Part shown: positions 1-64,000 of the stretch, one piece after another
Position numbering within the stretch: position 1 is the stretch's first letter
Layout of the letters: the number at the start of each line of letters is the position of its first letter
DNA from: Spirochaetota bacterium
Lineage (GTDB): Bacteria; Spirochaetota; UBA4802; UBA5550
Direction: 5' to 3'
Assembly (NCBI GenBank): GCA_035400945.1
Contig: DAONAJ010000003.1
Location: forward strand, 88,676 to 152,675
Length of the DNA: 64,000 bases
Notes under the pieces: generated by a model
Told to the model about the DNA's origin: nothing
Database searches by the model: none
The model's input: only the letters and a program-made list of their open reading frames with translations
Made by a program: the position numbers and the translations under genes

Positions 1-74
1 AATGGAAACCACCACGGTGCAGGCAATGATAGCCCATGTAACATAAGAATGATTCATAAAAAGGGGCGTTCCCG

Positions 75-1076
75 TCATGCCGGCCGTTTGCCGGTCATCA
101 GGTCGTTTTCCATTCCTGTCGGTATTCTCTTAATTTCCACACAGCCGGCCTTCTCAAGCCACTGCCTCATTTCATCCTCGGTGAAGGTATCGCCGCTCTG
201 CGTGTTCACCAGCATGTTCAGGGCGAACAGGGCGCCCCGCACGGGGGCTGTCCGGTCATTTTCCATGATGTGGTCCTGGATCACAATCATACCGCCGGGG
301 TTCAGCGACCGGTAAGCCCTTGCCATGAGGGCCACATTTTCATCGCAGGAATTTATATGCACAATGGCCGACATGAAGACAAGGTCATATCCGGTCCCGA
401 AATCATCGGTGTTGTAGTCGCCGTCCATCGTCGTAATGCTTGCGGAAAGGCCGGCCTCATCGATATACTTTTTCGTGAGCGCCGTCACCCGGGGCAGGTC
501 AAGCACCACGGCCTGCAGGCCCGGCTTCGCCCGGGCAAAGGCCATGGAATACACGCCGGATCCGCCTCCCACGTCGAGGACCCGCCGGATTCCCGACAGG
601 TCCAGGTGCGACACCAGGCGCTCCGCGCTTTTTTTGGCGCGGTGATGCATCGCCTCAATGAAATGGCCGAGTGAAACCGGATCGTATTCCCGGGCGAGAA
701 CGGTTTTCCCCGCCCGTACCGCGTCGGTCAGGCTTCCCCAGGAACGGTACAGGTTCAGCGAATGGCCTATGCGCGACAGAAAGTCCTCCGATCCCTTCAC
801 CAGGTACCGGAGAGAAAGGCCGGTATTCATGAAACAGCCCTTCTCCTTCCTGAGAAACCCCAGGGCGCACAGGGCATTGAGAAGCCGGTCGGTGCCCCGG
901 GGATCCGCCTTGACGGCGTCAGCCACCTCGGTTGATGTCACGCGGCCGCTGCCGATGACGGTAAAAATATCCAGTTCGAAGGCGGTAAGTATGATCCTGC
1001 TTTTCTGGAAAGCTGAAACCATTTCTATGATCTGGTCCGGTCCGTCTATCGCTGGCTTCTCAATTTTATCAGGCAT
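75..1076 (-). CDS. Class I SAM-dependent O-methyltransferase (family 2, with N-terminal dimerisation domain)
   Basis: 333 aa; SAM-binding motif LDVGGGSGVYSMAFA, followed by the acidic and hydrophobic motifs typical of plant/bacterial O-MTases (CrtF/hydroxyneurosporene-OMT type); N-terminal winged-helix dimerisation region. Confidence 0.8.
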   Translation of the reverse strand: MPDKIEKPAIDGPDQIIEMVSAFQKSRIILTAFELDIFTVIGSGRVTSTEVADAVKADPRGTDRLLNALCALGFLRKEKGCFMNTGLSLRYLVKGSEDFLSRIGHSLNLYRSWGSLTDAVRAGKTVLAREYDPVSLGHFIEAMHHRAKKSAERLVSHLDLSGIRRVLDVGGGSGVYSMAFARAKPGLQAVVLDLPRVTALTKKYIDEAGLSASITTMDGDYNTDDFGTGYDLVFMSAIVHINSCDENVALMARAYRSLNPGGMIVIQDHIMENDRTAPVRGALFALNMLVNTQSGDTFTEDEMRQWLEKAGCVEIKRIPTGMENDLMTGKRPA

Positions 1077-1328
1077 GGCGTTGTCCCCTGCTTTATTGAA
1101 TCATATTGTAATGGGGACAACTATTTTTGCAATACAAATAATAATTCCTGATGAAAGGATATTTTCATAAAACTAATGGGACGCATGTTGAATTGATCCG
1201 GGACGCGGCAATATTATAATCATCCACGAATCATCCTGGCGAAGGACACCAAACAAGGATTTGCACAGGGTACGGGTGGTTGTTGATCAGAAGGGGGGAA
1301 GATTATGTATTGTTCCCTGAAATATGCG

Positions 1329-1514
1329 CTACGCCCTGCACTGTCGCACTATTTCGGTCAGATAGGCCCGGTAGCACCGGTTCGCCTGTTCTTCCGATAC
1401 ATGCTCCAGGATAAAACGGATGTCGTCGGCATCATCCCTGCTGAAGAGGATCCTGTCGCAGGCGTCCAGAATATGAATAACGGTGTTTTTTCTCAGCATG
1501 GCCATCCTCCTCAT
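1329..1514 (-). CDS. Hypothetical small protein (61 aa)
   Basis: ORF only; no recognisable domain and a weak RBS; sits in the gap between the O-MTase and the lipoprotein gene. Confidence 0.2.
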   Translation of the reverse strand: MRRMAMLRKNTVIHILDACDRILFSRDDADDIRFILEHVSEEQANRCYRAYLTEIVRQCRA

Positions 1515-1646
1515 CCGTGAGGTTCCGATTAATTAATCGGCAGGACAGGCACAAATTATCATCCTAATTCATCCCGGTATCATGATTTTCCGCGCATACC
1601 GCCCGGCGTCATTCCGGAAAAGGCCGGGATGACGCCGTTTTTTTCA

Positions 1647-2549
1647 TTATTCCGGCTTTTTCTTTCTCCTGAAGAGGGCCGCAATGACCTTCCGTTTCCA
1701 GATGATCAACCCGGCAATGGCGGCCAGGGGAAGGAGATAAATGACCACCCAGAGAAGCTTCAATAAAAAATTCACCATGCCGACGACTGCATTGAAGTAA
1801 TCAGGCACATTGATGCGGTCCGGTCCCTTCAGGCTGACATGTATCCACGCCCATGCGACCCTGTCGCGGATCTTCCATTTACCGTGTTCAGCAGCGTCCA
1901 GGCGGTCCTCGCTCTGGGTCAGGGAATTGTCTATTTCGCTCCAGCTCTTCACGGCCGGCGCCACCTGGCCCGCAGCGGCGTTCTTCCGCGCTATACGAAG
2001 CTGTTCACGCTTGACCGTCCGCTCCTGCAGGGCCATCTCCTCGGTATGGTCAGTCACGCTGATGTTCTCGGAAACCAGCCTGCCCACCCTGTCGAGGTCC
2101 CGGAGGGCCTCATAGATCTTATCCGATTTTATCAGCAGATCGGATACCACGGCAGGCGGCTGGTCCTCCAGGGAGGTCCCGGCCTGCTTGATGAAGCCGT
2201 ATTTCGCCACGATCCCCAGCAGTTCATGCCGGGATTTAGACAGATCGCCGCTTTCATAGGTCAGGTCGACCCGGTATTCAAGGAGCCGCTCCTTGGCAAA
2301 TTCCATGGGGGTAAGAAAATGCCCGGCGAGGCCCCCTTTGCCGCCGTCTTTTTCCCCGGCAGCTTCGCGCTCTCTCTTACCCGCTGTTTCATCGGCGACA
2401 TTTCTGGCCTGCTCCTGTACAGCGCTCTTATCTTCCAGGGCGGCCGGGGCTTCGGCTTCCCGCGGAGATTCAGCTTTTTTGCATGATAATGGCGGTAATA
2501 AGACCAGTGCGCACAACAGTATCACAGCATGAATTCCGGGATTATTCAT
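1647..2549 (-). CDS. Hypothetical lipoprotein with C-terminal TM helix (DUF4349-like architecture)
   Basis: 300 aa; N-terminal signal peptide with lipobox-like LSC; central coiled-coil/charged region; C-terminal hydrophobic helix followed by basic tail (RRKKKPE). Confidence 0.55.
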   Translation of the reverse strand: MNNPGIHAVILLCALVLLPPLSCKKAESPREAEAPAALEDKSAVQEQARNVADETAGKREREAAGEKDGGKGGLAGHFLTPMEFAKERLLEYRVDLTYESGDLSKSRHELLGIVAKYGFIKQAGTSLEDQPPAVVSDLLIKSDKIYEALRDLDRVGRLVSENISVTDHTEEMALQERTVKREQLRIARKNAAAGQVAPAVKSWSEIDNSLTQSEDRLDAAEHGKWKIRDRVAWAWIHVSLKGPDRINVPDYFNAVVGMVNFLLKLLWVVIYLLPLAAIAGLIIWKRKVIAALFRRKKKPE

Positions 2550-2646
2550 AACGACTCCTCATCATATGATATTTGACGCGGTATGGCTGTATAAGGTTCT
2601 CGAAAAAATAACGGGCACAGGAAAGCATACCCTCATCCATGCATTG

Positions 2647-3027
2647 TCACATCTGTCTTTTATTCATGCAGATTCCTTTTTCGCAGACCGGGTTGCAGTA
2701 CCACGGTCCGCACCGGACCTTCAAATCACATCCGGCATTGCGGAATTCCTGGGCAATGAGCCGGAGGCGGCCGGCGGTTTTCTCATCGGCCAGGCCGCCG
2801 CAGGGAGACTTCATGGTCGCCGGCCCGAAGCACCCGCAATCAGCGTCAATTTCGCATGTGTAGGTGGCGCCGGAAAGGACATCGTCGAAGCGCTTCCCAA
2901 TTTCGCTGCATTTCTGCTTTGCGCCATGGGCCGCAAGGCAGGGACCGGGACCGAAGTCCCATATAAAGAGAAGAAGCAGGGCCCCGATTACCGCCGCCGG
3001 CACGAAATAGATTGTCAGGAATTTCAT
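2647..3027 (-). CDS. Small cysteine-rich secreted/membrane-anchored protein
   Basis: Start chosen at internal ATG (MKFLTIYFVPAAVIGALLLLFI signal-anchor); 12 Cys in about 100 mature residues (CEIDADCGCFGP...CGPWYCNPVCEKGIC); no known domain. Confidence 0.45.
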   Translation of the reverse strand: MKFLTIYFVPAAVIGALLLLFIWDFGPGPCLAAHGAKQKCSEIGKRFDDVLSGATYTCEIDADCGCFGPATMKSPCGGLADEKTAGRLRLIAQEFRNAGCDLKVRCGPWYCNPVCEKGICMNKRQM

Positions 3028-3097
3028 GACCTTGAAGGTACCCCGCCATTCCCTGCCTGGCAATAACTTTTTCGGAAGAGTGCCGTCGGAAAACCGG

Positions 3098-3769
3098 TTA
3101 CCAGCGCACTATCTTCCAGCCGCGTTTACGCGCCGTCCGTTCCAGCTTCCGGTCCGGGGTCACGCACACGGGATTGCCGACCGCTTCAAGCACCGGCAGA
3201 TCCGCGATCGAATCAGCGTAGTAGTACGCTGTCTCCATCGCATATCCATTATCCCGGCAATACCGCCTTGCCCGGTCAAGCTTGCCCATGCCATGGCAAT
3301 AGCTGCCCTTGAGATTCCCGGTGAGCCGGCCATCCTCGACTTCCAGCTCCGTGCAGAGAATGTCATCCATGCCAAGATACTTCCTCAATTCCTCGCATAT
3401 AAACGTGGGCGATGCCGAAAGTATCACGGTGCGGGTGCCGTTTACCCGGTGACGGCGTATCTCCTCCCGGGCACCCTCGCGCACCAGGCCTTTCAGCTCT
3501 TCAATCCACTCGGCAGCAATCGGTGCTATTGCTTCCACGCTCATGCCCCGGTACCATTTCATCCAGCGCGATACGGCATTCTGCGCCGAGATGATCCCAA
3601 GCTGATAGAGGATGTTGACCAGCACCGCCCTCCTGATCTCTCTTTTTCCGATGAGGCCATGCCGGTAAGAACCCTTGAACATGATGCGGCCGCTCGATGT
3701 GCTGAGTATGGTATGGTCCAGGTCAAAAAACGCCAGGTCATTCTTCACCGTATATCTCCCTCTTCTCAT
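3098..3769 (-). CDS. HAD-IB family hydrolase
   Basis: DxDxT motif FFDLDHTIL at N-terminus, HAD cap and C-terminal DD motif; start placed at MRRGRY to avoid overlap with the upstream gene. Confidence 0.75.
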   Translation of the reverse strand: MRRGRYTVKNDLAFFDLDHTILSTSSGRIMFKGSYRHGLIGKREIRRAVLVNILYQLGIISAQNAVSRWMKWYRGMSVEAIAPIAAEWIEELKGLVREGAREEIRRHRVNGTRTVILSASPTFICEELRKYLGMDDILCTELEVEDGRLTGNLKGSYCHGMGKLDRARRYCRDNGYAMETAYYYADSIADLPVLEAVGNPVCVTPDRKLERTARKRGWKIVRW

Positions 3770-3774
3770 GCAGA

Positions 3775-4386
3775 CTATAAAACATGCCGCGCCAGGCGCA
3801 GGGCCCACCGCCGGGCGGCATAGGTGTCGTAAAAATATATCTCCCGCGCCAGGAATCGCATCCTGCTGCCGAAGCCCCGGTAGCGGGTCGTGGGGGTCGG
3901 TGACGGGTAGGCGGTCATGCCGAGGTCATGAGCGATCCTCATGGCGCGCTTCATGTGCAGGGGATCGCTCACAACCAGGAATGTCTTCAATCCGTTTTTT
4001 CCGGCCAGATCCCGGGCGCAGGCAAGGTTTTCTTCAGTGGTCCTGGACCGGTCCTCCCCGAGTATATCCCGCAGCGGCACGCCGCGGCCGGCAGCGTAAA
4101 GCGACGCAACGGTTGATGCGGGCGGCTCATTGACGCTGTCCCGGGCCCCGGTGAAGATGATCTTTGTCACATAGCCGTTCCGGTAAAGCCATACCGCGTG
4201 ATTGATACGCTCCCTGAACACAGGCGATGGCCTGTCGCCGTAGGATGCCGCGCCGAGGACTATGGCCGCGTCTGATTTCACGGGTTCCGCGTCTCTGCCG
4301 TAGGTGATGAAACTGACGGCGTTATACAGGAACACACCGGCCAGCAGTCCTGACAAGGATATTAGTATAGCGTTATGCAATTTCAT
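3775..4386 (-). CDS. YdcF/ElyC/SanA family protein (DUF218)
   Basis: 203 aa; N-terminal TM anchor then DUF218 core (AIVLGAASYGDRPSPVFRERINHAVWLYRNGYVTKIIFTG...VVSDPLHMKRA). Confidence 0.7.
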   Translation of the reverse strand: MKLHNAILISLSGLLAGVFLYNAVSFITYGRDAEPVKSDAAIVLGAASYGDRPSPVFRERINHAVWLYRNGYVTKIIFTGARDSVNEPPASTVASLYAAGRGVPLRDILGEDRSRTTEENLACARDLAGKNGLKTFLVVSDPLHMKRAMRIAHDLGMTAYPSPTPTTRYRGFGSRMRFLAREIYFYDTYAARRWALRLARHVL

Positions 4387-5051
4387 CGCGGTGTTTACAT
4401 GGTCGCTGCATACTGATTACATATCACACTAGTACCACGGTCATGCGATGACAAGAACATTTTTTCCATGAACGGCAACCTCCATGAACCGCGTAATATT
4501 TTTTCCTCACTGATTGATTTCTACAACAACAGCGGCCATATTCGCATTCATAATTTATCCGCAGAACAATCACCGGTGCGGACTGTCACATTCAGGGAAA
4601 TCATCGGAGGGGTTGCATGAAAAAATTATATCTGCCATTAAGGGGTTTACTATGGTTAGAAAACATTTGGAAGCGCCATCGGTGATCATCCTGATGGCGT
4701 GGGGAGCGGGGCCGGCCGGTCCCCCTGATACCGCGCTACTGCGGAAAGGCAAAGTACAACATGGGTGGCCTTGTCCCCGGTATCGTGGCGGGTGTAGATT
4801 TCGATATCAAGAAACACGTGACAGTCTCGACAAGCGGCGGTCTTCGGTATGGCGCCACGGCAGGAGTGATGTCGTTCCGGCGCGGCGGATTATTTGAGGG
4901 CAACAGGATCGCCTACAGCCATGGCCATGAAGCCTTCCTCGATTTTTCGATTATGCACCAGTTCGACACGAGGCAAACCGGCAAGAAAGCGGGTTGAATG
5001 GAGATCACGTTCGGGGCGGCGGACGCATGGATCGGTCGCCGCCCGATCCTT

Positions 5052-6245
5052 TTACAGGTTCATCGGCTTCGGTTCCTGCTTTTCGCTGTCCCAGTACGGG
5101 GAAATCTCGAGAAGACGGTTGACCACTTCCGGCATGACGGAAAGGACATAGTCGATTTCCTCGGCCACCGTATAGCGGCTCAGGCTGAACCTGATCGATC
5201 CGTGGGCGGAAGTGAAGGGAACGCCCATGGCCCTGAGGACATGGGAAGGCTCCAGGGACCCCGAGGAACACGCCGAACCGGACGACGCGGCAATACCCAT
5301 GCCGTCAAGATACAGCAATATGGCTTCGCCCTCGATGTACCCGAAACCCACATTCGTTGTGTTGGGAACACGCTTGCCCGCTTCGCCGTTGAGGCTTGAA
5401 TTTTTGAAAGAAGACAACAGCCCCTTCTCCAGTCTGTCACGAAGCGCCTTTACCTTGGTGGCATAATCGGGAAGGTGCTTCAATGCCAGCTCCGCGGCCT
5501 TACCCATACCGATGATGCCGGGAACATTTTCCGTTCCGGGGCGCCTTCCCTTTTCCTGATGGCCGCCGTATAGAATCGGACGCATCCTGGTTCCGCGCCG
5601 CACATAGAGAGCCCCTATTCCCTTGGGAGCATGGAACTTGTGACCCGATATGGTAAGAAGATCGCACTGTATCCTGTTCACTTCGATCGGGATCTTGCCC
5701 GCTGCCTGGACCGCATCCACATGAAAGGGAATCCCCCGTTCTTTCAGAAACGGACCTATTTCCTCGACGGGGAAAATCACTCCCGTTTCGTTATTGGCAT
5801 ACATGATCGAAACAATGGCGGTGTCATCGTCAACGGAACTTTTCAGCGCGTTCATGTCCAGGTTGCCGGCATGATCCACGGGGACATAGGTGACGCGATA
5901 CCCTTCTTTTTCGAGCTTTTTGTAAAGGGAGATGATCGCCGGGTGCTCGACCCTGGAGGTGATGATATGCCGCTTGTCACGGTAATAGGCCAGCACACCC
6001 ATGACGGCCATGTTGTCGCTCTCGGTCCCGGTGCCGGTGAACACGATCTCATAATCGTTGTCCGCGCCAACCAGCCTGGCCACATTCATTCTCGCCAGGG
6101 CCACTTCCCTGGCCACGGACCCGCCAAAGGCGTGCATGCTGGACGGGTTTCCGTACCGCTCTTTCAGGAAGGGCATCATTGCGTCCAGGACCTCGGGCGC
6201 TATCATTGTCGTGGCGTTGTTATCCAGATATACGTTACGTTCCAT
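5052..6245 (-). CDS. nifS: Cysteine desulfurase NifS
   Basis: 397 aa class V aminotransferase; PLP-lysine region ISGHKFHAPKGIGALYVR and active-site Cys loop SSGSACSSGS; immediately downstream of nifU. Confidence 0.9.
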   Translation of the reverse strand: MERNVYLDNNATTMIAPEVLDAMMPFLKERYGNPSSMHAFGGSVAREVALARMNVARLVGADNDYEIVFTGTGTESDNMAVMGVLAYYRDKRHIITSRVEHPAIISLYKKLEKEGYRVTYVPVDHAGNLDMNALKSSVDDDTAIVSIMYANNETGVIFPVEEIGPFLKERGIPFHVDAVQAAGKIPIEVNRIQCDLLTISGHKFHAPKGIGALYVRRGTRMRPILYGGHQEKGRRPGTENVPGIIGMGKAAELALKHLPDYATKVKALRDRLEKGLLSSFKNSSLNGEAGKRVPNTTNVGFGYIEGEAILLYLDGMGIAASSGSACSSGSLEPSHVLRAMGVPFTSAHGSIRFSLSRYTVAEEIDYVLSVMPEVVNRLLEISPYWDSEKQEPKPMNL

Positions 6246-6272
6246 CTCATCACCCCCCGCCGGATACGCGGC

Positions 6273-7118
6273 TTATTTCACTTCATGGACAACAATGTCC
6301 TCTTCAACAAACTCGCGGAGCTTGGCCTCCACCAGGTTTTTCAGGGTCACATCGGAGACCATGCAGTTGACGCAGTGGCCGCGCAGGCCCACGTGCACAT
6401 TCTTATTGTCGATATCAATGAGCTCGATATCGCCGCCGTCTTTCTGGAGCATGGGCCTGATGACGTTGGCAATGGTTTCCTCAACCAGCTGCATTCGTTT
6501 GATGTTCGTGAGAGGCTTCCTGGCCGCCTTGGCAACCTCGGCCTCATGCACCTCGCCGGCCATTTCGTGAAGGATATCTTCTATCTTCGGGATGCATGAA
6601 CCGCAGGCCCCGCCGGCCTTCGTGTAGTTGGTGACGTCTTCCACGGTCTTGAGGTTATTTTCCCGAATGACATTTCTGATAAGGTTTTCGGTCACACCGA
6701 AGCAATGGCAGATAATCTCGCCTTCGGTATCGACATGGTCGGTTATCTTTTCACCGCGCCAGTTGGCTATGGCTTTTTCGAGCGCCTCGTTCCCCATGAC
6801 CGAGCAGTGCATTTTCTCCTCCGGCAGCCCGCCCAGGTAATCCGCAATGTCCTTGTTGGTTATTTTTTGCGCTTCCTCAACGGTTTTACCAATGATCATT
6901 TCGGTCAGGGCCGATGATGAGGCAATGGCGCTGCCGCAGCCGAAGGTTTCAAACTTAGCGTCACGGATAACATGGTTTTCATCGATGGAGAGGTACAGTT
7001 TAAGGGCATCGCCGCAGACAATGCTGCCTACTTCAGCGACGGCGTTGGCATTGTCAAGCTTGCCCACATTTTTCGGGTGCATATACAGCTGCTTGACTTT
7101 ATCGGTATAATCCCACAT
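6273..7118 (-). CDS. nifU: Fe-S cluster assembly protein NifU (three-domain form)
   Basis: 281 aa; N-terminal IscU-like domain (VGSIVCGDALKLYL...FGCGSAIASSSALTEMI...MHCSVMGNEAL), central Cys-containing bacterioferritin-type 2Fe-2S region, C-terminal NifU domain (GGACGSC). Confidence 0.85.
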   Translation of the reverse strand: MWDYTDKVKQLYMHPKNVGKLDNANAVAEVGSIVCGDALKLYLSIDENHVIRDAKFETFGCGSAIASSSALTEMIIGKTVEEAQKITNKDIADYLGGLPEEKMHCSVMGNEALEKAIANWRGEKITDHVDTEGEIICHCFGVTENLIRNVIRENNLKTVEDVTNYTKAGGACGSCIPKIEDILHEMAGEVHEAEVAKAARKPLTNIKRMQLVEETIANVIRPMLQKDGGDIELIDIDNKNVHVGLRGHCVNCMVSDVTLKNLVEAKLREFVEEDIVVHEVK

Positions 7119-7372
7119 TGGAAACCTCCTGCGAATTAGCTGAACAATCTGTCATCACACAAAACATCTGTCAAATAGATATTTTAAATATCACAATCCC
7201 AGTTATATTAAAATAATCTAAAATACTAAAAAAGTCGAGTATTTAAATTGGATTATTATGAATTAGTCACTATCCTGCACCCAATTTTTTAAAAAACTGC
7301 CTCAATGATAAAAATTTTAACAATATACGCTGGCGCTTCGATAACTAAATAAACATAAATTCAGAGGTATAC

Positions 7373-7729
7373 ATGTTTATTGAAACAACCATCAATGTCC
7401 ATAGTGACTGCTTGAGTAAATTATCCGAAACCGCCTGCTGTACCGGTATGTCACGCACAGCGATTATTACACATCTGTTGAAATATGCCCTGGAACTGAT
7501 AAAGTTGCCGAAGATGTCGGTGTCTTTAATTCTTGCTATTGTAATTGATAAATTTCTGAAGCGGTTTTTTAAGGCAAGAAAAGCCGATAACCATCAAATT
7601 CAGAATTACATGATAATGAAAAGAATAATAGATGAAATAACACATTGGATCTTCATCTGGAGATATCCGCCCAGCATTGAAGCCTATGTTAGCCATGGGG
7701 ATGATATATCCTCACCAAACATCATGTAA
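7373..7729 (+). CDS. Hypothetical small protein in AT-rich island
   Basis: 118 aa ORF with good RBS (AGAGG, 5-nt spacer); about 40% GC versus about 62% for the flanks; weak resemblance to a ribbon-helix-helix (MSRTAIITHLLKYALE). Confidence 0.35.
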   Translation: MFIETTINVHSDCLSKLSETACCTGMSRTAIITHLLKYALELIKLPKMSVSLILAIVIDKFLKRFFKARKADNHQIQNYMIMKRIIDEITHWIFIWRYPPSIEAYVSHGDDISSPNIM

Positions 7730-7753
7730 CCCGGCCATTAATGCATCAGCCGC

Positions 7754-8404
7754 CTACAGGTCCAGCAATTCCTCCGGTTGTTTCAGAAGCAGCCGCGCCC
7801 CGCTGGCCAACAATTCATCGGCATCCCTGAAACCCCAGAGAGCCCCCACGGGAAACATGCCGGCCGCAACCGCGGCCTTCATGTCCGTGTCCGAATCTCC
7901 CAGATAAAGAATGTCACGCGGCGCAATGTCCATCTCCCTGGCGATGAACAATGCCGCTGACGGGTCCGGTTTCTTCGGGAACCTGTCAGTTGCCCCCAGG
8001 ATAATCTCAAAATGCCAGCGCGAGAAATAATGGCGGCAGATGGCCTGTGTGAAATCGTCAGGCTTGTTCGACAGGATGGACAGTGGCGTCCCGCGTTTCG
8101 TAAAAGCGTCAAGCATTGAATCGATGCCGGTGTAGAGCCTGGTCTTAATGCCCCACCGCCGGGAATATTCATCCCGCATCTGTGCGGATATCTCCGCAGC
8201 CCGCTCATCATTGTCAAATCCGTCAGGTAAAACCCGACGCGACAGATCGCCGACGCCGCCGCCCACAAACTTCTTGTACCGTTCCACCGGATGCGGGTTA
8301 AACCCGTTACGCTGGAGAACAGAATTCATCGAGTCGGCGATATCATCCAGGGTATTGAGAAGCGTCCCATCCAGGTCGAATAATAATGCCTTATAATCCA
8401 TCAT
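7754..8404 (-). CDS. HAD-IA family hydrolase (phosphoglycolate phosphatase-like)
   Basis: 216 aa; motif I LLFDLDGTLLNT, motif III K, motif IV GDSDTDMKAA. Confidence 0.8.
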   Translation of the reverse strand: MMDYKALLFDLDGTLLNTLDDIADSMNSVLQRNGFNPHPVERYKKFVGGGVGDLSRRVLPDGFDNDERAAEISAQMRDEYSRRWGIKTRLYTGIDSMLDAFTKRGTPLSILSNKPDDFTQAICRHYFSRWHFEIILGATDRFPKKPDPSAALFIAREMDIAPRDILYLGDSDTDMKAAVAAGMFPVGALWGFRDADELLASGARLLLKQPEELLDL

Positions 8405-8439
8405 TCACTCCAGCCTATTACCATAACCGCCGGTTCAGA

Positions 8440-9546
8440 TCACCCCTTCCGCCGGACGAGGTCTTTCACATATTCGCCGATTGCCATTGAGCTTGTCAGG
8501 CCCGGCGACTCGATCCCGACGAGATTCACCAGGTGCGGAAAACCCGCGTCGCTTTCTTCCCTTATATAAAAATCCTTAACCTCTTTGCCGTCAGGGCCCT
8601 GGAGTTTAGGACGAATGCCGGCGGTATCGGGATGCAGTTCATCAGGGACGATCGACGGAAACATTTTTTTCGCCGACCTGTAGAAATAATCCTTCTTGCT
8701 GTCTGAGACGGAAAAATCATCAATACTGCCGATGTATTCGGTATCGGGACCGAAGCGGATCCTTCCATCCATGTCAATGGTCGCATGGACGCCCAGGCCG
8801 GTTAATTTTTTTTCCGGCACCGGGTACACCAGGTGACTGCACCGGATTTTTCCGGTATATGAAAAATAGGACCCCTTGCAGGGATGGATCGGCGGAACCG
8901 ATATTCCCGCCATTCCGGCCAAGGCCGTTGCGTGCAGGCCGGCCGCATTGATCACGTATTCGGTGGAAAACCTGCTGCCATCACCGAGTTCAAGCACATA
9001 ATGCTTATCCTGACGCAGGGAAACCACCGGTGAATTATACAGCAGGCTCCCGCCGTTCTGCTGCACATCGTACGCCATGGCCTTCATCAGCGAATGACTG
9101 TCGACTATGCCTGTTTCTTTGAGGTACAATGAGGCGGTTACATTGATGTGCGGCTCCAGCATGATGGATTCGTATGTATCCAGCAGCGCCACGTTTTCGA
9201 CGCCGTTCTTTCCGGCCTGGATGCGGAGCCACTCCAGCTCCGCTTCTTCTTCCGGACAGGTGGCGATGATCAGTTTGCCGCATTTTTTATGGGGGATATT
9301 CCGACGGGCGCAGTAATCGTACAGGAGCTTTCTGCCCCGGACGCAGAGCCTCTGCTTCAGGCTTCCCTCGCGGTAATAGATCCCGGAATGAATGACCTCG
9401 CTGTTGCGTGAACTGATCCCGCAGCCGAAGGTCTTCTCTTTTTCCACGACAAGGAGATCACCGCCGTCACTGCCGGCTTCGGCCAGGGCCCTGGCGACCG
9501 CGAGACCCACGACACCGGCCCCTATAATAGTATACTTGAAATCCAT
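8440..9546 (-). CDS. FAD-dependent oxidoreductase, L-2-hydroxyglutarate oxidase (LhgO/YgaF)-like
   Basis: 368 aa; N-terminal GAGVVG Rossmann dinucleotide fold; collinear similarity to LhgO (e.g. GSLKQRLCVRGRKLLYDYC...CGKLIIAT). Confidence 0.75.
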   Translation of the reverse strand: MDFKYTIIGAGVVGLAVARALAEAGSDGGDLLVVEKEKTFGCGISSRNSEVIHSGIYYREGSLKQRLCVRGRKLLYDYCARRNIPHKKCGKLIIATCPEEEAELEWLRIQAGKNGVENVALLDTYESIMLEPHINVTASLYLKETGIVDSHSLMKAMAYDVQQNGGSLLYNSPVVSLRQDKHYVLELGDGSRFSTEYVINAAGLHATALAGMAGISVPPIHPCKGSYFSYTGKIRCSHLVYPVPEKKLTGLGVHATIDMDGRIRFGPDTEYIGSIDDFSVSDSKKDYFYRSAKKMFPSIVPDELHPDTAGIRPKLQGPDGKEVKDFYIREESDAGFPHLVNLVGIESPGLTSSMAIGEYVKDLVRRKG

Positions 9547-9580
9547 TGATATGTTTTCGTTCAGTCCGGATCAGTCTGCC

Positions 9581-10651
9581 TCAGCGCTTTTCGTAATTCT
9601 TCTCGATCCAGTTGCGGTATTCACCGCTCCTGACGCGGGCCGCCCACCGCTCGTTGTCAAGGTACCACCGGATCGTCTTGTCGAGACCTCCGTCGAAATC
9701 ATAGCTCTGGCGCCATCCCAGTTCCTTCTTTATCTTGTCGCAGTTGATCGCGTAGCGGCGGTCATGGCCGGGACGGTCTTTCACGAAGGTGATCAGTTTC
9801 TTGTAATAGTCCTTATCCTTGCCCATGGCGGCGCCCATCTTTTCGCAGAGGACGTGGACGAGCTTCAGGTTTTCCCATTCATTCTCCCCGCCGATATTGT
9901 AGGTTTCCCCGGCCTTACCCTTGTTGACGATGAGCCACACAGCCGAGTTGTGGTCATCGACATAGAGCCAGTCGCGGACATTCCTGCCGTCTCCGTAGAC
10001 CGGCAGGGGCTTTTCATCCTTGATATTCTGTATCATCAGGGGGATGAGCTTCTCCGGGAACTGGTACGGCCCGTAGTTATTGGAACAGTTTGACAGGGTC
10101 ACCGGGATGTTATAGGTGTGGCTGTAGGCCATCACCAGGTGGTCCGACGAGGCCTTGGAAGCCGAATAGGGGCTGCGCGGGTCATAGGGGGTCGTCTCGA
10201 AAAAATATCCCGTATCGCCGAGGGAGCCGTACACCTCGTCGGTGCTGATATGATGGAAGAGCACGTCATCCCTGCCGTTCCAGCATTCGCGGGCAACTTC
10301 CAGCAGGTTGAAGGTGCCCATGATATTGGTCTGGATGAATTCCTTGGGTCCGAAGATTGAGCGGTCCACGTGGGATTCCGCCGCGAAATGTATGACCGTG
10401 TCGATGGCGTGCCTTTCAAAGAGCGCCTTGATTTTATCAAAATCGCACACGTCCGTCTTTTCAAAAAAATACCGCCTGCCGCCGTGGGCGCTTTCAATGT
10501 CCGCCAGGTTCTCGGGATTGCCGGCATAGGTGAGCTTGTCGACGTTGACAACGGTGCCGGCAAACCCCTTCTGGCCGAAGAGGTACCTGATAAAATTTGA
10601 TCCGATAAAACCGGCCCCGCCGGTTACCATGATATTGGTGAGCTTTCTCAT
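9581..10651 (-). CDS. rfbB: dTDP-glucose 4,6-dehydratase
   Basis: 356 aa extended SDR; TGGAGFIGSNF, catalytic YSASKASSDHLVMAY; last gene of rfbACDB cluster. Confidence 0.9.
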   Translation of the reverse strand: MRKLTNIMVTGGAGFIGSNFIRYLFGQKGFAGTVVNVDKLTYAGNPENLADIESAHGGRRYFFEKTDVCDFDKIKALFERHAIDTVIHFAAESHVDRSIFGPKEFIQTNIMGTFNLLEVARECWNGRDDVLFHHISTDEVYGSLGDTGYFFETTPYDPRSPYSASKASSDHLVMAYSHTYNIPVTLSNCSNNYGPYQFPEKLIPLMIQNIKDEKPLPVYGDGRNVRDWLYVDDHNSAVWLIVNKGKAGETYNIGGENEWENLKLVHVLCEKMGAAMGKDKDYYKKLITFVKDRPGHDRRYAINCDKIKKELGWRQSYDFDGGLDKTIRWYLDNERWAARVRSGEYRNWIEKNYEKR

Positions 10652-10675
10652 CTCATTCTCCCTGTGACTAAAATA

Positions 10676-11539
10676 TCATTTCCGCAGATTGCCGATGCAA
10701 TCCGCCAGCGCCTCGCGCCAGTCCCGGCACCGAACTCCCAGCTCGCGGATTATTTTCTCTTTTGATAAATATGAATTCTTCGGCCGGCGCGCCCTCGTGG
10801 GATACTCGGCTGTCGTGATGGGCACGACCCGCACGTCGCGGTCGACAAGGCCCTGCTTCCGCGCCTGGGCGCAAATCTCCGTCGCGAACTCGTGCCATGT
10901 TGTTTTGCCCTCGTTCGTGTAATGATAGATGCCGTACCGAGTTGACCTGTCATCCACCAGTTTCACGATCGCAGCGGCAAGGTCCCCGGTGTAGGTGGGG
11001 CTCCCCCACTGGTCCGCCACGACCCGCACCTCGTCCCGCTCCCCGAAAAGCCTGATCATGGTGAGGAGGAAATTCTTCCCCGTCCGGCCATAGAGCCAGG
11101 CGGTCCTGATTATAAAGAAGCGGTTCATGACCGCAGCGATCCGCTGTTCCCCGGCAAGTTTGCTCTCGCCGTAGGCGCCGATGGGGTTCGTCGCGTCGTC
11201 CTCGCGGTAGGCGCCGGGCTTTTCACCGTCAAACACGTAATCGGTCGAGACATGGATGAGGGCGGCACCCTTCTCTTCCGCCAGCCTGGCGATATTCATA
11301 ACGCCGTCGGCGTTTATCAGGAAGGCCTTATCCCGCTCGTCTTCGGCGGCATCCACCGCGGTATAGGCGGAACAGTTGATGATCCATTCGATCTGCCGTC
11401 CGCCGGCAAAGGCGCGGAGGGCGGCGGGGTCGGTTATATCGACATCGATGTCGGACGTTATGAAGGGCAGGGCGCGCTGTTCAAGCAGCTTCTCGACATC
11501 CGACCCGAGCATGCCCCTGTTGCCGATGAGCCAGATCAT
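10676..11539 (-). CDS. rfbD: dTDP-4-dehydrorhamnose reductase
   Basis: Start set at MIWLIGNRGMLG (ATGA overlap with rfbC stop); RmlD family; the longer track ORF has a spurious N-terminal extension. Confidence 0.85.
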   Translation of the reverse strand: MIWLIGNRGMLGSDVEKLLEQRALPFITSDIDVDITDPAALRAFAGGRQIEWIINCSAYTAVDAAEDERDKAFLINADGVMNIARLAEEKGAALIHVSTDYVFDGEKPGAYREDDATNPIGAYGESKLAGEQRIAAVMNRFFIIRTAWLYGRTGKNFLLTMIRLFGERDEVRVVADQWGSPTYTGDLAAAIVKLVDDRSTRYGIYHYTNEGKTTWHEFATEICAQARKQGLVDRDVRVVPITTAEYPTRARRPKNSYLSKEKIIRELGVRCRDWREALADCIGNLRK

Positions 11540-12080
11540 ACGTCCGCCAGCTCTCGCAGATACGGAAGCACCCTGTCCTTGTCGGATACGACCGGGTCCT
11601 TCACCGGCCACGCGACGCCGATATCCGGGTCGTCCCACCTGATGCCGCCGTCAAGGGCCGCATCATATTCCTCGGTGCATTTGTAGAGGAGGTGGACTTC
11701 GTCCGTCAGTGCCAGGAAGCCGTGGGCAAAGCCGGGCGGGATAAAGAGCATACGATTGTTTTCATCGGAAAGTTCCAGGCTCAGCCAGCGCCGGTACGTG
11801 GGCGAGTCTTTCCTGATATCCACCGCCACGTCCCAGACCGCGCCCCGGATGACGCGCACCAGCTTCCCCTGGGCGCGGGGCGGACGCTGGAAATGAAGGC
11901 CGCGGATGACATTGCGGATTGACCGGGAATGGTTGTCCTGGACAAAGCGGAAGGGGATCCCGGCCCGCGTGAATTCGGATTCCTTGTATGATTCAAGGAA
12001 AAAACCGCGGTCGTCGGGAAACACCCGGGGCTCCACGAGGACAAGGCCGTTTATTTCAAGGTTTGTGAATGCAAACGGCA

Positions 12081-12081
<1 letters not shown>
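11536..12081 (-). CDS. rfbC: dTDP-4-dehydrorhamnose 3,5-epimerase
   Basis: 181 aa cupin; RmlC motifs (RGLHFQ, DNHSRS); start overlaps rfbA stop. Confidence 0.9.
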
Positions 12082-12956
<875 letters not shown>

Positions 12957-13177
12957 AATGCCTCGATAAGATGTATATTATAACTATTTTTTTCAATTCC
13001 CCCTGCGCCGGAAACTGCAGGGAAAAACCATCATTCATGGTATTACAGCATATCCTGTAATACTGAATAACTCAATTCAGCATGAAACATTGTTAAAATA
13101 TGAATTATACACACCCGGATTGCAGAGTGTACAGCTTAATTTTGAAGGGATATCCGTCAACGGGAAATTAATTTTTT

Positions 13178-13732
13178 TTATAATCCAATTTTTTTGCATA
13201 AACCGGCCAGGTGATAGACCACTATGCCGTAGGCAACGGTGACATTGAGGGACTGTTTCAGGCCATGCATCGGTATATCAACCGCCATGTCGCACAGGGA
13301 CAGCAGCTCATCGGTAATGCCCTTCACCTCGTTGCCCAGGACCAGACAAAGGGGGAATTCATACCGGGCCTCGTCATAGGGAATACTCCGGCCGGTGTGC
13401 TCCAGGGCCACGATCCGGGACCCCTGGCCCCTGAGGCCGCGGATCACCTCAAACTGGTTCGGCCGGTATTCCCAGGGGACGCTTTCCACGCTCCCGAGGG
13501 CGGTCTTGTCGATCTCCGGCCGCGGAGGATGGCCCGTATAGCCGCACAGGTAGAGCTTTTCTATGCCGGCGCCGTCCGAGGTGCGGAAAATGGAACCCAC
13601 ATTGTACAGACTGCGAATGTCCTCGCACACCACGGTTACGGGTAACCGCTTCGCCTTCCTCAGCTGATCAAGGGAGGGGCGGGCCGATTTCAGCTCCTGG
13701 TGCGATAATTTTCTGATTGTGTCATCAGTCAT
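13178..13732 (-). CDS. SpoU/TrmH family RNA 2'-O-methyltransferase
   Basis: 184 aa SPOUT fold; LVLGNEVKGI and C-terminal knot motifs. Confidence 0.8.
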   Translation of the reverse strand: MTDDTIRKLSHQELKSARPSLDQLRKAKRLPVTVVCEDIRSLYNVGSIFRTSDGAGIEKLYLCGYTGHPPRPEIDKTALGSVESVPWEYRPNQFEVIRGLRGQGSRIVALEHTGRSIPYDEARYEFPLCLVLGNEVKGITDELLSLCDMAVDIPMHGLKQSLNVTVAYGIVVYHLAGLCKKIGL

Positions 13733-13739
13733 GGCAGGG

Positions 13740-14441
13740 TCATCTCCCGCGCAACAAGCCGTTGAAACGGGCGATGGGCCATTCCTTTTCCCTGGCCCGA
13801 GCCTCCAGGAGGCGGTCCGGGTTTACCGCGCAGGGGAATCCCACCATCTCCAGAAAGGGCGCGTCATAAATGCTGTCCCCGAAAAAGGCGCAGCGGACGA
13901 GGGGAACGCCGGCTTCGGCGGCGTAGCGCTTTCCCAGCTCCACCTTGCCCTCCCCGAAGCTGTAGGGCCTGACCGGTTCGGTGAAGCGGACGCCATCGTC
14001 ATGGAAGCGATTGGCGATCATATGGTCCATCTCGAGGTAATGCGCATAGGGCCCGGCAATGCATTCGTTCTGTGCCGTCAGGAGAACGACCCGGCACCCG
14101 CGTTGTTTCAGCTTCCTGATCAGGTCCGCCGCTTCCCGGTATACATGGTTCCTCCCTGCGTCATCGAAGAATTTCTTCCCCATCGCCCGGAATTCTTCCG
14201 TCCCAAGGCTGCCGACGCGGAACTTCTGGTAGCGCATGTATTCTTCAATGTGCATCCCGCCCCGGCGGAAGTCCCGGTAAAGCTTCGAAAGCCACGCGCG
14301 CTCGACCCACCCCTTCAGGTTACGGCGGGAGCGCCACGAGGCCCAGAGGGAATCCGTGTCCGCGTCGGTGATTGTCTCGTCCAGATCGAAAAAGGCGATC
14401 GACGCATCCTGCAGGTCATCGCTGATGAATTGGGTAGTCAT
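13740..14441 (-). CDS. HAD-IB family hydrolase
   Basis: 233 aa; FFDLDETITDADT motif I; paralogous to the 3098-3769 gene. Confidence 0.7.
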   Translation of the reverse strand: MTTQFISDDLQDASIAFFDLDETITDADTDSLWASWRSRRNLKGWVERAWLSKLYRDFRRGGMHIEEYMRYQKFRVGSLGTEEFRAMGKKFFDDAGRNHVYREAADLIRKLKQRGCRVVLLTAQNECIAGPYAHYLEMDHMIANRFHDDGVRFTEPVRPYSFGEGKVELGKRYAAEAGVPLVRCAFFGDSIYDAPFLEMVGFPCAVNPDRLLEARAREKEWPIARFNGLLRGR

Positions 14442-14586
14442 AGCCGCACCAGGTCCTGAATGTGATATAGGGAAAAGTACATCTCGCGGAGGGAGTTAAT
14501 TAATTCAAGAATTTTATGAGGCGTGCGGGAAATATTCTCTGGCCGCGCACCGGAACCTTTATCCATGAAGTTACGGGATGCGAAAA

Positions 14587-16143
14587 TTAATCATCGATGA
14601 TCAGGGCCATGTTGTGGAGATCCTGCACCATGCAGTCCAGGTCCCGGGAACTCTCCGAAAGCCTCCGGGCCCCCTCGGAGTAGACCTGGGTGATTTCATT
14701 CAGGCTGGTGATGGACTTCACGATCTCGCTCATGGACGCCTTCTGATCAGCCATCGACTTCTTGATCTCGTCGGACATGTTCATGACCGCCCCGGCCTCG
14801 TCGATGACCCTGCGGTTGATCTCCTTCTGGTTTTCCATCTGCTGGGAGATCTCCCGTATCTCGGTGCTGATGGCGCTTACGCCGGAGATGATCTTCATGA
14901 TGGTGGCCACCGTTGCCTCGACGTTGGCCATGCCGCGGCCGATCTCCTCGACGTTCGCCTTGATGAGCCCGTCGATCTCCTTGATGCTCGCCGCGGTCTG
15001 GTCGGCCAGCTTGGATATCTCGTCGGCGACTACGGCGAAGCCGCGCCCGGCCTCGCCGGCCCGGGCCGCCTCGATGGCGGCGTTCAGGCTGAGGAGGTTC
15101 GTCTTGTCGGATATATCGCCGATCATGCCCACGATGCCGGTCATCTGCCCCGAGCTCTCGTTGACCTTCGTGAAGCTCGCGCTCATGGCGCTGAGGACGT
15201 CGCCGCCGCGGTTGGCGACGCCGGACACCTCGTCCGTCAGGGCAAAGGCCTTCTGGATCCGCGCGGCGATCTCCCGGACCGTGCCGGAGAGGGTCTCGAT
15301 GTTCCCCGTGAGGGACACCATGCTGGTGTACTGGTTCACCACGCTGTCGGACACCATGTCGACGCCGCTGGAGATCTCCTCGGAGGTGGCGGTAATCTGT
15401 TCGATGGCCGAGGCCTGGCTCTGGGACTGCATGGAAAAGGAATCCGACTCCTTCGATAGCCGGCCGGAATTGTCCGTCAGCTTTGCCGATACATCCTTAA
15501 TGGAGTCATAGAGGCCCTTGATGACCCGGTACTGGTCCTCGTTTTTCTTCGCCTGTTCTTCCGTGCGGTCAAGGGCCGTTTTATTAATCTTGAATATCTG
15601 GTATGATATGAGACCGATAAAAACAATCGCGATGCCGCTGTCCACCAGGTAATCTATGGATGAGGTTTCATCCAGCTTGAACCTGTCAGACATCAACAGG
15701 AAGAAAAGAATGAATATCAGTAAATTGACCCCCGCATAGAGAAGGATGACCCATTTTTTCTTGGACACTACCAGGGGCGTCAGCACCAGGATGCCCGGAA
15801 TGTACACGATCGTGTCCAGGACGACTATGGAGCTTTTACTTTCATCAAGAAAGAGCGTGGCCCATACGGCAAGAAGGGTGATAATCATGAGCATATGCGC
15901 GGCAACGACATATTTCCCTTTTTTAAGGAAATAAATGGCGATCACCACCATGACCATGACCATGACCAGGGGGGCATTGAGTTCAATAGCCACCTGCCCC
16001 GTCACGATGTTCATGATGATGACGATAGGCACGATGCTGAAGATGATCAGCGAAATCGTGAGGATAATCCGTGATTTCTGCTTCAGGATATAGCTTGAAT
16101 CACGATAGACGCCGAGAAAATAGTCAATGATTTTTGAAAACAT
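14587..16143 (-). CDS. Methyl-accepting chemotaxis protein with N-terminal 6-TM sensor module (family A)
   Basis: 518 aa; about 190 aa polytopic membrane N-terminus, then MCP signalling domain with the highly conserved hairpin tip (NLLSLNAAIEAARAGEAGRGFAVVADEI). Confidence 0.85.
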   Translation of the reverse strand: MFSKIIDYFLGVYRDSSYILKQKSRIILTISLIIFSIVPIVIIMNIVTGQVAIELNAPLVMVMVMVVIAIYFLKKGKYVVAAHMLMIITLLAVWATLFLDESKSSIVVLDTIVYIPGILVLTPLVVSKKKWVILLYAGVNLLIFILFFLLMSDRFKLDETSSIDYLVDSGIAIVFIGLISYQIFKINKTALDRTEEQAKKNEDQYRVIKGLYDSIKDVSAKLTDNSGRLSKESDSFSMQSQSQASAIEQITATSEEISSGVDMVSDSVVNQYTSMVSLTGNIETLSGTVREIAARIQKAFALTDEVSGVANRGGDVLSAMSASFTKVNESSGQMTGIVGMIGDISDKTNLLSLNAAIEAARAGEAGRGFAVVADEISKLADQTAASIKEIDGLIKANVEEIGRGMANVEATVATIMKIISGVSAISTEIREISQQMENQKEINRRVIDEAGAVMNMSDEIKKSMADQKASMSEIVKSITSLNEITQVYSEGARRLSESSRDLDCMVQDLHNMALIIDD

Positions 16144-16266
16144 AGTCGCCCCGTTTGCACCCTCTGAAACAGTAACAGTTTCATCCCCTCGCCCTGGTGC
16201 CGATTGTCATACCATAAACTGAACAGTGGTCAACCATTTTATTTTTTTAGAGAAAAGAAGGCGCAT

Positions 16267-17892
16267 TTAAACCAATCTTCTTATAACGATAACGGTGCAG
16301 TCATCTCCCGGCGGCTTCAGTCCGAGAAACCGGTAGAATTCATCCATGATATGGTCCAGGATAGCCCGGGCGGGACCGGCAGGCCCCCCTTCCAGGGATT
16401 CAATGATACGCTTCTGGCCGTATTGTTCCGCGGATTCATTGACGCTTTCATCAAGACCGTCGGTATACAGGAGCAGGACGTCATCCTTGGCCATGCGGAA
16501 CCGGACAACGTCAAAATCGCCGCTGATGTCATCCATGCCGAGGATGGTCCCCCGCTGGTCCCTGTCCTGCGGCTTGACCATGCCGGCCCTTCCGGTGCCG
16601 GCCCTCCTCATCAGCAGGGCGTGATGGCCGGCATTGACGTATTCCACGCGGTCATCCCTGAACCTGAGCACGATGCCGCTCAGGTAGTTGTCGACGCTGC
16701 TGATGTCCGATTTCAGGTCAGCGTTCACATTCTCAATGACCTTGCCGAGACCGGCATCCTTCATCTGGGTGAAATTCCTCCCGATGATCGATTTCGCCAG
16801 GAGGGTGAAGATCCCCGCCGATATGCCATGGCCCGAAACGTCAAAGAGGGAAAGGCCTGCCAGCCTGTTGTCATGGACGTAAAAGTCATACAGGTCGCCT
16901 GAAACCCCCGCCTTGGGAAGATAGTCGAAGGCCACATCCCACTCGTCCGACGCCGGGGCCTCCCTGGGGAACAGGCTCTCCTGCACCCCGGCCGCCATGG
17001 CCATGTCCAGGGACGCGACGCGCTGGGCGTCCTCCAGCTCGGCGTTGGTATGGACCAGGCGGTCGTTGATAGCTTCGAGCTCCTCCATGGCGGCGTGGAG
17101 CTCCTCGGTGCGCTCCTCCACCTTCTTCTCCAGGTTCCTGTTCAGCTCCTCGACCTCGATCTGGAGCCGGACATAGCGGTTCATCAGAATCTGCGCCATG
17201 GAAAGTATTATGATGATATAGGCGTATTCAATGAGGTATATGAAGGGGTAAACCGCCGCCCCCACCAGGACATCATTGGCCGCGGCGATGAAAAATATCA
17301 CGAAGGCGACAAGGAGGGGGAGAATCTTCCTGTTCCCCGATTTCAGGTCTTTCACGATCAGGTAGAGTATCCACACATACCCCGCCATCATGGAGACATA
17401 CTGCACCAGATAGATGAGGCCCGGATCCACTTCCTGGTAGGTGATGTTGATGTAATTTCCAAGCCTTACCGGTTTCAGCATCGGGCGGTCCAGCGACAAC
17501 GTGAGTTCGTTCCTGACCGCCAGGCCGAGTATGAAAAGAACGAAAAAGTATCCGGCGATAACATAAAACAGCTTGCCGATCCGGTAATGCGAGAAATCAA
17601 AGAGGAACCAGAGCACCGCGATGCAGAGAAGGGCCAGACTGGCAAACTGGAACCGCTGCCAGAACATGCCCTCGGCCAGGGTCTGCGCGTTGTAGAGGCC
17701 CCCGCAGAAGAGGTCGTAGGCGGAAACGATAAAGCAGGTCACGGCGAAGGAAAGCTGTTCTCTCTCCGACCTTCTCCTGAAATACATCCAGAGGTAATAG
17801 AATCCCACGTAGAACGAAACGGACGCGGACATAAAAACAGGCACTGATAACCAGTTCACGGATGCGATCCCTCCTGTACAGCTCTGGTTCAT
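16267..17892 (-). CDS. 7TM receptor (7TMR-DISM-like 7TM, family B) fused to PP2C/SpoIIE protein phosphatase
   Basis: 541 aa; 7 predicted TM helices, coiled-coil linker, SpoIIE/PP2C domain (GDLYDFYVHDNRLAGLSLFDVSGHG...YTDGL). Confidence 0.8.
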   Translation of the reverse strand: MNQSCTGGIASVNWLSVPVFMSASVSFYVGFYYLWMYFRRRSEREQLSFAVTCFIVSAYDLFCGGLYNAQTLAEGMFWQRFQFASLALLCIAVLWFLFDFSHYRIGKLFYVIAGYFFVLFILGLAVRNELTLSLDRPMLKPVRLGNYINITYQEVDPGLIYLVQYVSMMAGYVWILYLIVKDLKSGNRKILPLLVAFVIFFIAAANDVLVGAAVYPFIYLIEYAYIIIILSMAQILMNRYVRLQIEVEELNRNLEKKVEERTEELHAAMEELEAINDRLVHTNAELEDAQRVASLDMAMAAGVQESLFPREAPASDEWDVAFDYLPKAGVSGDLYDFYVHDNRLAGLSLFDVSGHGISAGIFTLLAKSIIGRNFTQMKDAGLGKVIENVNADLKSDISSVDNYLSGIVLRFRDDRVEYVNAGHHALLMRRAGTGRAGMVKPQDRDQRGTILGMDDISGDFDVVRFRMAKDDVLLLYTDGLDESVNESAEQYGQKRIIESLEGGPAGPARAILDHIMDEFYRFLGLKPPGDDCTVIVIRRLV

Positions 17893-18033
17893 GACCGGCC
17901 CCTCAGCCGCGGCCTTTATCCGCCCGCGCCGCAGGACAAGGCGGAATCGCCTGCCATGAATCCCTGCTGGTATATAAATCGGTTCCCCCGCCGATCAAAT
18001 TCAGCATTACAGCGGGGTTTTTGCCCCATATAA

Positions 18034-20973
18034 CTACGGCTTCCCTGCCGCCGGGCCGGCGCTGCCGGCAAAGGTGTCCCTGAACTTCTCGATCGTAATC
18101 CTGAACCGGCCTGAAAGCCTTCCCTCGCGGGCAGCGAGGCGGATGCCCAGGGCCATGTAGGCCGTGCGCATCGATATCTTGTAGGCGCGCGAAAGCCTGA
18201 TGGTCTCCGTCGTGGCCCACCGGAGTATGAATTTAAAGGCGTAATCGTACACCGTTTCGTCAACATGCCTCAGCTCGCCGTTCCAGGCGTCAGGGTGGAA
18301 CCTGCAGACCAGGTTGTGCACGATGGGATGGACGAACCCTTCCCGGTGCATGCGGCCGTAGCCGAAGACCTGGATCAGGCCGTTCAGCCATTCCAGATAC
18401 GAGGCCAGGACCCCGCCGGAATTGGCCAGGATATCGGGGAAGGAGATCCTTCCCATCTCGGTTAGGACGTCCTCCGCGTCGGCGGTCACCGGCCCGTTGG
18501 CGCCCTGGAGGACGTACTCCCCTTCCAGGACCCTCACGTTCACGGTCGTGCCGCGGCCGTCGCCGCGGTTGACGATGACGTCCTCGAGGGCGGAGGGGAC
18601 CACGACGTTCACGACCGCCGAAAGCGGCCGGATCGTGTCCGCCGGGATGAACTCGCCGCGGTCAAGGATTTCCCGGGGAGCGTCGGCGAGCCTGCATGTC
18701 CCGCTCCTGCAGAAGGCGTGAAGGCCGGCGATTCCCTCTATGCCCCGGTCGTTCGCCAGGGTGCCGCTGATGTCGGATATCATCTTTATCTTTCCCCCGA
18801 TGCCGTCGATGATCCCGGCAAAGGAGGCGCCCACCTTGCCGAAGCCCTGGACCGCGAAGGTGAGCATCCTGATGCGGCGGTGCGCCAGGCGGTAAAACTC
18901 TTCGTCGGAGGATAGTGCGTCGCCCACCCTGGCCGGATCGGCCCAGAGGGACGGGTCGCCGTAATCGCCGAAATTCTGCTGCGCCGCCAGTACCTCGACC
19001 AGGCCCCTGCCGGTGGCGCCGGTGCGGATCCGCAGCCCCCGCGCCCCGGGCTTCCCGGTTATGGAGGCGGCGGTATATCCTTCAAGCCTGTCGCGGTCGG
19101 AGGCGAGGGTTTTCACCAGCTCGCCGGAACCGGTGCTGATGCCGAAATTCTCTTTCAGGATGCGCGCCTCCGGGGAATCCGGGGCGAGGGAGCCGGCCAT
19201 GATGGCCTTCAGATCCCGGGAAGCGTTATCCGTTATGCGGTTGAACAGGATGCCGATCTCGTCCGCGCCGATGCCCACGTCCCCGGCGGGAACGTCGGAG
19301 AAGGGCCCCACGCCCGCCCGGTAATAAAGAAAATCGGCGTAGGCGTTGAGGACGTTTTCACGGGCCTCCTTCCCCTCCTCCGCCGGAAGGGAGCTGAAGC
19401 GCAGGTCTCCCAGGATGCCCCCCTTGCCGGCGGCGTAGAGGGGAATTCCCAGGCCGAGGGTCTTGAAGAGCATGTTGGTGGACAGGGCCCCCTCGCCGGA
19501 AAAGGAAACATGGTCCGCGTGGGCCCTGATCCCGCCCTTGCCGATCCCGATCCCGCTGATCCGGATAAAAAGGTACTGCCTGCCGGTCCGGGGCTCCCGG
19601 TAATCTTCATAATAAATGTCGCGGAAGGATATAAGGCGGATGATCTCCTCGTCCGTGAGGGAGCGCGCCGGGCGGTCCGCCTCGCGCTCCAGGGGCACCG
19701 TCGACGCAGTCACGATGTTCTTCAGGGTGGACCAGTAGTAATCGTTCTTCATCTCCGCCGTCGGGTTCAGGAGATAGTGCTTGATCAGGCCGAAGGTCTT
19801 TTCCCGTATGTCACGGTTCCCGTCGTTCAGCAGAAAGACCAGGGGTATCAGGTATTCCTTGCGCTTGTTCTTCTGCATCGCCTCGATCAGGTCAAGCTTC
19901 TCGTAATCCTTTGCGGTCCTGATGCGGTCCAGGAGCTCCCGTATCTCGCCCACCGAAACGGGGGCCGACTGGAGCAGCACCAGCCGGTTATAGAGCTCCC
20001 CTCTCAGGAAATCCTCAACCTCGGGCGAGAGCATCGCGGCCTCGACGCAGGTGGTGAGGGCAATGAAGGCGCGCCCGCCGATAAGGAACGTTTCGAAGTA
20101 CTGGCGGTTGATGGAAATGCCGCGGCGCTCGAAGATCCTGTTGATGGTGCTGAAGTTTTCCTGGAACTTCTCCAGGGGCAGCCAGACCCGGACCATCTTT
20201 TCGTCCGACCCGTCCTCCCGGTCGGGCATGACATCGATATACAGGTCTTCATCGTTGCGGATAAGGGAGCGGACCGACAGCCAGGGAAACAAATAGTTCT
20301 GGATATTGCGCTTTTTTGCATTATGGAGCGCCCTGGTCAAAAATCCGCTCCCGCAGGAGGCGATAAAGTCGCGGATGTCACCGGCGGCGACCGGCGGCGT
20401 TTGGCCGCGAAGCGCCTCCGCCATGAAGGCCGCGGCCCCATCACCTTTGCCGGCTTCGGCGGGCCGCGCCTCCTCCCTCTCGAGGATATAGAGCCTCCGG
20501 ATGTCCCTGTTCTCCGGGTGAAAGCGCACCAGGTACGAATAGAGGCGGAAGCGGCAGGGGCCGCCATCGCTCATGATGCGCTCAATGGCCGCCGTGGTCT
20601 TGCGGACAAGATCGGTCGTATCGGATATGAGGAAGAGGTGCTTGTCGGGAAAATCGCCGCGGACATCTATGTTCCGGTAACAGCCGTCGGCATCGCAGCG
20701 CTCCTTTTCCTGGTAACGGTTGTGCTCCAGGAGAAAAGAAACCTCCTCGATGCTGAGGGACAGCTCTTCCAGGTCACGGTAAAGATAGGGATAGTCCCAT
20801 GAATTGATTTTTGCGGCTATGCTCTCGAGCTCATGGATGATGGATTCGGGCGAAAGATCCGAATGGCTCACCAGGTGGTCATAGAGCCTCTTGACATCCT
20901 TGTCCGATATCAGCCGTGACTTGATCCGGTTCAATCTCTCAGCATAGGGATCCGCTCCGCTTTGTGCCAGCAT
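18034..20973 (-). CDS. Large Glu/Leu/Phe/Val-dehydrogenase superfamily protein (large NAD-GDH-like, about 110 kDa class)
   Basis: 979 aa; C-terminal half carries all GDH signatures (GIGKGGIR and AAGKGGILGD Lys motifs, DVPAGDVGIGADEIG, Rossmann VQGFGKVGASFAG, PDILANSGGVLASYLEW) with an internal insertion of about 35-40 aa; about 470 aa N-terminal region has no domain I recognise. Confidence 0.7.
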   Translation of the reverse strand: MLAQSGADPYAERLNRIKSRLISDKDVKRLYDHLVSHSDLSPESIIHELESIAAKINSWDYPYLYRDLEELSLSIEEVSFLLEHNRYQEKERCDADGCYRNIDVRGDFPDKHLFLISDTTDLVRKTTAAIERIMSDGGPCRFRLYSYLVRFHPENRDIRRLYILEREEARPAEAGKGDGAAAFMAEALRGQTPPVAAGDIRDFIASCGSGFLTRALHNAKKRNIQNYLFPWLSVRSLIRNDEDLYIDVMPDREDGSDEKMVRVWLPLEKFQENFSTINRIFERRGISINRQYFETFLIGGRAFIALTTCVEAAMLSPEVEDFLRGELYNRLVLLQSAPVSVGEIRELLDRIRTAKDYEKLDLIEAMQKNKRKEYLIPLVFLLNDGNRDIREKTFGLIKHYLLNPTAEMKNDYYWSTLKNIVTASTVPLEREADRPARSLTDEEIIRLISFRDIYYEDYREPRTGRQYLFIRISGIGIGKGGIRAHADHVSFSGEGALSTNMLFKTLGLGIPLYAAGKGGILGDLRFSSLPAEEGKEARENVLNAYADFLYYRAGVGPFSDVPAGDVGIGADEIGILFNRITDNASRDLKAIMAGSLAPDSPEARILKENFGISTGSGELVKTLASDRDRLEGYTAASITGKPGARGLRIRTGATGRGLVEVLAAQQNFGDYGDPSLWADPARVGDALSSDEEFYRLAHRRIRMLTFAVQGFGKVGASFAGIIDGIGGKIKMISDISGTLANDRGIEGIAGLHAFCRSGTCRLADAPREILDRGEFIPADTIRPLSAVVNVVVPSALEDVIVNRGDGRGTTVNVRVLEGEYVLQGANGPVTADAEDVLTEMGRISFPDILANSGGVLASYLEWLNGLIQVFGYGRMHREGFVHPIVHNLVCRFHPDAWNGELRHVDETVYDYAFKFILRWATTETIRLSRAYKISMRTAYMALGIRLAAREGRLSGRFRITIEKFRDTFAGSAGPAAGKP

Positions 20974-21015
20974 GATGACCGTTCCTCCTGACCGGGCGCA
21001 CGAACACGCGCTATG

Positions 21016-30093: not shown

Positions 30094-32262
30094 TTACAGC
30101 ACCTTGAAGGCATTGGTCACTCCCTCATAGGAGCTTATTTTACCGGTCCAGCCCGACTTCCAGTTCCCCTTGTGTCGGATCCGATACGTTCCCGGCTCCG
30201 CGTTTTTCGTGTGCCACGTTATGGTTATCTTCGAGTATGATATCCCGTCTCTCTGCCAGCGGTATGTTGTCTCCGGGTCCCAGTCGCGGGCCACGGGGAC
30301 GTAACTCCCGTTCACCAGCTTCTCGACGACCAGGAACGTGTCCTGCGTACGGAGATTGTTGTTGGGGTGGCCGCCCCAGAACTGCGCGCTTACCGTGTCG
30401 CCCCGGCTGTAGCTCGCGCCGGGCTGGGTTATGACATCGCCGAAATTCTTGAAGAGCGGCTTGTCGTCCAGCACCACCTTGGCGGTAAAATCCACGGTGA
30501 GCCCCGTCACGTCCTGGGGAGACGGGCCGGCGGGGACATCGCTGCCGTCAACGATGGCCCTGCAGAGCTTCGCGTATTCCTGGCGGAACGCAGCCAGTTC
30601 GTTGGGACCGAACTGCGTGCAGGCGCCCTCGTACCACTGCATCGCGTATTCCTCCCTGGTGGCAAGATAGGATGCATAGGAGTTGGCGAGGCTCGATACA
30701 ACCGCCATGTCCACGCCGAGTCCGGACAGGCCGGTCACCAGCGTGTCCTTGATGCGGCGTCCCGACATGGTGGTGACCTCGGCGGGAACGGCCGCTATGG
30801 CCAGGTTCCCTATCTTGAGCACCTGGAGCGGCATGACCTGCGGCGTCATGGTCGGCCCGTTGATATTGATATGGGCGATGCCGGTCGGGATGAGCACCGG
30901 TTTCTCGGCCTGGCATTTCTTGTATGCCGCGTCATTGGTGGCGGGCCACGCGAAGGCGAAGACGCCGCCGAGGAACGTGCTCAGGAACGTGCTGGCGGCA
31001 TTGTCGCTCCAGTTAAGGCTGGCAACGGTGGTCCCGTTCGGGAACAACGGCGACGGGCTCGGGTTGTCCGACGGGCTCCCGGCGGAGAAGGAAGCGCCCA
31101 TGCCGGCAGCGCACGTGGTGCATTTCGTCTCTTCCACGTACAGCGTCCGCATGTCCACCCATTCATGGCGGTAATCGATCGAGCCTGAAAGCTCCCTCGT
31201 TGCGCCGTTATACAGTTCTTTCGCCTTATTGTACTGCTTGAGGACCGCATTCTCAAGGCTTTTATTCTTTTCAAAGGTGACGTCAGCCGGGGCCTGGCCG
31301 AAGCCGATGTTGGGCGTCACGTCGCCAGCGCTGGCCTGGGCGAAGGCGGCGACGAAGGTCCTGGCGGCAAGGTAATCGGTTCCCTTGTCCTTTTCGAAAA
31401 GGTATGATGCCCACCCCTTGTTATCGCCGCTGATCAGTCTGTTTTCAGGCCCGATACTGTCGGGATGAACCGCGTACCAGTTCACCATGCCGATCTCCTC
31501 GCCGTCAAGGGTGACGAACTTCAGGAGGGTCATGGTTGTATCGGTAATGCTGCTGTACCGCGCCCGCTCCGCGGCGGGATTGTTGTTATAGGCGGTCTCG
31601 GCGCGGTTTCCGCCGCAGCCCTCGATGGCGCCCTGGGCCACGAGTATCCTCCCCCGCTTCAGGTTGTTATGGGCCCTGAGTATCGACTGGTAAATGCCGT
31701 CAACGATGGCGTTGAAGTTCTGCTTCACGAAGCCGTTGATGGTCACATCGTAGAGGAAATATCCCGAGTAACCCCCGGGGCCGTTGTGGGTGTGCGTGGC
31801 GGAAAGGAGAACGTTCTTCTCATTGTAATATTTCGCCAGATCCGCGTTCCCCGCGATTTTCTCGCAGACCTTGACTTTGACCATCTGGAAGAGCATCCCC
31901 AGGTCCGCGCTCACGAAAACGACCCGCTTGTCAGCGTCACCGATTATGTAGGCGCGCGAGCGGAGCCGCAGGTGAATGCCGGATGTCTTCTGCTCTGACA
32001 CGGCGTATCCCATCATGCCGATTTCAGCCGCTGGTCCGGTTATATCGTAGATCCCGGCGCCGATAAGGTACACGCTTCCGCCGGACCCGGTTGTTTCATT
32101 GGGTTGTATGGCGGTTCCGCCATTACTGTCTGTCTGGCCTGAATCCGATCCTAGAAGGGGAAAGGGATTGTTGTCTGAATCACTATCACAGCCTGGATAC
32201 ACCAGACATAGCATCGAAAAAAGAAAAACAGCCATGAAAAATTTTTTCTTACCATTGCCCAT
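30094..32262 (-). CDS. Neutral/alkaline ceramidase (lipoprotein)
   Basis: 722 aa; signal peptide with Cys lipobox; N-terminal block closely matches the neutral ceramidase signature (YLIGAGIYDITGPAAEIGMMGYA...GIHLRLRSRAYII...VVFVSADLGM...NVLLSATHTHNGPGGY). Confidence 0.8.
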   Translation of the reverse strand: MGNGKKKFFMAVFLFSMLCLVYPGCDSDSDNNPFPLLGSDSGQTDSNGGTAIQPNETTGSGGSVYLIGAGIYDITGPAAEIGMMGYAVSEQKTSGIHLRLRSRAYIIGDADKRVVFVSADLGMLFQMVKVKVCEKIAGNADLAKYYNEKNVLLSATHTHNGPGGYSGYFLYDVTINGFVKQNFNAIVDGIYQSILRAHNNLKRGRILVAQGAIEGCGGNRAETAYNNNPAAERARYSSITDTTMTLLKFVTLDGEEIGMVNWYAVHPDSIGPENRLISGDNKGWASYLFEKDKGTDYLAARTFVAAFAQASAGDVTPNIGFGQAPADVTFEKNKSLENAVLKQYNKAKELYNGATRELSGSIDYRHEWVDMRTLYVEETKCTTCAAGMGASFSAGSPSDNPSPSPLFPNGTTVASLNWSDNAASTFLSTFLGGVFAFAWPATNDAAYKKCQAEKPVLIPTGIAHININGPTMTPQVMPLQVLKIGNLAIAAVPAEVTTMSGRRIKDTLVTGLSGLGVDMAVVSSLANSYASYLATREEYAMQWYEGACTQFGPNELAAFRQEYAKLCRAIVDGSDVPAGPSPQDVTGLTVDFTAKVVLDDKPLFKNFGDVITQPGASYSRGDTVSAQFWGGHPNNNLRTQDTFLVVEKLVNGSYVPVARDWDPETTYRWQRDGISYSKITITWHTKNAEPGTYRIRHKGNWKSGWTGKISSYEGVTNAFKVL

Positions 32263-32439
32263 TCCGGACCCCCTTCAGGTATTACTATGATACCAGGTTT
32301 TTTAAATTATATTAAAAAAATAAACCAAACAGCCGGTTTGATATTTAATTTATATTATATTATCATTAAAAAGTCATATCAAAATCTGACCGATCAGTAT
32401 TTGAATAGTAGTCAAATCGAATGCGGGGTCAGAGTAAAT

Positions 32440-32468
32440 TTGACAATTGGTGTGCATTTTGTTATATT
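32440..32468 (+). promoter_or_regulatory. Sigma-70-like promoter (TTGACA-N17-TATATT) immediately upstream of the multi-PAS gene
   Basis: Near-consensus -35/-10 with 17-nt spacer ending about 10 nt before the annotated ATG; implies a leaderless transcript or a downstream start (MMAQF at about 32557). Confidence 0.4.
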
Positions 32469-32478
32469 TTGTCCATAA

Positions 32479-34722
32479 ATGAAAGTAAAAAAAACAAGTA
32501 TCTACACATCCCTTCAGGACTTAATAATAAAAAACTTTCACCTGAGCCCTGAAGCGATGATGGCTCAATTCTGTCAGGGGATCATGGATCTCTACCCTCT
32601 CCAGGGTGCGGCCATTGCCGCAAGAAGCGGGACAGGCTTTGCACTGCGCTATAGCCGAAACATCTTTAATGATAACCCCGACATGGAATTCGACTATACC
32701 GATGCCGATATCATTGTATTCTCAAAGGAAGATAAGCACTCCAAAAACGAGCTCTTCTTTATTCCCGATGGGGAGCGGACCATACTCCTGATACTGGCAC
32801 CATCCAAGAGAAACCGCATCAACGTCCCGGAGATACAGGACGCGGCCAATCTCCTTGCCAGGGTCCTGGTGCAGCAGAAGATGAAGGCCGATCTGCTCCT
32901 CAAGTACAGCAACTACAAGACCATATTCAAGAAAACCTCGAACCTCACGGCAATACTCAACACCCGCGGGGAAGTGGTGGAATGGAACGAGGCGGCGGAG
33001 GAGCTCTTCGGCCGGGACCTTGCCGGCACCCCCGTCAGCTACGTTGATTTCGTCCATGATGACGAACTGACGCGAACCAGGGAGCTGTTCTCCTCGATGT
33101 ACCGCGGCATCATGAAATACCGCAAAACCCTTGACCCGGAGCGGCTGGGGAATGATCCGGCCTACCTGAAAACGGCGCGGGAAACCATCATGGAGATGGG
33201 AACGAGCCAGGGCTTCACCAGGCTGACAAACCGGAGCGGCAGCAAGACCCTTGACGTTGATTACACCATCAGTCTCATCATCCCCCCTGGTTCGCTGGAC
33301 ATACTGGGCTGCATCGTCACCACCACCGATGTCACCAAGCGGAAGGTCATGCGGGAGCGGCTTGAGGAGTCGGAGCGGAAATACCGCGAGCTCTTCAACC
33401 TGGTGCCGCTCTTCTCGATGCTCATCGACACCTCGGGAAAAACCGTTGATTACAACTATGTTTCAATGGAAGACTACGGCCTTGACCCCGGACAGGAGGC
33501 CCTGTCATACATGGATTTCATCCACGAGGAAGACCGCAACCGGGCCGCGTCGCTGTTCATCAACCTCTACACCAGCGCGATCGAGATTAAGAACCGCTGG
33601 ATCAAGGACAAGGCCATCACCATGGATGAATGCGCCAGGGAACTGCGTTCGCTCCGCATCAGGAACGAGCCGCTCCGTCTGCTGAGCCGGGGGAAAGACA
33701 AGTATTTCGAGACCCAGTTCAGCGCCAGCCTCTGGATCGGCGAATCAGACCTCGAGATAAAGGGCGCCCTCCTCTCCGCCATTGACGTGACGGAACGGAA
33801 CAATTACCGGCGGAAACTGGAGGAATCGGAAAAGAAATACCGGGAGCTTGTCGAGGAGAAGACCAGGGACATCATCTTCTCCCTCGACAACAGGGCCCAG
33901 TTCATCATGGTCAACAGCAACATCAGGGAAAAGCTCGGCTACCCGGAGGATTCAGTCATCGGGAAGCACATCATCGACATCCTCTACAAGGACCCCATCG
34001 ACAAGAACCAGATAAACCGGGAAACCTTCCTGGAGAACATCCACCGCGTCCTCGATGACCGCGTCCCCGACGTTCGCTTCAAGGCGGTCTGCGACCACAA
34101 GTTCCTCGGTGAACCGGTGACCCTCCAGTTCAAGCTGGATCCCATCATCGAGAACGACGCCGTCATCGGCATCATGGGCTTCGCGTCGGAGATATCGGAC
34201 GATCCCCTGCGGGAATATCTGGAAAAGGAAACCCTGTCCTACACCATCGACAACCGTCTTACCATAGCGGACGAGGTGAGCTTCCGGATAACGCGCAATC
34301 TGCAGAAGTACCTGCCCATCGGCAAGATAAGCCTGCTGCGCCTCGGCATCAGGGAGATGATCATCAATGCCATCGAACACGGGAACCTGGGCATAACCTA
34401 CGAGGAGAAGACCCTGGCCCAGAAGAACCAGAGCTACCATGATTTACTCCGGGAGCGGCAGATGAGCACCGAGAACCGCCACAAGAAGGTACGCATCGAT
34501 TACCAGTTGAATGAAGAAGCCATAACCTACACCATCAGGGACGAGGGCAAAGGCTTCGACTACCGGAAATTCATCAAGCTCAAGGTCAAAGCACTGAACG
34601 ACCAGATGCTGCAGCACGGCCGCGGCATCCTCATCACCCGGTCCGTTTTTGACCAGATACAATATAACGAAAAGGGAAACGAAGTTCACCTGGTGGCTTT
34701 TTTAAAGAAGAATACCGATTAA
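32479..34722 (+). CDS. Multi-PAS sensor with C-terminal RsbW/SpoIIAB-like GHKL ATPase (anti-sigma-factor-type Ser kinase) domain
   Basis: 747 aa; at least three PAS-like repeats each followed by the coiled-coil signature (RLEESERKYRELF; KLEESEKKYRELV), C-terminal HATPase_c_2-like block (GIREMIINAIEHGNLGI...TIRDEGKGFD...GRGILITRSVFD). Confidence 0.7.
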   Translation: MKVKKTSIYTSLQDLIIKNFHLSPEAMMAQFCQGIMDLYPLQGAAIAARSGTGFALRYSRNIFNDNPDMEFDYTDADIIVFSKEDKHSKNELFFIPDGERTILLILAPSKRNRINVPEIQDAANLLARVLVQQKMKADLLLKYSNYKTIFKKTSNLTAILNTRGEVVEWNEAAEELFGRDLAGTPVSYVDFVHDDELTRTRELFSSMYRGIMKYRKTLDPERLGNDPAYLKTARETIMEMGTSQGFTRLTNRSGSKTLDVDYTISLIIPPGSLDILGCIVTTTDVTKRKVMRERLEESERKYRELFNLVPLFSMLIDTSGKTVDYNYVSMEDYGLDPGQEALSYMDFIHEEDRNRAASLFINLYTSAIEIKNRWIKDKAITMDECARELRSLRIRNEPLRLLSRGKDKYFETQFSASLWIGESDLEIKGALLSAIDVTERNNYRRKLEESEKKYRELVEEKTRDIIFSLDNRAQFIMVNSNIREKLGYPEDSVIGKHIIDILYKDPIDKNQINRETFLENIHRVLDDRVPDVRFKAVCDHKFLGEPVTLQFKLDPIIENDAVIGIMGFASEISDDPLREYLEKETLSYTIDNRLTIADEVSFRITRNLQKYLPIGKISLLRLGIREMIINAIEHGNLGITYEEKTLAQKNQSYHDLLRERQMSTENRHKKVRIDYQLNEEAITYTIRDEGKGFDYRKFIKLKVKALNDQMLQHGRGILITRSVFDQIQYNEKGNEVHLVAFLKKNTD

Positions 34723-34975
34723 GTTGCCCTTTTTTCTTTTTTAACAAGAATTGAATAAACCAATAACTGCAATATACTGGAGTGTTGAGGTCGAATCAGG
34801 ACTATGACACCCTTGAAATCCGACAAAAATACTCCTTATGTCACATAAACCGTAAAAAAACCCTCTTTATCATTTGAATATCCATTAATTACGCATCGCA
34901 TCAAAATTCCATTCAGTTTATTACATCTCCTTTCGATATATTAATAGGCCAAACAACGAAACGGGTTAATTAAAC

Positions 34976-36361
34976 ATGCTCCATTTAGGCGATATTAAAA
35001 TTGCTCAGAACAATAATCTTGCCGTTTCCTCACTCCCCCAGAGCGCGAAAACCGGCCACGACTATTCGACTGACGCGAGTTTCTTCTCCCTCTTGCAGGG
35101 CCAGGTCAGGGCGGGCGAGCAGGTGCCGTCCATCCCCGCGGACAGGCCGGAGCCGTTGAAAAACAGCAGCGCCACCGCGGTCAACGACCGGGCGCCCCGG
35201 GAAGAATCATCCATGAACGCCCGCAGGGAAGAGACATCGCCGGCCGTCGGCAGGGCCGAGGAACAGGGACAAAAAGCCGCCGCCCAGGTACAGGGAAAAG
35301 ACATTAAAAATGCCGACGTGAAAAACACCGCGGAGAAAAAGGGCCCTGCCGACCCGCAGGGAAACCAGATCGAGAAAGGGACCGATGCCGGGGCGCGGAC
35401 GCGTCAGAAGCAGAAGGAAAAGAAAACCGGTGACGCCGACATGCACGACCTCCAGGAAGGACTGCACCGGATGATCGATATATTAAAAGGAAAAGAACAG
35501 CCGGAGATGAGGGCCATCAAGGCCTCGGCCCAGGAGGTCCATGACCTGCTCCGCGATTCAAAGATGAACCCCGACCGGGGGCTGCTGAAAAAATCCCTGG
35601 ATAAGCTGGCATCGCTGATCGACGCCTTCGCCGGCAGGACGCAGGCGGGAAAGAGCGAACACCTCGCCGGCGCCATGGCGGGGATAAAAGGCCTTGTGAA
35701 AAAAATGAAACCGGGCGAGGAAAAAAACCAGGCCCGCAGGCAGGGCGAGGCGGCCGAAACCGCGGCCCCTGCCGTGAAGGATATCATGGCTAAAATGGAA
35801 TCGCTCCTTGACGGCGTCAGGGGCGACGGCACCAACCAAAAGTCCGGCTCCCATGACCAGGGGAACAGCACGACATTCAACTTCGGCGCCGCGAAAGTCG
35901 ACATGACCGCCAGGCAGGCGGACCTCTCGGAGGCATCCCCAAGGAACAGCGTCTTCAGGGAAAACCTTGAGAGCATCATCCAGAACGCCCGGGTCGTCGT
36001 GAAAGACGGACGCAACGGCTCCTTCTCGGTGAGGCTGCACCCGGAAGAGCTCGGCACGGTCAGCATAAACCTGAAACTTCGCGAGGGTGTCGTCCAGGGC
36101 AGCTTCCTGGTCGAGACGCGTGAGGCCAGGGACCTCATCGCGGGCAGCCTTGACTATATCAGGCAGCAGCTCCATGACGCCGGCATCATGGTGGGCGAAT
36201 TCCACGTCAACGTGAACGACCAGCGCGGGAGGATGCTCTACGACCGCAGCGACGACCGCAGCGCCGTTATCGCGCCTTCGGAACAGTCTGTTGAGATAGA
36301 AAGCGAATACATGGCCAACACGATACCGTATCACAACGGCCAGATCAATCTGGTCATATAG
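34976..36361 (+). CDS. fliK: Flagellar hook-length control protein FliK
   Basis: 461 aa; low-complexity Pro/Ala/Lys-rich N-terminal part and conserved C-terminal Flg_hook domain (SVRLHPEELGTVSINLKLREGVVQGSFLVETREARDLIAGSLDYIRQQLHDAGIMVGEFHV). Confidence 0.75.
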   Translation: MLHLGDIKIAQNNNLAVSSLPQSAKTGHDYSTDASFFSLLQGQVRAGEQVPSIPADRPEPLKNSSATAVNDRAPREESSMNARREETSPAVGRAEEQGQKAAAQVQGKDIKNADVKNTAEKKGPADPQGNQIEKGTDAGARTRQKQKEKKTGDADMHDLQEGLHRMIDILKGKEQPEMRAIKASAQEVHDLLRDSKMNPDRGLLKKSLDKLASLIDAFAGRTQAGKSEHLAGAMAGIKGLVKKMKPGEEKNQARRQGEAAETAAPAVKDIMAKMESLLDGVRGDGTNQKSGSHDQGNSTTFNFGAAKVDMTARQADLSEASPRNSVFRENLESIIQNARVVVKDGRNGSFSVRLHPEELGTVSINLKLREGVVQGSFLVETREARDLIAGSLDYIRQQLHDAGIMVGEFHVNVNDQRGRMLYDRSDDRSAVIAPSEQSVEIESEYMANTIPYHNGQINLVI

Positions 36362-36370
36362 GAGAACCGT

Positions 36371-36946
36371 ATGAACGTACCACGAATGACAGGTCAGGAA
36401 CTTGCGGCTGCGCGCCTCGAAGCCGACATGGTGAACAAGAAGGTCAACCACGGCAAGGAAGGCATCAAGGGAGTCGCCGACAAGGACATGTTCATGAAGC
36501 TCCTGGTGACCCAGCTGAAGTACCAGGACCCGACCAGGCCGATGGAAGACCGTGAGTTCATCGCGCAGATGGCCCAGTTCTCCACCCTGGAGCAGATGTC
36601 AAACATGAACAAGGAAATGGGCAATCTGCTGAAAAGCTCCCGCTCCAACGAGGCCTTTTCCCTCCTGGGGAAACAGATTGACGCTCTGAACCCGCTGACG
36701 AACCGCCGCGTTTCCGGCGTCGTTTCGTCGATCCAGTACAATGGCGACGAGCAGGTCCTGATGGTAAACGGCGAACAGGTCAGGATGAACGATATCAGCG
36801 CGGTCCGCAACGCCGAGGTCCCGGCGGCCGCCGCCGCGGCATATTCGAACGCGGCCGCCGTAACGACGACCATTAATGGGGCCGCCGAGCAGAAAACGAT
36901 GAGCAATCAGGCGAACGGAAGGGATGCCGTTCCGGGTAACCAATAA
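36371..36946 (+). CDS. flgD: Flagellar hook capping/assembly protein FlgD
   Basis: 191 aa; FlgD N-terminal signature FMKLLVTQLKYQDPTRPMEDREFIAQMAQFSTLEQM. Confidence 0.85.
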   Translation: MNVPRMTGQELAAARLEADMVNKKVNHGKEGIKGVADKDMFMKLLVTQLKYQDPTRPMEDREFIAQMAQFSTLEQMSNMNKEMGNLLKSSRSNEAFSLLGKQIDALNPLTNRRVSGVVSSIQYNGDEQVLMVNGEQVRMNDISAVRNAEVPAAAAAAYSNAAAVTTTINGAAEQKTMSNQANGRDAVPGNQ

Positions 36947-36970
36947 TTCGAAGAGAGGAGAATTGCCAGT

Positions 36971-38344
36971 ATGATGCGTGCACTCTATTCCGGCGTTTCC
37001 GGTCTGAAGAACCATCAGACCAGGATGGATGTTGTGAGCAACAACATCTCGAACGTTAACACCTACGGTTTCAAAACAAGCCGGGTCACGTTCCAGGACA
37101 TGATTTCCCAGACCCTGTCCGGGGCGGCGCGGCCCGAGGAGAACCGGGGCGGCGTCAATCCCAAGCAGGTGGGTCTCGGCATGACCATCGCGTCCATCGA
37201 CAGGATATTCACCCAGGGAAGCCTCCAGACCACCGGCAACCAGACCGACCTGGCCATATCCGGCGACGGGTTCTTCGTCGTGTCCGACGGGGACCGCAAA
37301 TTCTACACCCGCGCCGGCACCTTCGGTATAGACAAGAACGGCACGCTGGTTAACCCGGGCAACGGCCTCAAGGTGCAGGGGTGGCAGGCGACCCGGAACC
37401 AGGCCGGGGAAATGGTAGTCAATCCGAGCGGATCGCTGGAGGACATCGTGATCCCCATTTACGGAAAAGTTGACGCAAAGGAAACAACAAACATCAAGTA
37501 TAAATGCAACCTTGATTCCCGCTACGCGGTCGTCCCGCCCAACGCCACGGGACGCATGCGGTCATCGGCGGGAGTGACGACCAATATCGACGCCTACGAC
37601 AACCAGGGGAACACGCACCGACTCACCATGGTGTTCTGGAAGACCGGCCCGAACCAGTGGACCGCGTCCGCCGCGATCACCGATTCGACGGTTCCCCTGA
37701 CCCTCGACGTGCCGGCCGGCGCCGGGATGCAGAACAACGCGAACCCGTCGTCCCGCATCAACCTCCGCTTCAGCCCGGACGGGAAGCTCGTGTCCGTGGC
37801 GGACGAGGGGTCGCCGGACGAATCGAACCAGGGAAGCCTCATCGTCAACGCCAACTGGCGCGTCGCCGGGGACCCGAACATGCGCACGATCCAGCTCGAC
37901 ATGGGCAAGTCGGGACTCCTCGAAGGGATAACCCAGTTCGCCTCCCCCGCCACCACCAAGGCGGTCGAGCAGGACGGCTACAACATGGGATACATGGAAT
38001 CCTTCAATGTTGACAACTCCGGCATCATTACCGGCGTCTATTCCAACGGCACGAAGCACATTGTCGGCCAGGTGGGCATGGCGGTCTTCACCAACCCGCA
38101 GGGCCTCACCGCCACCGGGGAAAACCTCTTCGAGGTGTCGAACAACTCCGGCGCGGCCAATGAGGGAGCCGCCAACACCCAGGGCCGCGGCAAAGTTGTC
38201 GCCGGCACCCTGGAAATGTCCAACGTGGACCTGTCGGACCAGTTCACCGACATGATCGTGACCCAGCGGGGCTTCCAGGCCAATTCCCGGTCCATAACCA
38301 CGGCGGACCAGATGCTGCAGGAGCTGCTCACCCTGAAGCGTTAA
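36971..38344 (+). CDS. flgE: Flagellar hook protein FlgE
   Basis: 457 aa; Flg_bb_rod N-terminus (LYSGVSGLKNHQTRMDVVSNNISNVNTYGFK) and C-terminal LEMSNVDLSDQFTDMIVTQRGFQANSR. Confidence 0.9.
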   Translation: MMRALYSGVSGLKNHQTRMDVVSNNISNVNTYGFKTSRVTFQDMISQTLSGAARPEENRGGVNPKQVGLGMTIASIDRIFTQGSLQTTGNQTDLAISGDGFFVVSDGDRKFYTRAGTFGIDKNGTLVNPGNGLKVQGWQATRNQAGEMVVNPSGSLEDIVIPIYGKVDAKETTNIKYKCNLDSRYAVVPPNATGRMRSSAGVTTNIDAYDNQGNTHRLTMVFWKTGPNQWTASAAITDSTVPLTLDVPAGAGMQNNANPSSRINLRFSPDGKLVSVADEGSPDESNQGSLIVNANWRVAGDPNMRTIQLDMGKSGLLEGITQFASPATTKAVEQDGYNMGYMESFNVDNSGIITGVYSNGTKHIVGQVGMAVFTNPQGLTATGENLFEVSNNSGAANEGAANTQGRGKVVAGTLEMSNVDLSDQFTDMIVTQRGFQANSRSITTADQMLQELLTLKR

Positions 38345-38390
38345 TGATGGGGCCGGGTTTTAACCCGACCTGATATGACATGAAAACAGA

Positions 38391-38420
38391 AAGGGCACGG
38401 TATTCCGTGCCCTTTTTTTT
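38391..38420 (+). terminator. Rho-independent terminator after flgE
   Basis: agggcacgg-tatt-ccgtgccct followed by T8. Confidence 0.75.
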
Positions 38421-38442
38421 GTTATGGATGATTTCCTTATGC

Positions 38443-38688
38443 TCAGTGGGATGCCTTGGGCTGTTCGGCCGGCGGCGTCACCTTCTTCTCGTAGGTATTG
38501 ATATCCAGCAGGTCATAGATGAAGCAGTACTGGGTATAGGCGGTATTCAGTATCAGCAGACCGATAGCCAGCAGGACAAACATGCCGAACCGGGTCGGTT
38601 CCAGGGAAAAAATATTCAGGATAAAGGCAAGGCCGATGAGGGTCCTGACAAAGCGGTCAGATGAGCCAACGTTTTTCTTCATTTCCAT
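38443..38688 (-). CDS. DUF2892 (YgaP-like) small inner-membrane protein
   Basis: 81 aa; N-terminal NVGSSDRFVRTLIG motif and two TM helices. Confidence 0.55.
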   Translation of the reverse strand: MEMKKNVGSSDRFVRTLIGLAFILNIFSLEPTRFGMFVLLAIGLLILNTAYTQYCFIYDLLDINTYEKKVTPPAEQPKASH

Positions 38689-38872
38689 GGTGGTCCTCTC
38701 GTAAAGTATGGATTTGCTCCCGCGCTGCCTGCCGCGGGGGTTATCGCATGAGCAATAATGACTGGTTATAGTTATTAAGGAGGGGCTTTAATGCGCAAGA
38801 ATAATTTTATTATTGACTATTTTTTTTACCATTCGATTTCTTTACCCAACAGACTCCGAACCGAGGAACACA

Positions 38873-39847
38873 ATGGCACGAATACTATCCGGCATACAGC
38901 CGTCGGGAACCCTTCACATAGCCAATTATTTCGCCATGATGAAGCCGATGATCGAATACCAGCATGATAATGACCTGTTCTGCTTTATCGTCAATTACCA
39001 TGCCATGACCAGCAACCAGGAGGGAGAGCGCCTCAGGAACTTCACCCTGGAGGCCGCCCTCGACTTTCTGGCCCTGGGCCTCGACCCCGATAAAAGCCAC
39101 TTCTGGGTCCAGTCGGACGTGCCGGAGGTGACGGAGCTGACCTGGATCCTGTCCTGCCACACATCGCTGGGTCTCCTCGAACGGAGCCACAGCTACAAGG
39201 ACAAGGTGGCCCACGGCATCGTCCCGAACACGGGCCTGTTCACCTACCCGGTCCTCATGGCCGCTGACATCCTCCTCTACCAGGCCCAGATCATCCCGGT
39301 GGGGAAAGACCAGAAGCAGCACGTGGAGATCACCCGGGACATCGCCATCCGCTTCAACAACATGTACGGCGAGATCTTCACCCTGCCGGAGCCGCGCATA
39401 TCCGACGATGCCGCCGTTATCCCCGGCATCGACGGGCAGAAGATGTCCAAGAGCTATGGCAACACCATCGAGATCTTCGAGGACGAGAAGTCCCTCAAGA
39501 AGAAAGTGATGCGGATCGTGACCGATTCCACGCCGGTGGAGGAGCCCAAGAACCCGGAGACCTGCAGCCTCTTCGCCCTGTACAGGCTCTTCGCGGAACC
39601 GTCGAAGGTCGAGAACATGAAGGACCGCTACCTGAAGGGCGGCCTCGGCTACGGGGAAGTCAAGAAAGAGCTCCTGGGCCTCATCTGGGAATACTTTGCC
39701 CCCTTCAGGAAAAAACGTGAGGAATACAGCAAGGACAAGGGCGAGGTGATCCGGATTTTAAAGAAAGGGGCCGATAAGACACGCGCTGTTGCCGCACCGA
39801 CCATGGAGCGCGTCAAGGAAGTGACCGGGCTCAGCTACAGCATGTAG
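38873..39847 (+). CDS. trpS: Tryptophan--tRNA ligase
   Basis: Start set at MARILSGIQPSGTLHIANY (class I HIGH-type region); KMSKS motif present; 324 aa. Confidence 0.9.
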   Translation: MARILSGIQPSGTLHIANYFAMMKPMIEYQHDNDLFCFIVNYHAMTSNQEGERLRNFTLEAALDFLALGLDPDKSHFWVQSDVPEVTELTWILSCHTSLGLLERSHSYKDKVAHGIVPNTGLFTYPVLMAADILLYQAQIIPVGKDQKQHVEITRDIAIRFNNMYGEIFTLPEPRISDDAAVIPGIDGQKMSKSYGNTIEIFEDEKSLKKKVMRIVTDSTPVEEPKNPETCSLFALYRLFAEPSKVENMKDRYLKGGLGYGEVKKELLGLIWEYFAPFRKKREEYSKDKGEVIRILKKGADKTRAVAAPTMERVKEVTGLSYSM

Positions 39848-39943
39848 CAGCCATAAAAGGATAACGCCCGCGCTCCCGTCCGCTTTGACCGGGATAAACC
39901 GCGTTCAATCCCCCCTATTAGCCGCGGTCCGGGAACATGCAGG

Positions 39944-39984
39944 ATACAATAAAAAAGCACTGCCCTGATGACGGGCAGTGCCCG
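39944..39984 (-). terminator. Rho-independent terminator after the 40028-40261 lipoprotein gene (minus strand)
   Basis: Minus-strand hairpin gcactgccc-gtcatca-gggcagtgc followed by TTTTTTATT. Confidence 0.55.
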
Positions 39985-40027
39985 GATGCCGCATAAAACA
40001 AGTTATGCGTCCTCGCGAACAATCATG

Positions 40028-40261
40028 CTACTTGATGGCCGCGCATTTGTCGCCGCACGCCTTTGCGTTCTTTTCGCATTCAGCTTTCTTTTTAGCGTCG
40101 ACTTTCTTGGTCTTCGCATCGGTCGCCTTGCTGATGCAGGCCGTCTTCTCGGCCGCGCACTTGTCGTTGCAATCCTTCCGTTTCTTCTCAACGCTCGCGC
40201 AGGAGACCAGGCCCGCCATAAAAACGGCAGCCATCATGACAATTATTGTTCTTTTCATCAA
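40028..40261 (-). CDS. Small Lys/Cys-rich lipoprotein
   Basis: 77 aa; signal peptide and lipobox (AGLVSC); mature part rich in K and regularly spaced Cys ([12 protein letters not shown]...[15 protein letters not shown]). Confidence 0.5.
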
Positions 40262-40644
40262 TTCCTCCGGTTTGGGTAATTTTGTTGCTATTTCGTATCA
40301 GCCGGCGATTTTATTCAAGAATTTTTTACCATCCACTTCCCGGACACACGGATTATTTTACTACCATCGTACGCGGCATCAGGGTCCTGCGGAACCGCAC
40401 AACACCTGTCCGAAACAGCATGGCGCGACAACTTCCAATTTCGGCACAAAAATGTCCGGGAAAAGATCCAGTAATTGAATTACCTCCATCACTGTGTGCT
40501 CTTTCAATCTATTCTGCTCTCCTTTCAATCAGGTTTTGCCTTGACTCTAGCGCGGGTGGTTTGCTAGCCTGCATGGAGAGGTTTCAAGAGTTTTATAAAG
40601 AATCTCTGTCCTGTTTAAACATAAAAAATCAAAGGGGTAGGCAA

Positions 40645-41502
40645 ATGGAAATCAAGAAAATTTGTGTGCTGGGCGCCGGCCTGATGGGCAACGGAATCGC
40701 GCAGGTCTGCGCCCAGGCCGGGTACGAAGTGGCCATGCGCGATATCGAACAGCGTTTTGTCGACGGCGGGATGAACACCATCAAAAAGAACCTGGGCCGC
40801 GACATGGAAAAGGGCAAAATCACCAAGGAGCAGATGGACGCGGTCCTGGGACGCATCAAGCCCACGGTGGACCTGAAGGAAGCGGCGGCCGGTGCTGATG
40901 TGGTGGTCGAGGTCGTCATTGAAGTCATGGATGTGAAGAAAAAGGTCTACGAGGAGCTCGAAAGCATTGTCCCGGCCCATTGCCTCTTCTTTACCAACAC
41001 ATCGGGCCTGAGCATCACAGAGATGGCCGCCGCGACCAAAAGGCCCGACAAGGTCATCGGCACCCATTTCTTCAACCCGGTGCCGGTCATGAAGCTCCTG
41101 GAACTGATCTGCTGCCACCAGACATCCGAGGAGACCCTGGCCGTGGCAAAGGAATGGGGAAGGAAAATCGGCAAGGAGGCCATTATCGTAAAGGAAGCGC
41201 CGGCCTTCGTCGTCAACCGCATACTCTGCACTATGATCAATGAAGCCTTCTTCACCCTGGATGAAGGCCTGGCCACGGCAGAGGACATCGACAAGGGCAT
41301 GATGCTGGGATGCAACCACCCCATCGGGCCCCTGGCGCTGGGCGACCTGATCGGCCTGGACACCCTGCTCCGCATCATGGAGGGCCTGCACCGGGAGCTG
41401 GGAGACAAGTACCGCCCCGCACCGCTCCTGAGAAAACTTGTCCGTGCGGGAAACTACGGCCGCAAGACCGGCCGCGGAGTATACGACTACAGCAAAAAAT
41501 AA
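40645..41502 (+). CDS. hbd: 3-hydroxybutyryl-CoA dehydrogenase (3-hydroxyacyl-CoA dehydrogenase family)
   Basis: Start set at [21 protein letters not shown] with RBS AAAGGGG; NAD-binding and C-terminal 3HCDH domains; the track ORF has a long spurious upstream extension. Confidence 0.85.
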
Positions 41503-41518
41503 TATAGCCGATCCCGCT

Positions 41519-41550
41519 GTGAAGGCACGGCAGCAAGCTCGTGCCTTCAC
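41519..41550. terminator. Stem-loop (10-bp stem) between convergent hbd and the 41588-41974 gene
   Basis: gtgaaggcac ... gtgccttcac; no clear U-tract on either strand. Confidence 0.35.
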
Positions 41551-41587
41551 CTTCATAGTCTGATTCGGGGATATCCTCCGCGCTCCA

Positions 41588-41974
41588 TCATCCCCCCTTC
41601 AGCTTTTTAAGTTTCTCGCGACCTTTCTCTGTCGTCCTGAGCTCGAATGGAAACGTATCCGAGAATACCTTCATTTCAACCCATTTATCCGGATTCCTGA
41701 TGAACCCATTCAGCTCCTCTTTCGAGACTTCTCTGCTCACGACCGGAACGTAAAAGTCCTCGTCTTTCATTACATACTCTGTTTTAATTACCGTGATCAA
41801 TCCTTCTTCAACGAGAGATCCGATAACCGCGCAGGCGAACCTGCATGCATCACCGTGGCCGAGCTTCTTGTCCCGAAATTGTATCTCGGTGACCAGGTTA
41901 CCCACGTTCAGGCCGAAGTCATCGGCCTCGATCAATACAGCTCCCTCGATTTCCATAATATCAATCATGCTCAT
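41588..41974 (-). CDS. Hypothetical protein (128 aa, no recognisable domain)
   Basis: ORF with coding-like composition; acidic N-terminus, basic C-terminal tail (KLKKLKGG). Confidence 0.45.
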   Translation of the reverse strand: MSMIDIMEIEGAVLIEADDFGLNVGNLVTEIQFRDKKLGHGDACRFACAVIGSLVEEGLITVIKTEYVMKDEDFYVPVVSREVSKEELNGFIRNPDKWVEMKVFSDTFPFELRTTEKGREKLKKLKGG

Positions 41975-42112
41975 TCTCCATAAAAAGGGTATTTACTATT
42001 GATACGGATTGAGGGGCTAAAAATTAAAAATATTTTGAAGCTAACTGCTTGTTAGGAGAGTCATGTATTGAATATCTCACGCATGATGGAAAACGGCAGA
42101 TGTGAAAGATCG

Positions 42113-42141
42113 AAAAAGCGCGGCCCCGGGGCCGCGCTTTT
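42113..42141 (-). terminator. Palindromic terminator after the RRM gene (bidirectional-capable)
   Basis: Perfect 20-nt palindrome gcgcggccccggggccgcgc flanked by A5 and T4. Confidence 0.55.
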
Positions 42142-42152
42142 AAGCGTAGAGT

Positions 42153-42428
42153 CTAGCGGAATCCTCTTCCGCCCCCGCCGCCGCCTCTCTTGTCTCCTTT
42201 CGGGCGGGCCTCATCCACCCGGAGGTTGCGCCCCTCAAGGTTAAAGCCGTCAAGGGCATTCTTCACGTTCTCCGCTTCCGACTGGCTGGACATCTCGACA
42301 AAGCCGAAGCCCTTGTCGCCGATGATCCGGATATCGACCACTGTGCCGTGCTGCGCGAAAAGTTCCTTTAACTGCTGTTCGCTCGCGGAATAACTGATGT
42401 TTCCGACGAAGAGTTTGCTCCCGTGCAT
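42153..42428 (-). CDS. RRM-type RNA-binding protein with Gly-rich C-terminal tail
   Basis: Start at MHGSKLFVGN with AGGAGG RBS; RNP-2 (LFVGNI) and RNP-1 (KGFGFVEM) motifs; GGGGGGRGFR tail. Confidence 0.8.
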   Translation of the reverse strand: MHGSKLFVGNISYSASEQQLKELFAQHGTVVDIRIIGDKGFGFVEMSSQSEAENVKNALDGFNLEGRNLRVDEARPKGDKRGGGGGGRGFR

Positions 42429-42616
42429 ACCATCCTCCTTTTTAATAACTATCGTGCTTAACAATGTCCGAAAAAGGAGATAGTTACATGGGGTCGAAGA
42501 CCTACATCCTTAGTGAGGAACTATCAAGCGTGTTTTGCTGCAATGATACATAGCCGCATAAAATAAGCAACCAATTTATCTGTTCATGGAATTACCGGGG
42601 CCGTGTTGATTGTCAT

Positions 42617-43033
42617 TTGCTCTATTATATTGTTGACAATAATTCATCAGCAAGAATGATTCGATGCTATAAAAATTTTCGGATTTACCTGGGCCACAGC
42701 GACCTTAATGCCCTGGGCCTGGTCAACAGCTACTATGTCAATATGACCGACGAAACACTGGTCTATAACCACACCATGACGGTGCCGGCCGGGCTCAAGG
42801 CGGGAGACTGGGTCGATATCCCCCTTGACATCGCCTTCGATTATGATCCCGGAAGCAATGTGGGAATTTACATTCTTCACGATGCCGGGTCGGGAGGGAT
42901 TGAAAACTTTGTGCATGCGGAGCAGGATGCGTACGAATATCCGTCACGCCTGCTGGGGATGGAAAACCAGTCTTCCAGCCTTCCCGGATGGAAAGCGGAT
43001 ATATCGTACTCGATCCGATTGGGCATGGAATAA
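42617..43033 (+). CDS. Hypothetical protein (start uncertain)
   Basis: 138 aa ORF; a sigma-70-like TTGACA box lies inside its 5' end, so the true start may be downstream; no domain recognised. Confidence 0.3.
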   Translation: MLYYIVDNNSSARMIRCYKNFRIYLGHSDLNALGLVNSYYVNMTDETLVYNHTMTVPAGLKAGDWVDIPLDIAFDYDPGSNVGIYILHDAGSGGIENFVHAEQDAYEYPSRLLGMENQSSSLPGWKADISYSIRLGME

Positions 43034-43118
43034 AACGCTTATCAGTAAACATGAAACGCCGGCGCTGGCTCCGCCGGCGTTTTACACCCGCCATTTATAT
43101 CGCGATCAATACGCCCCG

Positions 43119-43517
43119 TCACTCAAAGGGTATACAGCATTGCCCGTCAGCGCCCTGGGGACAATCCATGAATACCGTTCCGCCGGTTTTGCCTGGGCAG
43201 GATTCGGTCTTCAGTCTGCAAACGCCTCCTATGGCGGCGCACGACGTAACCGGCAGGCAGCATACGGCGCTGTCAGGCTCGTCCGGCAGGTCAGGGCATC
43301 CCCATCCGACCCATCCGACATGACTCTCACCGCAGCTGTTATACAGGTCATTGCAGAACCCGCCAACCCGCTCGCAATGGGTGCCCGATAATACGGCCAT
43401 CAGGGCTGTCGCAGTGTTTTTCGACGTATCGGATTTCTTTTCGCACTGTAAAGCCATGAGGGACAGGCTTCCCGCCAGTATCGAGACAACAGCAGTCATG
43501 CGGATAAATTTCCTCAT
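43119..43517 (-). CDS. Secreted cysteine-rich protein
   Basis: 132 aa; signal peptide; about 16 Cys in mature region with repeated GG[FV]C...C...C pattern (GGFCNDLYNSCGESH / GGVCRLKTESCPGK) and CC pairs. Confidence 0.5.
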   Translation of the reverse strand: MRKFIRMTAVVSILAGSLSLMALQCEKKSDTSKNTATALMAVLSGTHCERVGGFCNDLYNSCGESHVGWVGWGCPDLPDEPDSAVCCLPVTSCAAIGGVCRLKTESCPGKTGGTVFMDCPQGADGQCCIPFE

Positions 43518-43773
43518 AAATCCTCCCCGGTCAATATCCGGAAAGAGAAACCGTTATCGTGCGAACGCAGGTTTCGTTTTTCCCGGTGTTAATTAAAGCC
43601 ATTGTACGCAATAAGGTAGTAATCCGGACATCCGCAGACATCGTGGAAAACCCCGAGACGGGACTATTTTTCCCGGTTTCTTCATATATCGCGCCAAAGT
43701 ATTATCATTGACAATGATGAAATTATACACATAAATCAATCGGCGGAAAAAATCGGACCTGGCCCGGGATTAC

Positions 43774-45038
43774 ATGGGGCTCAGAGGGGAAATGCAGATG
43801 AACGCGACCTTGTGCACCGGGCTGGCGGCGGTCCTCGCCGGTATGTGTTCAATATCGTTTATTTATTTCGGGTTTTATCTCATCCCGGCGGCAAACAGAG
43901 ACGAACGCTTCAGGCCCCTCGTGTACCTATGCTTTTTTTCATCCGCCTGGAGCTTCTGCTATGTGTTGTATTTCCTGAGCAGGGACGCGTCCGCGCAGGA
44001 ATTCTGGCAGAGGTTCACCTTCGCGGGACAGTTCGCTTTTGCGTTTCTCTTGTGGTTCGTGATACGGTACTCCGATCCAATCCGGAGCAGGATCGCACAA
44101 ATAATCCCGGCCTCAATCCTGTGGATTCCCCCCTTCATCGGCTCATACATTGGAATTACCGAGAACGCGGTGGTGAGGGATTTCCCTTCGGGATTCTGGT
44201 TCTTATATGCCCAGATTCAAACTTCAATATACAATCTGGCCTCGATGATACTGCTGATTGTCTACCATTCCAGGCAGAAGACCAACAAGGGCAGGATGCA
44301 GGTCTATATCCTCACGTCGTCCGGGTTTGTGCTGGCCATCCTCTCATGGATGGCCGACTATTTGTTCGGCTACCGGGGCACCAGCAACATCATACCTTTC
44401 TGGCTGCTGGTCTGGATCGGCATACTTCTCTACATCATAAAAAAAAATACCGCCTTATCACCATCATGCCGGACTTCATCAGCAGGGACATCACCGAAAA
44501 TATCGAGGAAGGGATCATCCTCCTTGATACGTCCTTTAAGGTGATATTCAGCAACCGCGCGGCGCACGCACTGGTGAACGCGCGTCAGGGGGAGGAGGTC
44601 CGCTGGTTGGACATCGTTGTGGAGAAGCATGCGGTCCGGAGGGAATTCTCCGGACTGTTGAATTCAGACACGGCATCGGCCCGCATCCGTGTCAATATCC
44701 GGCAGCGCGGCGACGGAAGCGCAAAGATCCCCGTTGACCTGAAGGTGAAAAAGGTCATAGACTCCTTCAAGGACCTTTCTGGATTTCTCATCATCATGTC
44801 ACTGGTGAAGGAGCCGGGACATCTCAGAACCCTGCACGGCATAACGTCACGGGAGCTCGATGTGATCAGGCAGCTGGCCACCGGCAAGACGAACCGGGAG
44901 ATAGGGGTCATTCTCGGCATGACGGTACGTACCGTTGAAACACATATCACGAGCATCTTCGCCAAGATCGGGATCAAGAACAGGACCGAGCTCATGAGCG
45001 TGCTCTCCGGCTACGAGGGTTTCAAGGGGCAGGAATGA
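43774..45038 (+). pseudogene. 7TM receptor (family B)-PAS-LuxR one-component regulator, interrupted by a +1 frameshift at an A9 tract
   Basis: N-terminal 7TM (FWQRFTFAGQFAF, paralog of 16267 and 28204 N-termini) in frame 1 to 44544; PAS-like and LuxR/GerE HTH (ITSRELDVIRQLATGKTNREIGVILGMTVRTVETHI) in frame 3 to 45038; frames meet at AAAAAAAAA 44439-44447, and one extra A would fuse them (…LLYIIKKKYRLITIMPDF…). Confidence 0.7.
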
Positions 45039-45089
45039 CTGTATAGGGCCCGGATGACCCGCCGCATTCCGGGCGGCCATCGCCATCTA

Positions 45090-45680
45090 TTATTTTGCCG
45101 TCACCAATTCGGCCAGGCACGCCTTTGCCGAATCTTGCAGCCTGGAAATATTGTCTTTCACGTCACGCCGCTGCCCTTCATAGGTCCCGGCGCTGTATTG
45201 CCTGTTCACCGTAAAAAAATAAAACATGGTGCCGCCTTTGTCTGGAAGCGGGGCCCTGAGGGTCTTCACGGTCATCAGGATCGCCTTCTCCGCCTCTTTA
45301 AAGTACGCGGAACATTTCTCCATCTGTTTTCCCTTTCGGCCCGGAGCCGAGGCGGCTCTCCCGGCGCTGTCAACCATCCGCGCGCTCCCGTCTTTTTTCA
45401 CGACCAGCAGCACCAGCGCATCGCCATCCCATGTCTCCATCAGAACATGCACCAGGTCGTTGTCCTCGATATTATCGCTGAGGATGACGGAAGCCTCCGA
45501 GAAAATTTTCTCCCGCGCCTGCATATAAGCCTCGGGCAGACGGGAGGGATTCTCACCCTCTTCGATGGAGTGCGCGGTTATGGCCGCGGCCATCAGGCAG
45601 ACAAGAACGATTGCAATCTTCAATTTTTCCCCTGTCCGTTTATGTCTTACAGTGACAATGCCCCGTCCATTATCACACAT
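45090..45680 (-). CDS. Hypothetical membrane-anchored/secreted protein
   Basis: 196 aa; N-terminal hydrophobic segment (KIAIVLVCLMAAAITAHS); no known domain; overlaps rluD stop by 8 nt (operonic). Confidence 0.45.
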   Translation of the reverse strand: MCDNGRGIVTVRHKRTGEKLKIAIVLVCLMAAAITAHSIEEGENPSRLPEAYMQAREKIFSEASVILSDNIEDNDLVHVLMETWDGDALVLLVVKKDGSARMVDSAGRAASAPGRKGKQMEKCSAYFKEAEKAILMTVKTLRAPLPDKGGTMFYFFTVNRQYSAGTYEGQRRDVKDNISRLQDSAKACLAELVTAK

Positions 45681-46611
45681 GGAGCCGCTCTGCCTTATCG
45701 ATGAATTCCCGCATGTGCTCAGGGATGTCCGCCGAAAACGACATGGTCCCCCCCGTGGCAGGATGGGTGAACTCGAGCCTCACCGAGGCGAGGAGGAGAT
45801 ACGGCACCCGGTACTTCTCCCATTTCTTGGAATAGATGGGGTCCCCCACGATGGGGATGCTTGCGGAGGAGAGGTGCACCCGGATCTGGTGGGTCCTGCC
45901 GGTATGGAGGTCGATGTCAAGGAGCGTGAACACGCCAAGGCGGGAGTTGATCACCCTGCTCACCGTGAACTCCGTCAGGGCCTCACGGCCGCTCTCGTCG
46001 ATTGTCATCTTGTGGCGGTACTTCCGGTGCCTGCCGATGGGAAGGTCGATAAGGCCGTGGGCCTCCTTCGGCTTTCCCACGACCAGGGCGGCGTACTTCT
46101 TCCGCACCCTGCGCCCGCTGAACTCGGCGGTGAGGAACTGGTGCGCGGCGTCGTCCTTGGCGACCACCATCAGGCCGGCCGTGTCCTTGTCAAGGCGGTG
46201 CACGATGCCGGGCCGGGCAATGCCGCCGATGGAGGAAAGGTCTTTGATGTGATACAGGAGGCCGTTCACCATGGTGCGGTTCCAGTTTCCCGGCCCGGGA
46301 TGCACCACCAGGCCCGCCTGCTTGTTGACCACGACTATCGACCTGTCCTGGTAAACGATATCCAGGGGGATGTCTTCCGGCTCAAGCTCCAGCGGTTCCG
46401 GCTCGGGGATGACCACCACGATCCGGTCGTCGGTCTTGACCTTGTAGTTCGGCTTTATCGTCTTTTCGTTGACGGTAATGCTGCCGCCGTGGATCAGCTT
46501 CTGGATGTAGCTCCGCGACAGGTCCTGCTCGAGGGCAAGGGGCAGGAACTTGTCAACACGCTCCAGGTTGTTTTCTTCCGGCACAATCAGTTCTATGGGT
46601 TCAGCGCTCAT
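45673..46611 (-). CDS. rluD: RluA-family 23S rRNA pseudouridine synthase (RluD-like)
   Basis: 312 aa; N-terminal S4 domain, catalytic motif HRLDKDTAGLMVVAKDD. Confidence 0.85.
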   Translation of the reverse strand: MSAEPIELIVPEENNLERVDKFLPLALEQDLSRSYIQKLIHGGSITVNEKTIKPNYKVKTDDRIVVVIPEPEPLELEPEDIPLDIVYQDRSIVVVNKQAGLVVHPGPGNWNRTMVNGLLYHIKDLSSIGGIARPGIVHRLDKDTAGLMVVAKDDAAHQFLTAEFSGRRVRKKYAALVVGKPKEAHGLIDLPIGRHRKYRHKMTIDESGREALTEFTVSRVINSRLGVFTLLDIDLHTGRTHQIRVHLSSASIPIVGDPIYSKKWEKYRVPYLLLASVRLEFTHPATGGTMSFSADIPEHMREFIDKAERLHV

Positions 46612-47059
46612 GTATGAAGGTCAATCACTCCCTGTTCTATCGGCCCAGGCCGGTGTTTTGTATACTATTTCGTCATGGCGGTAAATTGCAATCACGTTTC
46701 ATCCATAGTGCGATAATATTTTTCATGGCAAAAAGAGTATTGCTTCGCTGCGCCCGTGCTAACACGCTGATGGAGGTATATCAAAAAGCATCAAATGGCC
46801 CCCATCCATGGGCAGGGTGAGGACTGGATACATCAACCACTTCTTCAGCATTGAAATAAAAAACCCGCCCCGGCCGGATTGATCCCGTTGAAAACTGTTT
46901 TTCATTTTGATACTTCTCTCTTTTTTGTTTTGACATTCAACCCGCGGTCCTGTAATGGTGCTATCTAAAATACAGAAACACATTCACCCCATTTGCACTT
47001 GTCGAACCGCCGGCACCGCCGCAGGCGGAGCAAATACTATTTGTTATTCGGAATTGGAT

Positions 47060-48049
47060 ATGAAACGGCATACTCGAACCATTTTACCGGTCCTGTTTTT
47101 CCTTCTCGTCATGACCGGGACCGGCGCCATGGCCGACACCGTCAGGCTTTACGATGGCACGGTCCTGGTGGGCAAAATCATCAGGGAAGACACGTCGGCC
47201 ATAACCTTCGCGAACTCCTACGGCACCTTCAAGATAAAACGGATCAGGATTGACGATATCTACAAAACCGAATCATACGATGAAGACATCGAAATCCACA
47301 GGAAGATGAAGTTTCCGGTAAACCTGTATAAAATCAGGGTCAATTACATTGCCGGGCTGAACAGGAAAGAGGGAAAGAAACGCGCGCTCATCCTTTTAAA
47401 AAAGGACAGGGAAAAGCGGGAAGCCAGACTGAAGGCCGAGAAAGAAAAAGCCGACAAGGAAAAAGCCAAGAAACAGGCAAAGGCCCGCGACAGGAAGAAA
47501 CGCCGAGGAGAAAGGCGCGGGCCCGTGACCGGGGACCACTGGACCAGCGGCCGCCTCTCCTTCTCCGGTGCTTTTCACTACAACCTGGGCAGCTCCCACA
47601 GCGCCCTTCCCCACGGGTATGCCGGCTATTTCGCCCTTGACCAGGGGCTGGACTTCGCCTCCGGCAGCCGCCATCCCATGATCCCGGGCCTCAGGTTCGA
47701 AGGCGGGTACATCTATTTCAAGAGATCATCGTACATGCTGTCGGGGTATCTCTTCGGCGGTGGGCTCATGTGGGCCTTTCCGTCCATGAAAAACAGCTGG
47801 GGCTGCTTTGTCCTGGCCCTCATACCCGGAGCCTCCTACCTGGAGGCGAAAATCAGCAGCTCCTTTCCCGGGATCGACGGCGGAACTTCCCGGGGCTTCA
47901 ACTTTTCCGCCCAGGCGATTTTCGGATACCAGAAATCCTTCGGCGTGTTCTCGATGTTCATCCAGGCACGGTACATGTACATCAAGGGGATGCGCTCGTA
48001 CTTTCATTCAGTCGCGGGAGAATGCGGATTCGGCTTCAATGCCTGGTAG
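47060..48049 (+). CDS. Hypothetical secreted/outer-membrane protein with KE-rich coiled-coil and C-terminal aromatic beta-rich domain
   Basis: Start at MKRHTRTILPVLFFLLVMTGTGAMA (signal peptide); Lys/Glu/Arg-rich segment; C-terminus ends GFGFNAW (OMP-like terminal aromatic). Confidence 0.5.
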   Translation: MKRHTRTILPVLFFLLVMTGTGAMADTVRLYDGTVLVGKIIREDTSAITFANSYGTFKIKRIRIDDIYKTESYDEDIEIHRKMKFPVNLYKIRVNYIAGLNRKEGKKRALILLKKDREKREARLKAEKEKADKEKAKKQAKARDRKKRRGERRGPVTGDHWTSGRLSFSGAFHYNLGSSHSALPHGYAGYFALDQGLDFASGSRHPMIPGLRFEGGYIYFKRSSYMLSGYLFGGGLMWAFPSMKNSWGCFVLALIPGASYLEAKISSSFPGIDGGTSRGFNFSAQAIFGYQKSFGVFSMFIQARYMYIKGMRSYFHSVAGECGFGFNAW

Positions 48050-48068
48050 GGTTATCCCGTCCGGCAGG

Positions 48069-49022
48069 CTATTGTTCCTCCTCCACCTTCTCGATGAGGC
48101 CCCTGCGCTCCATGTCCTGCAGGGTGTTGAGCTCGCTCTCTATGGCCTTTCTGGCTTCCGGGTCTTCAACAGTTTCCACATCGATCACCTGGTCTTTGCC
48201 GTTCCCGATCGACCCGGCCGGCGCCGCCTCCTCCCCGGTTTTCCGCGGTGTTTCGGTCTTTTCACCCCGGGCTTTTTCAGCCGATGAACCGTCCTCAAGA
48301 CTTTCCGGTTTTGATATGGAGAGCCCTTTTTTCCCTTCCTTCTCTTTCGGGACCGTTGAATAGGGCTCCGGTTCCTTGCGCTTCACGGCCACGGGCCGCT
48401 TTTTCTGCTCCGGCTTCTTTTTAAGTGCAACCGGTTTTTTCGGCCCACCCTTACCGGGCGCGACCTCTTTCTCTTCACCGGGCCCGTTCATGGCCTCCCC
48501 GGCCTCTGTTCCGGTGTAATCGACGCTTGACATCACCTCGTTGAAAACGTCCGTGTATCGCGAGAAGGAGCCGATGGGGGCCCTGCACTCGATGACCAGG
48601 GTGTTGCTGCCATACCGCGAGAACATGGTGCGCTGGAGCATCCTCACGCCCCGGGAATAATAATCGAAAACAACGACCTTGACCGTCACGTTGCCGCCTG
48701 CGGCCAGCTCCTTCGTCTCGATGATCTTCCTGAAGCCCTGCCCGGTTCCCGGGCCCAGCAGTTTCCTCCAGACGCTCAGTTCCTGAGCGCCCTCCCCGCC
48801 GGCGGGCAAAGCCGTGACGGCTATCTCGGTTCCGGCCGCGCGGGCGCGCCTGAAGATCACGTGATGCCGGTCCCCGTCTTCCCGGTAATTCTTTTTCCAG
48901 TCCGCCGGGGCGCAGATGCTGTAGTGGAAACCGGTGTCGCTGTACCTCCTGCACTCGGAGGCACGGGCCATTGATGGCAACAGCGCAACAATTACGAAGG
49001 GAAGAAGGGCAACGTTTTTCAT
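48069..49022 (-). CDS. Hypothetical secreted protein with KE/P-rich C-terminal tail
   Basis: Start at MKNVALLPFVIVALLPSMARA (signal peptide); globular N-domain then low-complexity acidic/lysine tail; convergent with the previous gene. Confidence 0.5.
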   Translation of the reverse strand: MKNVALLPFVIVALLPSMARASECRRYSDTGFHYSICAPADWKKNYREDGDRHHVIFRRARAAGTEIAVTALPAGGEGAQELSVWRKLLGPGTGQGFRKIIETKELAAGGNVTVKVVVFDYYSRGVRMLQRTMFSRYGSNTLVIECRAPIGSFSRYTDVFNEVMSSVDYTGTEAGEAMNGPGEEKEVAPGKGGPKKPVALKKKPEQKKRPVAVKRKEPEPYSTVPKEKEGKKGLSISKPESLEDGSSAEKARGEKTETPRKTGEEAAPAGSIGNGKDQVIDVETVEDPEARKAIESELNTLQDMERRGLIEKVEEEQ

Positions 49023-49240
49023 AGGGGTCAAACATCCATGTCTACTAGCATTAAGGACTACCGCCATCCCGGGGATCGTATTTATGAAAGCAAAAACATT
49101 GGTGCGAGTCAATAACATTTTCCCCCCGCCCCGCCGGGACATAAAAAATAGGTTGATTATTCCCTGCCGGTGTGGGACATTTTTCCAGGGACGGCGGACC
49201 CGTCCCCGTTTCCCGGCAACACACCCAGGGAGGTGGCATC

Positions 49241-50620
49241 ATGAAGATCACGGTCCTCAACGGAAGCCCCAAGGGGGACACGAGCGTCACCATGCAGTAT
49301 ATCCGGTATACGCAAAAACAGCACCCGGACCACACGTACTACATCCATGACATTTCCCGGGGGATAAAGGTCATCGAAAAGGATCCGAAGGCCTTCCGCG
49401 CCGTCCTGGAGGATGTCAGGGCATCAGAGCTCGTCATCTGGGCATTCCCCCTCTACTACTTCCTTGTCCCGTCGCAGTACAAACGATTCATAGAGCTGGT
49501 GTTCGAGGGGAAAGCTGCCCCGGCCTTCAGATCAAAATTCGCAGCGGTCATCACGACCTCCATCCATTTCTTCGACCACACGGCGCACAACTACATGCGC
49601 GCCATCTGCGATGACCTTGCTATGAAATTCGCCGGTTCCTACTCCGCCTCCATGTACGACCTGGTGAGGAGCCGTGAGCGGAAGCGCTTTGACGCCTTCA
49701 CAACATGCATGTTCGACGCCGTGCGGGACAACACGCCTGCGGCGCGGGCCTATTACCCAGTCAGCGCCAGGATGTCGCCGTACCGGCCCTCCCCGCCGAA
49801 AATCAGGATCAATCCCGCCGGGAAAAACATCGTCATCATCACCGACGCAGCCTCCCCCTCATCCAACCTTGGGAAGATGGCCGAGCGCCTCAGCCGGTCC
49901 TTTACCGAGGCGCCGCCGGTATACAACCTCCACGACCTCAAGATCAAGGGGGGATGCCTGGGGTGCCTCCAGTGCGCCTACGACAACCGGTGCGTGTACG
50001 GGGACAGCGACGACTTTCACCTCTTCTTTGAAAGCAGGATCAAGGCGGCGGACATCATCTTTTACTGCATGGAGACGCGGGACCGGTACCTTTCGTCCCT
50101 GTGGAAGCGGTTCATCGACAGGAGCTTCTACAACAATCACACCCCCGTCCTCGAAGGAAAGCAGATAGGGTGCCTCGTGTCGGGCCCGCTGGGGAAACTT
50201 TCGTCCTTCAATGAATTTCTCCGCTGCTTTCCGGAATTCCAGCATGCAAACCTTGTTGATATCGTCACAGACGAAGGCGGGAACTCGAAGGTTCTGGACC
50301 TGCAGATCCAGAACCTGGCCTCCAACGCCGTTGCCCGGGCCGAGAAGAATTACATAGGACCCCAGACCTTCCAGAGCGTCGGCGGCTGGAAGATTTTCAG
50401 GGACGAGATCTGGAGCTGGCTGCGTTTTCCCTTCCTGGCCGACCACCGCTACTACAAGAAGCACGGCATGTACGACTTCCCGAAGCGGCGCTTCACGCAG
50501 AGCCTGGTCAACGGGGCCCTTTCGCAGATGGTCAGGTTCCCCGGCTTCAGGGAGGTCGTGTACAAGCAGCGCATGAAGGATGAGATGCTGCGGCCCTTCA
50601 AGACCATCCTGAAGCAGTAG
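49241..50620 (+). CDS. Tandem flavodoxin-like-fold protein (NAD(P)H-dependent FMN reductase-like) with Isf-type Cys cluster motif
   Basis: 460 aa from MKITVLNGSPKGDTS (RBS GGGAGG); second flavodoxin-like repeat (KNIVIITDAASPSS...) carries C-x2-C-x2-C-x5-C (CLGCLQCAYDNRC), the iron-sulfur flavoprotein 4Fe-4S pattern. Confidence 0.65.
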   Translation: MKITVLNGSPKGDTSVTMQYIRYTQKQHPDHTYYIHDISRGIKVIEKDPKAFRAVLEDVRASELVIWAFPLYYFLVPSQYKRFIELVFEGKAAPAFRSKFAAVITTSIHFFDHTAHNYMRAICDDLAMKFAGSYSASMYDLVRSRERKRFDAFTTCMFDAVRDNTPAARAYYPVSARMSPYRPSPPKIRINPAGKNIVIITDAASPSSNLGKMAERLSRSFTEAPPVYNLHDLKIKGGCLGCLQCAYDNRCVYGDSDDFHLFFESRIKAADIIFYCMETRDRYLSSLWKRFIDRSFYNNHTPVLEGKQIGCLVSGPLGKLSSFNEFLRCFPEFQHANLVDIVTDEGGNSKVLDLQIQNLASNAVARAEKNYIGPQTFQSVGGWKIFRDEIWSWLRFPFLADHRYYKKHGMYDFPKRRFTQSLVNGALSQMVRFPGFREVVYKQRMKDEMLRPFKTILKQ

Positions 50621-50670
50621 GCAATAAGTAGCACTGCATCCAAAACCGCAATCGGGCATTTACCCCAGTA

Positions 50671-50698
50671 AAAACAGGCCCGGTCCTTTCCTGTTTTA
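50671..50698 (+). terminator. Weak terminator-like hairpin after the flavodoxin-like gene
   Basis: aaacagg-cccggtcctttc-cctgtttt. Confidence 0.4.
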
Positions 50699-50782
50699 GG
50701 ATTTTATCTTGACAATTTAGCTGAACACTGTTAAATTAACATTGTTCATATTATTAATGACAATTATTCAGGAAGGACGGCA

Positions 50783-51415
50783 ATGCCCAAAACCAGCAGA
50801 AGCGCCGAAGAAGTGGCGCAGGTCCGGGAGCATATTCTTAGCGCGGCCATCGGGATCATAGCCGACAAGGGATTCAGCCGCCTGAGCATGCGCAGCCTGG
50901 CGTCGGCCATCGGCATGACCGCCGCCAACATCTATAATTATTACAGCAGCAAGGACGAGCTGTACCTTGACATCCAGACCGCCGGATTCCAGGAACTCTA
51001 CGCCCGCTTTGCCGGTGCGCGGGACCGTGAAAAAACGCCGCTGAAAAAAATCGCGGCGATCATGAAGGAATATATATCATACGGAACATCCAACCCGGAC
51101 AGCTACAATATCATCTTCAGCATGGATACGCCCAAGTACGCCGATTACCGCGACACGCAGATCGAGCCGGTTGCCTACGCTGAAAAGAAAGCGGGGCTGG
51201 ACCTCATAGAGATAACCCGCCCCGTCGTGGCGGAGCTTCTGAAAAAGCGCGGGAAGCCAGCCGCCGGGGCATGGAAAAAAACCGTGCAGGCGTGGATCAT
51301 GCTCCATGGCATCGTAAGCCTCATGAACAGCCGCGTCCTCCAGGAGGTGGCGGATGACAGCTCCCGATTCATAGACGAAAGCGTGAAAGACGTTGTCAAT
51401 TACCTGCTCTCATAA
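50783..51415 (+). CDS. TetR/AcrR family transcriptional regulator
   Basis: 210 aa; N-terminal TetR HTH (ILSAAIGIIADKGFSRLSMRSLASAIGMTAANIYNYYSSKDELY); 26 bp upstream of the GRE gene. Confidence 0.85.
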   Translation: MPKTSRSAEEVAQVREHILSAAIGIIADKGFSRLSMRSLASAIGMTAANIYNYYSSKDELYLDIQTAGFQELYARFAGARDREKTPLKKIAAIMKEYISYGTSNPDSYNIIFSMDTPKYADYRDTQIEPVAYAEKKAGLDLIEITRPVVAELLKKRGKPAAGAWKKTVQAWIMLHGIVSLMNSRVLQEVADDSSRFIDESVKDVVNYLLS

Positions 51416-51441
51416 AACCTGACGCTACCGGGAGACCGCCC

Positions 51442-54399
51442 ATGAACATCATAACCTACATTCTCCTCCGCCTCATGGCCCTGCTCTTCAACCTGCGGCC
51501 CTCGCTGCGGAACTACCTCGCCGGCGCGGACGGCTTCATCAACTTCGTCGTGGGGTTCGCCACGGAAGACGGCAGCGTCAACCGCGCCATTTCCTTCCGC
51601 GACGGAAAGGTCAGGGCGCTGCGCCGCATACCCGCCGATGCGGACGTGACCCTGCGGTTCCGGAGCGGCAGGACCCTCATGGAGATGCTCAGGATTACCC
51701 CCAACGAAATGCTCATCCTTATCCTGAACAACAAGATGATCCTCGAGGGAAACATCGCCTATCTCCAGCTCTTCAACTTTTACATATCGCTGCTCCTGTG
51801 GAAAACCCACCGGCGAATGCTGGACAGAAAACAGAAGAAGGACATCAGGGAGCGGAAGCGGCAGTACGGCTCCGATAGGGCCGCTCCCGGCGACGATCTT
51901 CCCGCCCGCCGCAGGGGAATGCTCCGCGCCCCCTCGGTCGACCGGAACGTGAAGCATCTCGCGGACCCCTACCTGGCCGATTACAGTCTCGACGATTTCC
52001 CGCGCCTGCGGTGGATGCTGGACCGCCATTTCGACCGCATGCCGCAGCTCTGCGTGGAGCGGCCGAAGCTCCTCACCGACTGGTACCGGGCCAACGGCTT
52101 CGAGACCGACGCATCCGGAAAGCCCTGGGTGCCGGTACTGCGGCAGGCACTGGCCTTCAAGCATCTCATGGAACACAAAAAGCCGATAATCGCCGAGAGG
52201 GAGCTGATCGCGGGCACCAGCACCGCGAAGGAGCCCACCGGCGTCATCATATATCCCGACGCCCAGGGCACCATGCTCTGGGGCGAACTCAGGTCGATCG
52301 GCGACCGCGTTCTCAATCCCTACACGATCAGTCCGGAAGACGCCGACATCCTCCACCACGAGATCTTCCCCTTCTGGGCAACGCGGAACTTCAGGGAGTA
52401 TGTGCGCACGAAATACAACCATCCCCTCTGCCTCAAGATCGACGAGCGCTGGGTCTACTACTTCGTATGGAAATCGGTGGGCGTGTCCCATACCGTGCCG
52501 GACTACCCGGCGCTGCTGTCCCGGGGAACCCGGGGCCTGGCCTCCGATATCGATGCCGCCCTTTCGAGACTCGGCGATACAGACGCCGATCGCCGCGCCA
52601 ATCTCGAGGCGATGAAACTGTGCCTGGAAGCCCTCGATATCTACGGGAGGAACCTTTCCCTTGAAGCGGCGCGCCTCGCAGCGGCGGAACCGGACCCGTC
52701 CCGCCGCGCCGAACTGGAGAGGATCGCGCAGATCTGCGGCCGGGTGCCGCGGGAACCGGCCCGCACCCTCGACGAGGCGGTGAACGCGGTCTGGATCGCG
52801 TGGGTGGCCCTCCACATGGAAAACACCAACACGGGCCTCTCCCTGGGCCGCCTGGACCAGTGGCTCCAGCCCTATTTCGCCGCGGACATGGAGGCCATCG
52901 CCGACGACGCCGGCCGCGACGCGTACCTGAAACGCGCCATCGAGCTCGTCGGCTGCCTCTACATGCGCGGCACCGACCACCTTCCCCTCGTGCCCGACAT
53001 CGGCAACTACCTCTTCGGCGGGAGCTCGTCGGACCAGGCGATAACCCTCGGCGGGGTAACCCCGGACGGTAGCGACGGCGTGTGCGACATGACCTACATC
53101 ATGCTCAAGGTCACCGAGATGCTCTCCATCAGGGACCCCAACGTGAATGCCCGCTTCAACCCGGACCGGAACAGCGAGGCCTACCTGGATCGCCTCTGCG
53201 AGGTCAACTACGTGACCGCGGCAACGCCGTCGATGCACAACGACCGCTCCGTGTCCGCGTCCCTGGAGGACAAGGGCTACGACCCCCGTCACGTGCGCGA
53301 CTGGTCTGCCACCGGCTGCGTCGAGCCGACCCTGTCCGGCCGCCACATGGGTCACACGGGCTCGATACTGATGAACATGGTTTCGGCCCTCGAGATGGCC
53401 CTCAACAACGGGAACCACCCCCACGTGAACTGGCAGCTTGGACCCCGGACCGGATCCGTCGAGGGCGGTGACTTCGTCTCCTTCGAGGACTTCTTCAACG
53501 CCTGGGCGGCGCAGCAGCGTTTTCTCATCGACCAGGCGGTGGAGCTCAATAACCTCTATGCCGAGGCCCATGCCCGGTACCGTCCGTCGCCCCTCCTGAG
53601 CGCCCTCATCGACGGGTGCATAGCAAACGGCCTGGACGTGACCGCCGGCGGCGCCCGCTACAACAGCTCCGGGAGCTCTAATATCGGCCTGGCGGACGTG
53701 ACCGATTCCCTCATGGCGGTCAAGACACTGGTCTTCGACGAAAAGAAGGTCTCCTTCGCGGACCTCAAAAAAGCCATCGATACCGATTTCCGCGACGCTC
53801 CGGCCCTGCGCGCCCTGGTGCAGCGGAAGGTTCCCCTCTTCGGGTCCGGAGACCAGGCCGCCCTTGACATGGCCCGGCGGGTGGCCCGGGTCGTCCATGA
53901 CGCCTACGCGGCCCACCGCAACTACCGGGGCGGGCCCTACACCTCGGGCTTCTGGTCCATGTCGCAGCACGTGGCCTACGGCACCCTCTCGGGCACGCTC
54001 CCGTCGGGGCGCCTCTCGGGCAAGGCCTTCACCCCGGGGCTCACGCCGCAGCCCTCCGCGTCGCCGAGCTTCCTCGACAACATACGCGACGTGGCGCGCC
54101 TCGACCCGGCCTGCATGGACAACAACATCGCCTTCAACGTGAAGCTGGTCCCCGCGGCCGGCGAAAGCCGCGGGGACATCGTGAAAGCCATGAGGAATTA
54201 CGTGAAGACCTATTTCGACCTGGGCGGCATGCAGATGCAGTTCAACGTGGTGAACTCCGCCACGCTGAAAGACGCCATGGCCAACCCCGAAAAATACCGC
54301 AACCTGCTGGTGCGGATATCGGGCTACAACGCCTATTTCGTGACGCTGAATCGCGAGATGCAGATAGAGCTGATAGAGCGGGCGGAATACGGCATGTGA
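51442..54399 (+). CDS. Glycyl radical enzyme (PFL2/glycerol-dehydratase-like clade) with N-terminal SCP2-like domain
   Basis: 985 aa; C-terminal glycyl radical motif RISGYNAYFV; active-site Cys loop SATGCVEPTLSG with Glu (eliminase-type); residues about 20-120 resemble the SCP2 sterol-carrier fold (DVTLRFRSGRTLMEMLRITPNEMLILILNNKMILEGNIAYLQLFNF). Confidence 0.85.
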   Translation: MNIITYILLRLMALLFNLRPSLRNYLAGADGFINFVVGFATEDGSVNRAISFRDGKVRALRRIPADADVTLRFRSGRTLMEMLRITPNEMLILILNNKMILEGNIAYLQLFNFYISLLLWKTHRRMLDRKQKKDIRERKRQYGSDRAAPGDDLPARRRGMLRAPSVDRNVKHLADPYLADYSLDDFPRLRWMLDRHFDRMPQLCVERPKLLTDWYRANGFETDASGKPWVPVLRQALAFKHLMEHKKPIIAERELIAGTSTAKEPTGVIIYPDAQGTMLWGELRSIGDRVLNPYTISPEDADILHHEIFPFWATRNFREYVRTKYNHPLCLKIDERWVYYFVWKSVGVSHTVPDYPALLSRGTRGLASDIDAALSRLGDTDADRRANLEAMKLCLEALDIYGRNLSLEAARLAAAEPDPSRRAELERIAQICGRVPREPARTLDEAVNAVWIAWVALHMENTNTGLSLGRLDQWLQPYFAADMEAIADDAGRDAYLKRAIELVGCLYMRGTDHLPLVPDIGNYLFGGSSSDQAITLGGVTPDGSDGVCDMTYIMLKVTEMLSIRDPNVNARFNPDRNSEAYLDRLCEVNYVTAATPSMHNDRSVSASLEDKGYDPRHVRDWSATGCVEPTLSGRHMGHTGSILMNMVSALEMALNNGNHPHVNWQLGPRTGSVEGGDFVSFEDFFNAWAAQQRFLIDQAVELNNLYAEAHARYRPSPLLSALIDGCIANGLDVTAGGARYNSSGSSNIGLADVTDSLMAVKTLVFDEKKVSFADLKKAIDTDFRDAPALRALVQRKVPLFGSGDQAALDMARRVARVVHDAYAAHRNYRGGPYTSGFWSMSQHVAYGTLSGTLPSGRLSGKAFTPGLTPQPSASPSFLDNIRDVARLDPACMDNNIAFNVKLVPAAGESRGDIVKAMRNYVKTYFDLGGMQMQFNVVNSATLKDAMANPEKYRNLLVRISGYNAYFVTLNREMQIELIERAEYGM

Positions 54400-54538
54400 C
54401 TCATGCCGTGGGGCAAAACAAAGGATCAAGTATTGCCGGCAATTGTACGATAATACGGTATGCATGCCGCCGACGGCGGCACCGGGAATTGATCATTACG
54501 TTTTCCAGGCAGATTGACACTATTCCGGAGAAACCGCG

Positions 54539-54682
54539 ATGAATGAAAAAGCATACATCCAGTCCATAGTGCTGGCCGTGCGCAACGACCTTTCAAAGGG
54601 CATGAAGAAAGACGAGGTTCTGAAGAACCTTTCCCGCGTCATCAGCAGTGACCTCTTCAGCAAGGTAAAAGCCCAGCTGTAG
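54539..54682 (+). CDS. Possible small ORF (47 aa) downstream of the GRE
   Basis: ATG with GGAGA RBS 7 nt upstream; amphipathic helical sequence; no homology recognisable. Confidence 0.25.
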   Translation: MNEKAYIQSIVLAVRNDLSKGMKKDEVLKNLSRVISSDLFSKVKAQL

Positions 54683-54949
54683 CATCAGCAAGTTACCAAC
54701 ACACGCATCTGTCCGGAATACCCTCCCGCTCACCGGAAAACCCGCCACACCTTCGCGCAGCGCCATCCGCCAGCGCACCGGACCGGGTTTTTCAGGAAAC
54801 TGTTAGACTTTTTACATAACCCGTTATACTATTGAATTAATCCCCGGGCTCCATGCGGCGGCCGGGGATTGCATTGATAACGCCGCATTTCCCGGCAGGC
54901 TTTTTATATCCTGCAATAATCCGAACAAACCATTACAAGGAGAAATGCC

Positions 54950-55834
54950 ATGGGTGAATTCTTCAGCGGATACTGGCTGCTTATTACAATTTTAACGATC
55001 GTGTTCCTGGCGATCTTCTTTTCAGGGATACGGATAGTCCGCCCGACACACCGCGGCCTGATCGAACGCCTCGGCAAATACACCCGCTTTGCCCAGCCGG
55101 GCTTTCACTGGATCATCCCCGTCATCGAGCGGATGTTCCGGGTCAACGTCACGGAACAGATGGTCGACGCCAAGCCCCAGGAAATCATAACCAACGACAA
55201 CCTGAACGCCCGGGTGGACGCCCAGGTCTACTTCAAGGTGAAGGCCGACGAGGAGAGCGTCAAGAATTCCCAGTACAACGTCAACAACTACGAACTGCAG
55301 ATAGTGAATCTGGCGCGGACCACCCTGCGGAACATCATCGGCACCATGACGCTGAAATCGGCGAACAGCGAGCGGAGCAAGATCAACTCCGACCTGCTGC
55401 TGACCCTCTGCAAGGAAACGGAAAAATGGGGGCTGGAGGTCGTCAGGACCGAACTGAAGGAGATCGACCCGCCCAAGGACGTACAGGAGACGATGAACAA
55501 GGTGGTGAAGGCGGAGAACGAGAAGATCGCCGCCATCGATTTCGCCACCGCGACCGAGACCGCCGCCGACGGCCAGAAGCGCGCCGACATCAAGAAGGCG
55601 GAAGGGGTGCGGCAGGCGCGGATACTGGCGGCCGACGGCGAGGCCCAGGCGATCAAGCTGGTGAACGAGGCGGCCAACCAGTATTTCATTGGAAACGCGC
55701 AGCTGCTGCGGAGGATCCAGATGCTCGAAGAGGCCCTGAAAAACAACGCGAAGATCGTGGTCCCCGCCGGGACCGACCTGGTCAACGTCCTGGGCGAAAT
55801 GGCGGGCATCGTGCCGCTGAAGCGCGGGAACTAG
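54950..55834 (+). CDS. SPFH/band-7 (stomatin/prohibitin-like) membrane protein
   Basis: 294 aa; N-terminal TM anchor, SPFH core, Ala/Glu-rich coiled-coil C-terminus. Confidence 0.85.
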   Translation: MGEFFSGYWLLITILTIVFLAIFFSGIRIVRPTHRGLIERLGKYTRFAQPGFHWIIPVIERMFRVNVTEQMVDAKPQEIITNDNLNARVDAQVYFKVKADEESVKNSQYNVNNYELQIVNLARTTLRNIIGTMTLKSANSERSKINSDLLLTLCKETEKWGLEVVRTELKEIDPPKDVQETMNKVVKAENEKIAAIDFATATETAADGQKRADIKKAEGVRQARILAADGEAQAIKLVNEAANQYFIGNAQLLRRIQMLEEALKNNAKIVVPAGTDLVNVLGEMAGIVPLKRGN

Positions 55835-55942
55835 CGGGAAGAACCCCGCCAGTTCCCTGCCGCGTAAAAACCGGGACGATTTAACCGGCCATCACCGCGC
55901 AGGTCCGCCATCGTCCGCGCTGAAGAACCGGTCTCCGCGCCG

Positions 55943-56499
55943 TCAGAAGGCGTAGAGGCGCTGGCCCGCTATGACCATGACGCCCTGCCTGAAATCAATG
56001 TTCTTGCCCCTGCCGGCGACACCGCACCCGCCCATTTCCACGAAGAAGGTCCAGTGCTTCATCACGTAGATTTCTATGGCGCCGAAAAAACGCGAGGCGA
56101 AGAAGGGGCCGCGCCTGCGGGTTACATCGTACACGATGCCTCCCGTGACGCCGACATAGAGCCTGCTCTGCAGGTAGATGGGGGTCTTCCACAGGAGCCC
56201 CACGGACGGCATGACCGCAGTGCTCCAGTGCCGCGAGGTCGTAAGGCCCGTCATGGATTGGCGGAAGTAGTACTGGTTGGTAATGACCGGCGCGTCTATG
56301 CGGACGGCAAAGCCCTTGTCCAGGAAGACATGGAAATCAAGGCCATACATCGGGTCCTCATTGTAGAGGCCCACCGGGATACCGATGCCAAATCGCTGGT
56401 TATAGCGCGGCTCCTCCCCCGGCTTGATCGGCTGGGCCGCCGCAAATGAAACGGCCGCCATGACGAGTAACAAAGTCGGCACACATGCCCGAAAAACCA
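55943..56499 (-). CDS. Hypothetical outer-membrane/secreted protein
   Basis: Start at MVFRACVPTLLLVMAAVSFAAAQP (signal peptide); alternating beta-like pattern, C-terminal aromatic (…QRLYAF). Confidence 0.5.
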
Positions 56500-56597
56500 T
56501 GCTGTCACCTCCACTTTGATGTTTAATGCACCACCCGGTTTCACACCGCAACAATCTCACCGGTGAAATAGTTTCCCCGTCCGGAAACGATTTGCCT

Positions 56598-58489
56598 CTA
56601 TTTGCCCCTCGCCAGGAGCGCCTCGATGCGCGACAGGAGGTCCTGGCCGTTAAAGGGCTTGGTGATGTAATCGTCGGCTATGTTTACCTGGCCGTCATCG
56701 ATATCGCTCGATTCCACCCGCGCGGTGAGCATGATGACCGGTATATGCTTCAGCGCATCATCCTCCCTCAGCCGCTTGGTCATCTCATACCCGTTCATCA
56801 CCGGCATCATCACGTCGGTGATGACAAGATCCGGTTTCTTTGCTGCTGCCGCGACCAGGCCTTCCCGGCCGTTCTCGGCGCAGCGCACCAGGTACCGGCG
56901 CTCGAGGAGCGTGGTGAGATACTTCCGCATATCCGTATTGTCCTCCACCACCAGGAGCGACGCTTCGGGCCTGGCCGGCGCCGCCGCGGGTCCCGGGGGG
57001 GTCTCCCTGGCCTCGCTCATGAACCTCATCTCCACCGCCCGCTGCTGAAACAGCTGACCGCCCTTCTCCCCCGGCTGCAGGTACTGGATCCCGGGAAAGT
57101 ATTTCCACTGCGCCGTCCCCTTGGGGAGCATGATGGTGAACACGGTGCCGTGGTCATCGGGATTGTCGCCGGCATAGACGCTCTCCACCGATACCGTGCC
57201 GCCGTGCAGCTGGACCAGTTCCCTGACCAGGGAGAGGCCGATGCCGGAGCCTTCGCCCCGGCGGTGCGCGCCGGCATGGGCCTGGCCGAAGCGGTCAAAG
57301 ATGATGTCAAGGTTGTCCCGGGGGATGCCCGCCCCGGTGTCCTCGAACTCGATGTAGCAGGCCCGGTCATCGTCGATGACCCTGACCGTTATGGAGCCGC
57401 CGGGCTCCGTGTACTTGAAGGCGTTGGAGAACAGGTTCATGAATACCTTGTCCATCTTTTCGGGATCGAAATAGACCATGATGGAGTCCCTGGACGATAT
57501 CACTTTAAGTTCCAGCCGCCGCGTTTCAAAGGCGGAGCGGACCGTGTCGATATAAGACCGCACGAAGGCGACCATGTCCTGCTCGGCCACGACCATGGGC
57601 ATGCGGCCCGCGTCGAGCCGTGCGAGGTCCAGCAGGTTGTTGACGAGGTTCAGGAGCCGCGAGGCGTTGCGCTCGACCGTCAGGAGGAGATTGCGGTCAA
57701 GGGGGACTCCCTGGTCTTCCTGGAGGGCCGATTCGACCGGTGCCAGGATCATGGTCAGCGGCGTCCTGATTTCATGGGATATGTTGGCGAAGAAGTTGGA
57801 CTTGATGCGGTCCATTTCCTTCAGCTTCTCATTCGCCTCCTGGAGCTCCTCGGTCCGGTCGTGGACCATCTCCTCGAGGTGCTGGGCCAGGTCCCGGTTC
57901 TTCTCCATTTCCTCCTCGGCAAGGCGCAGGGCCCGGTCGTTGATCCTGAATATCTGATAGGACATGAAGCCGATGAAAATGAAGGCTATGATGTTGTCGA
58001 TGAGATAATCGGTCAGGGCGAACACTGAAAGATTGAACAGGTCCTTTGCCCGCATGCTGAAAACAATAAAAACGGCGATATTAACGGCGCAGTAGACAGC
58101 GATGCTGACCTTGCGCCGCGACACCACGATCGGCGTCAGGACCAGGAGGCCGATGGCATAGACGATCGTGTCCAGGACTATGACGCTTTCGGTATTGATA
58201 TCGAAAAACAGCGCCCCCCAGACTGCAGCCAGGCATATGCAGAGAACCATGTGGGCGGACAGGCTGAACCTTCCCGTTCTCAGCAGATACAGGGCAATGA
58301 ACATTAATATCAGCCCCGTGACCAGGGGCGACAGGACTTCCACTGACGCATTATTGCGGGCTATATTGGTGACAATGAGGACAATAAAAACAGCCAGGAT
58401 GACGAAGGTTACGGCAAGGATAAGCTTTGATTTCTGCTGGAGGACATAATCAGCGTTTTTGTATTTTCTCAGAAATAAATCGGCCAGTT
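56598..58489 (-). CDS. Hybrid sensor histidine kinase/response regulator with N-terminal 6-TM sensor module (family A)
   Basis: Start at MGKKLADLF; N-terminal membrane domain paralogous to the MCP N-terminus (DYVLQQKSKLILAV..., LLRTGRFSLSAHM); HisKA (SHEIRTPL), HATPase_c (GTGIGLSLV), C-terminal REC (DVMMPVMNG…K). Confidence 0.85.
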
Positions 58490-58735
58490 TCTTACCCATC
58501 AATTTCTTCCTCGACCGGAGAAAGCAGAAATCGGGATTCAAGGGAAGATGGCATCAGCATGAGGTAACAATCGGACATGTATATCCTCCAATAATAAAAT
58601 ACTATTATAGCAACAAATGTCAATCAGAAATAGCGATCTTATGATCGCAGGTTTACCGTCAGCCTGAAACTGGAAAGCTAAAAATATACTGGACAGAGGG
58701 GTAATACCCTTTAGTATTTAACGAGGGAAAGGACC

Positions 58736-59143
58736 ATGGAAAAAGTTCGAGGAGTAATCAAAGGCGTCAGGACCCGGATCCACCAGATCAGCGCCTATAT
58801 AGCGACGCTATACTACCTGGAGATCGTGTTCCTTATGTTCGGGCTGCTGTTCCTGTACGGCAAGGCCGTATCGATCATCGCGGGAATCCTGCTGACCCTG
58901 GCCCTTACCTATCACGTCATACAGCTTTTCTTAAAGAACAGGCTCCACCGGAAGCTGCAGCTCTGGCTGATGGACTTCCATGCGGCCTTTTCAGCGGGGT
59001 TTCTCTTCTTCAACGCGGTCCAGGGCGTCGATATGGCGCCGGGGGCTCTTATCGTTCTCATCACCCGGACCCTGCACCTGGCCTGCGAACTTCCCCTCAT
59101 CTTTTACCTTTCCGGCGACGGGGGAATCTCCGCTTTCCGCTAG
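58736..59143 (+). CDS. Hypothetical small membrane protein
   Basis: 135 aa, 3-4 predicted TM helices. Confidence 0.4.
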   Translation: MEKVRGVIKGVRTRIHQISAYIATLYYLEIVFLMFGLLFLYGKAVSIIAGILLTLALTYHVIQLFLKNRLHRKLQLWLMDFHAAFSAGFLFFNAVQGVDMAPGALIVLITRTLHLACELPLIFYLSGDGGISAFR

Positions 59144-59152
59144 TGCGGCGTC

Positions 59153-59851
59153 TTACTTCGCCGGCTTCGGCTCCTGCACCTGGGCAAACACGGCCCTGGC
59201 ATATTTCTCCCGCTTGATCAGCTCCCGGAGACGCATGAGAGTGTTATAGGGCAGGTCTACAGAGGCCATGTTGGCGATGCCCGGCGGGACCGATCCTCCC
59301 GGCTCGTTATGCATCTGGTACACCACCATGACATCTCCCGATCCGGCCGGGATAAAGGACCAGGCGCCGGTCATCTTCGGAATCCGCACCGTCTTGGGGA
59401 TCGGGGGGATATAATCGGGCTTCCCGGTAAGGGTTATCGTAATCGCCAGGGTCTTCGGGTCCTGCCTGCAGATGGAATATGACACGAGGTCGCGGTTCCA
59501 TACCGGCCAGGGCGCGTGGGTGACGATGTGATGAATCCGCTCATGGAAATTGAACTGTTTCAGGAGCTTCGCGTCAATGCACTCGTACATCCAGGCAGTA
59601 TAGGACGACGTGTCATCAAAGGCGGCCATCAGGCTGGAGAGCCGGGTCTTCTCGAGGTACATGGTCCCCTTGAACTCCTGCAGCTTGGATCCGGGCACGT
59701 CCCTGACGTAGACCTCGATGCCGTTGCCCTTCTTTTTCAGCTTCCATTCGCTCTGGGCTGAAGCATCAACAATAATTGATCCGGCCGCGATGAGCAGCGC
59801 AGCAGCACAGGCAATTTTTTTAATCATGGCAGTCGCCTCTCCATAAGTCAT
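59153..59851 (-). CDS. Secreted START/SRPBCC-type lipid-binding domain protein
   Basis: 232 aa; signal peptide; WKLKKKGNGIEVYVRDVPGS...FKG...HAPWPVWNRDLVSYS pattern typical of START domains. Confidence 0.6.
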   Translation of the reverse strand: MTYGEATAMIKKIACAAALLIAAGSIIVDASAQSEWKLKKKGNGIEVYVRDVPGSKLQEFKGTMYLEKTRLSSLMAAFDDTSSYTAWMYECIDAKLLKQFNFHERIHHIVTHAPWPVWNRDLVSYSICRQDPKTLAITITLTGKPDYIPPIPKTVRIPKMTGAWSFIPAGSGDVMVVYQMHNEPGGSVPPGIANMASVDLPYNTLMRLRELIKREKYARAVFAQVQEPKPAK

Positions 59852-59951
59852 TGTCGAAAATCATCAGGAACGTCCGGGCTGCATCATCTTTAATGATATC
59901 CGGGCCCTCCGGCCGCCATCGGTGCCTATGCCGCAGGCCATGGATCCGGGG

Positions 59952-60629
59952 CTAGTTGACCATGGGCTCCGATATCACCGGATACATTGCCGCCGCGTAC
60001 CGGTCCTCCCTGACCACGTTCCTGAATTTCTGCATGGTGAGGAACGGCAGGTCCACCACGGACAGGTTCAGCAGGGACAGCGGGAGCGGCCCGCCCGGAT
60101 CGGTGACCGTCTGGTACACGACCATGACGTCGCCGGTTTTCAGCGGCCTGAAGGTCCAGGAGGCCTTCATCATCGGGATACGCAGCCGGCCCTTCTGCGG
60201 CGGTATGTAGTCCGGTTTGCCGGTGATTGCGATGGTCACGGACAGGTCGTCCGGATTCTGGGTCATGAGGGAATACACGATCACGTCCCGGTCGCTGGCG
60301 GGCCAGGGCGCGTGGGTGACGGTGTAGGTGATGCGCTCCTGCACGTTCATGTACTTCAGCAGTTTTGATTCGGTGCAGTTGTGCATCCACCGGGGATAGG
60401 AGGCGGTATCGTCGAAAGTGGCGACCATGCTCGACAACCGCACGCCCTTGACATACATGACCCCCCTGAACTCCTTCAATCCGGATCCGGGGTAGTCCCG
60501 CAGGAAGGCGTAGATCCCGTCCTGCCTTTTCTTCAGCTTCCAGCCGTCATCCGCCGCTGCGGCATTATCAGCCTGCTGGAACACCGCGATTAAAATGAGT
60601 GCAGTAATGACTTTCAGTATTCTCTTCAT
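59952..60629 (-). CDS. Secreted START/SRPBCC-type lipid-binding domain protein (paralog)
   Basis: 225 aa; signal peptide; roughly half identical to the 59153 gene (WKLKKRQDGIYAFLRDYPGSGLKEFRG...HAPWPASDRDVIVYS). Confidence 0.6.
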   Translation of the reverse strand: MKRILKVITALILIAVFQQADNAAAADDGWKLKKRQDGIYAFLRDYPGSGLKEFRGVMYVKGVRLSSMVATFDDTASYPRWMHNCTESKLLKYMNVQERITYTVTHAPWPASDRDVIVYSLMTQNPDDLSVTIAITGKPDYIPPQKGRLRIPMMKASWTFRPLKTGDVMVVYQTVTDPGGPLPLSLLNLSVVDLPFLTMQKFRNVVREDRYAAAMYPVISEPMVN

Positions 60630-60732
60630 CGTACCGGGTAATACTCCTCTTTAAATTGACGCCGCGGCATGCAGCGCGGACGTTTTGTATTTATTAATAG
60701 ACAGTTAAGCCTTGTTTTTGGTTCCAACTTTT

Positions 60733-61947
60733 TTACATATTGTCCGCGACGGCCTTTCCGAACTCCGAGCACTTCAGCAGGGTGGCGCCCTGCATCTGGC
60801 GCTCCAGGTCGTAGGTCACCTTTTTCTGCTGGATGGTCTTCTCCAGGGCCAGTATCAGCCTGTCCGCGGCCTCCTTCCATCCCAGGAAGCGGAGCATCAT
60901 CTCGCCCGAGAGTATCAGCGAGCCGGGGTTGACCTTGTCCAGGTTCGCGTACTTCGGCGCCGTGCCGTGGGTCGCCTCGAACACCGCCTCGCTGTCGCCG
61001 ATGTTAGCGCCGGGGGCCATGCCCAGGCCGCCGACCTGGGCCGCCAGCGCGTCGGAGATGTAATCTCCGTTCAGGTTGGGCGTGGCCAGGACGTCGTATT
61101 CGTCGGGGCGCAGGATCACCTGCTGGAACATCGCGTCGGCGATCCGGTCCTTGATGACTATCTTTCCCGCCGGGACCTTCCCGTTGTGGTTCTTCCACAG
61201 GTCTTCCTCGGTGATGGTGCGGTCGCCGAACTCCTCGCGGGCGACCTCGTACCCCCAGTCGCGGAACGACCCCTCGGTGAATTTCATGATGTTTCCCTTG
61301 TGCACCAGGGTGACGGTGGCGCGGTTGTTGTCAATGGCGTATTCAATGGCCCTCCGGACCAGGTTCTTGGTGTTGACGATACTGATCGGCTTGATCCCGA
61401 TCCCCGCGTCGGCCGGTATGTCCGCCCCCATCTCTTCGGTCAGGAAACCGATCACCCTGAGGGCCTCCCTGCTCCCCTCCTTCCACTCGATGCCGGCGTA
61501 CACGTCCTCCATGTTCTCGCGGAAGATGACCATGTTCACCTTTTCCGGCTCCTTCACCGGGCTGGGCACGCCCTTGAGATAACGGACCGGCCGCACGCAG
61601 GCATAGAGCTTCAGTTTCTGGCGGAGGGAGACGTTGATGCTGCGGATGCCGCCCCCGACGGGCGTGGTGAGGGGCCCCTTGATGGCCACCTTGTAGGCGC
61701 GGATCTTGTCCAGGGTGGCGTCGGGAAGCCAGTTCCCCGTTTCCTTGAAGGCCTTTTCGCCGGCGAGCACCTCCATCCAGTCGATCTTTTTCTTCCCGGC
61801 ATAGGTCTTTTCAACGGCCGCATCCAGGGCTATTTTCGTGGCGCGCCAGATGTCGGGGCCGGTCCCGTCGCCTTCTATAAAGAGTATCACCGGGTTATCA
61901 GGGACGGTGATCTTTCCATTTTCATAGTTGATTATTTGACCGCTCAT
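60733..61947 (-). CDS. icd: NADP-dependent isocitrate dehydrogenase
   Basis: 404 aa; prokaryotic homodimeric IDH signatures ([33 protein letters not shown]). Confidence 0.9.
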
Positions 61948-62153
61948 GGCTTTCCTTCGATGTTTATTGGTAAAAAACAGGAACCAACAGTAAATTAGGG
62001 AACGATTTTGTCAAATCTCTATTTTTTAATACTGGACAATGATCAATTAATCTTAATCCTTGACAAATCTTTTTTTTTATCCGAGAATTACATTTCTCGC
62101 CCGGGGAAATCCCGTGGCTTGGAGCAGCCAAAATACAGTCAGGAGGCCGTGCC

Positions 62154-62798
62154 ATGACGATAACCTATGACAACCAGGAGTCCCGGGAATATTTCGACAA
62201 TGTCCAGGGCTACTACCAGGGCGAGGAAAAGAGGGAGGACGTGGCCCCCATCGGCAGGCGCCTGGCGGAGATCCGGAAGATGCAGAACATCTCCCTGGAG
62301 CAGTTTGCAAAAATATCCGGGATACCCCAGGCCAAGCTCAAGGAGATAGAGGAGCAGAAAATCCTCCCCGACCTGGGGACCATCGTCAAGCTCTCCAAGG
62401 CCCTGCGGATCGGCACGAGCTTTCTCCTGGGAGAGGAATCGGGGTACAGCTATTCCGTGGTGCGGAAAAAGGAGCGGCAGAAGATCAGCCGCGTCTCCAC
62501 CGGCAGCGCCGAGCGCCCCAACTACCAGTACCAGTCTCTTTCCCACGGGGTAAAGGACAAGCACATGGAGACCTTCCTGATAACCCTTTCGCCCGGCGCC
62601 GGCAGCACCGAGCTGTCGAGTCACGACGGCGAGGAGTTCCTGGTGGTAATGGAAGGGTCCATCAGGGTGATCCTGGGCGGCAAGGAGGAGATCCTGAACG
62701 AGGGCGACAGCATCTACTATCACGCCACCCTCCCCCACAACGTTCTGAACGCCGGCAAGGATAACGCCGTCATCATGGCGGTGATCTATGCAGGGTAG
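62154..62798 (+). CDS. XRE-family HTH regulator with C-terminal cupin domain
   Basis: 214 aa; XRE HTH (IGRRLAEIRKMQNISLEQFAKISGIPQAKLKEIE), cupin_2 C-terminus; AGGAGG RBS. Confidence 0.8.
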   Translation: MTITYDNQESREYFDNVQGYYQGEEKREDVAPIGRRLAEIRKMQNISLEQFAKISGIPQAKLKEIEEQKILPDLGTIVKLSKALRIGTSFLLGEESGYSYSVVRKKERQKISRVSTGSAERPNYQYQSLSHGVKDKHMETFLITLSPGAGSTELSSHDGEEFLVVMEGSIRVILGGKEEILNEGDSIYYHATLPHNVLNAGKDNAVIMAVIYAG

Positions 62799-63177
62799 CG
62801 GGCGAGCCATGGGAATGGGGCGCCCTGCCTCGGCTGCATGCTGGCACAGATGGGGAAGACCCCGGGCACGGCAGCAGTGAGCACCCCAGACCGGGCCTCC
62901 ATCCTTAAATCCCTGTAAACCGGTTGGTCGGCTAACAAAAATCAATAGCCCCCGTTAATGAAATTGGTCATTCCCCCTGACCGATACTGTCATGCCAGAA
63001 TCACTGATTCCTGTCCAATGAACCACAACTCCTGGTTATTTACTTTTAATAACCGACAAAGTACCTTATAATTGAATATGAAATTTGATATATAATCATG
63101 GGTCCTTTTTTCATGCTCATATATCACCGGGAGGACGTTAAGCAAAATCGTTCAACAAGGAATTCAAGCCATGAGTT

Positions 63178-64000
63178 GTATTCCAGGGAGAGACATCATG
63201 TACCGTTATTATCCGGATTCGACCATTCCAGGGATTTTCAGAAACAGGGCCTCATACTACCGTGATGATACCTTCATGAGACACAGGGTATCCGATTTCT
63301 GGATCGATATATGCTGGGAAGAGACCTATATCAAATCCAATGCCATCTCTTCATACCTGATAAACTGCGGGGTCAATCCGGGAGACAGGATCGCCATTTA
63401 CTCAGGGAACAGGCCGGAATGGGTATTCGCGGACCTGGGGATCCTTTCCACCGGTGCCGCGGACGTTACGATACCGGTAACCCTGCAGGCGCCGGAAGCG
63501 GCCTATATCCTCAGTGACTCTGACGCGACAATCTGCTTCTGCTCCGGCAGACGCGAGGCGGACAATATTCTCTCGTCGAGGAATGAGCTCCCCGGCCTTG
63601 AACGGATAATCGTCTTTGACCACGGGGATTACGGCAATGAAATGATTACGACACTCGACATGGTGATCCAGGATGGACTGCTTAACGACCTCAGCGAAGA
63701 GATTGAAAGCCGCGTCAGGGCGATCGACCCTGACGAGGTCATGACCGTTATGTACATGCCGGATATCGCCGGGTATCCGAAAGGGATCAGGCTTTCCGCC
63801 AGTGACGTCCTCGGAGAACTGCCTGACTTGAGAATGCTGGATATCCACCCCGCCCGGAATGCCGTCCTTTCCGTCCTCCCCCTCTCTGACGCCCTGGAAC
63901 GAAGCTCGGACTATTACCGGACAATGTACCGGGGAGGATCGATCGCCTTCTCTTCCGGCGCCGACAGGCTCCACGAGGAAATCCGGGAGGACCTCAGCGG
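63178..64000 (+). CDS. AMP-binding (acyl-CoA synthetase-like) protein, 5' part; runs off window end
   Basis: N-terminal domain of ANL superfamily (GDRIAIYSGNRPEWVFADLGILSTGAADV); phosphate-binding loop degenerate (YMPDIAGYPKG instead of T[SG]GTTGxPKG); not in the ORF track because it has no stop in the window. Confidence 0.65.

Follow-up and report, generated by a model that had tools for sequence, protein, structure and literature searches.

A six-helix membrane module shared by an MCP, a divergent SpoIIE phosphatase and a hybrid histidine kinase in an uncultured Spirochaetota genome

Within a 64,000-nucleotide stretch of a Spirochaetota contig (hereafter the window), three genes distributed over 44 kb each encode a homologous N-terminal module of six transmembrane (TM) helices ahead of a different signaling output (Table 1). 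The original prediction described these proteins as an MCP, a PP2C phosphatase and a hybrid histidine kinase (HK), and Pfam searches recovered each of the corresponding outputs, namely MCPsignal, SpoIIE, and the combination of HisKA, HATPase_c and Response_reg. The kinase start at 58489 proposed at that stage is out of frame; we instead place it at the ATG at 58499, in agreement with the gene independently called there on the source contig (633 aa) and with kinase orthologues that begin MGKKLADLFL. The exact phosphatase protein was called at 443 aa on 15 metagenome contigs. Orthologues of the MCP with 60-93% identity are found in five Spirochaetota MAG loci, and other MAG species retain orthologues of the MCP as well as of the HK copy.

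Table 1. Module-bearing genes in the window and the domains assigned to them
Feature	Position	Strand	Evidence and comment
MCP gene, 518 aa	14587..16143	-	ORF; 6TM module joined straight to MCP signaling domain
MCP 6TM module, aa 1-197	15553..16143	-	Family HMM 218.5 bits, HMM positions 1-202
MCP signaling domain, aa 304-446	14806..15234	-	PF00015 MCPsignal, 109.2 bits (cutoff 34.6), E=2.7e-31
PP2C/SpoIIE phosphatase gene, 443 aa	26866..28197	+	ORF; divergent 6TM module and SpoIIE domain
Phosphatase divergent 6TM module, aa 1-199	26866..27462	+	Family HMM 38.5 bits, hhalign, shuffle control, AF2
SpoIIE (PP2C) catalytic domain, aa 253-442	27622..28191	+	PF07228, 151.7 bits (cutoff 25), E=3e-44
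Hybrid histidine kinase gene, 633 aa	56598..58499	-	6TM module, coiled coil, HisKA, HATPase_c, REC
Kinase 6TM module, aa 1-197	57909..58499	-	Family HMM 212.6 bits; AF2 model
Kinase HisKA (DHp) domain	57606..57803	-	PF00512, 60.1 bits, E=2.2e-16
Kinase HATPase_c catalytic domain	57120..57467	-	PF02518, 92.6 bits, E=2.8e-26
Kinase C-terminal receiver (REC) domain	56622..56954	-	PF00072, 89.7 bits, E=1.8e-25

At E<=1, the Pfam search found no HAMP domain in any of the three window proteins, and neither HAMP nor PAS was detected between module and output in the MCP, the phosphatase or the kinase. The SpoIIE domain of the phosphatase is related to those of seven family members with the same architecture, and its domain family would suggest a role in partner-switching. 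The window also contains an RsbW-like PAS-HATPase_c_2 gene (32479-34722), and a STAS gene lies approximately 1 kb beyond the left edge of the window; a connection of either gene to the phosphatase would be conjectural. A 1021-aa ORF on the minus strand at 51400-54465 was discarded as an antisense artefact, as it has no Pfam match and a PFL-like glycyl-radical enzyme was called on the opposite strand.

All three N-termini had been considered clearly paralogous. This holds for the MCP and HK modules, which align without gaps over 203 residues at 43% identity (E=6e-64), while the phosphatase module proved to be a real but much weaker relative. In a 49-sequence alignment, D110 and D168 are invariant and Y13, G76, W94, Y136 and N140 are conserved in >=90% of sequences, and the MCP and HK modules each keep all seven of these signature residues. 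So does a fourth copy on the same contig, a module-PAS-HisKA_2 kinase located 3.4 kb beyond the left edge of the window, which scores 241.9 bits. Of the two motifs put forward for the module, the first is present in all three proteins in the form FL..Y.........K...L, whereas the second (LL+.G+Y..AAHM) is reduced in the phosphatase to LLR.GRY..A, with AAVN replacing AAHM.

The divergence of the phosphatase raises the question of whether its resemblance reflects nothing more than generic TM hydrophobicity, such that the module would be common to the MCP and the kinase only. Pairwise identity to the MCP and HK modules is just 19-26% (BLASTP, E about 1e-6), phmmer with default filters misses the phosphatase N-terminus altogether, its second half alone is marginal and falls within the range of shuffled sequences (11.3 bits versus a shuffle maximum of 12.3), and four of the seven signature residues (W94, Y136, N140 and D168) are missing in both MAFFT and hhalign alignments. 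We nevertheless regard this reading as highly improbable. Against an HMM built from 141 family members, the phosphatase module aligned collinearly from end to end (HMM 4-201, 38.5 bits, E=7.5e-12), and no other membrane protein in the window scored with this model. In the corresponding shuffle control it reached 40.4 bits, compared to a maximum of 16.3 bits for shuffles preserving the TM pattern and -9.6 bits for the reversed sequence. Most of the signal resides in the first half (34.3 bits versus a shuffle maximum of 17.9), yet the second half is aligned in register, and the C-terminal half matches the fourth copy with 31% identity over 67 residues (E=3.5e-5). Profile comparison by hhalign returned 95% probability (E=3.9e-8, 183 columns), as opposed to 0.25% for another multi-TM sensor of the window, the HisKA_7TM module, used as a control. 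A jackhmmer search seeded with the phosphatase N-terminus recovers all 150 family representatives, and seven other family members bear a SpoIIE output as well. Together with the conserved polar positions Y13, G76, W94, D110, Y136, N140 and D168, which argue that the family-wide similarity is not generic hydrophobicity, these data largely refute the hydrophobicity reading, and on sequence evidence the phosphatase N-terminus is a real but divergent relative of the MCP/HK module. It is not, as originally proposed, the same sensing module, being only ~20% identical and lacking the four residues named above.

The six TM helices originally predicted are borne out by hydropathy and AlphaFold. The AF2 model of the HK module is a confident six-helix bundle (pLDDT 94.2, pTM 0.88; helices at 2-9, 18-47, 53-74, 78-99, 105-125, 131-155 and 159-196), and the phosphatase module was modeled with the same helix order (pLDDT 79.9). 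A short amphipathic helix bearing the FL..Y motif precedes the bundle, and TM6 (159-196) runs unbroken into a cytoplasmic helix toward the output domain. Loops in the HK model comprise 3-5 residues, and the periplasmic loops have median lengths of 11, 4 and 3 residues across 141 members; over the same set, a positive-inside pattern and the loop lengths are maintained, with both ends of the module cytoplasmic. The periplasmic loops are not conserved. Instead, the conserved polar residues sit within helices, with W94, D110 (TM4) and D164/Y165/D168 (D168 in TM6) in the outer-leaflet half and H83, Y136 and N140 in the inner half of the membrane. W94, inside TM3, is the only conserved Trp, and acidic residues average 2.4 per member in TM6 and 1.1 in TM4 (141 members).

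An exhaustive HMMER search placed the module in a family of ~437 clusters at 50% identity (E<=1e-3), 315 of them at E<=1e-10. Only this search brought the family to light: word-indexed homologue searches returned one 120-aa fragment for the HK module, nothing for the phosphatase module and two fragments for a 49-sequence profile. The module is N-terminal in 150/150 listed representatives and essentially complete in 141 of these. As to their outputs, HATPase_c is present in 88 (HK 87-88), MCPsignal in 18, SpoIIE in 7 and GGDEF in 3, two of the latter also carrying EAL, while REC and PAS domains occur in 31 and about 88 representatives, respectively. Across the family, the module is joined to HK, MCP, SpoIIE and GGDEF-EAL outputs, and the fourth copy adds a further fusion on the same contig. 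One protein (P0089) flagged as a GGDEF protein by a regex search was a false positive and is actually a SpoIIE protein. On a tree of 111 modules, the output type changed at least 13 times, compared to 26.6 changes for shuffled labels. All family members with a phylum-level label come from uncultured Spirochaetota MAGs, a taxonomic range to be read as a lower bound because few sequences are labelled and the pattern-limited genome scan reached only close relatives.

The family did not correspond to a cataloged domain in our searches. None of the three window proteins has an N-terminal Pfam/NCBIfam match above threshold at E<=1, no TM-domain family is among the 25 commonest Pfam/NCBIfam families of either of the two batches that make up the 150 representatives, and no PDB chain matches the module by sequence, even at E<=10. 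The models searched, from a 2025 copy of Pfam, cover TM sensor families such as MASE1-5 and any later MASE models contained in it, 5TM-5TMR_LYT, 7TMR-DISM, HisKA_7TM and MHYT. We rejected PF24820, 'Diguanylate cyclase-like sensor', as a possible name for the module because its hits fall in a cytoplasmic PAS-like stretch (aa 401-460).

Among described systems, the module is reminiscent of the membrane-associated sensor domains MASE1-MASE12 (Nikolskaya/Galperin; bioRxiv 10.1101/2021.11.05.467447), with which it shares an N-terminal multi-TM layout, minimal loops, aromatic and charged residues conserved within the helices, several kinds of output, and a sensory role deduced from promiscuity. It differs from them in that its labelled members are all Spirochaetota and in lacking an above-threshold match in Pfam/NCBIfam model searches of the three window proteins and 150 family members; a literature search found no definitions of MASE13 or later. 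One of these domains is MASE10, the 6TM domain of V. cholerae VC1295, which occurs on HD-GYP, cyclase and PP2C outputs (bioRxiv 10.1101/2021.11.05.467447). Both have six TM helices, charged TM residues including two Asp, and members on PP2C phosphatases. However, MASE10 is always followed by HAMP, which is absent from the three window proteins as described above and does not figure in the 25 commonest families of either batch of representatives. In addition, Cys, Ser and Trp are conserved in the periplasmic loops of MASE10, as opposed to the unconserved loops of 3-5 residues seen here, and the main outputs of our module are HK and MCP; these distinctions were drawn from the published description of MASE10. 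HisKA_7TM / 7TMR-DISM_7TM (PF16927 / PF07695) is likewise a promiscuous multi-TM sensor, but has seven helices and is unrelated by profile (hhalign, see above), and its Pfam models miss the 6TM proteins. It is found twice in the same window, on SpoIIE and on GAF-AraC.

In terms of overall geometry, the module resembles the membrane domains of adenylyl cyclases (human AC9, M. tuberculosis Cya/Rv1625c) and of CqsS, all being 6TM bundles with both ends cytoplasmic in which TM6 continues into a cytosolic coiled coil driving a dimeric output. Among PDB structures, AC9 TM domains gave the best geometric agreement (9u3v, TMq 0.65, prob 0.91; 9u3s, TMq 0.59, rmsd 4.3), although every Foldseek E-value exceeded 1, and the likeness may be one common to up-and-down 6TM bundles in general. 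Unlike the adenylyl cyclases, the module family showed no cyclase output. An acidic extracellular site of Cya (D123, E164, D170) has been proposed to bind cations (PMC9433096), and receptor function of hexahelical anchors was shown with CqsS chimeras (PMC4821796). It is conceivable that the module represents, in bacteria, the equivalent of the 'orphan receptor' hexahelical domains known from class III adenylyl cyclases and CqsS, whether through common descent or convergence. A cation, or the head group of a lipid or amine, would then be bound in a pocket made up of D110, D168 and W94, with its occupancy relayed via TM6; we hold this idea to be unlikely.

Taken together, we consider it likely that a single unnamed sensor domain, promiscuous, embedded in the membrane and of the MASE type, is present in three copies at these N-termini. 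We infer the sensory role solely from the promiscuity of the architecture and from the conservation of polar residues inside the membrane, which is also the reasoning by which MASE domains were named. Such a domain would detect something within the membrane or at its outer face rather than a soluble periplasmic ligand, the candidate cues being a proton or other cation, the head group of an amine or lipid, or a physical property of the membrane. In a homodimer, the signal would travel via TM6 and its coiled-coil extension and arrive at the DHp helix in the kinase, at the helical bundle in the MCP and at the regulatory helix in the SpoIIE phosphatase. With all signature residues in place, the MCP and kinase modules could report a single cue to both chemotaxis and phosphorelay. 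By comparison, the copy in the phosphatase probably does not read that same signal; with its N-terminal half retained but four signature residues gone, it probably responds to a different signal or acts mainly as an anchor and dimeriser.

Two other functional readings deserve consideration. The module might be a passive anchor and dimerisation unit throughout the family, with sensing left to cytoplasmic PAS/GAF domains or absent altogether, which would sit well with its near-total lack of periplasmic exposure, with the persistence of the phosphatase copy despite loss of most signature residues, and with the PAS domains, possibly the true sensors, that follow the module in about 88/150 members. 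The three window proteins, however, have neither PAS nor GAF, so that the module is their only possible input, and invariant buried aspartates, together with an Asn, a Trp and tyrosines, are hard to explain for a mere anchor. Recombination of the module with at least four output classes is, moreover, typical of sensor domains, and we judge a purely passive role unlikely. Alternatively, sensing could be indirect, the module serving as a docking surface for a signal-perceiving membrane partner, as in partner-reliant intramembrane-sensing kinases, whose very short loops it shares. The START lipoproteins adjoining the kinase and a conserved divergent TM protein of 135 aa, also next to it, would be candidate partners. 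Loci L001-L003 indeed share an arrangement in which two START lipoproteins, the 135-aa protein, the kinase and Band7 remain together, even where protein identity falls to 72%. Yet this synteny is seen only among close relatives and may merely reflect recency; the neighbours of the MCP and phosphatase copies are different, the adjacency of the MCP to a 7TM-SpoIIE gene is not conserved in L006 and L007, and no ABC-transporter partner lies nearby. Overall, gene neighbourhoods, compared among fairly close relatives only, gave no functional clue of weight, and dependence on a partner appears to us quite unlikely.

The use of a single sensor domain with many different outputs is familiar, and the membrane-embedded, probably sensory module described here is a new example of it. 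It adds an uncatalogued input domain, with ~437 clusters and no Pfam/NCBIfam model, to the bacterial signal-transduction repertoire, and a model of the module would improve the annotation of Spirochaetota MAGs, in which such proteins are now labelled by their outputs only. Having no other possible input and all signature residues, the MCP and kinase copies form a natural pair for testing whether one intramembrane cue reaches both chemotaxis and a phosphorelay. Should the adenylyl-cyclase resemblance be real, the module would offer a simple bacterial system for asking what 6TM anchors sense, and if the pocket reading is true, one pocket wired to both a kinase and a chemoreceptor would provide a tractable system for 6TM anchor signaling.

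Pfam confirmed the outputs of the three window genes as originally predicted: an MCP, a SpoIIE/PP2C phosphatase and a hybrid histidine kinase (HisKA E = 2e-16, HATPase_c E = 3e-26, Response_reg E = 2e-25). The kinase start had been placed at 58489, a position not in frame; translation begins instead at the ATG at 58499, for a protein of 633 aa. A gene call made independently on the source contig has the same length, and orthologues open with an identical MGKKLADLFL. A search for a named sensor family (Pfam, NCBIfam) found no model above threshold in the first ~200 residues of any of these proteins, even with hits admitted up to E ≤ 1, and neither a HAMP nor a PAS domain separates the membrane region from the output in any of them.

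We then compared these N-termini, which had been described as clearly paralogous. The MCP and kinase copies (MCP_N, HK_N) are 43% identical over 203 residues without gaps (E = 6e-64), whereas the phosphatase copy (PP2C_N) shares only 19–26% identity with them by BLASTP (E about 1e-6) and was not linked to either by phmmer with default filters. A family HMM built from the 141 essentially complete modules among 150 listed representatives nevertheless matched PP2C_N end-to-end (HMM 4–201, protein 5–199; 38.5 bits, E = 7.5e-12), and the window's remaining membrane proteins, a 12-TM MFS transporter and two HisKA_7TM proteins among them, all stayed at noise level. Similarly, hhalign of a 49-sequence module alignment against PP2C_N gave 95% probability (E = 3.9e-8, 183 columns), compared with 0.25% over 18 columns for the same profile against a window HisKA_7TM module. 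PP2C_N itself scored 40.4 bits; its reversal scored −9.6 bits, and 300 shuffles within 5-residue blocks, which keep the TM pattern, peaked at 16.3 bits (mean −4.0, sd 5.6). A jackhmmer search seeded with PP2C_N recovered all 150 representatives. Because these tests agree, the similarity extends beyond generic hydrophobicity, and a spurious match of the phosphatase is essentially excluded.

The signal is concentrated in the first half of PP2C_N (amphipathic helix plus TM1–3; 34.3 bits versus a shuffle maximum of 17.9), while the second half scored 11.3 bits versus 12.3, with the alignment in register. Both the MAFFT and the hhalign alignment show Y13, G76 and D110 retained in PP2C_N, the last as R-M-D-Y-I versus R-L-D-T-I, and W94, Y136, N140 and D168 lost. 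The observation of one module on three signalling outputs is confirmed, with the phosphatase copy as a distant, partly degenerate relative. The original interpretation is partly supported: it holds for homology, and a shared sensor is not supported for the phosphatase copy.

The window belongs to a 262-kb metagenome contig (ERZ22666056 k127_59717392). A survey of this contig for further fusions, extending 10 kb to each side of a gene within the window and so covering about 8.4 kb to the left of the window and 6.6 kb to the right, identified a fourth copy 3.4–5.1 kb left of window position 1, on a PAS kinase. In the locus scan no sequence matched the family consensus better than this copy (241.9 bits), which carries 7/7 signature residues and is 31–34% identical to MCP_N and HK_N and 31% identical to the C-terminal part of PP2C_N (67 residues, E = 3.5e-5). 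Four module copies in four architectures lie within about 64 kb.

Feature coordinates, in window positions unless a contig, L014 or L015 (source-contig stretches right and left of the window) is named
Feature	Position	Strand	Evidence or description
MCP gene, 518 aa	14587-16143	-	ORF; Pfam MCPsignal E=2.7e-31
HisKA_7TM (PF16927) protein	16267-17892	-	Pfam
SpoIIE/PP2C phosphatase gene, 443 aa	26866-28197	+	ORF; Pfam SpoIIE E=3e-44
HisKA_7TM (PF16927) protein	28204-29913	-	Pfam
Neutral/alkaline ceramidase homologue, full-length	30094-32262	-	PF04734 E=6e-153; PF17048 E=5e-52
PAS-PAS-HATPase_c_2 protein, 747 aa	32479-34722	+	RsbW-like anti-sigma kinase domain, PAS inputs
PFL-like glycyl-radical enzyme, 985 aa	51400-54465 region	+	source-contig gene call
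6TM-kinase neighbour genes	54950-55834; 58736-59143; 59153-59851; 59952-60629	+; +; -; -	conserved block
Hybrid histidine kinase gene, longest ORF	56598-58541	-	Pfam HisKA, HATPase_c, Response_reg
Fourth module copy, 559-aa module-PAS-HisKA_2/HWE-HATPase_c kinase	ERZ22666056 k127_59717392 165927-167606; L015 15944-17623	-	match to family consensus, 241.9 bits
GAF-HD_5 (HD-GYP-type) protein	L014 781-2856
cNMP-binding SpoIIE phosphatase	L014 3994-5229

When MCP_N and HK_N together served as the query of an exhaustive HMMER search, 437 clusters, each a 50% identity representative, came up at E ≤ 1e-3, and 315 of them also passed E ≤ 1e-10. Among the 150 listed representatives, in which the module is always N-terminal, HATPase_c kinases predominate (88/150, with HisKA, HisKA_2/HWE or HisKA_3 phosphoacceptor domains), followed by MCPsignal (18), SpoIIE (7) and GGDEF (3, two of them also with EAL) outputs; REC occurs in 31 and at least one PAS domain in about 88. 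In a neighbour-joining tree built from 111 modules, with an inferred histidine kinase root state, output type changed at least 13 times (26.6 for shuffled labels), and the module has therefore recombined repeatedly. The phylum-level labels obtained are all Spirochaetota, Spirochaetes or Leptospirales, all from MAGs; another record carries no more than the label 'bacterium'. Seven positions stand out in the 49-sequence alignment, whose members share 26–43% identity with the kinase module: two are invariant (D110, D168), and five reach at least 90% conservation (Y13, G76, W94, Y136 and N140). Recurring motifs of the family are QQKA(R), LL+.G.Y..AAH, W...F.D......RLDTIV, TPL, Y...N, DY..DN and Y.IF.IN..AL.

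The AlphaFold2 model of HK_N from the 49-sequence alignment is confident (pLDDT 94.2, pTM 0.88) and comprises a short N-terminal helix (2–9) and six long helices (18–47, 53–74, 78–99, 105–125, 131–155 and 159–196) joined by loops of 3–5 residues; the fourth long helix is kinked at the LDTIV...TP motif and the last runs unbroken beyond the membrane. Across the 141 essentially complete members, Lys/Arg cluster in loops 2 and 4 and in the N-terminal tail, consistent with an N-in/C-in topology. Median lengths of the periplasmic loops are 11, 4 and 3 residues, and acidic residues average 2.4 in TM6 and 1.1 in TM4. From the helix boundaries and this topology, W94, D100, D110, D164/Y165 and D168 would sit in the bilayer's outer half, and H83, Y136 and N140 in its inner half. 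The PP2C_N model (18 family sequences; mean pLDDT 79.9) has the same helix order, but it depends on the alignment used to make it and is not independent support; its pLDDT falls from 84–95 for residues 1–100 to 53–80 thereafter, which fits a diverged second half. No PDB chain matched the module in sequence even at E ≤ 10, and every Foldseek E-value against the PDB was 1 or higher. By geometry the closest entries were human adenylyl cyclase 9 TM domains (9u3v, TMq 0.65, prob 0.91; 9u3s, TMq 0.59, rmsd 4.3 Å), a fold match that is suggestive rather than significant.

The surrounding region is unusually dense in signal-transduction genes. The two HisKA_7TM N-termini form a second paralogous membrane sensor pair (52% identity, 255 aa, E = 1e-94), one with a SpoIIE output and the other with GAF and an AraC-type HTH; from its domains, the latter would be a membrane-tethered transcription factor. 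Each HisKA_7TM gene adjoins one 6TM-module gene, and the adjacency to the MCP is kept at two related loci (L004, L005) and not at two others (L006, L007). The ceramidase homologue, with a lipoprotein-like N-terminus, neighbours both the 6TM phosphatase and the 7TM-GAF-AraC regulator. The kinase shares a conserved block with a Band7/SPFH protein, two paralogous START-domain (lipid-binding fold) lipoproteins and a 135-aa membrane protein that is transcribed divergently and matches no family; this block is kept at L001–L003, related loci reaching down to a Leptospirales MAG with 72% kinase identity, and may point to a lipid theme or simply reflect synteny among relatives. At L001 (ERZ25039513 contig_10289, 10001–11481) the kinase orthologue is broken into three or four short ORFs, probably by frameshift errors in that assembly. 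Close to the two SpoIIE phosphatases, the 747-aa RsbW-like protein could take part in partner switching; within the window itself the analysis turned up no STAS gene. The fourth copy adjoins another PAS kinase, a STAS protein and a 7TMR-DISM-MCP, and the GAF-HD_5 and cNMP-binding SpoIIE genes lie about 2–6 kb right of the window end. A 1021-aa ORF without a Pfam hit (51400–54465, minus strand) was rejected as an antisense artefact of the opposite-strand gene called on the source contig.

In concept the module resembles the MASE domains, with the same argument for a sensory role; MASE1–12 were defined by the promiscuity of membrane domains (Galperin, bioRxiv 10.1101/2021.11.05.467447). MASE10 is nearest by description, with 6TM, charged TM residues and occurrence on PP2C phosphatases; it is set apart, also by description, by an invariably following HAMP, periplasmic loops with conserved Cys, Ser and Trp, and HD-GYP and cyclase outputs. 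The module does not fit that description: HAMP is missing from the three window proteins and from the 25 commonest families in each batch of representatives, the modelled loops have only 3–5 residues, and the main outputs are kinases and MCPs. The module shares its 6TM-plus-coiled-coil design with the CqsS receptor (PMC4821796) and with the hexahelical membrane anchors of class III adenylyl cyclases, and an acidic extracellular site in Cya is proposed to bind cations (PMC9433096).

The module is a conserved six-helix bundle almost without periplasmic surface, with invariant intramembrane acidic and polar residues, fused promiscuously to dimeric signalling outputs through TM6 as a direct helical connection. 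We infer that it is a MASE-type intramembrane sensor and the sole candidate input domain of the three window proteins. The cue that it reads, within the membrane or at the outer face, would be a proton or other cation, a lipid, a head group or the membrane state. TM6, extended as a coiled coil, would relay the signal to the MCP bundle, to the DHp helices or to the helix preceding the SpoIIE domain. The rivals to an intramembrane sensor are a passive anchor and sensing by way of a partner membrane protein; the phosphatase copy itself probably responds to another cue or serves largely as an anchor.

While promiscuous membrane-embedded sensor domains are well known as a kind, this one is new and apparently uncatalogued. 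Since the MCP and kinase copies carry all signature residues and are both kept as orthologues in other MAG species, it is plausible that through them one cue serves both chemotaxis and phosphorelay.

Follow-up and report, generated by a model that had tools for sequence, protein, structure and literature searches.

Seven-helix sensor modules joined to phosphatase, AraC-type and LuxR-type outputs in a Spirochaetota genome, with a candidate operator for the AraC-type fusion

Seven-helix membrane receptors of bacteria that sit on diverse intracellular signalling modules include the 7TMR-DISM proteins, such as RgsP and the RetS/LadS and SagS-type proteins, which Anantharaman and Aravind are said to have described in 2003 as PF07695 7TM regions with PF07696/DISMED extracellular domains; a PP2C output is a classical 7TMR-DISM combination. 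Among local regulators, AraC/XylS proteins activate sugar catabolic operons, as with AraC and araBAD or RhaS, and in Pseudomonas aeruginosa SphR is paired with the ceramidase cerN. A further seven-helix module, HisKA_7TM, appears in the literature we found solely as the sensor of archaeal histidine kinases (PMC5847659). ToxR, CadC, TcpP and TfoS unite a sensor and a DNA-binding domain in one membrane protein without phosphotransfer, so that DNA is bound at the membrane. ToxR-like proteins are bitopic: the winged HTH is N-terminal and cytoplasmic, the sensor C-terminal and periplasmic (PMC5936718).

We analysed a 64-kb stretch of a spirochaete genome (the window), in which a preliminary description had drawn three single-gene fusions of a 7TM module to an output domain. 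This holds for genes 1 and 2, which are intact open reading frames, but not for gene 3, which is split at a run of nine A (A9). The genome comes from anaerobic digesters. The three genes and their parts are as follows.

16267-17892, minus strand: gene 1, 7TM module, coiled-coil linker and SpoIIE/PP2C; single intact ORF, 541 aa
~17182-17838, minus strand: HisKA_7TM module of gene 1 (Pfam)
~16276-16857, minus strand: SpoIIE/PP2C phosphatase domain of gene 1 (Pfam)
18034-20973, minus strand: Glu/Leu/Phe/Val-dehydrogenase-like gene, 979 aa
28204-29886, minus strand: gene 2, predicted membrane-anchored one-component regulator; single intact ORF (open 28204-29913)
29176-29886, minus strand: 7TM module of gene 2, residues 1-237
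28546-28989, minus strand: GAF domain of gene 2, residues 300-447
28210-28530, minus strand: AraC double HTH of gene 2, residues 453-559, seven helices in the model
43774-44544, plus strand: gene 3a, HisKA_7TM module of the LuxR-type subfamily, 256 aa, likely start ATG 43798
44439-44447, plus strand: A9 run at the frame break, holding an in-phase A_AAA_AAA heptamer
44448-45038, plus strand: gene 3b, PAS-like region and GerE/LuxR HTH, -1 frame, no internal stop

The N-terminal modules of all three genes pass the gathering cut-off of PF16927 (HisKA_7TM, 28.6 bits, a model of 224 positions), with 38.0 bits for gene 1 (residues 19-231, model 2-209), 38.2 bits for gene 2 (residues 18-239, model 3-220) and 35.5 bits for gene 3a (model 8-213), which supports a common family for the three. 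The 7TMR-DISM-like assignment proposed earlier was not borne out by PF07695 (7TMR-DISM_7TM, cut-off 29 bits), as gene 1 reached 22.8 bits and genes 2 and 3a gave no match at E <= 0.1. The modules had also been called near-identical, and here the shared family stands but the degree of likeness does not: genes 1 and 2 are 51.8% identical over 255 aa (BLASTP, E 1e-88) and both carry the reported motifs VS.YVGFYY.WMYFRRR and FWQR.QFAS, but gene 3 shows only 22% identity to gene 1 (E 7e-5) and no BLASTP match to gene 2. A profile-profile comparison of the two 7TM subfamilies aligns just TM1-TM3, with 77% probability and E 1.9e-5.

Besides missing the PF07695 cut-off, the three genes differ from 7TMR-DISM receptors in having no extracellular DISMED domain (no PF07696 match by Pfam search), and TM1 starts 3-20 residues from the protein start, with no N-terminal DISMED1 or DISMED2 ahead of it. 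They resemble these receptors in that both place a 7TM region on varied intracellular outputs, and the two Pfam models overlap on the clade: PF16927 matches 49 of 66 sampled relatives and PF07695 matches 28 over the same region (counted at E <= 1e-5), as it does weakly in gene 1, and some orthologues match PF07695 as well. The three modules are best explained as paralogous seven-helix sensors of the HisKA_7TM/7TMR-DISM_7TM superfamily, each on a different cytoplasmic output. P0084 and P0086 are classical 7TMR-DISM-AraC proteins, whose N-terminal part measures ~200 aa, and a full DISMED2 histidine kinase adjoins the gene 2 homologue in locus L018.

Our survey of architectures is based on an exhaustive profile search and on Pfam annotation of 66 representatives; a word-indexed search with the 7TM-only alignment gave 13 matches, hydrophobic words saturating its candidates, and is unfit for the purpose. 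The profile search found 4004 cluster representatives at E <= 1e-3, and the module lies at the extreme N-terminus (start residue 1-20) in 149 of the 150 top relatives. This position, shared by the three genes, and their scores above the curated cut-off are their likeness to HisKA_7TM proteins; the difference is that they lead into a PP2C phosphatase, GAF-AraC and PAS-like-LuxR, with no HisKA or HATPase_c found by Pfam search, whereas most of the sampled relatives are PAS-containing histidine kinases (HATPase_c in 38 of 66, followed by SpoIIE in 8, HTH_18 in 6, GGDEF in 3 and MCPsignal in 2). The name HisKA_7TM reflects this majority architecture, and a kinase core is no requirement of the Pfam model. 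The survey of 7TM-AraC and 7TM-LuxR fusions that had been suggested yielded ~45 and ~27 full-length homologue clusters (at 90% identity), respectively, and every cluster bearing a source name comes from Spirochaetota MAGs; homologues that match in both length and architecture have 38-94% identity for the AraC type and 41-67% for the LuxR type. Pipelines label such proteins 'AraC-like DNA-binding protein', 'CsgD family regulator' or 'RsbU', and none of the three 7TM proteins has an NCBIfam equivalog. To our knowledge, no member of the clade has been studied experimentally and none has a known ligand, and we regard the three genes as uncharacterised members of an already known kind of receptor. 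The fusions had been described as rare, which is right in relative terms, with membrane-integrated proteins put at ~3% of one-component systems in a figure that PMC5936718 takes from Ulrich 2005, but the architectures themselves recur in dozens of clusters.

The outputs that had been read from the sequence were largely recovered, namely SpoIIE, GAF plus AraC and LuxR (GerE), although the PAS domain of gene 3 is only PAS-like. The SpoIIE domain of gene 1 spans residues 346-539 (Pfam, E 1e-29) and has the PP2C metal-binding Asp motifs DVSGHG351, TDGL477 and DDCT530. Its translation start is more likely GTG 17859, giving 530 aa, since AGGAGG lies just before it and this is the length of the orthologues, which include P0078 (81% identity), P0080 (78%) and P0079 (57%); the dehydrogenase-like gene is directly upstream of gene 1 orthologues in every case. 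Gene 2 is called from ATG 29886 (560 aa), and its Pfam domains are GAF at 311-439 and HTH_18/HTH_AraC at 488-565 (E 6.7e-20 and 1.2e-9), a C-terminal double HTH as in AraC/XylS proteins, from which it differs in that 7TM and GAF replace the cupin domain for ligand binding and dimerisation. Relatives of gene 2 are known at 85-94% identity.

Fusions of this kind could in principle arise when annotation or assembly mis-joins adjacent genes. That is true of gene 3 as first drawn in this genome, and truncated versions occur in long-read MAGs, such as the gene 2 orthologue P0050 in locus L013; we rejected this truncation as biology because four neighbouring genes of L013 are frameshifted too. Genes 1 and 2 are nonetheless uninterrupted, identical products occur on 15 contigs from several samples (gene 2 is called from ATG 29886 on 15 public contigs), dozens of homologues are full length, and the predicted model of gene 2 runs a continuous helix over the junction. 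For genes 1 and 2 mis-joining is already refuted, and as a general explanation it is barely credible.

Hydropathy scans placed seven transmembrane segments in gene 1 and in gene 2, and six in the repaired gene 3, where the seventh (TM5, ~residues 140-165) was assigned by eye. The AF2 model of the module (pLDDT 90, pTM 0.87) has seven helices and a beta-hairpin, and in the full-length model of gene 2 TM7 runs unbroken over residues 210-267, followed by a disordered linker (270-299), the GAF and the AraC domain. Lys and Arg number 9-10 on the predicted inner loops and 4-5 on the outer ones, and the seven helices together with the positive-inside rule place the output domains, DNA-binding domains included, in the cytoplasm, as had been anticipated. 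The best PDB fold matches to the predicted bundle are class C GPCRs (GABA-B, CaSR, GPR156; Foldseek E 2e-4 to 1e-2, TM-score 0.5-0.63), a resemblance of predicted fold only and no family membership, with 10-14% identity, no sequence-level relationship and no G-protein coupling.

Beyond the conserved beta-hairpin between TM4 and TM5 the modules have no extracytoplasmic part. Across the 66 divergent relatives, conservation is highest at polar residues: K/Y/E in this hairpin and, on what is predicted to be the outer face, WQR where TM3 begins, ND where TM6 ends, and YxFYxxEY spanning the TM6-7 loop and the beginning of TM7. We propose that a ligand or membrane cue is read there, at the outer face of the bundle, and that the signal would pass down TM7, which continues unbroken as a cytoplasmic helix of ~30 residues. 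In gene 1 the module would switch a PP2C phosphatase of the RsbU/SpoIIE type and feed a partner-switching cascade, while gene 2 would act through GAF on its AraC double HTH as a membrane-anchored one-component transcription factor. The modules might instead serve merely as anchors or localisation devices, with the cytoplasmic GAF and PAS reading the signals, as these are ligand-binding domains themselves and a large extracellular domain is absent. We find this unlikely, given that gene 1 has neither GAF nor PAS between its module and the phosphatase, that a single helix is enough for an anchor, and that conservation peaks at polar positions of the outer face and hairpin.

The surroundings of gene 2 are listed here.

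21016-26492, minus strand: conserved operon 3' of gene 2 (FGGY kinase, class II aldolase/epimerase, class III aminotransferase, MFS transporter)
24891-26492, minus strand: FGGY kinase, operon member
24043-24735, minus strand: class II aldolase/epimerase, operon member
22396-23886, minus strand: class III aminotransferase, operon member
21016-22254, minus strand: MFS transporter, operon member
26633-26658, minus strand: 26-bp palindrome TCATTTTCTGATTGGTCTGTTTTTGA, candidate operator, ~135 nt upstream of the FGGY operon
26866-28197, plus strand: soluble SpoIIE/PP2C gene, 443 aa, between gene 2 and the FGGY operon in some lineages only
~30007-30040: intrinsic terminator with a T9 tail, after the ceramidase gene
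30094-32262, minus strand: neutral ceramidase, upstream of gene 2 and followed by the terminator
32379-32404, plus strand: second palindrome copy TCAAAATCTGACCGATCAGTATTTGA, between the divergent ceramidase and PAS-HATPase_c_2 genes
32479-34722, plus strand: PAS-PAS-HATPase_c_2 (RsbW/SpoIIAB-type kinase), divergent from the ceramidase gene

The order gene 2, FGGY, Aldolase_II, Aminotran_3, MFS is kept from 91% down to 44% regulator identity, apart from L018, where Aldolase_II and Aminotran_3 are swapped, and L016, where both are missing; this linkage of gene 2 to the operon is a new finding. The FGGY kinase recalls AraB and the class II aldolase/epimerase AraD/FucA, as in the araBAD and fuc systems, but the operon has a class III aminotransferase in place of an isomerase, and no operon enzyme reaches an NCBIfam equivalog cut-off. 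The nearby ceramidase parallels SphR and cerN, and its linkage to gene 2 is limited to relatives with at least 65% regulator identity. The soluble SpoIIE gene is inserted in the window, L010 and L012, and not in L011, L013, L014, L016 or L018.

The palindrome, likewise new here, occurs exactly twice in the window, against 0.02 copies expected. Its FGGY-side copy is conserved in six related species-level loci and lies 134-135 nt from the FGGY ATG in both the window and L018, and the second copy has the same place in L010, L011, L013 and L014; a metagenome scan for the operator found just three further contigs and no extra diversity. A consensus scan made no sigma-70 promoter call beside the FGGY copy, so TTGAnn is a mere suggestion for a -35 box. 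We propose the adjacent FGGY operon and the ceramidase/PAS-kinase promoter region as the likeliest targets of gene 2, through this shared palindrome. An AraC domain usually covers 17-20 bp, many family members use direct repeats, and 12-bp half-sites are commoner with dimers of the LacI, GntR or CRP type than with an AraC double HTH. Since 26 bp is compact for two AraC domains, a regulator encoded elsewhere, for example a dimeric repressor, could bind the palindrome while gene 2 regulates something else, a possibility that we take seriously and yet consider doubtful. Gene 2 is flanked by the two copies, and in other loci the FGGY copy comes after the gene 2 stop, the distance being 17-72 nt in L011, L016 and L018, ~90 nt in L014 and ~390 nt in L013. 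Gene 2 is also the sole conserved DNA-binding protein of the cluster, the only other regulator being a small HTH-only AraC gene in L016, and if gene 2 dimerised in parallel along the TM7 helix and GAF, its two DNA-binding domains would be arranged with two-fold symmetry.

The region 43774-45038 is not one ORF: frame 1 stops at 44544, after a 34-aa out-of-frame tail of gene 3a, and the rest is in the -1 frame. This frameshift makes the earlier gene 3 model wrong as drawn, and of the three fusions only this one proved to be mis-fused in this genome. The GerE domain of gene 3b is clear (57.5 bits against a cut-off of 23.5, E 1e-15), with PAS_8 at 15.5 bits and PAS at 14.6 bits both under their Pfam cut-offs; some homologues match PF13188 or PF00989. 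Intact homologues have A4-A7 at the break site, encoding I-KK-YRF in a continuous frame. Four independent assemblies agree on A9. In this genome the tract has grown to nine A, two A beyond the frame-keeping A7. The full-length regulator would arise only if the frame were restored, either by one extra A through RNA-polymerase slippage or by -1 ribosomal frameshifting on the A_AAA_AAA heptamer; otherwise gene 3 would be a young pseudogene. Slippage on 9A/9T runs is documented, including in the activator gene mxiE, and the genes known for slippage or frameshifting comprise Thermus dnaX (A9), Shigella mxiE (T9) and IS elements (PMC1088944). Gene 3 resembles these in having a coding-strand A9 exactly at the frame break, and differs in that homologues do not keep A9 as a conserved slippery sequence and that no stimulatory hairpin lies within 5-9 nt of A9 (the nearest structure starts ~20 nt downstream, z = -2.0).

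We give about even chances to gene 3 being a recently inactivated pseudogene, in which expansion of the A-run broke the 7TM-LuxR fusion and at most a 7TM stub is functional. The four assemblies examined all carry the break, a stimulatory RNA structure is absent next to the slip site, and no orthologue above 67% identity was found, as compared with 85-94% for relatives of gene 2, which suggests a dispensable, lineage-specific paralogue. Against inactivation, the 196 downstream codons are stop-free and as conserved as the upstream part (downstream/upstream ratio 0.995, against 1.00 +/- 0.14 for intact pairs), nine A is a run length for efficient slippage by bacterial RNA polymerases (PMC1088944), and the -1 slippery heptamer is in phase. 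Gene 3 may also have split, so that a 7TM protein now stands alone and a soluble PAS-LuxR regulator starts at ATG 44466 or GTG 44541. Gene callers do predict a 165-aa GerE protein from 44541, with a GTGA overlap with the stop, and the in-frame ATG 44466 would retain the entire PAS-like domain, but 44466 has no Shine-Dalgarno before it, the 44541 start loses the most conserved PAS segment DITENIEEGIILLD, and 15 homologues among 19 aligned sequences are full-length fusions, so we judge a split into two proteins improbable. In the same alignment P0024 and P0028 have an incomplete N-terminal 7TM module, and P0026 alone ends early beyond that module; we rejected a shared frameshift site for P0026, whose contig is of long-read style and whose truncation falls within the PAS region. 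We found no conserved neighbours around gene 3 homologues. Two of three such loci contain a divergent unknown protein of ~700 aa, which is missing from the window.

Taken together, we consider it probable that the three genes are 7TM sensors with separate outputs, that gene 2 acts on the palindrome-bearing targets, and that gene 3 is either recoded or a young pseudogene. A bolder and quite improbable extension would make gene 2 and its ~45 clusters GPCR-like 7TM receptors for an extracellular or membrane-borne compound, perhaps a sphingoid or amino-polyol in keeping with the ceramidase and the operon, that activate the palindromic operator at the membrane, with gene 1 relaying the same cue to its partner-switching phosphatase and A9 of gene 3 used as a slippage switch for the ratio of 7TM-only to 7TM-LuxR protein.

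Only a small share of one-component systems are membrane-anchored transcription factors, and the studied ones, such as ToxR and CadC, have a single helix. The AraC-type and LuxR-type fusions likewise unite sensor and DNA-binding domain in the membrane, but with a polytopic N-terminal 7TM sensor and a C-terminal AraC or LuxR domain, the reverse of the ToxR order. A seven-helix bundle directly on such a domain would be the shortest possible GPCR-like route from receptor to promoter. The frameshifted gene 3 shows that domain-fusion claims from raw sequence need frame checks, and, as the architectures are already in dozens of database entries, current understanding is not overturned. What the analysis yields is a testable pairing of a regulator with two conserved palindromic sites and a conserved catabolic operon, which would open to study in a heterologous host a family so far annotated by domain names alone.

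The membrane receptor fusions of the preliminary description are real for two of its three genes, and the third needs correction. The genes concerned are the following.

16267-17892, minus strand: gene 1, 7TM module and SpoIIE/PP2C phosphatase
28204-29913, minus strand: gene 2, 7TM module, GAF and AraC DNA-binding domain
43774-45038, plus strand, as first drawn: gene 3, 7TM module, PAS-like and LuxR DNA-binding domain

Genes 1 and 2 are each a single ORF, as proposed. The gene 1 ORF encodes 541 aa, and a 530-aa product is likelier because its orthologues start at its residue 12 and AGGAGG precedes the GTG at 17859 encoding that residue; gene 2 is called from ATG 29886 (560 aa) on 15 contigs. 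Gene 3, also drawn as one ORF, is broken here within a run of nine A: frame 1 from 43774 reaches a stop at 44544 (256 aa), and the PAS-like and GerE/LuxR parts are read in the -1 frame, as far as 45038.

All three modules match HisKA_7TM (PF16927), with 38.0 bits in gene 1 (cut-off 28.6), 38.2 bits in gene 2 and 35.5 bits in the 256-aa part of gene 3, and are members of this family by Pfam's own criterion. SpoIIE is matched in gene 1 (E 1e-29), and GAF and HTH_18/HTH_AraC in gene 2. The assignment to 7TMR-DISM (PF07695) had to be abandoned, as gene 1 scores 22.8 bits against a cut-off of 29, genes 2 and 3 have no match in the Pfam search, and the extracellular DISMED domain of classical 7TMR-DISM receptors is lacking from the module of this clade; the two are related, but the genes' modules are not members by score or by DISMED. 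Classical 7TMR-DISM forms fused to AraC do exist (database proteins P0084 and P0086, 7TM at 193-448). The motifs quoted for "near-identical" modules are present, but genes 1 and 2 share 51.8% identity over 255 residues (E 1e-88), and gene 3 only 22% with gene 1. Profile-profile comparison of the two module subfamilies gave 77% probability (E 1.9e-5) over TM1-TM3.

A profile built from 22 modules and searched against 1.84 billion cluster representatives matched 4004 proteins at E <= 1e-3, 970 at <= 1e-10 and 345 at <= 1e-30. The module begins at or before residue 20 in 149 of the 150 best matches, the exception being P0234 (module at 180-423), and the proteins bearing it range from 209 to 2218 aa. 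Among 66 relatives, PF16927 was matched in 49 and PF07695 in 28, in the same region, which puts the clade on the borderline between two Pfam models that overlap. The commonest output is a histidine kinase (HATPase_c in 38 of the 66, HisKA in 35, with PAS in ~28, GAF in 13 and a receiver in 11), and phosphatases (SpoIIE, 8) and AraC regulators (HTH_18/AraC, 6) are regular minorities, next to GGDEF (3), HD (2) and MCPsignal (2). The window also encodes a 647-aa hybrid histidine kinase (56598-58541, minus strand; HisKA, HATPase_c, receiver), whose N-terminal membrane region of ~240 aa has no Pfam match and matches our 7TM profile weakly (E 3.8e-4); this is possibly a further 7TM sensor, more distantly related.

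Hydropathy gave seven segments each in genes 1 and 2 and six in the frame-joined protein of gene 3, where the seventh (TM5, ~residues 140-165) was assigned by eye. Lys+Arg residues number 9-10 in the loops that follow TM1, TM3 and TM5 and 4-5 in the remaining loops, indicating an N-out, C-in topology with all output domains in the cytoplasm, which agrees with the placement proposed earlier for the DNA-binding domains. The AlphaFold2 model of the gene 2 module (pLDDT 90.2, pTM 0.87) has seven helices (3-28, 33-56, 61-90, 96-114, 146-174, 177-200 and 209-237) and a beta-hairpin at 126-143 between TM4 and TM5. No PDB entry matched the module by sequence, and by fold it comes closest to the transmembrane domains of class C GPCRs (GABA-B 6w2y, E 2.4e-4; CaSR; GPR156), with TM-scores of 0.5-0.63 and identities of 10-14%, which is a likeness of fold and not family membership. 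In the full-length model (pLDDT 80), TM7 is a single helix (210-267), followed by a disordered Gly/Pro/Ser linker (270-299), the GAF domain (300-447) and a seven-helix AraC domain (453-559). Residues invariant or nearly so in 66 divergent relatives (W67-Q68-Q71, P126, K129, Y141, E143, G147, N196-D197, Y205, F207, Y209, E212 and Y213) map in this topology to the outer ends of TM3, TM6 and TM7 and to the hairpin, from which we infer an outward-facing binding site. Both this distribution and gene 1, whose only sensory domain is the module, speak against a mere anchoring role.

The frame break in gene 3 coincides with the nine-A run at 44439-44447, where homologues have ATTAAAAAATAC, ATAAAAAAATAC and similar sequences of A4-A7; the run is two A longer than the in-frame A7. 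The same A9 is present in four short-read assemblies made independently from different samples (loci L005-L008) and is therefore not a random assembly error. The zero-frame codons are ATA AAA AAA AAT, which puts the classical -1 heptamer A_AAA_AAA in phase within the run. A -1 frameshift, or one non-templated extra A in the mRNA with equal effect, would give ...LYIIKKKYRLITIMPDF... and a 421-aa fusion. According to Baranov et al. (PMC1088944), many bacterial genomes begin to show selection against slippage at runs of nine A or T, and ORFs disrupted at such runs can still give full-length protein; mxiE, an activator gene, and Thermus dnaX (A9) are among their examples. The 196 codons downstream of the run without a stop, and a downstream/upstream ratio of homologue similarity of 0.995 (1.00 +/- 0.14 among intact pairs), speak for continued use; against it, we found no stimulatory structure adjoining the run, the run is not kept in homologues, and the homologue search yielded no close orthologue. 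Gene 3 has about an even chance of being a pseudogene; expression through slippage or frameshifting is possible, though we hold it only tentatively, and use as two separate proteins is unlikely.

As a family, the 7TM fusions are real. The repaired gene 3 protein retrieved ~27 clusters at 41-67% identity, and the 7TM-LuxR homologues (405-431 aa) carry PF16927 and PF00196 within one ORF, with the junction I-KK-YRF-ITITPDFISRDITENIEEG. Gene 2 has ~45 clusters of full-length homologues (38-94% identity; PF16927, GAF and HTH_18), and orthologues of gene 1 show 57-81% identity. Homologues carrying a source name are all "Spirochaetes/Spirochaetota bacterium", and JGI labels them "AraC-like DNA-binding protein", "DNA-binding CsgD family transcriptional regulator" or "RsbU". 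P0026, a LuxR-type homologue (L009, 2501-3921; 62% identity), is cut off inside the PAS-like region and not at the KK junction, with ~640 nt downstream uncalled, and probably represents either a further broken copy or an error of assembly. Two 7TM-LuxR homologues have upstream of them a divergently transcribed gene for a ~700-aa protein (L020, 2433-4565; L022, 2751-4862) that has no Pfam match and is present neither beside gene 3 in the window nor in L021.

Genes 1 and 2 flank one metabolic cluster, and their sensor modules are 52% identical, which would be compatible with one cue driving two outputs. The features of this region are as follows.

18034-20973, minus strand: large dehydrogenase gene
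21016-26492, minus strand: FGGY operon (FGGY kinase, class II aldolase/epimerase, class III aminotransferase, MFS transporter)
26633-26658: palindrome copy 1, 135 nt before the FGGY start (134 nt in L018)
26866-28197, plus strand: soluble 443-aa SpoIIE/PP2C gene, convergent to gene 2 and 6 bp from it
30007-30040, minus strand: intrinsic terminator after the ceramidase gene
30094-32262, minus strand: ceramidase gene
32379-32404: palindrome copy 2, between the divergent ceramidase and PAS-HATPase_c_2 genes
32479-34722: PAS-HATPase_c_2 kinase

At every locus examined, the gene 2 homologue (91, 89, 88, 65, 50 and 44% identity) is followed on the same strand by the FGGY kinase and the MFS transporter, and at all but L016 also by the aldolase/epimerase and the aminotransferase; a ~980-aa dehydrogenase related to Glu/Leu/Phe/Val dehydrogenases often comes next. 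None of the operon's enzymes reached an NCBIfam equivalog cut-off, and the set resembles a kinase-aldolase pathway of the ara/fuc type in which a transaminase takes the place of the isomerase. The window, L010 and L012 have the soluble SpoIIE gene, and L011, L013, L014, L016 and L018 lack it; it is therefore a lineage-specific insertion that parted the regulator from the conserved operon. The terminator (GC stem AAGCCGCCG...CGGCGGCTT, then T9, which is the window's second A9 run on the plus strand) ends ceramidase transcription, so gene 2 has its own promoter. P0050, a 357-aa truncated gene 2 orthologue, was rejected as a real form: in L013 (CAVSFD010000002.1, a 4.8-Mb contig of a long-read-style MAG) four neighbouring genes are broken as well. 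There tblastn finds the orthologues of gene 2, the PAS kinase, FGGY and the aminotransferase each in two pieces, which fits indel errors. In L018, a hybrid histidine kinase with classical 7TMR-DISMED2 and 7TMR-DISM_7TM (727-3564) lies 2.4 kb upstream of the gene 2 homologue, indicating that both receptor types coexist in these genomes.

Alignment of the regions upstream of the FGGY gene revealed a conserved 35-nt block, the core of which is a 26-bp palindrome, TCAWWWWCTGAY-NN-RTCWGWWWWTGA. With up to three mismatches it occurs at exactly two places in the 64-kb window, against 0.02 expected; the FGGY copy is kept in L010-L014, L016 and L018, and the ceramidase copy in L010, L011, L013 and L014. 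Gene 2 encodes the sole conserved DNA-binding protein of the cluster, and if this protein dimerised in parallel through the TM7 helix and GAF, its two DNA-binding domains would be placed symmetrically. On these two grounds we propose the palindrome as a candidate gene 2 operator, a reading that we favour slightly, although two AraC domains have little room on 26 bp. One lineage encodes a 137-aa AraC-HTH-only protein between the 7TM-GAF-AraC and FGGY genes, just past the palindrome (L016, 7916-8329; L017, 3325-3738); it is 61% identical to the gene 2 C-terminus and possibly represents a soluble copy of the DNA-binding domain.

Orthologues of gene 1, found in three lineages (57-81% identity), always lie directly downstream of the large dehydrogenase gene (~920-980 aa, Glu/Leu/Phe/Val family; L023, 5152-7923; L025, 2239-5187). 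The link holds in L023 without the FGGY operon upstream, and L025 has the order MFS-dehydrogenase-gene 1-MCP, as in the window. Partner-switching parts lie nearby, namely the PAS-HATPase_c_2 kinase and the additional SpoIIE gene; the window ORFs scanned included none with a STAS domain.

The window belongs to a 262-kb contig repeatedly recovered from anaerobic-digester metagenomes (JGI 3300010357, ENA ERZ22666056 and others), and closely related MAGs are labelled Spirochaetota or Leptospirales. Ordinary housekeeping, flagellar (fliK-flgD-flgE) and metabolic genes surround genes 1-3. Two tandem genes for START-domain (lipid-binding) proteins (59153-59851 and 59952-60629, both minus strand) share the window with the neutral ceramidase. 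A 1021-aa ORF (51400-54465, minus strand) in its most GC-rich part (0.656) had no Pfam match at E <= 1e-4, and neither did the nearby ORFs 46955-48049, 48069-49142, 60712-61998 and 62139-62945.

HisKA_7TM has been described as an archaeal kinase sensor (PMC5847659), and a limited literature search found no mention of it elsewhere, nor any paper in which these 7TM modules are linked with AraC or LuxR outputs. The proteins work in the same mode as membrane-integrated one-component systems, and their layout is the reverse of that of ToxR/CadC. The architecture had been called rare, which is apt in that membrane-integrated forms make up ~3% of one-component systems (PMC5936718), but such fusions are already frequent in databases. 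The proteins are thus uncharacterised members of a known receptor kind; what is usefully added here is the conserved operon, the pair of palindromes and the A9 frameshift.

What the first reader, a model, noticed from the sequence alone, without database searches (positions are those of the whole stretch)
18034..20973. 979-aa GDH-superfamily protein with about 470-aa uncharacterised N-terminal region and an insertion in the catalytic core
All Glu/Leu/Phe/Val dehydrogenase motifs are present in the C-terminal half, but split by an extra segment of about 35-40 residues between the substrate and NAD domains. They are preceded by about 470 residues with no motif I can assign. The overall size and layout resemble the poorly characterised large NAD-GDH classes (about 115 kDa) rather than 50-kDa GDHs. 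Its operon position next to an aminotransferase suggests substrate-specific amino-group recycling.
Basis: partly seen in the sequence, partly recalled or inferred. Interest (0 to 1): 0.6.

Follow-up and report, generated by a model that had tools for sequence, protein, structure and literature searches.

The report
Mosaic large glutamate dehydrogenase, rare family
This gene encodes a rare, uncharacterised ~108-kDa glutamate-dehydrogenase-like enzyme that joins the regulatory-looking front end of the 115-kDa "large" GDHs to a catalytic core of the ordinary 50-kDa type, a combination the current GDH classification does not include.

Summary
The 979-aa ORF is real but lies on the minus strand (ATG at 20973, AGGAGG 8 nt upstream). 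All GDH catalytic residues are present and invariant in the 24 aligned full-length relatives: K479, K504, K517, D565, N826, S858, and the GFGKVG motif at 710-715.

The N-terminal ~430 aa match no Pfam or PDB sequence. Profile methods nevertheless show that residues ~20-330 are homologous to the N-terminus of L-GDH115-type enzymes (hhalign E 4e-13). The AF2 model shows two ACT-like ββαββα units there.

The catalytic half is of the small-GDH type. PF02812 and PF00208 hit 24/24 aligned members and PF05088 hits 0/24. It scores 122-147 bits against S-GDH50 and 20-24 bits against L-GDH115.

The core carries three family-specific insertions, not one: 583-628, 664-691 and 875-907. The first two flank the inter-domain hinge.

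The family is rare: 27 loci in 185,579 species, all Leptospirales-like Spirochaetota or Desulfolunaceae/Desulfobacterales.

The aminotransferase is not adjacent (an MFS gene lies between) and co-occurs in only two lineages. FGGY kinase and MFS are the steadier neighbours.

Verdict: a new architectural variant of a known enzyme kind, most likely an allosterically regulated glutamate dehydrogenase. Moderate interest.

The parts
18034..20973 (-). Whole ORF, 979 aa plus stop: mosaic large GDH-like protein
20698..20946 (-). Residues ~10-92: N-terminal helical domain, homologous to GDH2_N (PF23147) of L-GDH115-type enzymes
   Evidence: AF2 helices; hhalign q20-326 to L-GDH115 7-292, E 4e-13; BLASTP to P0060
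20410..20667 (-). Residues ~103-188: first ACT-like ββαββα module
   Evidence: AF2 secondary structure, pLDDT 83-92 for most of the unit; same topology as ACT* of mL-GDH180 (PMC8175468); aligned to the GDH_2nd region
20242..20409 (-). Residues ~189-244: helical linker, the least conserved N-terminal segment (deleted in P0023/P0028)
19972..20241 (-). Residues ~245-334: second ACT-like ββαββα module (conserved EKFQEN...FERRGI..RQYFETF)
   Evidence: BLASTP 255-292 to P0062 234-273
19699..19953 (-). Residues ~341-425: all-helical HEAT/ARM-like module (KEYLIPLV.LLND..IR..AF; MKNDYYWSTLKNI), the most conserved N-terminal part
   Evidence: HEAT-repeat proteins hit by this stretch only
19228..19653 (-). 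Residues ~441-582: catalytic subdomain I of S-GDH50 type, with K479, K504, K517, D565
   Evidence: PF02812; alignment to 1b26 and to S-GDH50 sequences
19090..19227 (-). Residues 583-628: insertion A (46 aa, about three short helices) before the TGKP motif; absent from S-GDH50 and L-GDH115, present in the P0076/P0077 subfamily
18985..19089 (-). Residues 629-663: hinge element ITGKPG...GATGRG (K641, R650)
18901..18984 (-). Residues 664-691: insertion B (28 aa, helical) before the Rossmann β1-GFGKVG
18352..18900 (-). Residues 692-874: NAD(P)-binding subdomain II (G710-G715, D734, N826, S858)
   Evidence: PF00208
18253..18351 (-). Residues 875-907: insertion C (33 aa) after the SYLEWLNG helix
18037..18252 (-). 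Residues 908-979: C-terminal helices equivalent to the S-GDH50 C-terminus, plus a 21-aa poorly conserved tail; no L-GDH C-terminal domain
21016..22254 (-). MFS transporter (anion:cation-symporter-like), immediately upstream; 42-nt gap, no terminator
22396..23886 (-). Class-III aminotransferase, HemL/GntE-like, below all equivalog cut-offs
24043..24735 (-). Class-II aldolase/epimerase family protein (FucA/AraD-like)
24891..26492 (-). FGGY-family sugar kinase (XylB/GntK-like, below cut-offs), first gene of the putative operon; promoter-like sites at 26530-26713

Best explanation
The gene encodes a catalytically competent NAD(P)+-dependent amino-acid dehydrogenase, most likely L-glutamate dehydrogenase, with a mosaic architecture.

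Residues ~10-334 form a helical domain plus two ACT-like ββαββα modules. They are homologous to the N-terminal GDH2_N/GDH_2nd region of L-GDH115-type enzymes. Residues ~341-425 are a HEAT/ARM-like helical connector. Residues ~431-958 are an S-GDH50-type catalytic core. Its inter-domain hinge is bracketed by two family-specific helical insertions (583-628, 664-691), and a third insertion follows at 875-907.

Inferred mechanism: the ACT-like modules bind a metabolite effector and/or set the oligomeric state, as proposed for L-GDH180. The hinge-flanking insertions would couple them to opening and closing of the catalytic cleft.

In this organism it is the last gene of a five-gene operon: FGGY kinase, class-II aldolase, HemL-like aminotransferase, MFS transporter, GDH. 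There it plausibly re-oxidises glutamate made by the transaminase, regenerating 2-oxoglutarate and releasing ammonium.

Shown here: architecture, homologies, residue conservation, rarity, gene order. Inferred: substrate, allostery, role of the insertions, co-transcription.
For: - ORF and RBS.
- Catalytic residues K479/K504/K517/D565, TGKP, GFGKVG, N826 and S858 align to T. maritima GDH and S-GDH50 and are invariant in 24 homologues. K479 and S858 correspond to C. symbiosum K89/S380, which bind the glutamate γ-carboxylate (established knowledge).
- S-type core: PF02812 and PF00208 in 24/24 members, PF05088 in 0/24. PDB phmmer hits are all small GDHs. Foldseek top 50 are all S-GDH50-type, with TMt about 0.8 for the bacterial, archaeal and plant enzymes and about 0.65 for the animal ones. 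The family catalytic HMM scores 122-147 bits on S-GDH50, 20-24 bits on L-GDH115 and finds nothing on L-GDH180.
- L-type N-terminus: the exhaustive profile search finds only GDH2_N/GDH_2nd/Bac_GDH_CD proteins beyond the family. hhalign E 4e-13 over q20-326. BLASTP is collinear, 21-293 to 16-240 of P0060. Foldseek with the N-terminal model alone ranks mL-GDH180 first (9hv0, E 1.3e-3, prob 1.0) and hits a maize ACT-like domain. The AF2 models show two ββαββα units (pLDDT about 80-90), the topology described for ACT* domains in PMC8175468.
- Insertions mapped and conserved in the family (column identity 0.52-0.58) and shared with a second long S-type subfamily.
- Operon: same strand, 42-nt gap, no terminator, promoter-like sites only upstream of FGGY. 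The same gene order occurs in L003/L009, L008, L010 and L011, and it is rearranged but retained in L001/L024.
Against: - No biochemical data exist for any member, and coenzyme preference cannot be read from the sequence.
- Active-site loops have low model confidence (pLDDT below 50 at about 482-495, 510-512, 564-567 and 640-644). They include a family-specific invariant HVSFSGEG motif, so the pocket may differ from canonical GDH.
- In L012, L028 and L035 the gene sits with FGGY and MFS but no aminotransferase. In Desulfoluna and about 6 other lineages none of these neighbours is present. The glutamate-recycling role is therefore at best local.
- The structural match of the N-terminus to L-GDH180 is borderline (TMq 0.23). 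The profiles are shallow (Neff about 3; A3 has 7 sequences).
- Model coordinates could not be inspected, so contact between the insertions and the ACT-like modules is conjecture.
Confidence: 0.6

Rival explanations
1. It is a dehydrogenase for a different amino acid. It would oxidatively deaminate the compound imported by the MFS transporter (for example a hydroxylated or sugar-derived α-amino acid) to a 2-oxo acid that the FGGY kinase then phosphorylates. The aminotransferase and aldolase would be lineage-specific additions.
For: - FGGY and MFS, usually with the AraC-7TM-GAF regulator, flank the gene in 4-5 separate spirochaete lineages, three of them without any aminotransferase (L012, L028, L035).
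- The MFS protein resembles sugar-acid transporters and the kinase resembles xylulo-/gluconokinases.
- The family has an invariant, non-canonical HVSFSGEG stretch next to K479, and the model is poorly confident in the pocket loops.
Against: - The γ-carboxylate-binding pair K479/S858 is invariant. In Leu/Phe/Val dehydrogenases these positions are replaced (established knowledge).
- The same active-site residues are kept in Desulfoluna and other lineages that lack the kinase and transporter, so one housekeeping substrate is the more economical reading.
Confidence: 0.17
2. It is simply a divergent but ordinary member of the L-GDH115/L-GDH180 (PF05088) family.
For: Similar length, a homologous N-terminal ~310 aa, and overall collinearity in hhalign (E 2e-12, 730 columns).
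Against: - PF05088 is not hit by any of 24 members, even at E<=1.
- The catalytic HMM scores only 20-24 bits on L-GDH115 and nothing on L-GDH180, against 122-147 bits on S-GDH50.
- PF02812, absent from the L-GDH115-type proteins scanned, is present in 24/24.
- The hhalign register in subdomain I is wrong: the K517 motif is placed on ARGG.
- There is no L-GDH C-terminal domain.
- L-GDH180 structures are not among the top 50 Foldseek hits of the full-length model.
Confidence: 0.05
3. It is a catalytically dead GDH-like scaffold or sensor (pseudoenzyme) that works with the neighbouring signalling proteins (7TM-PP2C phosphatase, MCP).
For: Neighbouring genes are signalling proteins in several loci; long non-catalytic N-terminus.
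Against: Every catalytic and cofactor-binding residue is invariant across two phyla at 44-90% overall identity, which is the pattern expected of an active enzyme.
Confidence: 0.04

Closest known systems
Small hexameric glutamate dehydrogenases (S-GDH50; Pfam PF02812 + PF00208; e.g. Thermotoga maritima 1B26, plant GDH2 8S38, C. symbiosum 1BGV)
   Same: The catalytic core is of this type. Both Pfam domains score above their cut-offs. All catalytic, glutamate-binding and dinucleotide-binding residues are present. Foldseek TMt is about 0.8. Identity is 25-30%.
   Different: The core is preceded by about 430 extra residues. It carries about 142 extra residues as insertions at 583-628, 664-691 and 875-907, two small ones and a tail. 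Subunit mass is about 108 kDa rather than 50 kDa. Oligomeric state is unknown.
Large NAD-GDH of the 115-kDa class (L-GDH115, yeast GDH2 type; Pfam PF23147 GDH2_N + PF23152 GDH_2nd + PF05088 Bac_GDH_CD)
   Same: Overall length and domain order. The N-terminal helical domain plus two ββαββα modules are homologous (hhalign E 4e-13; profile hits at E 2.5e-7 to 5.5e-4 against the whole library).
   Different: The catalytic domain is not of the PF05088 type (0/24 members; 20-24 bits only). There is no L-GDH C-terminal extension. Hinge insertions A and B are absent from L-GDH115. Pfam's own GDH2_N/GDH_2nd models do not reach significance on this family.
Large GDH of the 180-kDa class (L-GDH180, M. 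smegmatis; PDB 7A1D, 9HV0; PMC8175468)
   Same: ACT-like ββαββα modules and helical motifs precede the catalytic domain. It is the best PDB structural match for the N-terminal region alone (E 1.3e-3, prob 1.0).
   Different: No PAS domain, no third ACT* module and no C-terminal domain. About 600 residues shorter. No detectable sequence similarity of the catalytic domains with the family HMM.
Unnamed second subfamily of ~830-930-aa S-type GDHs (P0076, P0077, P0078, P0095, P0169)
   Same: Long N-terminus, S-type core (PF02812 at E 1e-25 to 1e-29), and insertions at the same two hinge-flanking positions with a recognisable shared motif (..IL.EHFG[IV]..). These are the best non-family hits of the catalytic HMM (121-172 bits).
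   Different: Only about 30% identity in the core. The N-terminus is barely similar (hhalign E 1.5e-3; GDH2_N E 0.047). Also uncharacterised.

Membership tests
ELFV amino-acid dehydrogenase superfamily / S-GDH50 | Pfam PF02812 (subdomain I) and PF00208 (NAD(P)-binding subdomain II) above gathering thresholds | tested here: met
   35.7 bits (cut-off 25.3) and 94.7 bits (cut-off 23.4) for the window protein; 24/24 family members hit both
ELFV amino-acid dehydrogenase superfamily / S-GDH50 | Catalytic Lys (Cs K125), Asp (D165), α-carboxylate Lys (K113), γ-carboxylate Lys/Ser (K89/S380), GxGxxG | tested here: met
   K517, D565, K504, K479/S858 and G710-G715 are aligned to 1b26 and to 14 S-GDH50 sequences, and are invariant in the family
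ELFV amino-acid dehydrogenase superfamily / S-GDH50 | ~50-kDa subunit in which the catalytic domain spans nearly the whole chain | tested here: not met
   979 aa; about 430-aa N-terminal extension and about 142 inserted residues
ELFV amino-acid dehydrogenase superfamily / S-GDH50 | Hexameric assembly through subdomain I; measurable GDH activity | not testable with these tools
   Needs protein biochemistry or a structure
L-GDH (115/180 kDa, Pfam PF05088 family) | Catalytic domain matching PF05088 Bac_GDH_CD | tested here: not met
   No hit at E<=1 in 24/24 members, whereas the L-GDH115-type P0060/P0062 hit at E 1e-25 to 1e-27; family catalytic HMM gives 20-24 bits on L-GDH115 and none on L-GDH180
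L-GDH (115/180 kDa, Pfam PF05088 family) | N-terminal GDH2_N + GDH_2nd (ACT-like) region | tested here: inconclusive
   Pfam models are not significant (best E 0.1-0.15 in 1 member). Homology is supported by the exhaustive profile search, hhalign E 4e-13, BLASTP and Foldseek.
L-GDH (115/180 kDa, Pfam PF05088 family) | Long C-terminal extension or domain after the catalytic core | tested here: not met
   The chain ends about 120 residues after the NSGGV..SY motif. Those residues align to S-GDH50 C-terminal helices plus insertion C, and no Pfam C-terminal domain is found.
ACT-like regulatory domain | ββαββα (or βαββαβ) fold with a four-stranded antiparallel sheet | tested here: met
   Two ββαββα units in two independent AF2 runs, mostly pLDDT 80-92; Foldseek hit to maize R ACT-like domain 9c7o (prob 0.89, TMt 0.59). 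This is model-level evidence only.
ACT-like regulatory domain | Binding of a small-molecule effector at a domain interface | not testable with these tools
   Requires binding or kinetic assays

The most novel reading that the evidence does not exclude
With the P0076-type subfamily, this family is an unrecognised third class of large amino-acid dehydrogenase: an L-GDH-type ACT-like front end on an S-type core. In the spirochaetes its job would not be glutamate turnover. It would directly deaminate an unidentified amino acid or amino-sugar acid taken up by the MFS transporter, feeding an FGGY-kinase (plus or minus class-II aldolase) pathway controlled by a dedicated 7TM sensor pair. Even if the substrate proves to be glutamate, the architecture could be a surviving intermediate, or a recombinant, between small and large GDHs, with a new quaternary and allosteric arrangement.
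Probability: 0.15. Interest if true: 0.7.

Novelty: new variant of a known kind. Interest (0 to 1): 0.45.

Why it matters
GDHs are currently sorted into S-GDH50, L-GDH115 and L-GDH180 (PMC8175468; bioRxiv 10.1101/2024.12.26.630402). The large classes are described as having lost the S-type oligomerisation elements of subdomain I.

A ~108-kDa enzyme that keeps an S-type subdomain I and also carries the L-type ACT-like N-terminus does not fit that scheme. It offers a tractable case for two questions: how the regulatory front end of large GDHs was acquired, and how it talks to the catalytic cleft. The hinge-flanking insertions are obvious candidates for that coupling.

The gene is also a marker for an uncharacterised, sensor-controlled catabolic operon in Leptospirales-like spirochaetes. 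The practical stakes are modest: the chemistry is probably ordinary glutamate deamination.

Tried and rejected
- **+ strand reading:** rejected, it has stops.
- **PF05088 membership:** rejected.
- **Sequence-only searches of the N-terminus:** PDB and Pfam gave nothing significant, only faint Arm/HEAT hits at 372-406.
- **HEAT-repeat STAND NTPases P0056/P0057:** their hits in the exhaustive search involve only the short HEAT-like stretch, repeated 9 times, so I set them aside as repeat matches rather than homologues.
- **Full-length hhalign against L-GDH115:** significant, but visibly out of register in subdomain I. I therefore tested the two halves separately.
- **P0071 (501 aa) as a natural 'catalytic-only' form:** rejected. 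It is preceded by a 474-aa ORF overlapping by 4 bp, and the break falls inside subdomain I, so a frameshift or pseudogene is more likely.
- **Aminotransferase as the defining partner:** rejected after the locus survey.
- **Literature:** searches found no description of this architecture.
- alignments A1/A2 and both models lack Met1, so their positions are true position minus 1. Corrected.
Full report
**Observation.** The interval 18034-20973 holds a 979-codon ORF on the minus strand; the plus-strand frame is interrupted by stops. The ATG at 20973 has AGGAGG 8 nt upstream, and the N-termini of homologues begin at the same place. Pfam places ELFV_dehydrog_N at residues 474-579 and ELFV_dehydrog at 698-867, both above the curated cut-offs, and finds no PF05088 even at E<=1. 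NCBIfam GDH equivalogs match only partially and far below their cut-offs. phmmer against the PDB finds only small GDHs. For T. maritima 1B26, query 475-594 aligns to 65-174 and query 704-869 to 211-360, which leaves about 73 unmatched query residues in between.

**Numbering note.** Alignments A1/A2 and both structure models were made from 18034-20970 and so lack Met1. All residue numbers in this report are true numbers, corrected.

**A real, rare family.** The first homologue search returned 48 proteins. Nearly all are 955-1000 aa, identical in architecture, 44-90% identical, and come from Spirochaetota MAGs and Desulfoluna/Desulfobacterales. A 24-sequence alignment is conserved along its whole length, including the N-terminal 430 residues and the inter-domain segment. 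A scan of one genome per species (185,579 species) found 27 loci. All are in Leptospirales-like Spirochaetota, Desulfolunaceae/Desulfobacterales, or MAGs labelled only 'bacterium' or 'Proteobacteria bacterium'. Public names are automatic only: 'Glu/Leu/Phe/Val dehydrogenase dimerization domain-containing protein'.

**Catalytic core.** The following residues align with the canonical residues of 1B26 and of 14 S-GDH50 sequences and are invariant in the family:
- K479 (C. symbiosum K89), K504 (K113), K517 (K125) and D565 (D165)
- the ITGKPG and GATGRG motifs
- GFGKVG at 710-715, D734, N826 and S858 (S380)

Retention of the K89/S380 pair, which binds the glutamate γ-carboxylate and is replaced in Leu/Phe/Val dehydrogenases (established knowledge), makes L-glutamate the most likely substrate.

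**Extra segments in the core.** Relative to S-GDH50 the core carries these additions, about 142 residues in all:

| Segment | Residues | Length |
|---|---|---|
| Insertion A | 583-628 | 46 aa |
| Insertion B | 664-691 | 28 aa |
| Insertion C | 875-907 | 33 aa |
| Small | 526-531 | 6 aa |
| Small | 804-811 | 8 aa |
| C-terminal tail | 959-979 | 21 aa |

This agrees with Foldseek, which aligns about 553 columns to about 410-residue targets at TMt about 0.8. A and B sit on either side of the TGKP...ATGRG hinge between subdomains I and II and are predicted helical. They are moderately conserved in the family (column identity 0.52-0.58, against 0.67-0.75 for the core). From the L-GDH115 consensus and the S-GDH50 alignment, both of those groups have short connections at these two places. 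So A and B are specific to this family and to a second long S-type subfamily (P0076/P0077), which has insertions at the same two positions and a shared ..IL.EHFG.. motif.

**N-terminal region.** Neither Pfam nor a PDB profile search recognises residues 1-445; there are only faint Arm/HEAT hits at 372-406. AlphaFold2 models of the full protein (pLDDT 79.5) and of the N-terminal 445 residues alone (pLDDT 81.9, pTM 0.70) agree on the layout:
- helices at about 10-92
- ββαββα at about 103-188
- helices at about 197-240
- ββαββα at about 245-334
- an all-helical module at about 341-425
- then the GDH fold

ββαββα is the 'ACT*' topology described for M. smegmatis L-GDH180 (PMC8175468). With the N-terminal model alone, the best PDB matches are the mL-GDH180 cryo-EM structures (9hv0 at E 1.3e-3, prob 1.00, 282 columns; also 9hv6, 9hv5, 7a1d, 9hux). 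An isolated ACT-like domain, 9c7o, also matches (prob 0.89, TMt 0.59).

**Exhaustive profile search.** This search of 1.84 billion representatives was decisive. Apart from family members, fragments and two HEAT-repeat proteins, the N-terminal profile found P0058-P0062 (E 2.5e-7 to 5.5e-4). These carry PF23147 GDH2_N and, in four of the five, PF23152 GDH_2nd. The two full-length ones (957 and 1037 aa) also carry PF05088 Bac_GDH_CD plus PF00208, the L-GDH115 architecture. hhalign of the N-terminal alignment against seven such proteins gives 97.9% probability and E 4e-13 for query 20-326 against 7-292. BLASTP of the window protein against P0060 is collinear over 21-293.

**Mosaic nature.** A family HMM of the catalytic half and one of the N-terminal half give opposite answers:

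| Target group | Catalytic-half HMM | N-terminal-half HMM |
|---|---|---|
| S-GDH50 | 122-147 bits | no hit |
| Second long S-type subfamily | 121-172 bits | 10-20 bits (2 of 5 hit) |
| L-GDH115 | 20-24 bits | up to 39 bits |
| L-GDH180 | no hit | no hit |

PF02812 is found in 24/24 members and PF05088 in 0/24, whereas the L-GDH115-type proteins show the reverse. The full-length hhalign match to L-GDH115 (E 2e-12, 730 columns) is driven by the N-terminus and the NAD domain, and is out of register in subdomain I. The chain ends with helices equivalent to the S-GDH50 C-terminus, so there is no L-GDH C-terminal domain. The protein is therefore neither an S-GDH50 nor an L-GDH as those classes are defined in the current literature. 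That literature also states that the S-type oligomerisation elements of subdomain I are missing from L-GDHs.

**Genomic context.** In the window the gene is last in a same-strand run:
- FGGY kinase (24891-26492)
- class-II aldolase (24043-24735)
- HemL/GntE-like class-III aminotransferase (22396-23886)
- MFS transporter (21016-22254)
- the GDH-like gene

. The gap before the GDH-like gene is 42 nt, with no terminator, and promoter-like sites occur only upstream of the FGGY gene. These simple scans do not exceed shuffled expectation. The same order recurs in the close clade (L003/L009, L008, L010, L011). L001/L024 (55% identity) has GDH-aminotransferase-2x aldolase with a divergent TetR-FGGY-MFS. 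L012, L028 and L035 keep the AraC-7TM-GAF regulator, FGGY and MFS next to the gene but have no aminotransferase or aldolase. Desulfoluna (five loci), L005, L007/L014, L013, L016, L017 and L020 have none of these neighbours. So 'amino-group recycling for the aminotransferase' is a reasonable local role, not the family's defining role. The steadier FGGY/MFS association keeps open the rival idea that the enzyme deaminates the imported compound itself.

**Mechanism proposed.** I propose an NAD(P)+-dependent glutamate dehydrogenase whose S-type core is regulated and/or assembled through ACT-like N-terminal modules inherited in common with L-GDHs. The hinge-flanking insertions would be the likely coupling elements. 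The architecture and homologies are shown; substrate, effector binding, oligomeric state and the role of the insertions are inferred. I could not inspect model coordinates, so spatial contacts remain untested.

**Novelty and score.** No paper in the searchable library describes this architecture. It is a new variant of a known enzyme kind: interesting for GDH evolution and allostery, with chemistry that is probably ordinary. Interest 0.45.

Noticed in passing
window 16267-17892 (-) and 28204-29913 (-): The two proteins that bracket the operon share a 7TM sensor module: 52% identity over 255 aa, E 2e-89. The module is fused to different outputs. One is a PP2C/SpoIIE phosphatase and the other is GAF + AraC HTH. 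This suggests one signal is read out both transcriptionally and by a phosphatase/partner-switching route. Both proteins are conserved next to the cluster in L003/L009 and L011, and partly in L012 and L028.
   Followed up: partly
window 21016-26492 (-), with 28204-29913 (-) and 30094-32262 (-): An uncharacterised catabolic-looking cluster: XylB/GntK-like FGGY kinase, FucA/AraD-like class-II aldolase, HemL/GntE-like class-III aminotransferase and a sugar-acid-type MFS transporter. All score below equivalog cut-offs. Upstream lie an AraC-7TM-GAF regulator and a neutral/alkaline ceramidase. The ceramidase is retained in L003/L009, L011 and L028. Transaminase, then kinase, then DHAP-type aldolase would suit an amino-polyol such as a sphingoid-base-like or amino-sugar compound. 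This is speculation only.
   Followed up: partly
P0076, P0077, P0078, P0095, P0169 (not in the window): A second, more distant subfamily of 830-930-aa GDH-like proteins. It has a strong S-type PF02812/PF00208 core, insertions at the same two hinge-flanking positions, and a faint GDH2_N signal. 'Long S-type GDHs' may therefore be a wider, undescribed group. Its size and taxonomy were not determined.
   Followed up: partly
L035 4580-7506: In one metagenomic relative the gene is called as two ORFs (474 aa + 501 aa) overlapping by 4 bp, with the break inside catalytic subdomain I. This is probably a frameshift or pseudogene rather than a natural two-subunit form.
   Followed up: partly
window 14587-16143 (-), 26866-28197 (+), 32479-34722 (+): There is dense signalling around the cluster: an MCP chemoreceptor directly downstream (conserved in several related loci), a second SpoIIE-type phosphatase, and a PAS-PAS-HATPase_c_2 protein (anti-sigma-factor-kinase-like). 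These hint at a partner-switching network.
   Followed up: no
window 18034-20973 (-), residues 488-495: The family-invariant motif H-V-S-F-S-G-E-G lies between the K479 and K504 motifs, where S-GDH50s have a variable segment one residue shorter. Both this loop and other pocket loops have pLDDT below 50 in the model. It could mark an altered substrate pocket or lid.
   Followed up: no

Follow-up and report, generated by a model that had tools for sequence, protein, structure and literature searches.

On the reverse strand of the 64-kb stretch of DNA analysed here (the window), an open reading frame running from ATG to stop fills positions 30094–32262 exactly and encodes a protein of 722 residues (Table 1). 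The source genome is that of a Leptospirales-related member of the Spirochaetota, of a type recovered from anaerobic digesters and sediments. Both domains of the neutral/alkaline ceramidases are found end to end by Pfam, the catalytic domain PF04734 over residues 65–561 (E = 5.7e-153, profile positions 1–509 of 509) and the C-terminal Ig-like domain PF17048 over residues 563–721 (E = 5e-52, profile positions 1–169 of 169). In a search of the PDB, the neutral ceramidase of Pseudomonas aeruginosa (2zws) aligns with residues 65–722 (E = 1.9e-135) and human ASAH2 (4wgk) is matched with E = 5.3e-117. Chance is excluded by a wide margin for all of these matches, which bear out the identity proposed in the initial annotation of this DNA. 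The NCBIfam equivalog NF041649 (‘neutral ceramidase’) gives 412.3 bits, below its curated cut-off of 1200; it is evidently a narrow model, and close homologues are publicly annotated under the generic name ‘neutral/alkaline ceramidase’. Judged by homology, the product is a genuine, ordinary bacterial neutral ceramidase, an additional member of a known family.

Table 1 Features of the ceramidase gene, its regulatory region and the neighbouring operon
Feature	Position	Strand	Basis
Conserved box, copy 1, TCAAATACTGATCGGTCAGATTTTGATATGAC, in the ceramidase promoter, ending in the -35 hexamer	32373–32404	-	Sequence comparison
Sigma-70-like promoter, TTGATA-17-TATAAT, 11/12	32354–32382	-	Consensus match only
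Ribosome-binding site, GAAGGGGG, 6 nt before the ATG	32269–32276	-	Upstream sequence
Neutral/alkaline ceramidase CDS, 722 aa	30094–32262	-	ORF, Pfam PF04734/PF17048, PDB 2zws/4wgk
Signal peptide, lipobox-like VYPG/C, aa 1–25 (inferred)	32188–32262	-	Direct sequence reading; Cys conserved
Low-complexity Asp/Ser/Gly/Thr tether, aa 26–63, from lipid anchor to catalytic domain	32074–32187	-	Outside both Pfam domains
Catalytic domain PF04734, aa 65–561	30580–32070	-	Pfam, PDB alignment, homologue alignment
C-terminal Ig-like domain PF17048, aa 563–721	30100–30576	-	Pfam
Intrinsic terminator, 10-bp stem (7 GC) then T-run, 58 nt past the stop	30003–30036	-	Sequence scan
7TM (HisKA_7TM)-GAF-AraC HTH one-component regulator, candidate box regulator	28204–29913	-	Pfam, synteny
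Conserved box, copy 2, TCATTTTCTGATTGGTCTGTTTTTGATAAGAC, upstream of the FGGY kinase gene	26627–26658	-	Sequence comparison
FGGY-family kinase (xylulokinase-like), operon gene 1	24891–26492	-	Pfam, comparison
Class II aldolase/epimerase-family protein	24043–24735	-	FucA-like Zn ligands kept; FucA Tyr113 position is Asp
Class-III (GSA-aminomutase-like) PLP aminotransferase	22396–23886	-	Lys321 invariant
FLVCR-like MFS transporter, 412 aa	21016–22254	-	Trp31, Gln121, Phe244, Gln364 kept; FLVCR2 Tyr325 is Asn245
979-aa protein with Glu/Leu/Phe/Val dehydrogenase domain	18034–20973	-	42 nt past the MFS gene

With its own predicted promoter and a strong predicted terminator, the ceramidase gene appears to be monocistronic. 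An operon with the downstream AraC-type gene was considered and is ruled out by the stem and T-run that follow the stop codon. No structured 5' leader was found upstream of the ceramidase, the fold energy of this region being no better than that of shuffled sequences (z = 0.14).

Catalytic and zinc-binding residues

In the alignment with the PDB structures every zinc-ligand and catalytic position is filled, by His157, His159, Arg220, His266, Glu495, Tyr532 and Tyr544. His157, His266, Glu495 and Tyr532 align with the zinc ligands of both reference enzymes, which we take to be His97, His204, Glu411 and Tyr448 in P. aeruginosa (with His99, Arg160 and Tyr460 as catalytic residues) and His194, His303, Glu540 and Tyr579 in human (roles that are partly given also in the review cited below). 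His159, Arg220 and Tyr544 are the equivalents of the human catalytic residues His196, Arg257 and Tyr591. The key positions of the catalytic domain are invariant in 120–121 of 121 close homologues, except for that of Thr316, which is Thr in 110 and Ser in 11. Thr316 lies in the ‘amidase motif’, which reads SAGDVTPN against NxGDVSPN and is identical at five of the six core positions. The position at which a serine nucleophile had been expected is occupied by Thr316, and the corresponding human residue is itself no nucleophile: Ser354 of ASAH2 positions and stabilises Arg257 (PMC6952831, a review against which the human residue numbering was cross-checked). Since the human serine serves to position the arginine, the change to Thr316, which keeps the hydroxyl, would on this comparison be a conservative substitution and does not refute the assignment.

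By homology with the Pseudomonas and human structures, zinc held by His157, His266, Glu495 and Tyr532 would activate a water molecule, and His159, Arg220 (placed by Thr316) and Tyr544 would polarise and protonate the amide. Ceramide would then be cleaved outside the cytoplasm to free fatty acid and a sphingoid base.

Export signal and probable lipid anchor

The N-terminus, MGNGKKKFFMAVFLFSMLCLVYPGC/DSDSDN, contains an n-region (MGNGKKK), an h-region (FFMAVFLFSMLCLVY) and a Cys-containing region (PG/C). The proline at position -2 of the lipobox is non-canonical by the standard of Escherichia coli; spirochaetal lipoboxes are looser than the E. coli type. Both the cysteine and an Asp/Ser/Gly-rich tether are conserved in close homologues from Spirochaetota, Myxococcota, Oligoflexus and Leptospira, the cysteine following (S/P)G in the full-length proteins of Spirochaetota and in those of Myxococcota, and VA or LT in Oligoflexus and Leptospira. 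The tether varies in length among the lipoprotein-type homologues and is missing from Smithella-type homologues, whose export signal is of the plain Sec type. The signal peptide and its conserved cysteine support the earlier description of the protein as a lipoprotein, and the ceramidase is very probably anchored by lipid outside the cytoplasm.

Conserved neighbours and a shared promoter box

The neighbours that are conserved with the ceramidase are a 7TM-GAF-AraC regulator and an operon encoding a kinase, an aldolase, an aminotransferase and an MFS transporter. The regulator gene is located between the ceramidase gene and the operon and is syntenic with the ceramidase in loci L002, L003, L004, L010, L012, L013, L016, L023 and L041. 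The gene for the 979-residue GDH-like protein also trails the MFS gene in L004 and L041, and its product is a possible sink for amino groups. From the families of its products, the operon looks as if built for the import and breakdown of an amino alcohol. Within the Spirochaetota clade the flagellar hook genes fliK-flgD-flgE are as syntenic with the ceramidase as the operon is, and synteny here may be simple inheritance.

A box of ~31 bp, whose consensus was built from the same sequences as those matched and which includes a -35-like hexamer, has exactly two matches in the 64-kb window against 0.00 expected, one in the ceramidase promoter and one upstream of the kinase gene. The copy in the ceramidase promoter keeps its position in 12 related loci and, among 120 loci, the box is restricted to the promoters of the ceramidase and of the kinase operon. 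Across 20 sequences 17 columns are invariant, and the resemblance between the two classes of promoter does not extend into the flanking sequence. In locus L005 the box is kept upstream of the ceramidase although the module is not adjacent. Some of the likeness could come from a global regulator or from features common to promoters in general. The protein that acts at the box is probably the membrane-embedded 7TM-GAF-AraC regulator encoded between the two transcription units.

Distribution of the ceramidase and of the module

Bacterial members of this family had been described as sparse. Of the scored candidates, 1854 match at E ≤ 1e-20, and there are about 1054 clusters at 50% identity with E ≤ 1e-30, which does not agree with that description. 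Close homologues in Spirochaetota, Myxococcota, Oligoflexus and Leptospira are already called ceramidase; our literature search found no paper on a neutral ceramidase in Leptospira. Identity to the window enzyme is 93% in a Spirochaetes metagenome-assembled genome, 76–78% in Archangium, Vitiosangium and Smithella and 71–73% in Oligoflexus, and in a neighbour-joining tree the Myxococcota ceramidases are nested within the Spirochaetota clade. Because nearly the same enzyme (71–78% identity) occurs in Spirochaetota, Smithella, Myxococcota and Oligoflexus, its distribution suggests that a scavenging trait has spread horizontally in recent times.

The module was surveyed in 80 metagenome loci of the aminotransferase family, in which its core is TetR-aldolase-aminotransferase-MFS-kinase(-RLP). 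It nearly always occurs without any ceramidase, and lipid genes beside it are sporadic: a ceramidase in L041 and L090, PLA1 and Exo_endo_phos in L040, and an Aas-like gene in L039 and L033. Other loci have sugar-type ABC systems, a GH31 glycosidase or phosphodiesterases adjoining. The idea that the module is a general lipid-linked unit was rejected on these grounds. It is widely distributed in anaerobes, and a literature search for the combination of RuBisCO-like protein, FGGY kinase, class II aldolase and aminotransferase, including a link to ethanolamine or glycolaldehyde, found no paper.

Ceramidases are found beside a kinase, an aldolase (or RuBisCO-like protein), an aminotransferase and an FLVCR-like transporter in three unrelated arrangements. 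In the Smithella loci, DUF2147-CDase-CDase is divergent from MFS-TetR-FGGY-AT3-RLP, and in L090 a TetR-CDase pair, its ceramidase 33–36% identical to the window enzyme, is divergent from FGGY-ALD2-AT3-ALD2-MFS. The ceramidases of both retain the catalytic residues. These would be independent pairings of a ceramidase, distinct from that of the window, with a related module in two further lineages. In Archangium, Oligoflexus and Leptospira the ceramidase gene stands alone.

Interpretation

The reading that we prefer, with a probability of about 0.8, is that the protein is a lipid-anchored, extracytoplasmic, zinc-dependent amidase of the ceramidase family that would scavenge ceramide and be co-regulated with a module for amino-alcohol import and catabolism. 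Of its parts, we infer both the scavenging of exogenous ceramide and the co-regulation with an amino-alcohol-disposing operon, and for the latter the shared box is observed.

The competing account that survives best, and which has a real though clearly smaller chance of being right, is that of a stand-alone ceramidase that scavenges fatty acids, with the adjacent module inherited by synteny and the box a generic promoter or global-regulator element lacking any meaning for the pathway. It would explain a monocistronic gene that is solitary in Archangium, Oligoflexus and Leptospira, a module mostly found elsewhere on its own and flagellar hook genes that are equally syntenic, and long-chain fatty acids are the main carbon source of Leptospira-type spirochaetes. 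Such an account does not sit easily with a box that neither the 64 kb nor the 120 loci show outside these two promoters, with its retention in L005 away from the module, or with the two other lineages that pair non-orthologous ceramidases with related modules in different arrangements.

The module may act on a C18 sphingoid base or on a small amine resembling ethanolamine; its FLVCR-like pocket and its enzymes of FGGY and FucA type suggest a small polar substrate over a C18 lipid. A related proposal, that the physiological substrate of the enzyme is another N-acyl amino alcohol or aminolipid (an N-acylethanolamine or N-acyl amino-polyol) whose polar amine passes through the FLVCR-like transporter to the operon, we consider unlikely. 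The co-regulated transporter does resemble choline/ethanolamine transporters, with the Trp/Gln/Phe/Gln pocket kept, the downstream enzymes are of sugar-phosphate type, the NCBIfam equivalog cut-off is missed, and elsewhere the module occurs with PLA1, Exo_endo_phos, an Aas-like acyltransferase and a type I phosphodiesterase, as in glycerophospholipid head-group turnover; against this, the enzyme is ~45% identical to that of Pseudomonas over its whole length and keeps every catalytic and pocket-base residue, and every PF04734 member known to us to have been characterised biochemically is a ceramidase.

Slightly less likely again is turnover of the bacterium's own sphingolipids in membrane remodelling. 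Close homologues do occur in Myxococcota and in Bdellovibrionota-type bacteria, which make sphingolipids, but no serine-palmitoyltransferase-like gene (PF00155) is present among the window ORFs scanned, and export on a long tether fits an external substrate better.

Very improbable, finally, is the lipid-metabolism island proposed initially, whose two secreted START proteins, 3-hydroxyacyl-CoA dehydrogenase and N-terminally extended glycyl radical enzyme all exist in the window but lie 8–30 kb from the ceramidase and on both strands, beyond flagellar hook genes, a tRNA synthetase gene, LuxR- and TetR-type regulators, a histidine kinase and several unannotated ORFs, and whose promoters lack the box throughout the 64 kb. 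The START pair is 27–30 kb away and the dehydrogenase 8 kb, past fliK-flgD-flgE and the tRNA synthetase gene. The SCP2 domain attributed to the glycyl radical enzyme was rejected because its match (E = 0.06) reaches 14 bits where the cut-off is 21.3, and a Pfam scan of ~60 window ORFs of at least 150 residues found no AMP-binding or acyl-CoA synthetase gene of the kind that had been listed. Three ORFs of the window (45565–46617, 46955–48049 and 48069–49142) have no Pfam match even at E ≤ 1.

Returning to the preferred reading, the ceramidase may supply an uncharacterised regulon for the catabolism of an amino alcohol, perhaps a sphingoid base. In the most far-reaching form of this idea, which is doubtful, the FLVCR-like transporter would import the amino alcohol, the GSA-aminomutase-like class-III aminotransferase would convert the 2-amine to a 2-ketone, with the GDH-like protein recycling the amino acceptor, and the FGGY kinase would phosphorylate C1. 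The ketose-1-phosphate analogue would then be cleaved or rearranged to DHAP and an aldehyde by the class II aldolase, which is FucA/AraD-like, or by the RuBisCO-like protein that takes its place in other lineages. This form of the idea, with the ceramidase as extracellular entry enzyme of an undescribed, horizontally shuffled regulon degrading sphingoid bases or amino-alcohol lipid head groups, would, if true, provide the first candidate for a complete pathway by which bacteria degrade sphingoid bases.

By itself the ceramidase, which comes from an uncultured anaerobic spirochaete, is of little consequence, being one more neutral ceramidase annotated by homology. In digesters and sediments, fatty acids could plausibly be drawn from the ceramides of eukaryotic debris and of bacteria that make sphingolipids. 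For the disposal of toxic sphingoid bases in bacteria, the shared box, the recurrent pairing and the spread of the module in anaerobes together offer a testable candidate pathway; should the sphingoid-base candidate fail, the evidence still indicates an uncharacterised amino-alcohol catabolic module.

Comparison with known systems

The closest structural counterpart is P. aeruginosa CerN/PaCD (2ZWS, 2ZXC), which belongs to the same two-domain fold family and is ~45% identical over the whole of residues 65–722, with the zinc ligands and His99/Arg160/Tyr460 all matched; the spirochaete enzyme, too, is predicted to be secreted. The spirochaete enzyme differs in its lipoprotein anchor and 38-residue tether (the Pseudomonas enzyme is plainly secreted), in Thr for Ser250 of the GxxSPN motif, in ~20 additional residues around positions 400–450, and in its host, an anaerobic environmental spirochaete rather than a pathogen. 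In human ASAH2 (4WGK), His194, His196, Arg257, Ser354, Tyr579 and Tyr591 correspond to His157, His159, Arg220, Thr316, Tyr532 and Tyr544, Ser354 thus being replaced by Thr. The spirochaete enzyme lacks the eukaryotic 30-residue subdomain, the mucin box and the type II anchor.

The best PDB matches of the operon transporter are the choline/ethanolamine transporters FLVCR1 and FLVCR2 (SLC49; E = 1.8e-32 and 3e-27). Of the SLC49 pocket, with its cation-pi Trp and Tyr and two Gln, the equivalents of Trp102, Gln191, Phe324 and Gln447, residues that bind the amine and hydroxyl groups, are kept in 38–40 of 40 module transporters, whereas all 40 have Asn in place of FLVCR2 Tyr325. The operon transporter is also bacterial, and of 412 residues.

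Three papers on P. aeruginosa describe the AraC-family regulator SphR as inducing cerN and sphingosine-metabolising genes (PMC3900636, PMC5150637, PMC11893366), and the product of sphingoid-base degradation in Pseudomonas was still unidentified as of 2025 (PMC11893366). As in the SphR regulon (cerN, sphA, sphBCD; sphingosine), an AraC-family regulator gene is tied here to a neutral ceramidase and to candidates for sphingoid-base disposal, and one conserved box, a putative target of the regulator, is found in the promoters of both ceramidase and operon. The present regulator differs in having a 7TM and GAF sensor, and its partners are a cytoplasmic kinase, aldolase and aminotransferase with an FLVCR-like transporter, not the periplasmic oxidoreductase/cytochrome c SphC/SphB.

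Fumonisin catabolism by FumD and FumI in Sphingopyxis is similar in that a hydrolase frees a sphingoid-like 2-amino-3-ol, which a class-III aminotransferase converts to a 2-ketone. The window aminotransferase matches FumI, the ‘aminopentol aminotransferase’ (6HBS), with E = 7.9e-28 in the PDB search but is far closer to GSA aminomutases (E = 2.6e-67), and it lies within a kinase/aldolase/RuBisCO-like-protein module of a kind that the fum cluster presumably does not contain.

The ceramidase gene and its product

The gene initially annotated as a lipoprotein neutral ceramidase has a Shine-Dalgarno sequence, GAAGGGGG, 6 nt 5' of its ATG. Its family assignment is borne out by full-profile matches to the N-terminal domain of neutral/alkaline non-lysosomal ceramidases (PF04734, aa 65-561, E 5.7e-153, profile 1-509/509) and to the C-terminal domain (PF17048, aa 563-721, E 5e-52, profile 1-169/169). 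The top PDB match is the P. aeruginosa neutral ceramidase (2zws, E 1.9e-135), in a single alignment spanning aa 65-722, and human ASAH2 is also matched (4wgk, E 5.3e-117). The score against the narrow NCBIfam equivalog model NF041649 is 412 bits, below the cut-off of 1200, so that the protein is no 'equivalog' under this model.

Residues were mapped using HMMER alignments to PDB chains and a MAFFT alignment of 121 sequences. His157, His159, Arg220, His266, Glu495, Tyr532 and Tyr544 are the counterparts of Pseudomonas His97, His99, Arg160, His204, Glu411, Tyr448 and Tyr460, among which the Zn ligands are reportedly assigned in the 2009 structure paper; these seven Zn-ligand/catalytic positions are unchanged in 120-121 of the 121 homologues. 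For the human enzyme, the chain index plus 98 gives His196, Arg257 and Ser354, in agreement with the numbering in PMC6952831. The Ser nucleophile expected initially corresponds to human Ser354 (motif GDVSPN), a position taken by Thr316 here; among the 121 homologues, 110 have Thr at this position and 11 have Ser. In the human structure this Ser serves to position Arg257 and is not the nucleophile (PMC6952831), and a Thr retains its hydroxyl.

At the N-terminus, MGNGKKK-FFMAVFLFSMLCLVY-PGC-DSDSDNN..., a basic n-region and a hydrophobic core precede a Cys, from which a 38-aa tether rich in Asp, Ser, Gly and Thr leads to the catalytic domain. The close Spirochaetota homologues of full length keep a Cys after (S/P)G, and so do the proteins of Archangium and Hyalangium. 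The Cys-ending signal and its conservation make the lipoprotein reading likely. Other homologues have classical lipoboxes (Oligoflexus ..VACGQ, Leptospira ..LTCSD), and in those of the Smithella type the tether is missing and the signal is of the plain Sec kind (..PAPGFA|STYLI). By homology, the protein is a neutral ceramidase family member and a Zn-dependent amidase that is exported and probably held by a lipid anchor; we put the probability that it is functional and works outside the cell at roughly 0.85-0.9.

Features of the window (window coordinates)
Feature	Position	Strand	Remarks
Complete dTDP-rhamnose set	9581-12956	-	RmlB-like dehydratase, RmlD, RmlC, RmlA
Signalling genes	16267-17892, 26866-28197, 28204-29913, 32479-34722		
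Kinase/aldolase/aminotransferase/MFS operon	21016-26492	-	
Box copy, upstream of kinase gene	26627-26658		
Terminator	30036-30003	-	GAAGCCGCCG-TCAC-CGGCGGCTTT then TTTTTTGTTT; 58 nt past ceramidase stop
Ceramidase ORF	30094-32262	-	722 aa; single ATG-to-stop ORF
Second leader element	32290-32330	-	(A)ACCGTCYGT...GG(T) + T-run
Promoter-like site	32382-32354	-	TTGATA-17-TATAAT; consensus match 11/12
Box copy, upstream of ceramidase gene	32373-32404		
3-Hydroxyacyl-CoA dehydrogenase	40246-41502		Pfam scan
Three consecutive ORFs	45565-46617, 46955-48049, 48069-49142	+, +, -	350-364 aa; unmatched in Pfam even at E<=1
TetR gene	50783-51415		accompanies glycyl radical enzyme
Antisense ORF	51400-54465		1021 aa; rejected as shadow ORF of glycyl radical enzyme
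Glycyl radical enzyme	51442-54399	+	PFL-like, E 7.3e-166; PFL2/dehydratase group
Two tandem START-domain proteins	59153-59851, 59952-60629	-	E 3.6e-07, 1e-07; both with Sec signals; paralogues

Distribution of the ceramidase

The closest locus, in a Spirochaetes MAG, encodes a ceramidase 93% identical to that of the window, and identities are 64-87% in further Spirochaetota and Leptospirales MAGs, 76-78% in Smithella and the Myxococcota Archangium, Vitiosangium and Hyalangium, 71-73% in Oligoflexus and 67-71% in Gammaproteobacteria MAGs. An identical protein is absent from a collection of 5.8 billion proteins, where the best match is 90%. In an NJ tree, the Myxococcota ceramidases are nested inside the Spirochaetota clade, to which the Smithella type is sister; this indicates horizontal transfer. 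Bacterial members are not sparse, as had been supposed, since clustering at 50% identity gives 1054 clusters at E<=1e-30 (2900 at E<=1e-10), and NCBI and JGI already name close homologues 'neutral/alkaline ceramidase'. The enzyme itself is an ordinary new member of a known, well-populated family.

In Smithella-type loci (L008 7244-11983; L007 2750-5443) a DUF2147 gene is followed by two tandem ceramidase paralogues, whose nearly identical signal peptides, despite an overall identity of 52%, suggest 5' gene conversion. In Archangium minus (L036 1-1866), genes for an HlyIII-family protein and an Exo_endo_phos protein of 449 aa are found 6-8 kb from the ceramidase gene, a loose sphingolipid-related grouping.

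A box shared with the adjoining operon

With its own promoter-like site and terminator, the ceramidase gene is predicted to be monocistronic. Its 5' leader folds no better than shuffled sequences (z 0.14), so the second conserved element, 3' of the -10 and at the same place in L001-L005, L012, L016, L023 and L041, may be a protein-binding site instead of an RNA structure.

Eight loci from Spirochaetota genomes and one from a metagenome share the gene order ceramidase, 7TM-GAF-AraC regulator, FGGY kinase, class II aldolase, class-III aminotransferase and MFS transporter; a SpoIIE phosphatase follows the regulator only in the window and L003, and a 979-aa GDH-like protein follows the MFS gene in the window and also in L004 and L041. 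Upstream of both the ceramidase and the kinase genes is a ~31-bp box, TCAwwTwCTGAyynrTCwGwwTTTGATAwGA(C), that includes a near-palindrome (CTGATC-GATCAG) and finishes with the -35-like TTGATA. It has only these two matches in the 64-kb window (0.00 expected from 100 shuffles), by a consensus that was built from the same sequences it matches and that overlaps the promoter hexamer. Among the 120 fetched loci, it is found in the Spirochaetota clade only, always at the same two positions; in the alignment of 20 sequences 17 columns are invariant, and 3' of the box the two promoter classes have unrelated sequences. In L005 the box is retained before the ceramidase though the operon is not adjacent. 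We give co-regulation of the ceramidase with the adjacent operon an even chance or slightly more.

The operon and its relatives elsewhere

None of the conserved neighbours reaches an NCBIfam equivalog cut-off. The nearest solved relatives of the aminotransferase are GSA aminomutases (E 2.6e-67); D-phenylglycine aminotransferase is matched as well, and the fumonisin 'aminopentol aminotransferase' is a weaker match (6hbs, 7.9e-28). The kinase is xylulokinase-like by its solved relatives, and the aldolase is FucA-like, with the Glu and three His Zn ligands kept and Asp at the FucA Tyr113 position. The best solved relatives of the MFS protein are the human choline/ethanolamine transporters FLVCR2 (E 1.8e-32) and FLVCR1 (3e-27), the D-galactonate transporter DgoT reaching just 1e-4. 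PMC11168923 describes the residues of the FLVCR2 substrate site; Trp102, Gln191, Phe324 and Gln447 among them are kept as Trp31, Gln121, Phe244 and Gln364, whereas Tyr325 is replaced by Asn245, a pattern shared by 38-40 of the 40 module transporters.

The aminotransferase belongs to a very widespread, highly conserved family (each of the 8000 candidates scored lies below E 1e-30), with 65-70% identity across Clostridia, Desulfobacterales, Syntrophales and Spirochaetota. Relatives of the module are found in L031-L035 and L039-L120. Its core of TetR, aldolase, aminotransferase, MFS and kinase recurs in 80 metagenome loci, 10 of them with a RuBisCO-like protein (RLP), and in the genome contexts sampled. 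The neighbours vary: CUT1-type ABC systems, GH31, aldehyde dehydrogenase or AFOR, a type I phosphodiesterase with a 5'-nucleotidase-like protein, or Aas-like acyltransferase/AMP-binding genes with a HAD phosphatase (L039, L033). In L040 (8404-14266), from a different lineage, the genes flanking those of the aminotransferase and FGGY kinase encode an outer-membrane phospholipase A1 (PF02253) and an Exo_endo_phos protein, which at 330 aa has the size of a sphingomyelinase-C/PLC. The module is thus an independent, uncharacterised catabolic unit, usually without an adjoining ceramidase, and no description of it was found in the literature searched. A classical AraC replaces TetR in L117, so an AraC-type regulator of the module is not unusual.

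Besides the shared box and the AraC-type regulator of L117, independent juxtapositions of ceramidase and module count as evidence for a link. In the Smithella loci L008 and L009 and in L007, from a related MAG, DUF2147-ceramidase-ceramidase is divergent from MFS-TetR-kinase-aminotransferase-RLP, with an aminotransferase only 46-47% identical to that of the window. In L090 a TetR(TetR_C_15)-ceramidase pair, also found in Leptospira kobayashii, is divergent from kinase-aldolase-aminotransferase-aldolase-MFS, with a ceramidase only 33-36% identical to that of the window; a class I/II aminotransferase (PF00155, 430 aa; 1071-2360), which may be a serine-palmitoyltransferase-like alpha-oxoamine synthase, lies two genes away. 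Catalytic residues are kept in all ceramidases of these loci. Against a link stand the solitary ceramidases of Archangium, Oligoflexus and Leptospira and the possibility that synteny within a single clade is inherited.

Other genes of the window

The lipid-themed neighbourhood proposed initially stands in part. A Pfam scan of most gene-like ORFs of at least 150 aa recovered the START pair, the 3-hydroxyacyl-CoA dehydrogenase and the glycyl radical enzyme and found no acyl-CoA synthetase; the SCP2 match in the ~200-aa N-terminal extension of the glycyl radical enzyme is sub-threshold (E 0.06). A lipid gene unit around the ceramidase is rejected, as these genes lie 8-30 kb away, separated from it by others, among them fliK-flgD-flgE and the genes of a PAS-HATPase_c_2 protein, a class I tRNA synthetase and a LuxR-type regulator. 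Exported START proteins are unusual in a spirochaete. The best PDB match of the glycyl radical enzyme is 2f3o, with glycerol dehydratase, Hyp dehydratase and CutC scoring similarly; no activating-enzyme gene was identified beside it. Signalling genes are dense near the ceramidase (7TM-SpoIIE phosphatase, SpoIIE phosphatase, 7TM-GAF-AraC, triple-PAS with RsbW-like HATPase_c_2), suggesting partner-switching regulation typical of Leptospirales.

Proposed role and comparison with known systems

The ceramidase would hydrolyse exogenous ceramides to a fatty acid and a sphingoid base. In a Leptospirales-type or syntrophic community, the fatty acid would provide carbon. The ceramidase would be co-regulated, probably through the 7TM-GAF-AraC protein at the shared box, with an importer and catabolic operon that would take up and degrade the amine product. 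Alternatively, the FLVCR-like pocket of the transporter and the sugar-type character of the enzymes favour a small amino alcohol, for example ethanolamine or serinol, as operon substrate; co-regulation of the ceramidase would then belong to a wider scavenging of lipid head groups, or the enzyme would act on another N-acyl amine. Degradation of the sphingoid base itself by the operon we regard as improbable. Speculatively, it would run by C2 transamination to a 'ketose' (CH2OH-CO-CHOH-R), C1 phosphorylation and FucA/AraD-type retro-aldol cleavage to DHAP and a fatty aldehyde, a cleavage for which the base must carry a 4-hydroxyl, like those of the phytosphingosine type. RuBisCO-like proteins might isomerise or cleave the 1-phospho-2-keto compound instead.

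The product of sphingoid-base metabolism in Pseudomonas is described as unknown (PMC11893366). The shared box and recurrent module therefore form a useful regulon lead rather than an established finding. The nearest system-level analogue is the Pseudomonas SphR (AraC)-cerN-sphBCD regulon, from which the window differs in sensor architecture and in partner enzymes.

What the first reader, a model, noticed from the sequence alone, without database searches (positions are those of the whole stretch)
44430..44460. A9 homopolymer frameshift splits the 7TM-PAS-LuxR regulator, a possible slipped-strand phase switch
The 7TM half (frame 1) and the PAS-LuxR half (frame 3) of one gene are joined only if the A9 tract at 44439-44447 gains one A (…LLYIIKKKYRLITIMPDF…). 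This could be a sequencing/assembly error at a homopolymer, a genuine pseudogene, or a contingency locus switching the regulator on and off.
Basis: seen in the sequence. Interest (0 to 1): 0.55.

Follow-up and report, generated by a model that had tools for sequence, protein, structure and literature searches.

The report
Real poly-A frameshift splitting accessory regulator
A run of nine A's really does break a membrane-anchored sensor-regulator gene of an uncultured spirochaete in two. It is a genuine replication-slippage mutation, not a sequencing error, and the run has eight A's in a sister strain. No working version was found anywhere, so it looks more like a dispensable gene being lost than an on/off switch.

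Summary
A9 lies at 44439-44447, exactly between a frame-1 HisKA_7TM half and a frame-3 PAS-like/LuxR-HTH half. Twenty-eight homologues are single-frame proteins, and the four loci whose DNA I could read carry ATT/ATA AAA AAA TAC (A6/A7) at this site. The window allele is therefore A7+2.

Assembly error is excluded. A9 recurs in six metagenome assemblies from several pipelines, plus NCBI MAG proteins.

A sister strain (99.55% identical over 15.1 kb) carries A8, also out of frame. That is the only indel among 68 differences, so the tract is hypermutable. No in-frame allele (A7 or A10) exists in about 15 billion public proteins, and the tract length is constant among samples of one strain. A relative 96-98% identical in the flanks lacks the whole 2.5-kb segment that carries the gene.

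Best reading (about 0.55): a recent slipped-strand inactivation of a dispensable accessory regulator. Leaky rescue by transcriptional slippage is plausible but untested.

Rival readings:
- Phase variation, about 0.2.
- Functional slippage or recoding, about 0.1.
- Gene fission, about 0.07.

Overall this is an ordinary finding of low to moderate interest.

The parts
43774..44447 (+). N-terminal half of the regulator gene (frame 1): seven-TM HisKA_7TM sensor module, ending in the Lys codons of the A tract. NCBI MAG annotation starts at the ATG at 43798 (MNATL...).
   Evidence: ORF list; Pfam PF16927, 37.3 bits against a cut-off of 28.6; seven helices up to residue 225 in the AF2 model; NCBI name 'histidine kinase N-terminal 7TM domain-containing protein' for HNW30796.1/HPV40044.1.
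44439..44447 (+). A9 homopolymer, the site of the frameshift. It is an ancestral A7 (ATA AAA AAA, Ile-Lys-Lys) expanded by two A's. It also forms an A_AAA_AAA heptamer in the zero frame.
   Evidence: Sequence; orthologue DNA ATT/ATA AAA AAA TAC; A8 in sister strain L027/L028; A9 in L001-L004, L007 and L030.
44448..44544 (+). Out-of-frame tail of the truncated product (NTALSPSCRTSSAGTSPKISRKGSSSLIRPLR) and its TGA stop. The asparagine codon AAT begins at 44446, inside the A tract.
   Evidence: Translation of ORF 43774-44544; identical protein P0006 in public assemblies.
44448..45038 (+). C-terminal half (frame 3): juxtamembrane linker, PAS-like domain and LuxR/GerE helix-turn-helix. It is intact, with no stop in 197 codons.
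   Evidence: GerE 55.9 bits; PAS-like fold and HTH in the AF2 model; Foldseek matches to EL222, VqmA and NifL PAS; no excess divergence relative to the N half.
44466..45038 (+). 190-aa ORF from ATG (M232) that NCBI annotates as a separate 'helix-turn-helix transcriptional regulator'. No Shine-Dalgarno-like sequence is seen upstream. Other gene callers start at GTG 44541 (165 aa).
   Evidence: P0038/HPV40045.1, P0036 and P0040; gene calls in L001 and L027; upstream sequence read directly.
42584..45107 (.). 2.5-kb strain-variable segment carrying a 125-aa ORF, a Cys-rich 132-aa predicted secreted protein and the regulator. It is absent from a relative whose flanks are 96-98% identical.
   Evidence: blastn of L029 against the window, and tblastn of the regulator against L029, which is negative. 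Contigs L002 and L007 break at 42570-42573.

Best explanation
The gene encodes a membrane-tethered one-component regulator: a 7-TM sensor, then a PAS-like domain, then a LuxR-type HTH. In the lineage of this uncultured Spirochaetota bacterium, the Ile-Lys-Lys codons just after TM7 (ancestrally ATA AAA AAA, an A7 run) expanded by replication slippage. One strain now has A8 and this strain has A9, and both lengths are out of frame. The chromosome therefore specifies a 7-TM protein with a 32-residue nonsense tail. The PAS-LuxR half has no translation start of its own, so the regulator is switched off. The copy is dispensable. It belongs to a multi-copy family, sits on a 2.5-kb strain-variable segment, and is absent from a close relative. 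The frameshift is therefore best read as an early step of gene loss. An A9 run is long enough for RNA polymerase slippage, so a minority of transcripts (A10 or A7) probably still encode full-length protein. This leak is inferred, not shown. Shown here: the tract, the frames, the domain architecture, the in-frame A6/A7 in orthologues, reproducibility across assemblies, the A8/A9 polymorphism, the absence of ON alleles, and the absence of the segment in a relative. Inferred: loss of function, neutrality, and the slippage leak.
For: - **Tract and frames:** the A9 and the two reading frames are as described.
- **Architecture:** HisKA_7TM plus GerE by Pfam, and PAS-LuxR by structure.
- **Homologues:** 28 are single-frame with exactly two residues where the A10 repair gives three, and with invariant 40-residue spacing across the junction. 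Orthologue DNA at this site is A6/A7, in frame.
- **Not an error:** the same A9 allele, at 100% or 99.94% identity, occurs in JGI 3300010357, 3300009696 and 3300009682, ENA ERZ795063 and ERZ795044, and Logan SRR6476075. The proteins of two NCBI TPA MAGs carry the A9-type tail.
- **Hypermutable tract:** the sister strain (ERR14964774, ERR14964780) is 99.55% identical over 15.1 kb and has A8. This is the only indel among 68 differences, and none of five other 7-base runs in that stretch changed.
- **No ON allele:** 12 in-frame variants (A7/A10, three starts, two strains) are absent from about 15 billion proteins. No full-length hit above 67% identity was found.
- **Dispensable:** relative L029 (96-98% identical flanks) lacks window 42584-45107 entirely.
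- **Multi-copy family:** P0016 and P0017 are reported with the same longest contig, 365,883 bp. I did not fetch that contig, so their co-occurrence on it is not confirmed.
- **No recoding signal:** there is no stimulatory RNA structure 5-9 nt downstream of the tract (z = -1.6).
- **Hint of relaxed constraint:** the window lineage carries G101D and L112P in the TM region, where the sister strain keeps the family majority residue.
Against: - Both halves are otherwise intact.
- The C half shows no faster divergence than the N half relative to the closest homologue. Lineage-specific changes are N 16:11 and C 10:7, odds ratio 1.0.
- Between the two strains the C half has 1 nonsynonymous against 2 synonymous changes. 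The frameshift is therefore either very recent or the gene is still under some selection.
- Two different out-of-frame lengths in strains that differ by 0.5-0.9% mean the tract moved at least twice. That is also what a contingency locus would show.
- dN/dS cannot discriminate. The counts are 6N:5S in the regulator against 11N:23S in the flanks (Fisher p = 0.28), and p = 0.13 against neutrality.
- Assemblies give only consensus sequence, so minority ON cells would be invisible.
- Some of the 'independent' assemblies may derive from the same read sets.
- The homologue search is not exhaustive.
Confidence: 0.55

Rival explanations
1. Phase-variable contingency locus. Replication slippage moves the tract among A7 (ON), A8 and A9 (OFF) and A10 (ON, with an extra Lys). 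This would reversibly switch the regulator and its regulon in subpopulations.
For: - The tract is the only indel in 15.1 kb between two strains (A8 against A9).
- Both halves are intact, and the C half shows no extra decay.
- The tract lies in the coding region of a regulator, in a juxtamembrane Lys cluster that might tolerate a change in length (low-confidence linker 225-235).
Against: - No ON length was found in any of 8 samples or in 12 exact look-ups, and there was no full-length hit above 67% identity.
- The length is invariant (A9) across six samples of the same strain.
- The tract is not a conserved feature of the family. Homologues have in-frame A6/A7, or Arg/Gly/Phe codons in 10 of 28 cases.
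- The A10 ON state would break a linker length that is invariant in 28 homologues.
- The gene is absent in a close relative.
- No other coding homopolymer of 9 or more bases is present in 64 kb.
Confidence: 0.2
2. Functional recoding. The frameshift is decoded on purpose, by transcriptional slippage on A9 or by -1 ribosomal frameshifting on A_AAA_AAA. One gene would then yield a fixed ratio of a 7TM-only protein and the full-length regulator, as in T. thermophilus dnaX or C. rodentium tssM1.
For: - A9 equals the run length at which slippage becomes efficient in many bacteria. Disrupted ORFs restorable by slippage are known (PMC1088944).
- tssM1 uses an A11 run to make two required products (PMC4256274).
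- Frameshifted poly-A genes in Blochmannia stay intact and are proposed to be rescued by transcriptional slippage (PMC3017870).
- Here the zero-frame heptamer A_AAA_AAA is present, and both halves are intact.
Against: - The frameshift is not conserved. All 28 homologues are single-frame.
- The sister strain's A8 needs a different shift, so a -1 ribosomal shift cannot serve both strains.
- There is no downstream stimulatory structure at the usual spacing, and no SD-like stimulator is seen upstream.
- The +1A product has a linker length that no homologue has.
- The gene is dispensable in a relative.
Confidence: 0.1
3. Gene fission. The split creates two working genes, a 7-TM membrane protein and a soluble 190-aa PAS-LuxR regulator translated from ATG 44466. 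This would free the regulator from membrane tethering.
For: - The 190-aa ORF contains the complete PAS-like and HTH module.
- It is the size and fold of stand-alone regulators such as VqmA and EL222.
- NCBI annotates it as a separate gene.
- It is preserved in both the A8 and A9 strains with 1 nonsynonymous and 2 synonymous changes.
Against: - No Shine-Dalgarno-like sequence precedes ATG 44466. The gene's own start does have a GAGGGG motif.
- The ATG lies inside the translated out-of-frame tail of the upstream ORF.
- Gene callers disagree on the start, ATG 44466 or GTG 44541.
- No stand-alone 190-aa homologues appear among the family hits, which are all 7TM-fused or truncated by contig ends.
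Confidence: 0.07
4. Sequencing or assembly error at a homopolymer, with the real genome being in frame.
For: Homopolymers are classic error sites. One homologous locus, L024 (contig_13364, whose name suggests a long-read assembly), is riddled with frameshifts.
Against: - A9 is reproduced at 100% or 99.94% identity in six assemblies made by JGI, ENA/SPAdes and Logan pipelines, and the NCBI MAG proteins carry the A9-type tail.
- A8 is reproduced in two runs of another strain.
- There is no other indel in the 15.1 kb between the strains.
- Other genes in the window are not broken at homopolymers.
Confidence: 0.03

Closest known systems
Frameshifts in poly-A/poly-T tracts of otherwise intact bacterial genes (Blochmannia/Buchnera genes, PMC3017870; disrupted ORFs with 9A/9T runs, Baranov et al. 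2005, PMC1088944)
   Same: There is a single indel inside an A run of about 9. The gene is otherwise intact and shows no accelerated divergence. The same ambiguity applies between very recent erosion and rescue by transcriptional slippage.
   Different: The host here is a free-living bacterium with 56% GC, not an AT-rich endosymbiont. The gene is accessory and absent in a relative. The frameshift is not conserved beyond two near-identical strains. No RNA data exist.
Programmed transcriptional slippage giving two products (T. thermophilus dnaX A9; C. rodentium tssM1 A11, PMC4256274)
   Same: A poly-A run lies at the boundary between a membrane or N-terminal module and a C-terminal domain. The truncated product and the full-length product would differ by a whole functional domain.
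   Different: In those cases the out-of-frame arrangement is conserved and both products are shown to be needed. Here the homologues are in frame, the tract length differs between strains, and nothing has been shown experimentally.
Simple-sequence contingency loci and phase-variable regulators (homopolymer switches in Haemophilus, Neisseria, Campylobacter and Helicobacter; poly-G tracts upstream of Treponema pallidum tpr genes).
   Same: A homopolymer in a gene changes length by slipped-strand mispairing, and the length differs between closely related strains.
   Different: No ON length has been observed. The tract is short (ancestral A7) and made of A rather than G/C. It is not conserved in the family. 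The target is a transcription regulator rather than a surface or modification gene. Within-population heterogeneity is untested.
PAS-LuxR one-component regulators VqmA and EL222, and HisKA_7TM sensor modules
   Same: The cytoplasmic half has the PAS-like plus LuxR-HTH fold (Foldseek E = 1e-7 to 1e-6). The N half matches Pfam HisKA_7TM.
   Different: VqmA and EL222 are soluble. Here the module is fused to a 7-TM domain normally found on histidine kinases. Sequence identity to the solved structures is only 13-19%. The ligand and the regulon are unknown.

Membership tests
7TM-PAS-LuxR membrane-tethered one-component regulator (HisKA_7TM + GerE family found here) | N-terminal HisKA_7TM domain above the Pfam gathering score | tested here: met
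   PF16927 scores 37.3 bits against a cut-off of 28.6, over residues 25-233. The model has seven helices.
7TM-PAS-LuxR membrane-tethered one-component regulator (HisKA_7TM + GerE family found here) | C-terminal LuxR/GerE helix-turn-helix | tested here: met
   PF00196 scores 55.9 bits against a cut-off of 23.5. The model has a four-helix HTH at 359-411.
7TM-PAS-LuxR membrane-tethered one-component regulator (HisKA_7TM + GerE family found here) | PAS domain between the two | tested here: inconclusive
   By sequence it is below cut-off: PAS_8 13.9 bits against 21.8, PAS 12.3 against 22.6. By predicted structure it is met: PAS-like topology, and Foldseek matches to EL222, VqmA, NifL PAS and others, with target-normalised TM-score up to 0.8.
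7TM-PAS-LuxR membrane-tethered one-component regulator (HisKA_7TM + GerE family found here) | Single uninterrupted reading frame of about 405-430 aa | tested here: not met
   The gene is split at A9 into a 256-aa ORF and a frame-3 remainder. Most of the 28 homologues are single-frame proteins of about 405-430 aa, and a few are cut short.
Phase-variable (contingency) locus | Hypermutable simple repeat within the gene or its promoter | tested here: met
   A9 lies in the coding sequence. It is the only indel in 15.1 kb between strains.
Phase-variable (contingency) locus | Both ON and OFF repeat lengths occur in natural populations | tested here: not met
   Only A8 and A9, both OFF, occur in 8 samples. 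Twelve ON variants are absent from about 15 billion proteins. No full-length close hit was found.
Phase-variable (contingency) locus | Length heterogeneity within a single population or culture | not testable with these tools
   Only consensus assemblies are available, and no reads. The consensus is identical (A9) in six samples of one strain.
Programmed recoding (transcriptional slippage or -1 ribosomal frameshift) | Slippery sequence: a run of at least 9 A/T, or an X_XXY_YYZ heptamer in the zero frame | tested here: met
   A9 is present, with A_AAA_AAA in the zero frame. The 9-nt threshold comes from PMC1088944.
Programmed recoding (transcriptional slippage or -1 ribosomal frameshift) | Out-of-frame arrangement conserved among orthologues | tested here: not met
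   All 28 homologues are in frame at this site, and four orthologue DNAs have A6/A7 in frame. The sister strain needs a different shift.
Programmed recoding (transcriptional slippage or -1 ribosomal frameshift) | Stimulatory element: a downstream structure at 5-9 nt or an upstream SD-like sequence | tested here: not met
   The fold of 44448-44567 has z = -1.63, and its only solid hairpin starts about 53 nt downstream. No SD-like motif is seen upstream.
Programmed recoding (transcriptional slippage or -1 ribosomal frameshift) | Two protein products, or heterogeneous mRNA tract lengths | not testable with these tools
   This needs RNA or protein data.
Pseudogene (recent) | Reading frame disrupted relative to intact homologues | tested here: met
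Pseudogene (recent) | Relaxed constraint or further lesions | tested here: inconclusive
   There are no further stops or indels. The relative-rate test is flat: N 16:11, C 10:7. Between strains the counts are 6N:5S against 11N:23S in the flanks, p = 0.28. Two radical changes (G101D, L112P) lie on the window lineage.
Pseudogene (recent) | Gene dispensable in close relatives | tested here: met
   L029 (96-98% identical flanks) lacks window 42584-45107.

The most novel reading that the evidence does not exclude
The tract might be a working device rather than damage. In a free-living anaerobic Spirochaetota bacterium, a coding poly-A run right after TM7 would set the expression of a membrane-tethered PAS-LuxR regulator. 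It could do so by reversible DNA slippage (A7/A8/A9/A10, a phase-variable regulon). Or it could do so by RNA-polymerase slippage that yields a tuned mix of a 7TM-only protein and the full-length regulator. In that case the A8-to-A9 expansion would be a compensatory step that raises the slippage rate.
Probability: 0.15. Interest if true: 0.5.

Novelty: new member of a known kind. Interest (0 to 1): 0.25.

Why it matters
The case is mainly useful as a worked example for annotating MAGs. A split gene at a homopolymer could be shown to be real, and not an assembly error, by finding the same allele in independent public assemblies. It could be dated as recent by comparing strains. The practical consequence is that this regulator should be annotated as a frameshifted pseudogene, not as the two separate genes currently in NCBI.

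If read-level or RNA data later show in-frame subpopulations or slippage rescue, this would be a rare example of poly-A-controlled expression of a transcription regulator outside pathogens and endosymbionts. The family itself, a histidine-kinase-type 7TM sensor fused directly to PAS-LuxR, is uncharacterised. It would be the more interesting target for experiments.

Tried and rejected
- **Genome and metagenome scans.** The alignment-based scans returned almost only unrelated LuxR HTH hits. One extra A9 contig (L007) and one partial homologue (L008) were gained.
- **Wasted contig look-ups.** Three look-ups went to JGI sample 3300075153, whose DNA could not be served.
- **Rfam.** No RNA family matched in the window.
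- **Frameshift-stimulating structure.** A fold of the 120 nt downstream of the tract was not significant.
- **Promoter and terminator scan.** Only weak consensus matches were found, and no weight was placed on them.
- **P0026/L024.** This looked like a second frameshifted orthologue. It has several frame changes elsewhere, and its A7 tract is in frame. It probably reflects errors in a long-read assembly or an unrelated decay, so it was not used as evidence.
- **dN/dS between strains.** There are too few substitutions to decide.
- **Second homologue search with the C half.** It returned only the known 190-aa cluster. It also showed that the word-seeded search is not exhaustive.
- **Literature on HisKA_7TM.** Only two census papers turned up, with nothing on this architecture.
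- **Islet boundaries.** I looked for flanking direct repeats at the boundaries of the 2.5-kb segment and saw none.

Full report
**1. The observation**

The window reads ...CTC TAC ATC ATA AAA AAA AAT ACC GCC.... The A run is exactly nine bases, 44439-44447. A frame-1 ORF (43774-44544, 256 aa) ends ...LLYIIKKNTALSPS...*. A frame-3 ORF continues to 45038 and reads ...KKKYRLITIMPDFISRDITENIEEG.... Adding one A gives a 421-aa protein.

- Pfam finds HisKA_7TM over residues 25-233, across the junction (37.3 bits, cut-off 28.6), and GerE/LuxR HTH over 357-409 (55.9 bits, cut-off 23.5). The PAS models fall below their cut-offs.
- An AlphaFold model built on 29 sequences (mean pLDDT 79) shows seven TM helices up to residue 225, a low-confidence linker at 225-235, a PAS-like alpha/beta domain and a four-helix HTH.
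- Foldseek against the PDB puts the PAS/LOV-LuxR regulators EL222 and VqmA first, followed by many PAS domains.

This is the only homopolymer of 9 or more bases inside a coding region of the 64-kb window.

**2. What the in-frame state looks like**

Across the junction they all have two residues (18 of 28 have KK) where the A10 repair gives KKK. The spacing from TM7 to the invariant ENIEEG motif is identical, at 40 residues, in all 28.

The DNA of four homologous loci reads ATT AAA AAA TAC or ATA AAA AAA TAC, that is A6 or A7, in frame. The window allele is therefore an A7 tract that gained two A's. Losing two A's would recreate the family-typical protein. Gaining one A restores the frame but lengthens a linker whose length is otherwise invariant.

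**3. Not an assembly error**

The 256-aa truncated protein exists verbatim in public data (P0006). Contigs carrying it come from these sources, and all have A9:

- JGI 3300010357, 3300009696 and 3300009682
- ENA ERZ795063 and ERZ795044
- Logan SRR6476075

They are 100% identical to the window, except the 3300009682 contig (L030, protein variant P0035), which differs by one SNP. NCBI TPA MAGs labelled Spirochaetota bacterium annotate the two halves as separate genes: HNW30796.1 and HPV40044.1 for the N half, HPV40045.1 for the C half.

One caveat applies. Some ENA and Logan assemblies may re-use JGI reads. Even so, at least three JGI samples and several assemblers agree.

**4. The tract does move**

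The same protein cluster contains P0034, a 250-aa protein whose tail is in the other wrong frame. Its contigs (ERR14964774 and ERR14964780) are 99.55% identical to window 39427-54527 and carry A8. Of the 68 differences over 15.1 kb, this is the only indel. None of five other 7-base runs in that stretch changed.

At least two slippage events therefore hit this tract within a very shallow divergence, and both surviving alleles are out of frame.

**5. No ON allele**

- Twelve possible in-frame proteins (A7 or A10, three start codons, both strains) are absent from the collection of about 15 billion proteins.
- The homologue search shows nothing full-length above 67% identity.
- A second search with the C half finds only the 190-aa fragment cluster.

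That second search also shows the tool is not exhaustive, so this negative is good but not absolute.

**6. Is the gene decaying?**

- Apart from the tract, there are no stops or indels in either half.
- A relative-rate comparison with the closest homologue, P0001, gives lineage-specific changes of 16:11 in the N half and 10:7 in the C half. The untranslatable half is not diverging faster.
- Between the A9 and A8 strains the regulator has 6 nonsynonymous and 5 synonymous differences (N half 5:3, C half 1:2). The flanking genes have 11:23. This is indistinguishable both from the flanks (p = 0.28) and from neutrality (p = 0.13).
- Two of the window-lineage changes, G101D and L112P in the TM region, are radical.

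The data fit a very recent inactivation. They cannot exclude continued selection.

**7. Genomic context**

The locus lies in a patch of raised divergence: 20 SNPs in 2.4 kb against about 0.15% elsewhere, Poisson p about 3e-6. A third relative, L029 (JGI 3300045276), has flanks 96-98% identical but lacks window 42584-45107 altogether. That segment carries a 125-aa ORF, a Cys-rich 132-aa predicted secreted protein and the regulator. Two short contigs from other samples break at 42570-42573, the edge of this segment, which suggests mixed strains in those samples.

The family appears to be multi-copy. P0016 and P0017 are reported with the same longest contig, though I did not fetch it to confirm. 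The homologous loci I could read are not syntenic with the window. This copy is therefore accessory and dispensable.

**8. Mechanistic alternatives**

A9 reaches the run length at which transcriptional slippage becomes efficient in many bacteria, and disrupted ORFs that slippage could restore are documented (PMC1088944). The tssM1 gene of C. rodentium uses an A11 run to make two required products (PMC4256274). Blochmannia keeps frameshifted poly-A genes intact, and they are proposed to be rescued by slippage (PMC3017870). The zero frame here also contains the heptamer A_AAA_AAA.

Several points argue against a programmed device:

- The frameshift is not conserved in homologues.
- The A8 strain would need a different shift.
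- No stimulatory structure lies at the usual distance.

An unselected leak of full-length protein through RNA-polymerase slippage remains likely on general grounds, but it is not shown.

The 190-aa ORF from ATG 44466 contains a complete PAS-LuxR module, of VqmA or EL222 size. It has no visible ribosome-binding site, and it lies inside the translated tail of the upstream ORF.

**9. Verdict**

The feature is real, and it arose by slipped-strand mispairing. The most probable reading (about 0.55) is a recent, fixed inactivation of a dispensable accessory regulator at a mutable Lys-Lys poly-A run, with possible slippage leak. The other readings are:

| Reading | Probability |
|---|---|
| Phase variation | about 0.2 |
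| Functional recoding | about 0.1 |
| Gene fission | about 0.07 |
| Assembly error | about 0.03 |

It is a new instance of a well-known kind of event, and its interest is low to moderate. Read-level tract counts, in DNA and in RNA, would settle the matter.

Noticed in passing
window 42584-45107 and 41501-42111; L029 3992-5889: Compared with relative L029 (96-98% identical flanks), the window has two extra segments. One is 2.5 kb and carries a 125-aa ORF, a Cys-rich 132-aa ORF and the regulator. The other is 0.6 kb and carries a 128-aa ORF. L029 instead has a 561-aa PLAT-domain gene inserted between the RluA-family pseudouridine synthase gene and the 196-aa gene, which overlap by 8 nt in the window. 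This is a small hot spot of gene gain and loss. No flanking repeats were seen.
   Followed up: partly
window 50300-50620 (3' end of the 459-aa flavodoxin/FMN-reductase-like gene, 49241-50620): Most of the 28 substitutions in this gene between the window and sister strain L027 cluster in codons 360-454, and most of those are synonymous. Most neighbouring genes have none or one. This looks like a short recombination import from a more divergent strain.
   Followed up: no
window 43119-43517 (- strand): This is a 132-aa ORF transcribed divergently from the regulator. It has a signal or lipoprotein-like N-terminus (...LMALQC) and about 14 cysteines. It has no Pfam match, but it is conserved verbatim in 15 public contigs. 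It might be a target of the regulator.
   Followed up: partly
window 43812-44438, frame 3: The -1 frame is open for about 209 codons upstream of the tract, over the whole 7TM region, which gives a spurious 408-aa ORF. This is probably a by-product of TM-rich coding: T at codon position 2 forbids stops in that frame. I did not test this.
   Followed up: no
L024 5001-6270 (ENA ERZ25039513 contig_13364): A homologue about 62% identical (P0026) changes frame several times over 1.2 kb, while its A7 tract is in frame. The contig name suggests a long-read assembly, so these are probably indel errors, or else an independently decayed copy.
   Followed up: partly
window 42114-42141: A perfect 28-bp palindrome (AAAGCGCGGCCCCGGGGCCGCGCTTT) lies just downstream of the RRM-domain RNA-binding protein gene (42153-42428, - strand). 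It is a likely bidirectional terminator. The region around this gene is only 84% identical in L029, although the flanks are 96-98% identical.
   Followed up: no
window 8806-8813: A T8 run (A8 on the coding strand) lies inside an apparently intact 368-aa ORF (8440-9546, - strand). It is an in-frame counterpart of the tract studied here and a possible second slippage-prone site.
   Followed up: partly
tool behaviour: The word-seeded homologue search with the full fused protein did not return the 99%-identical 190-aa C-half cluster (P0037). The search with the C half did not return the 50-69%-identical family members. Negative results from this tool should be treated as incomplete.
   Followed up: yes
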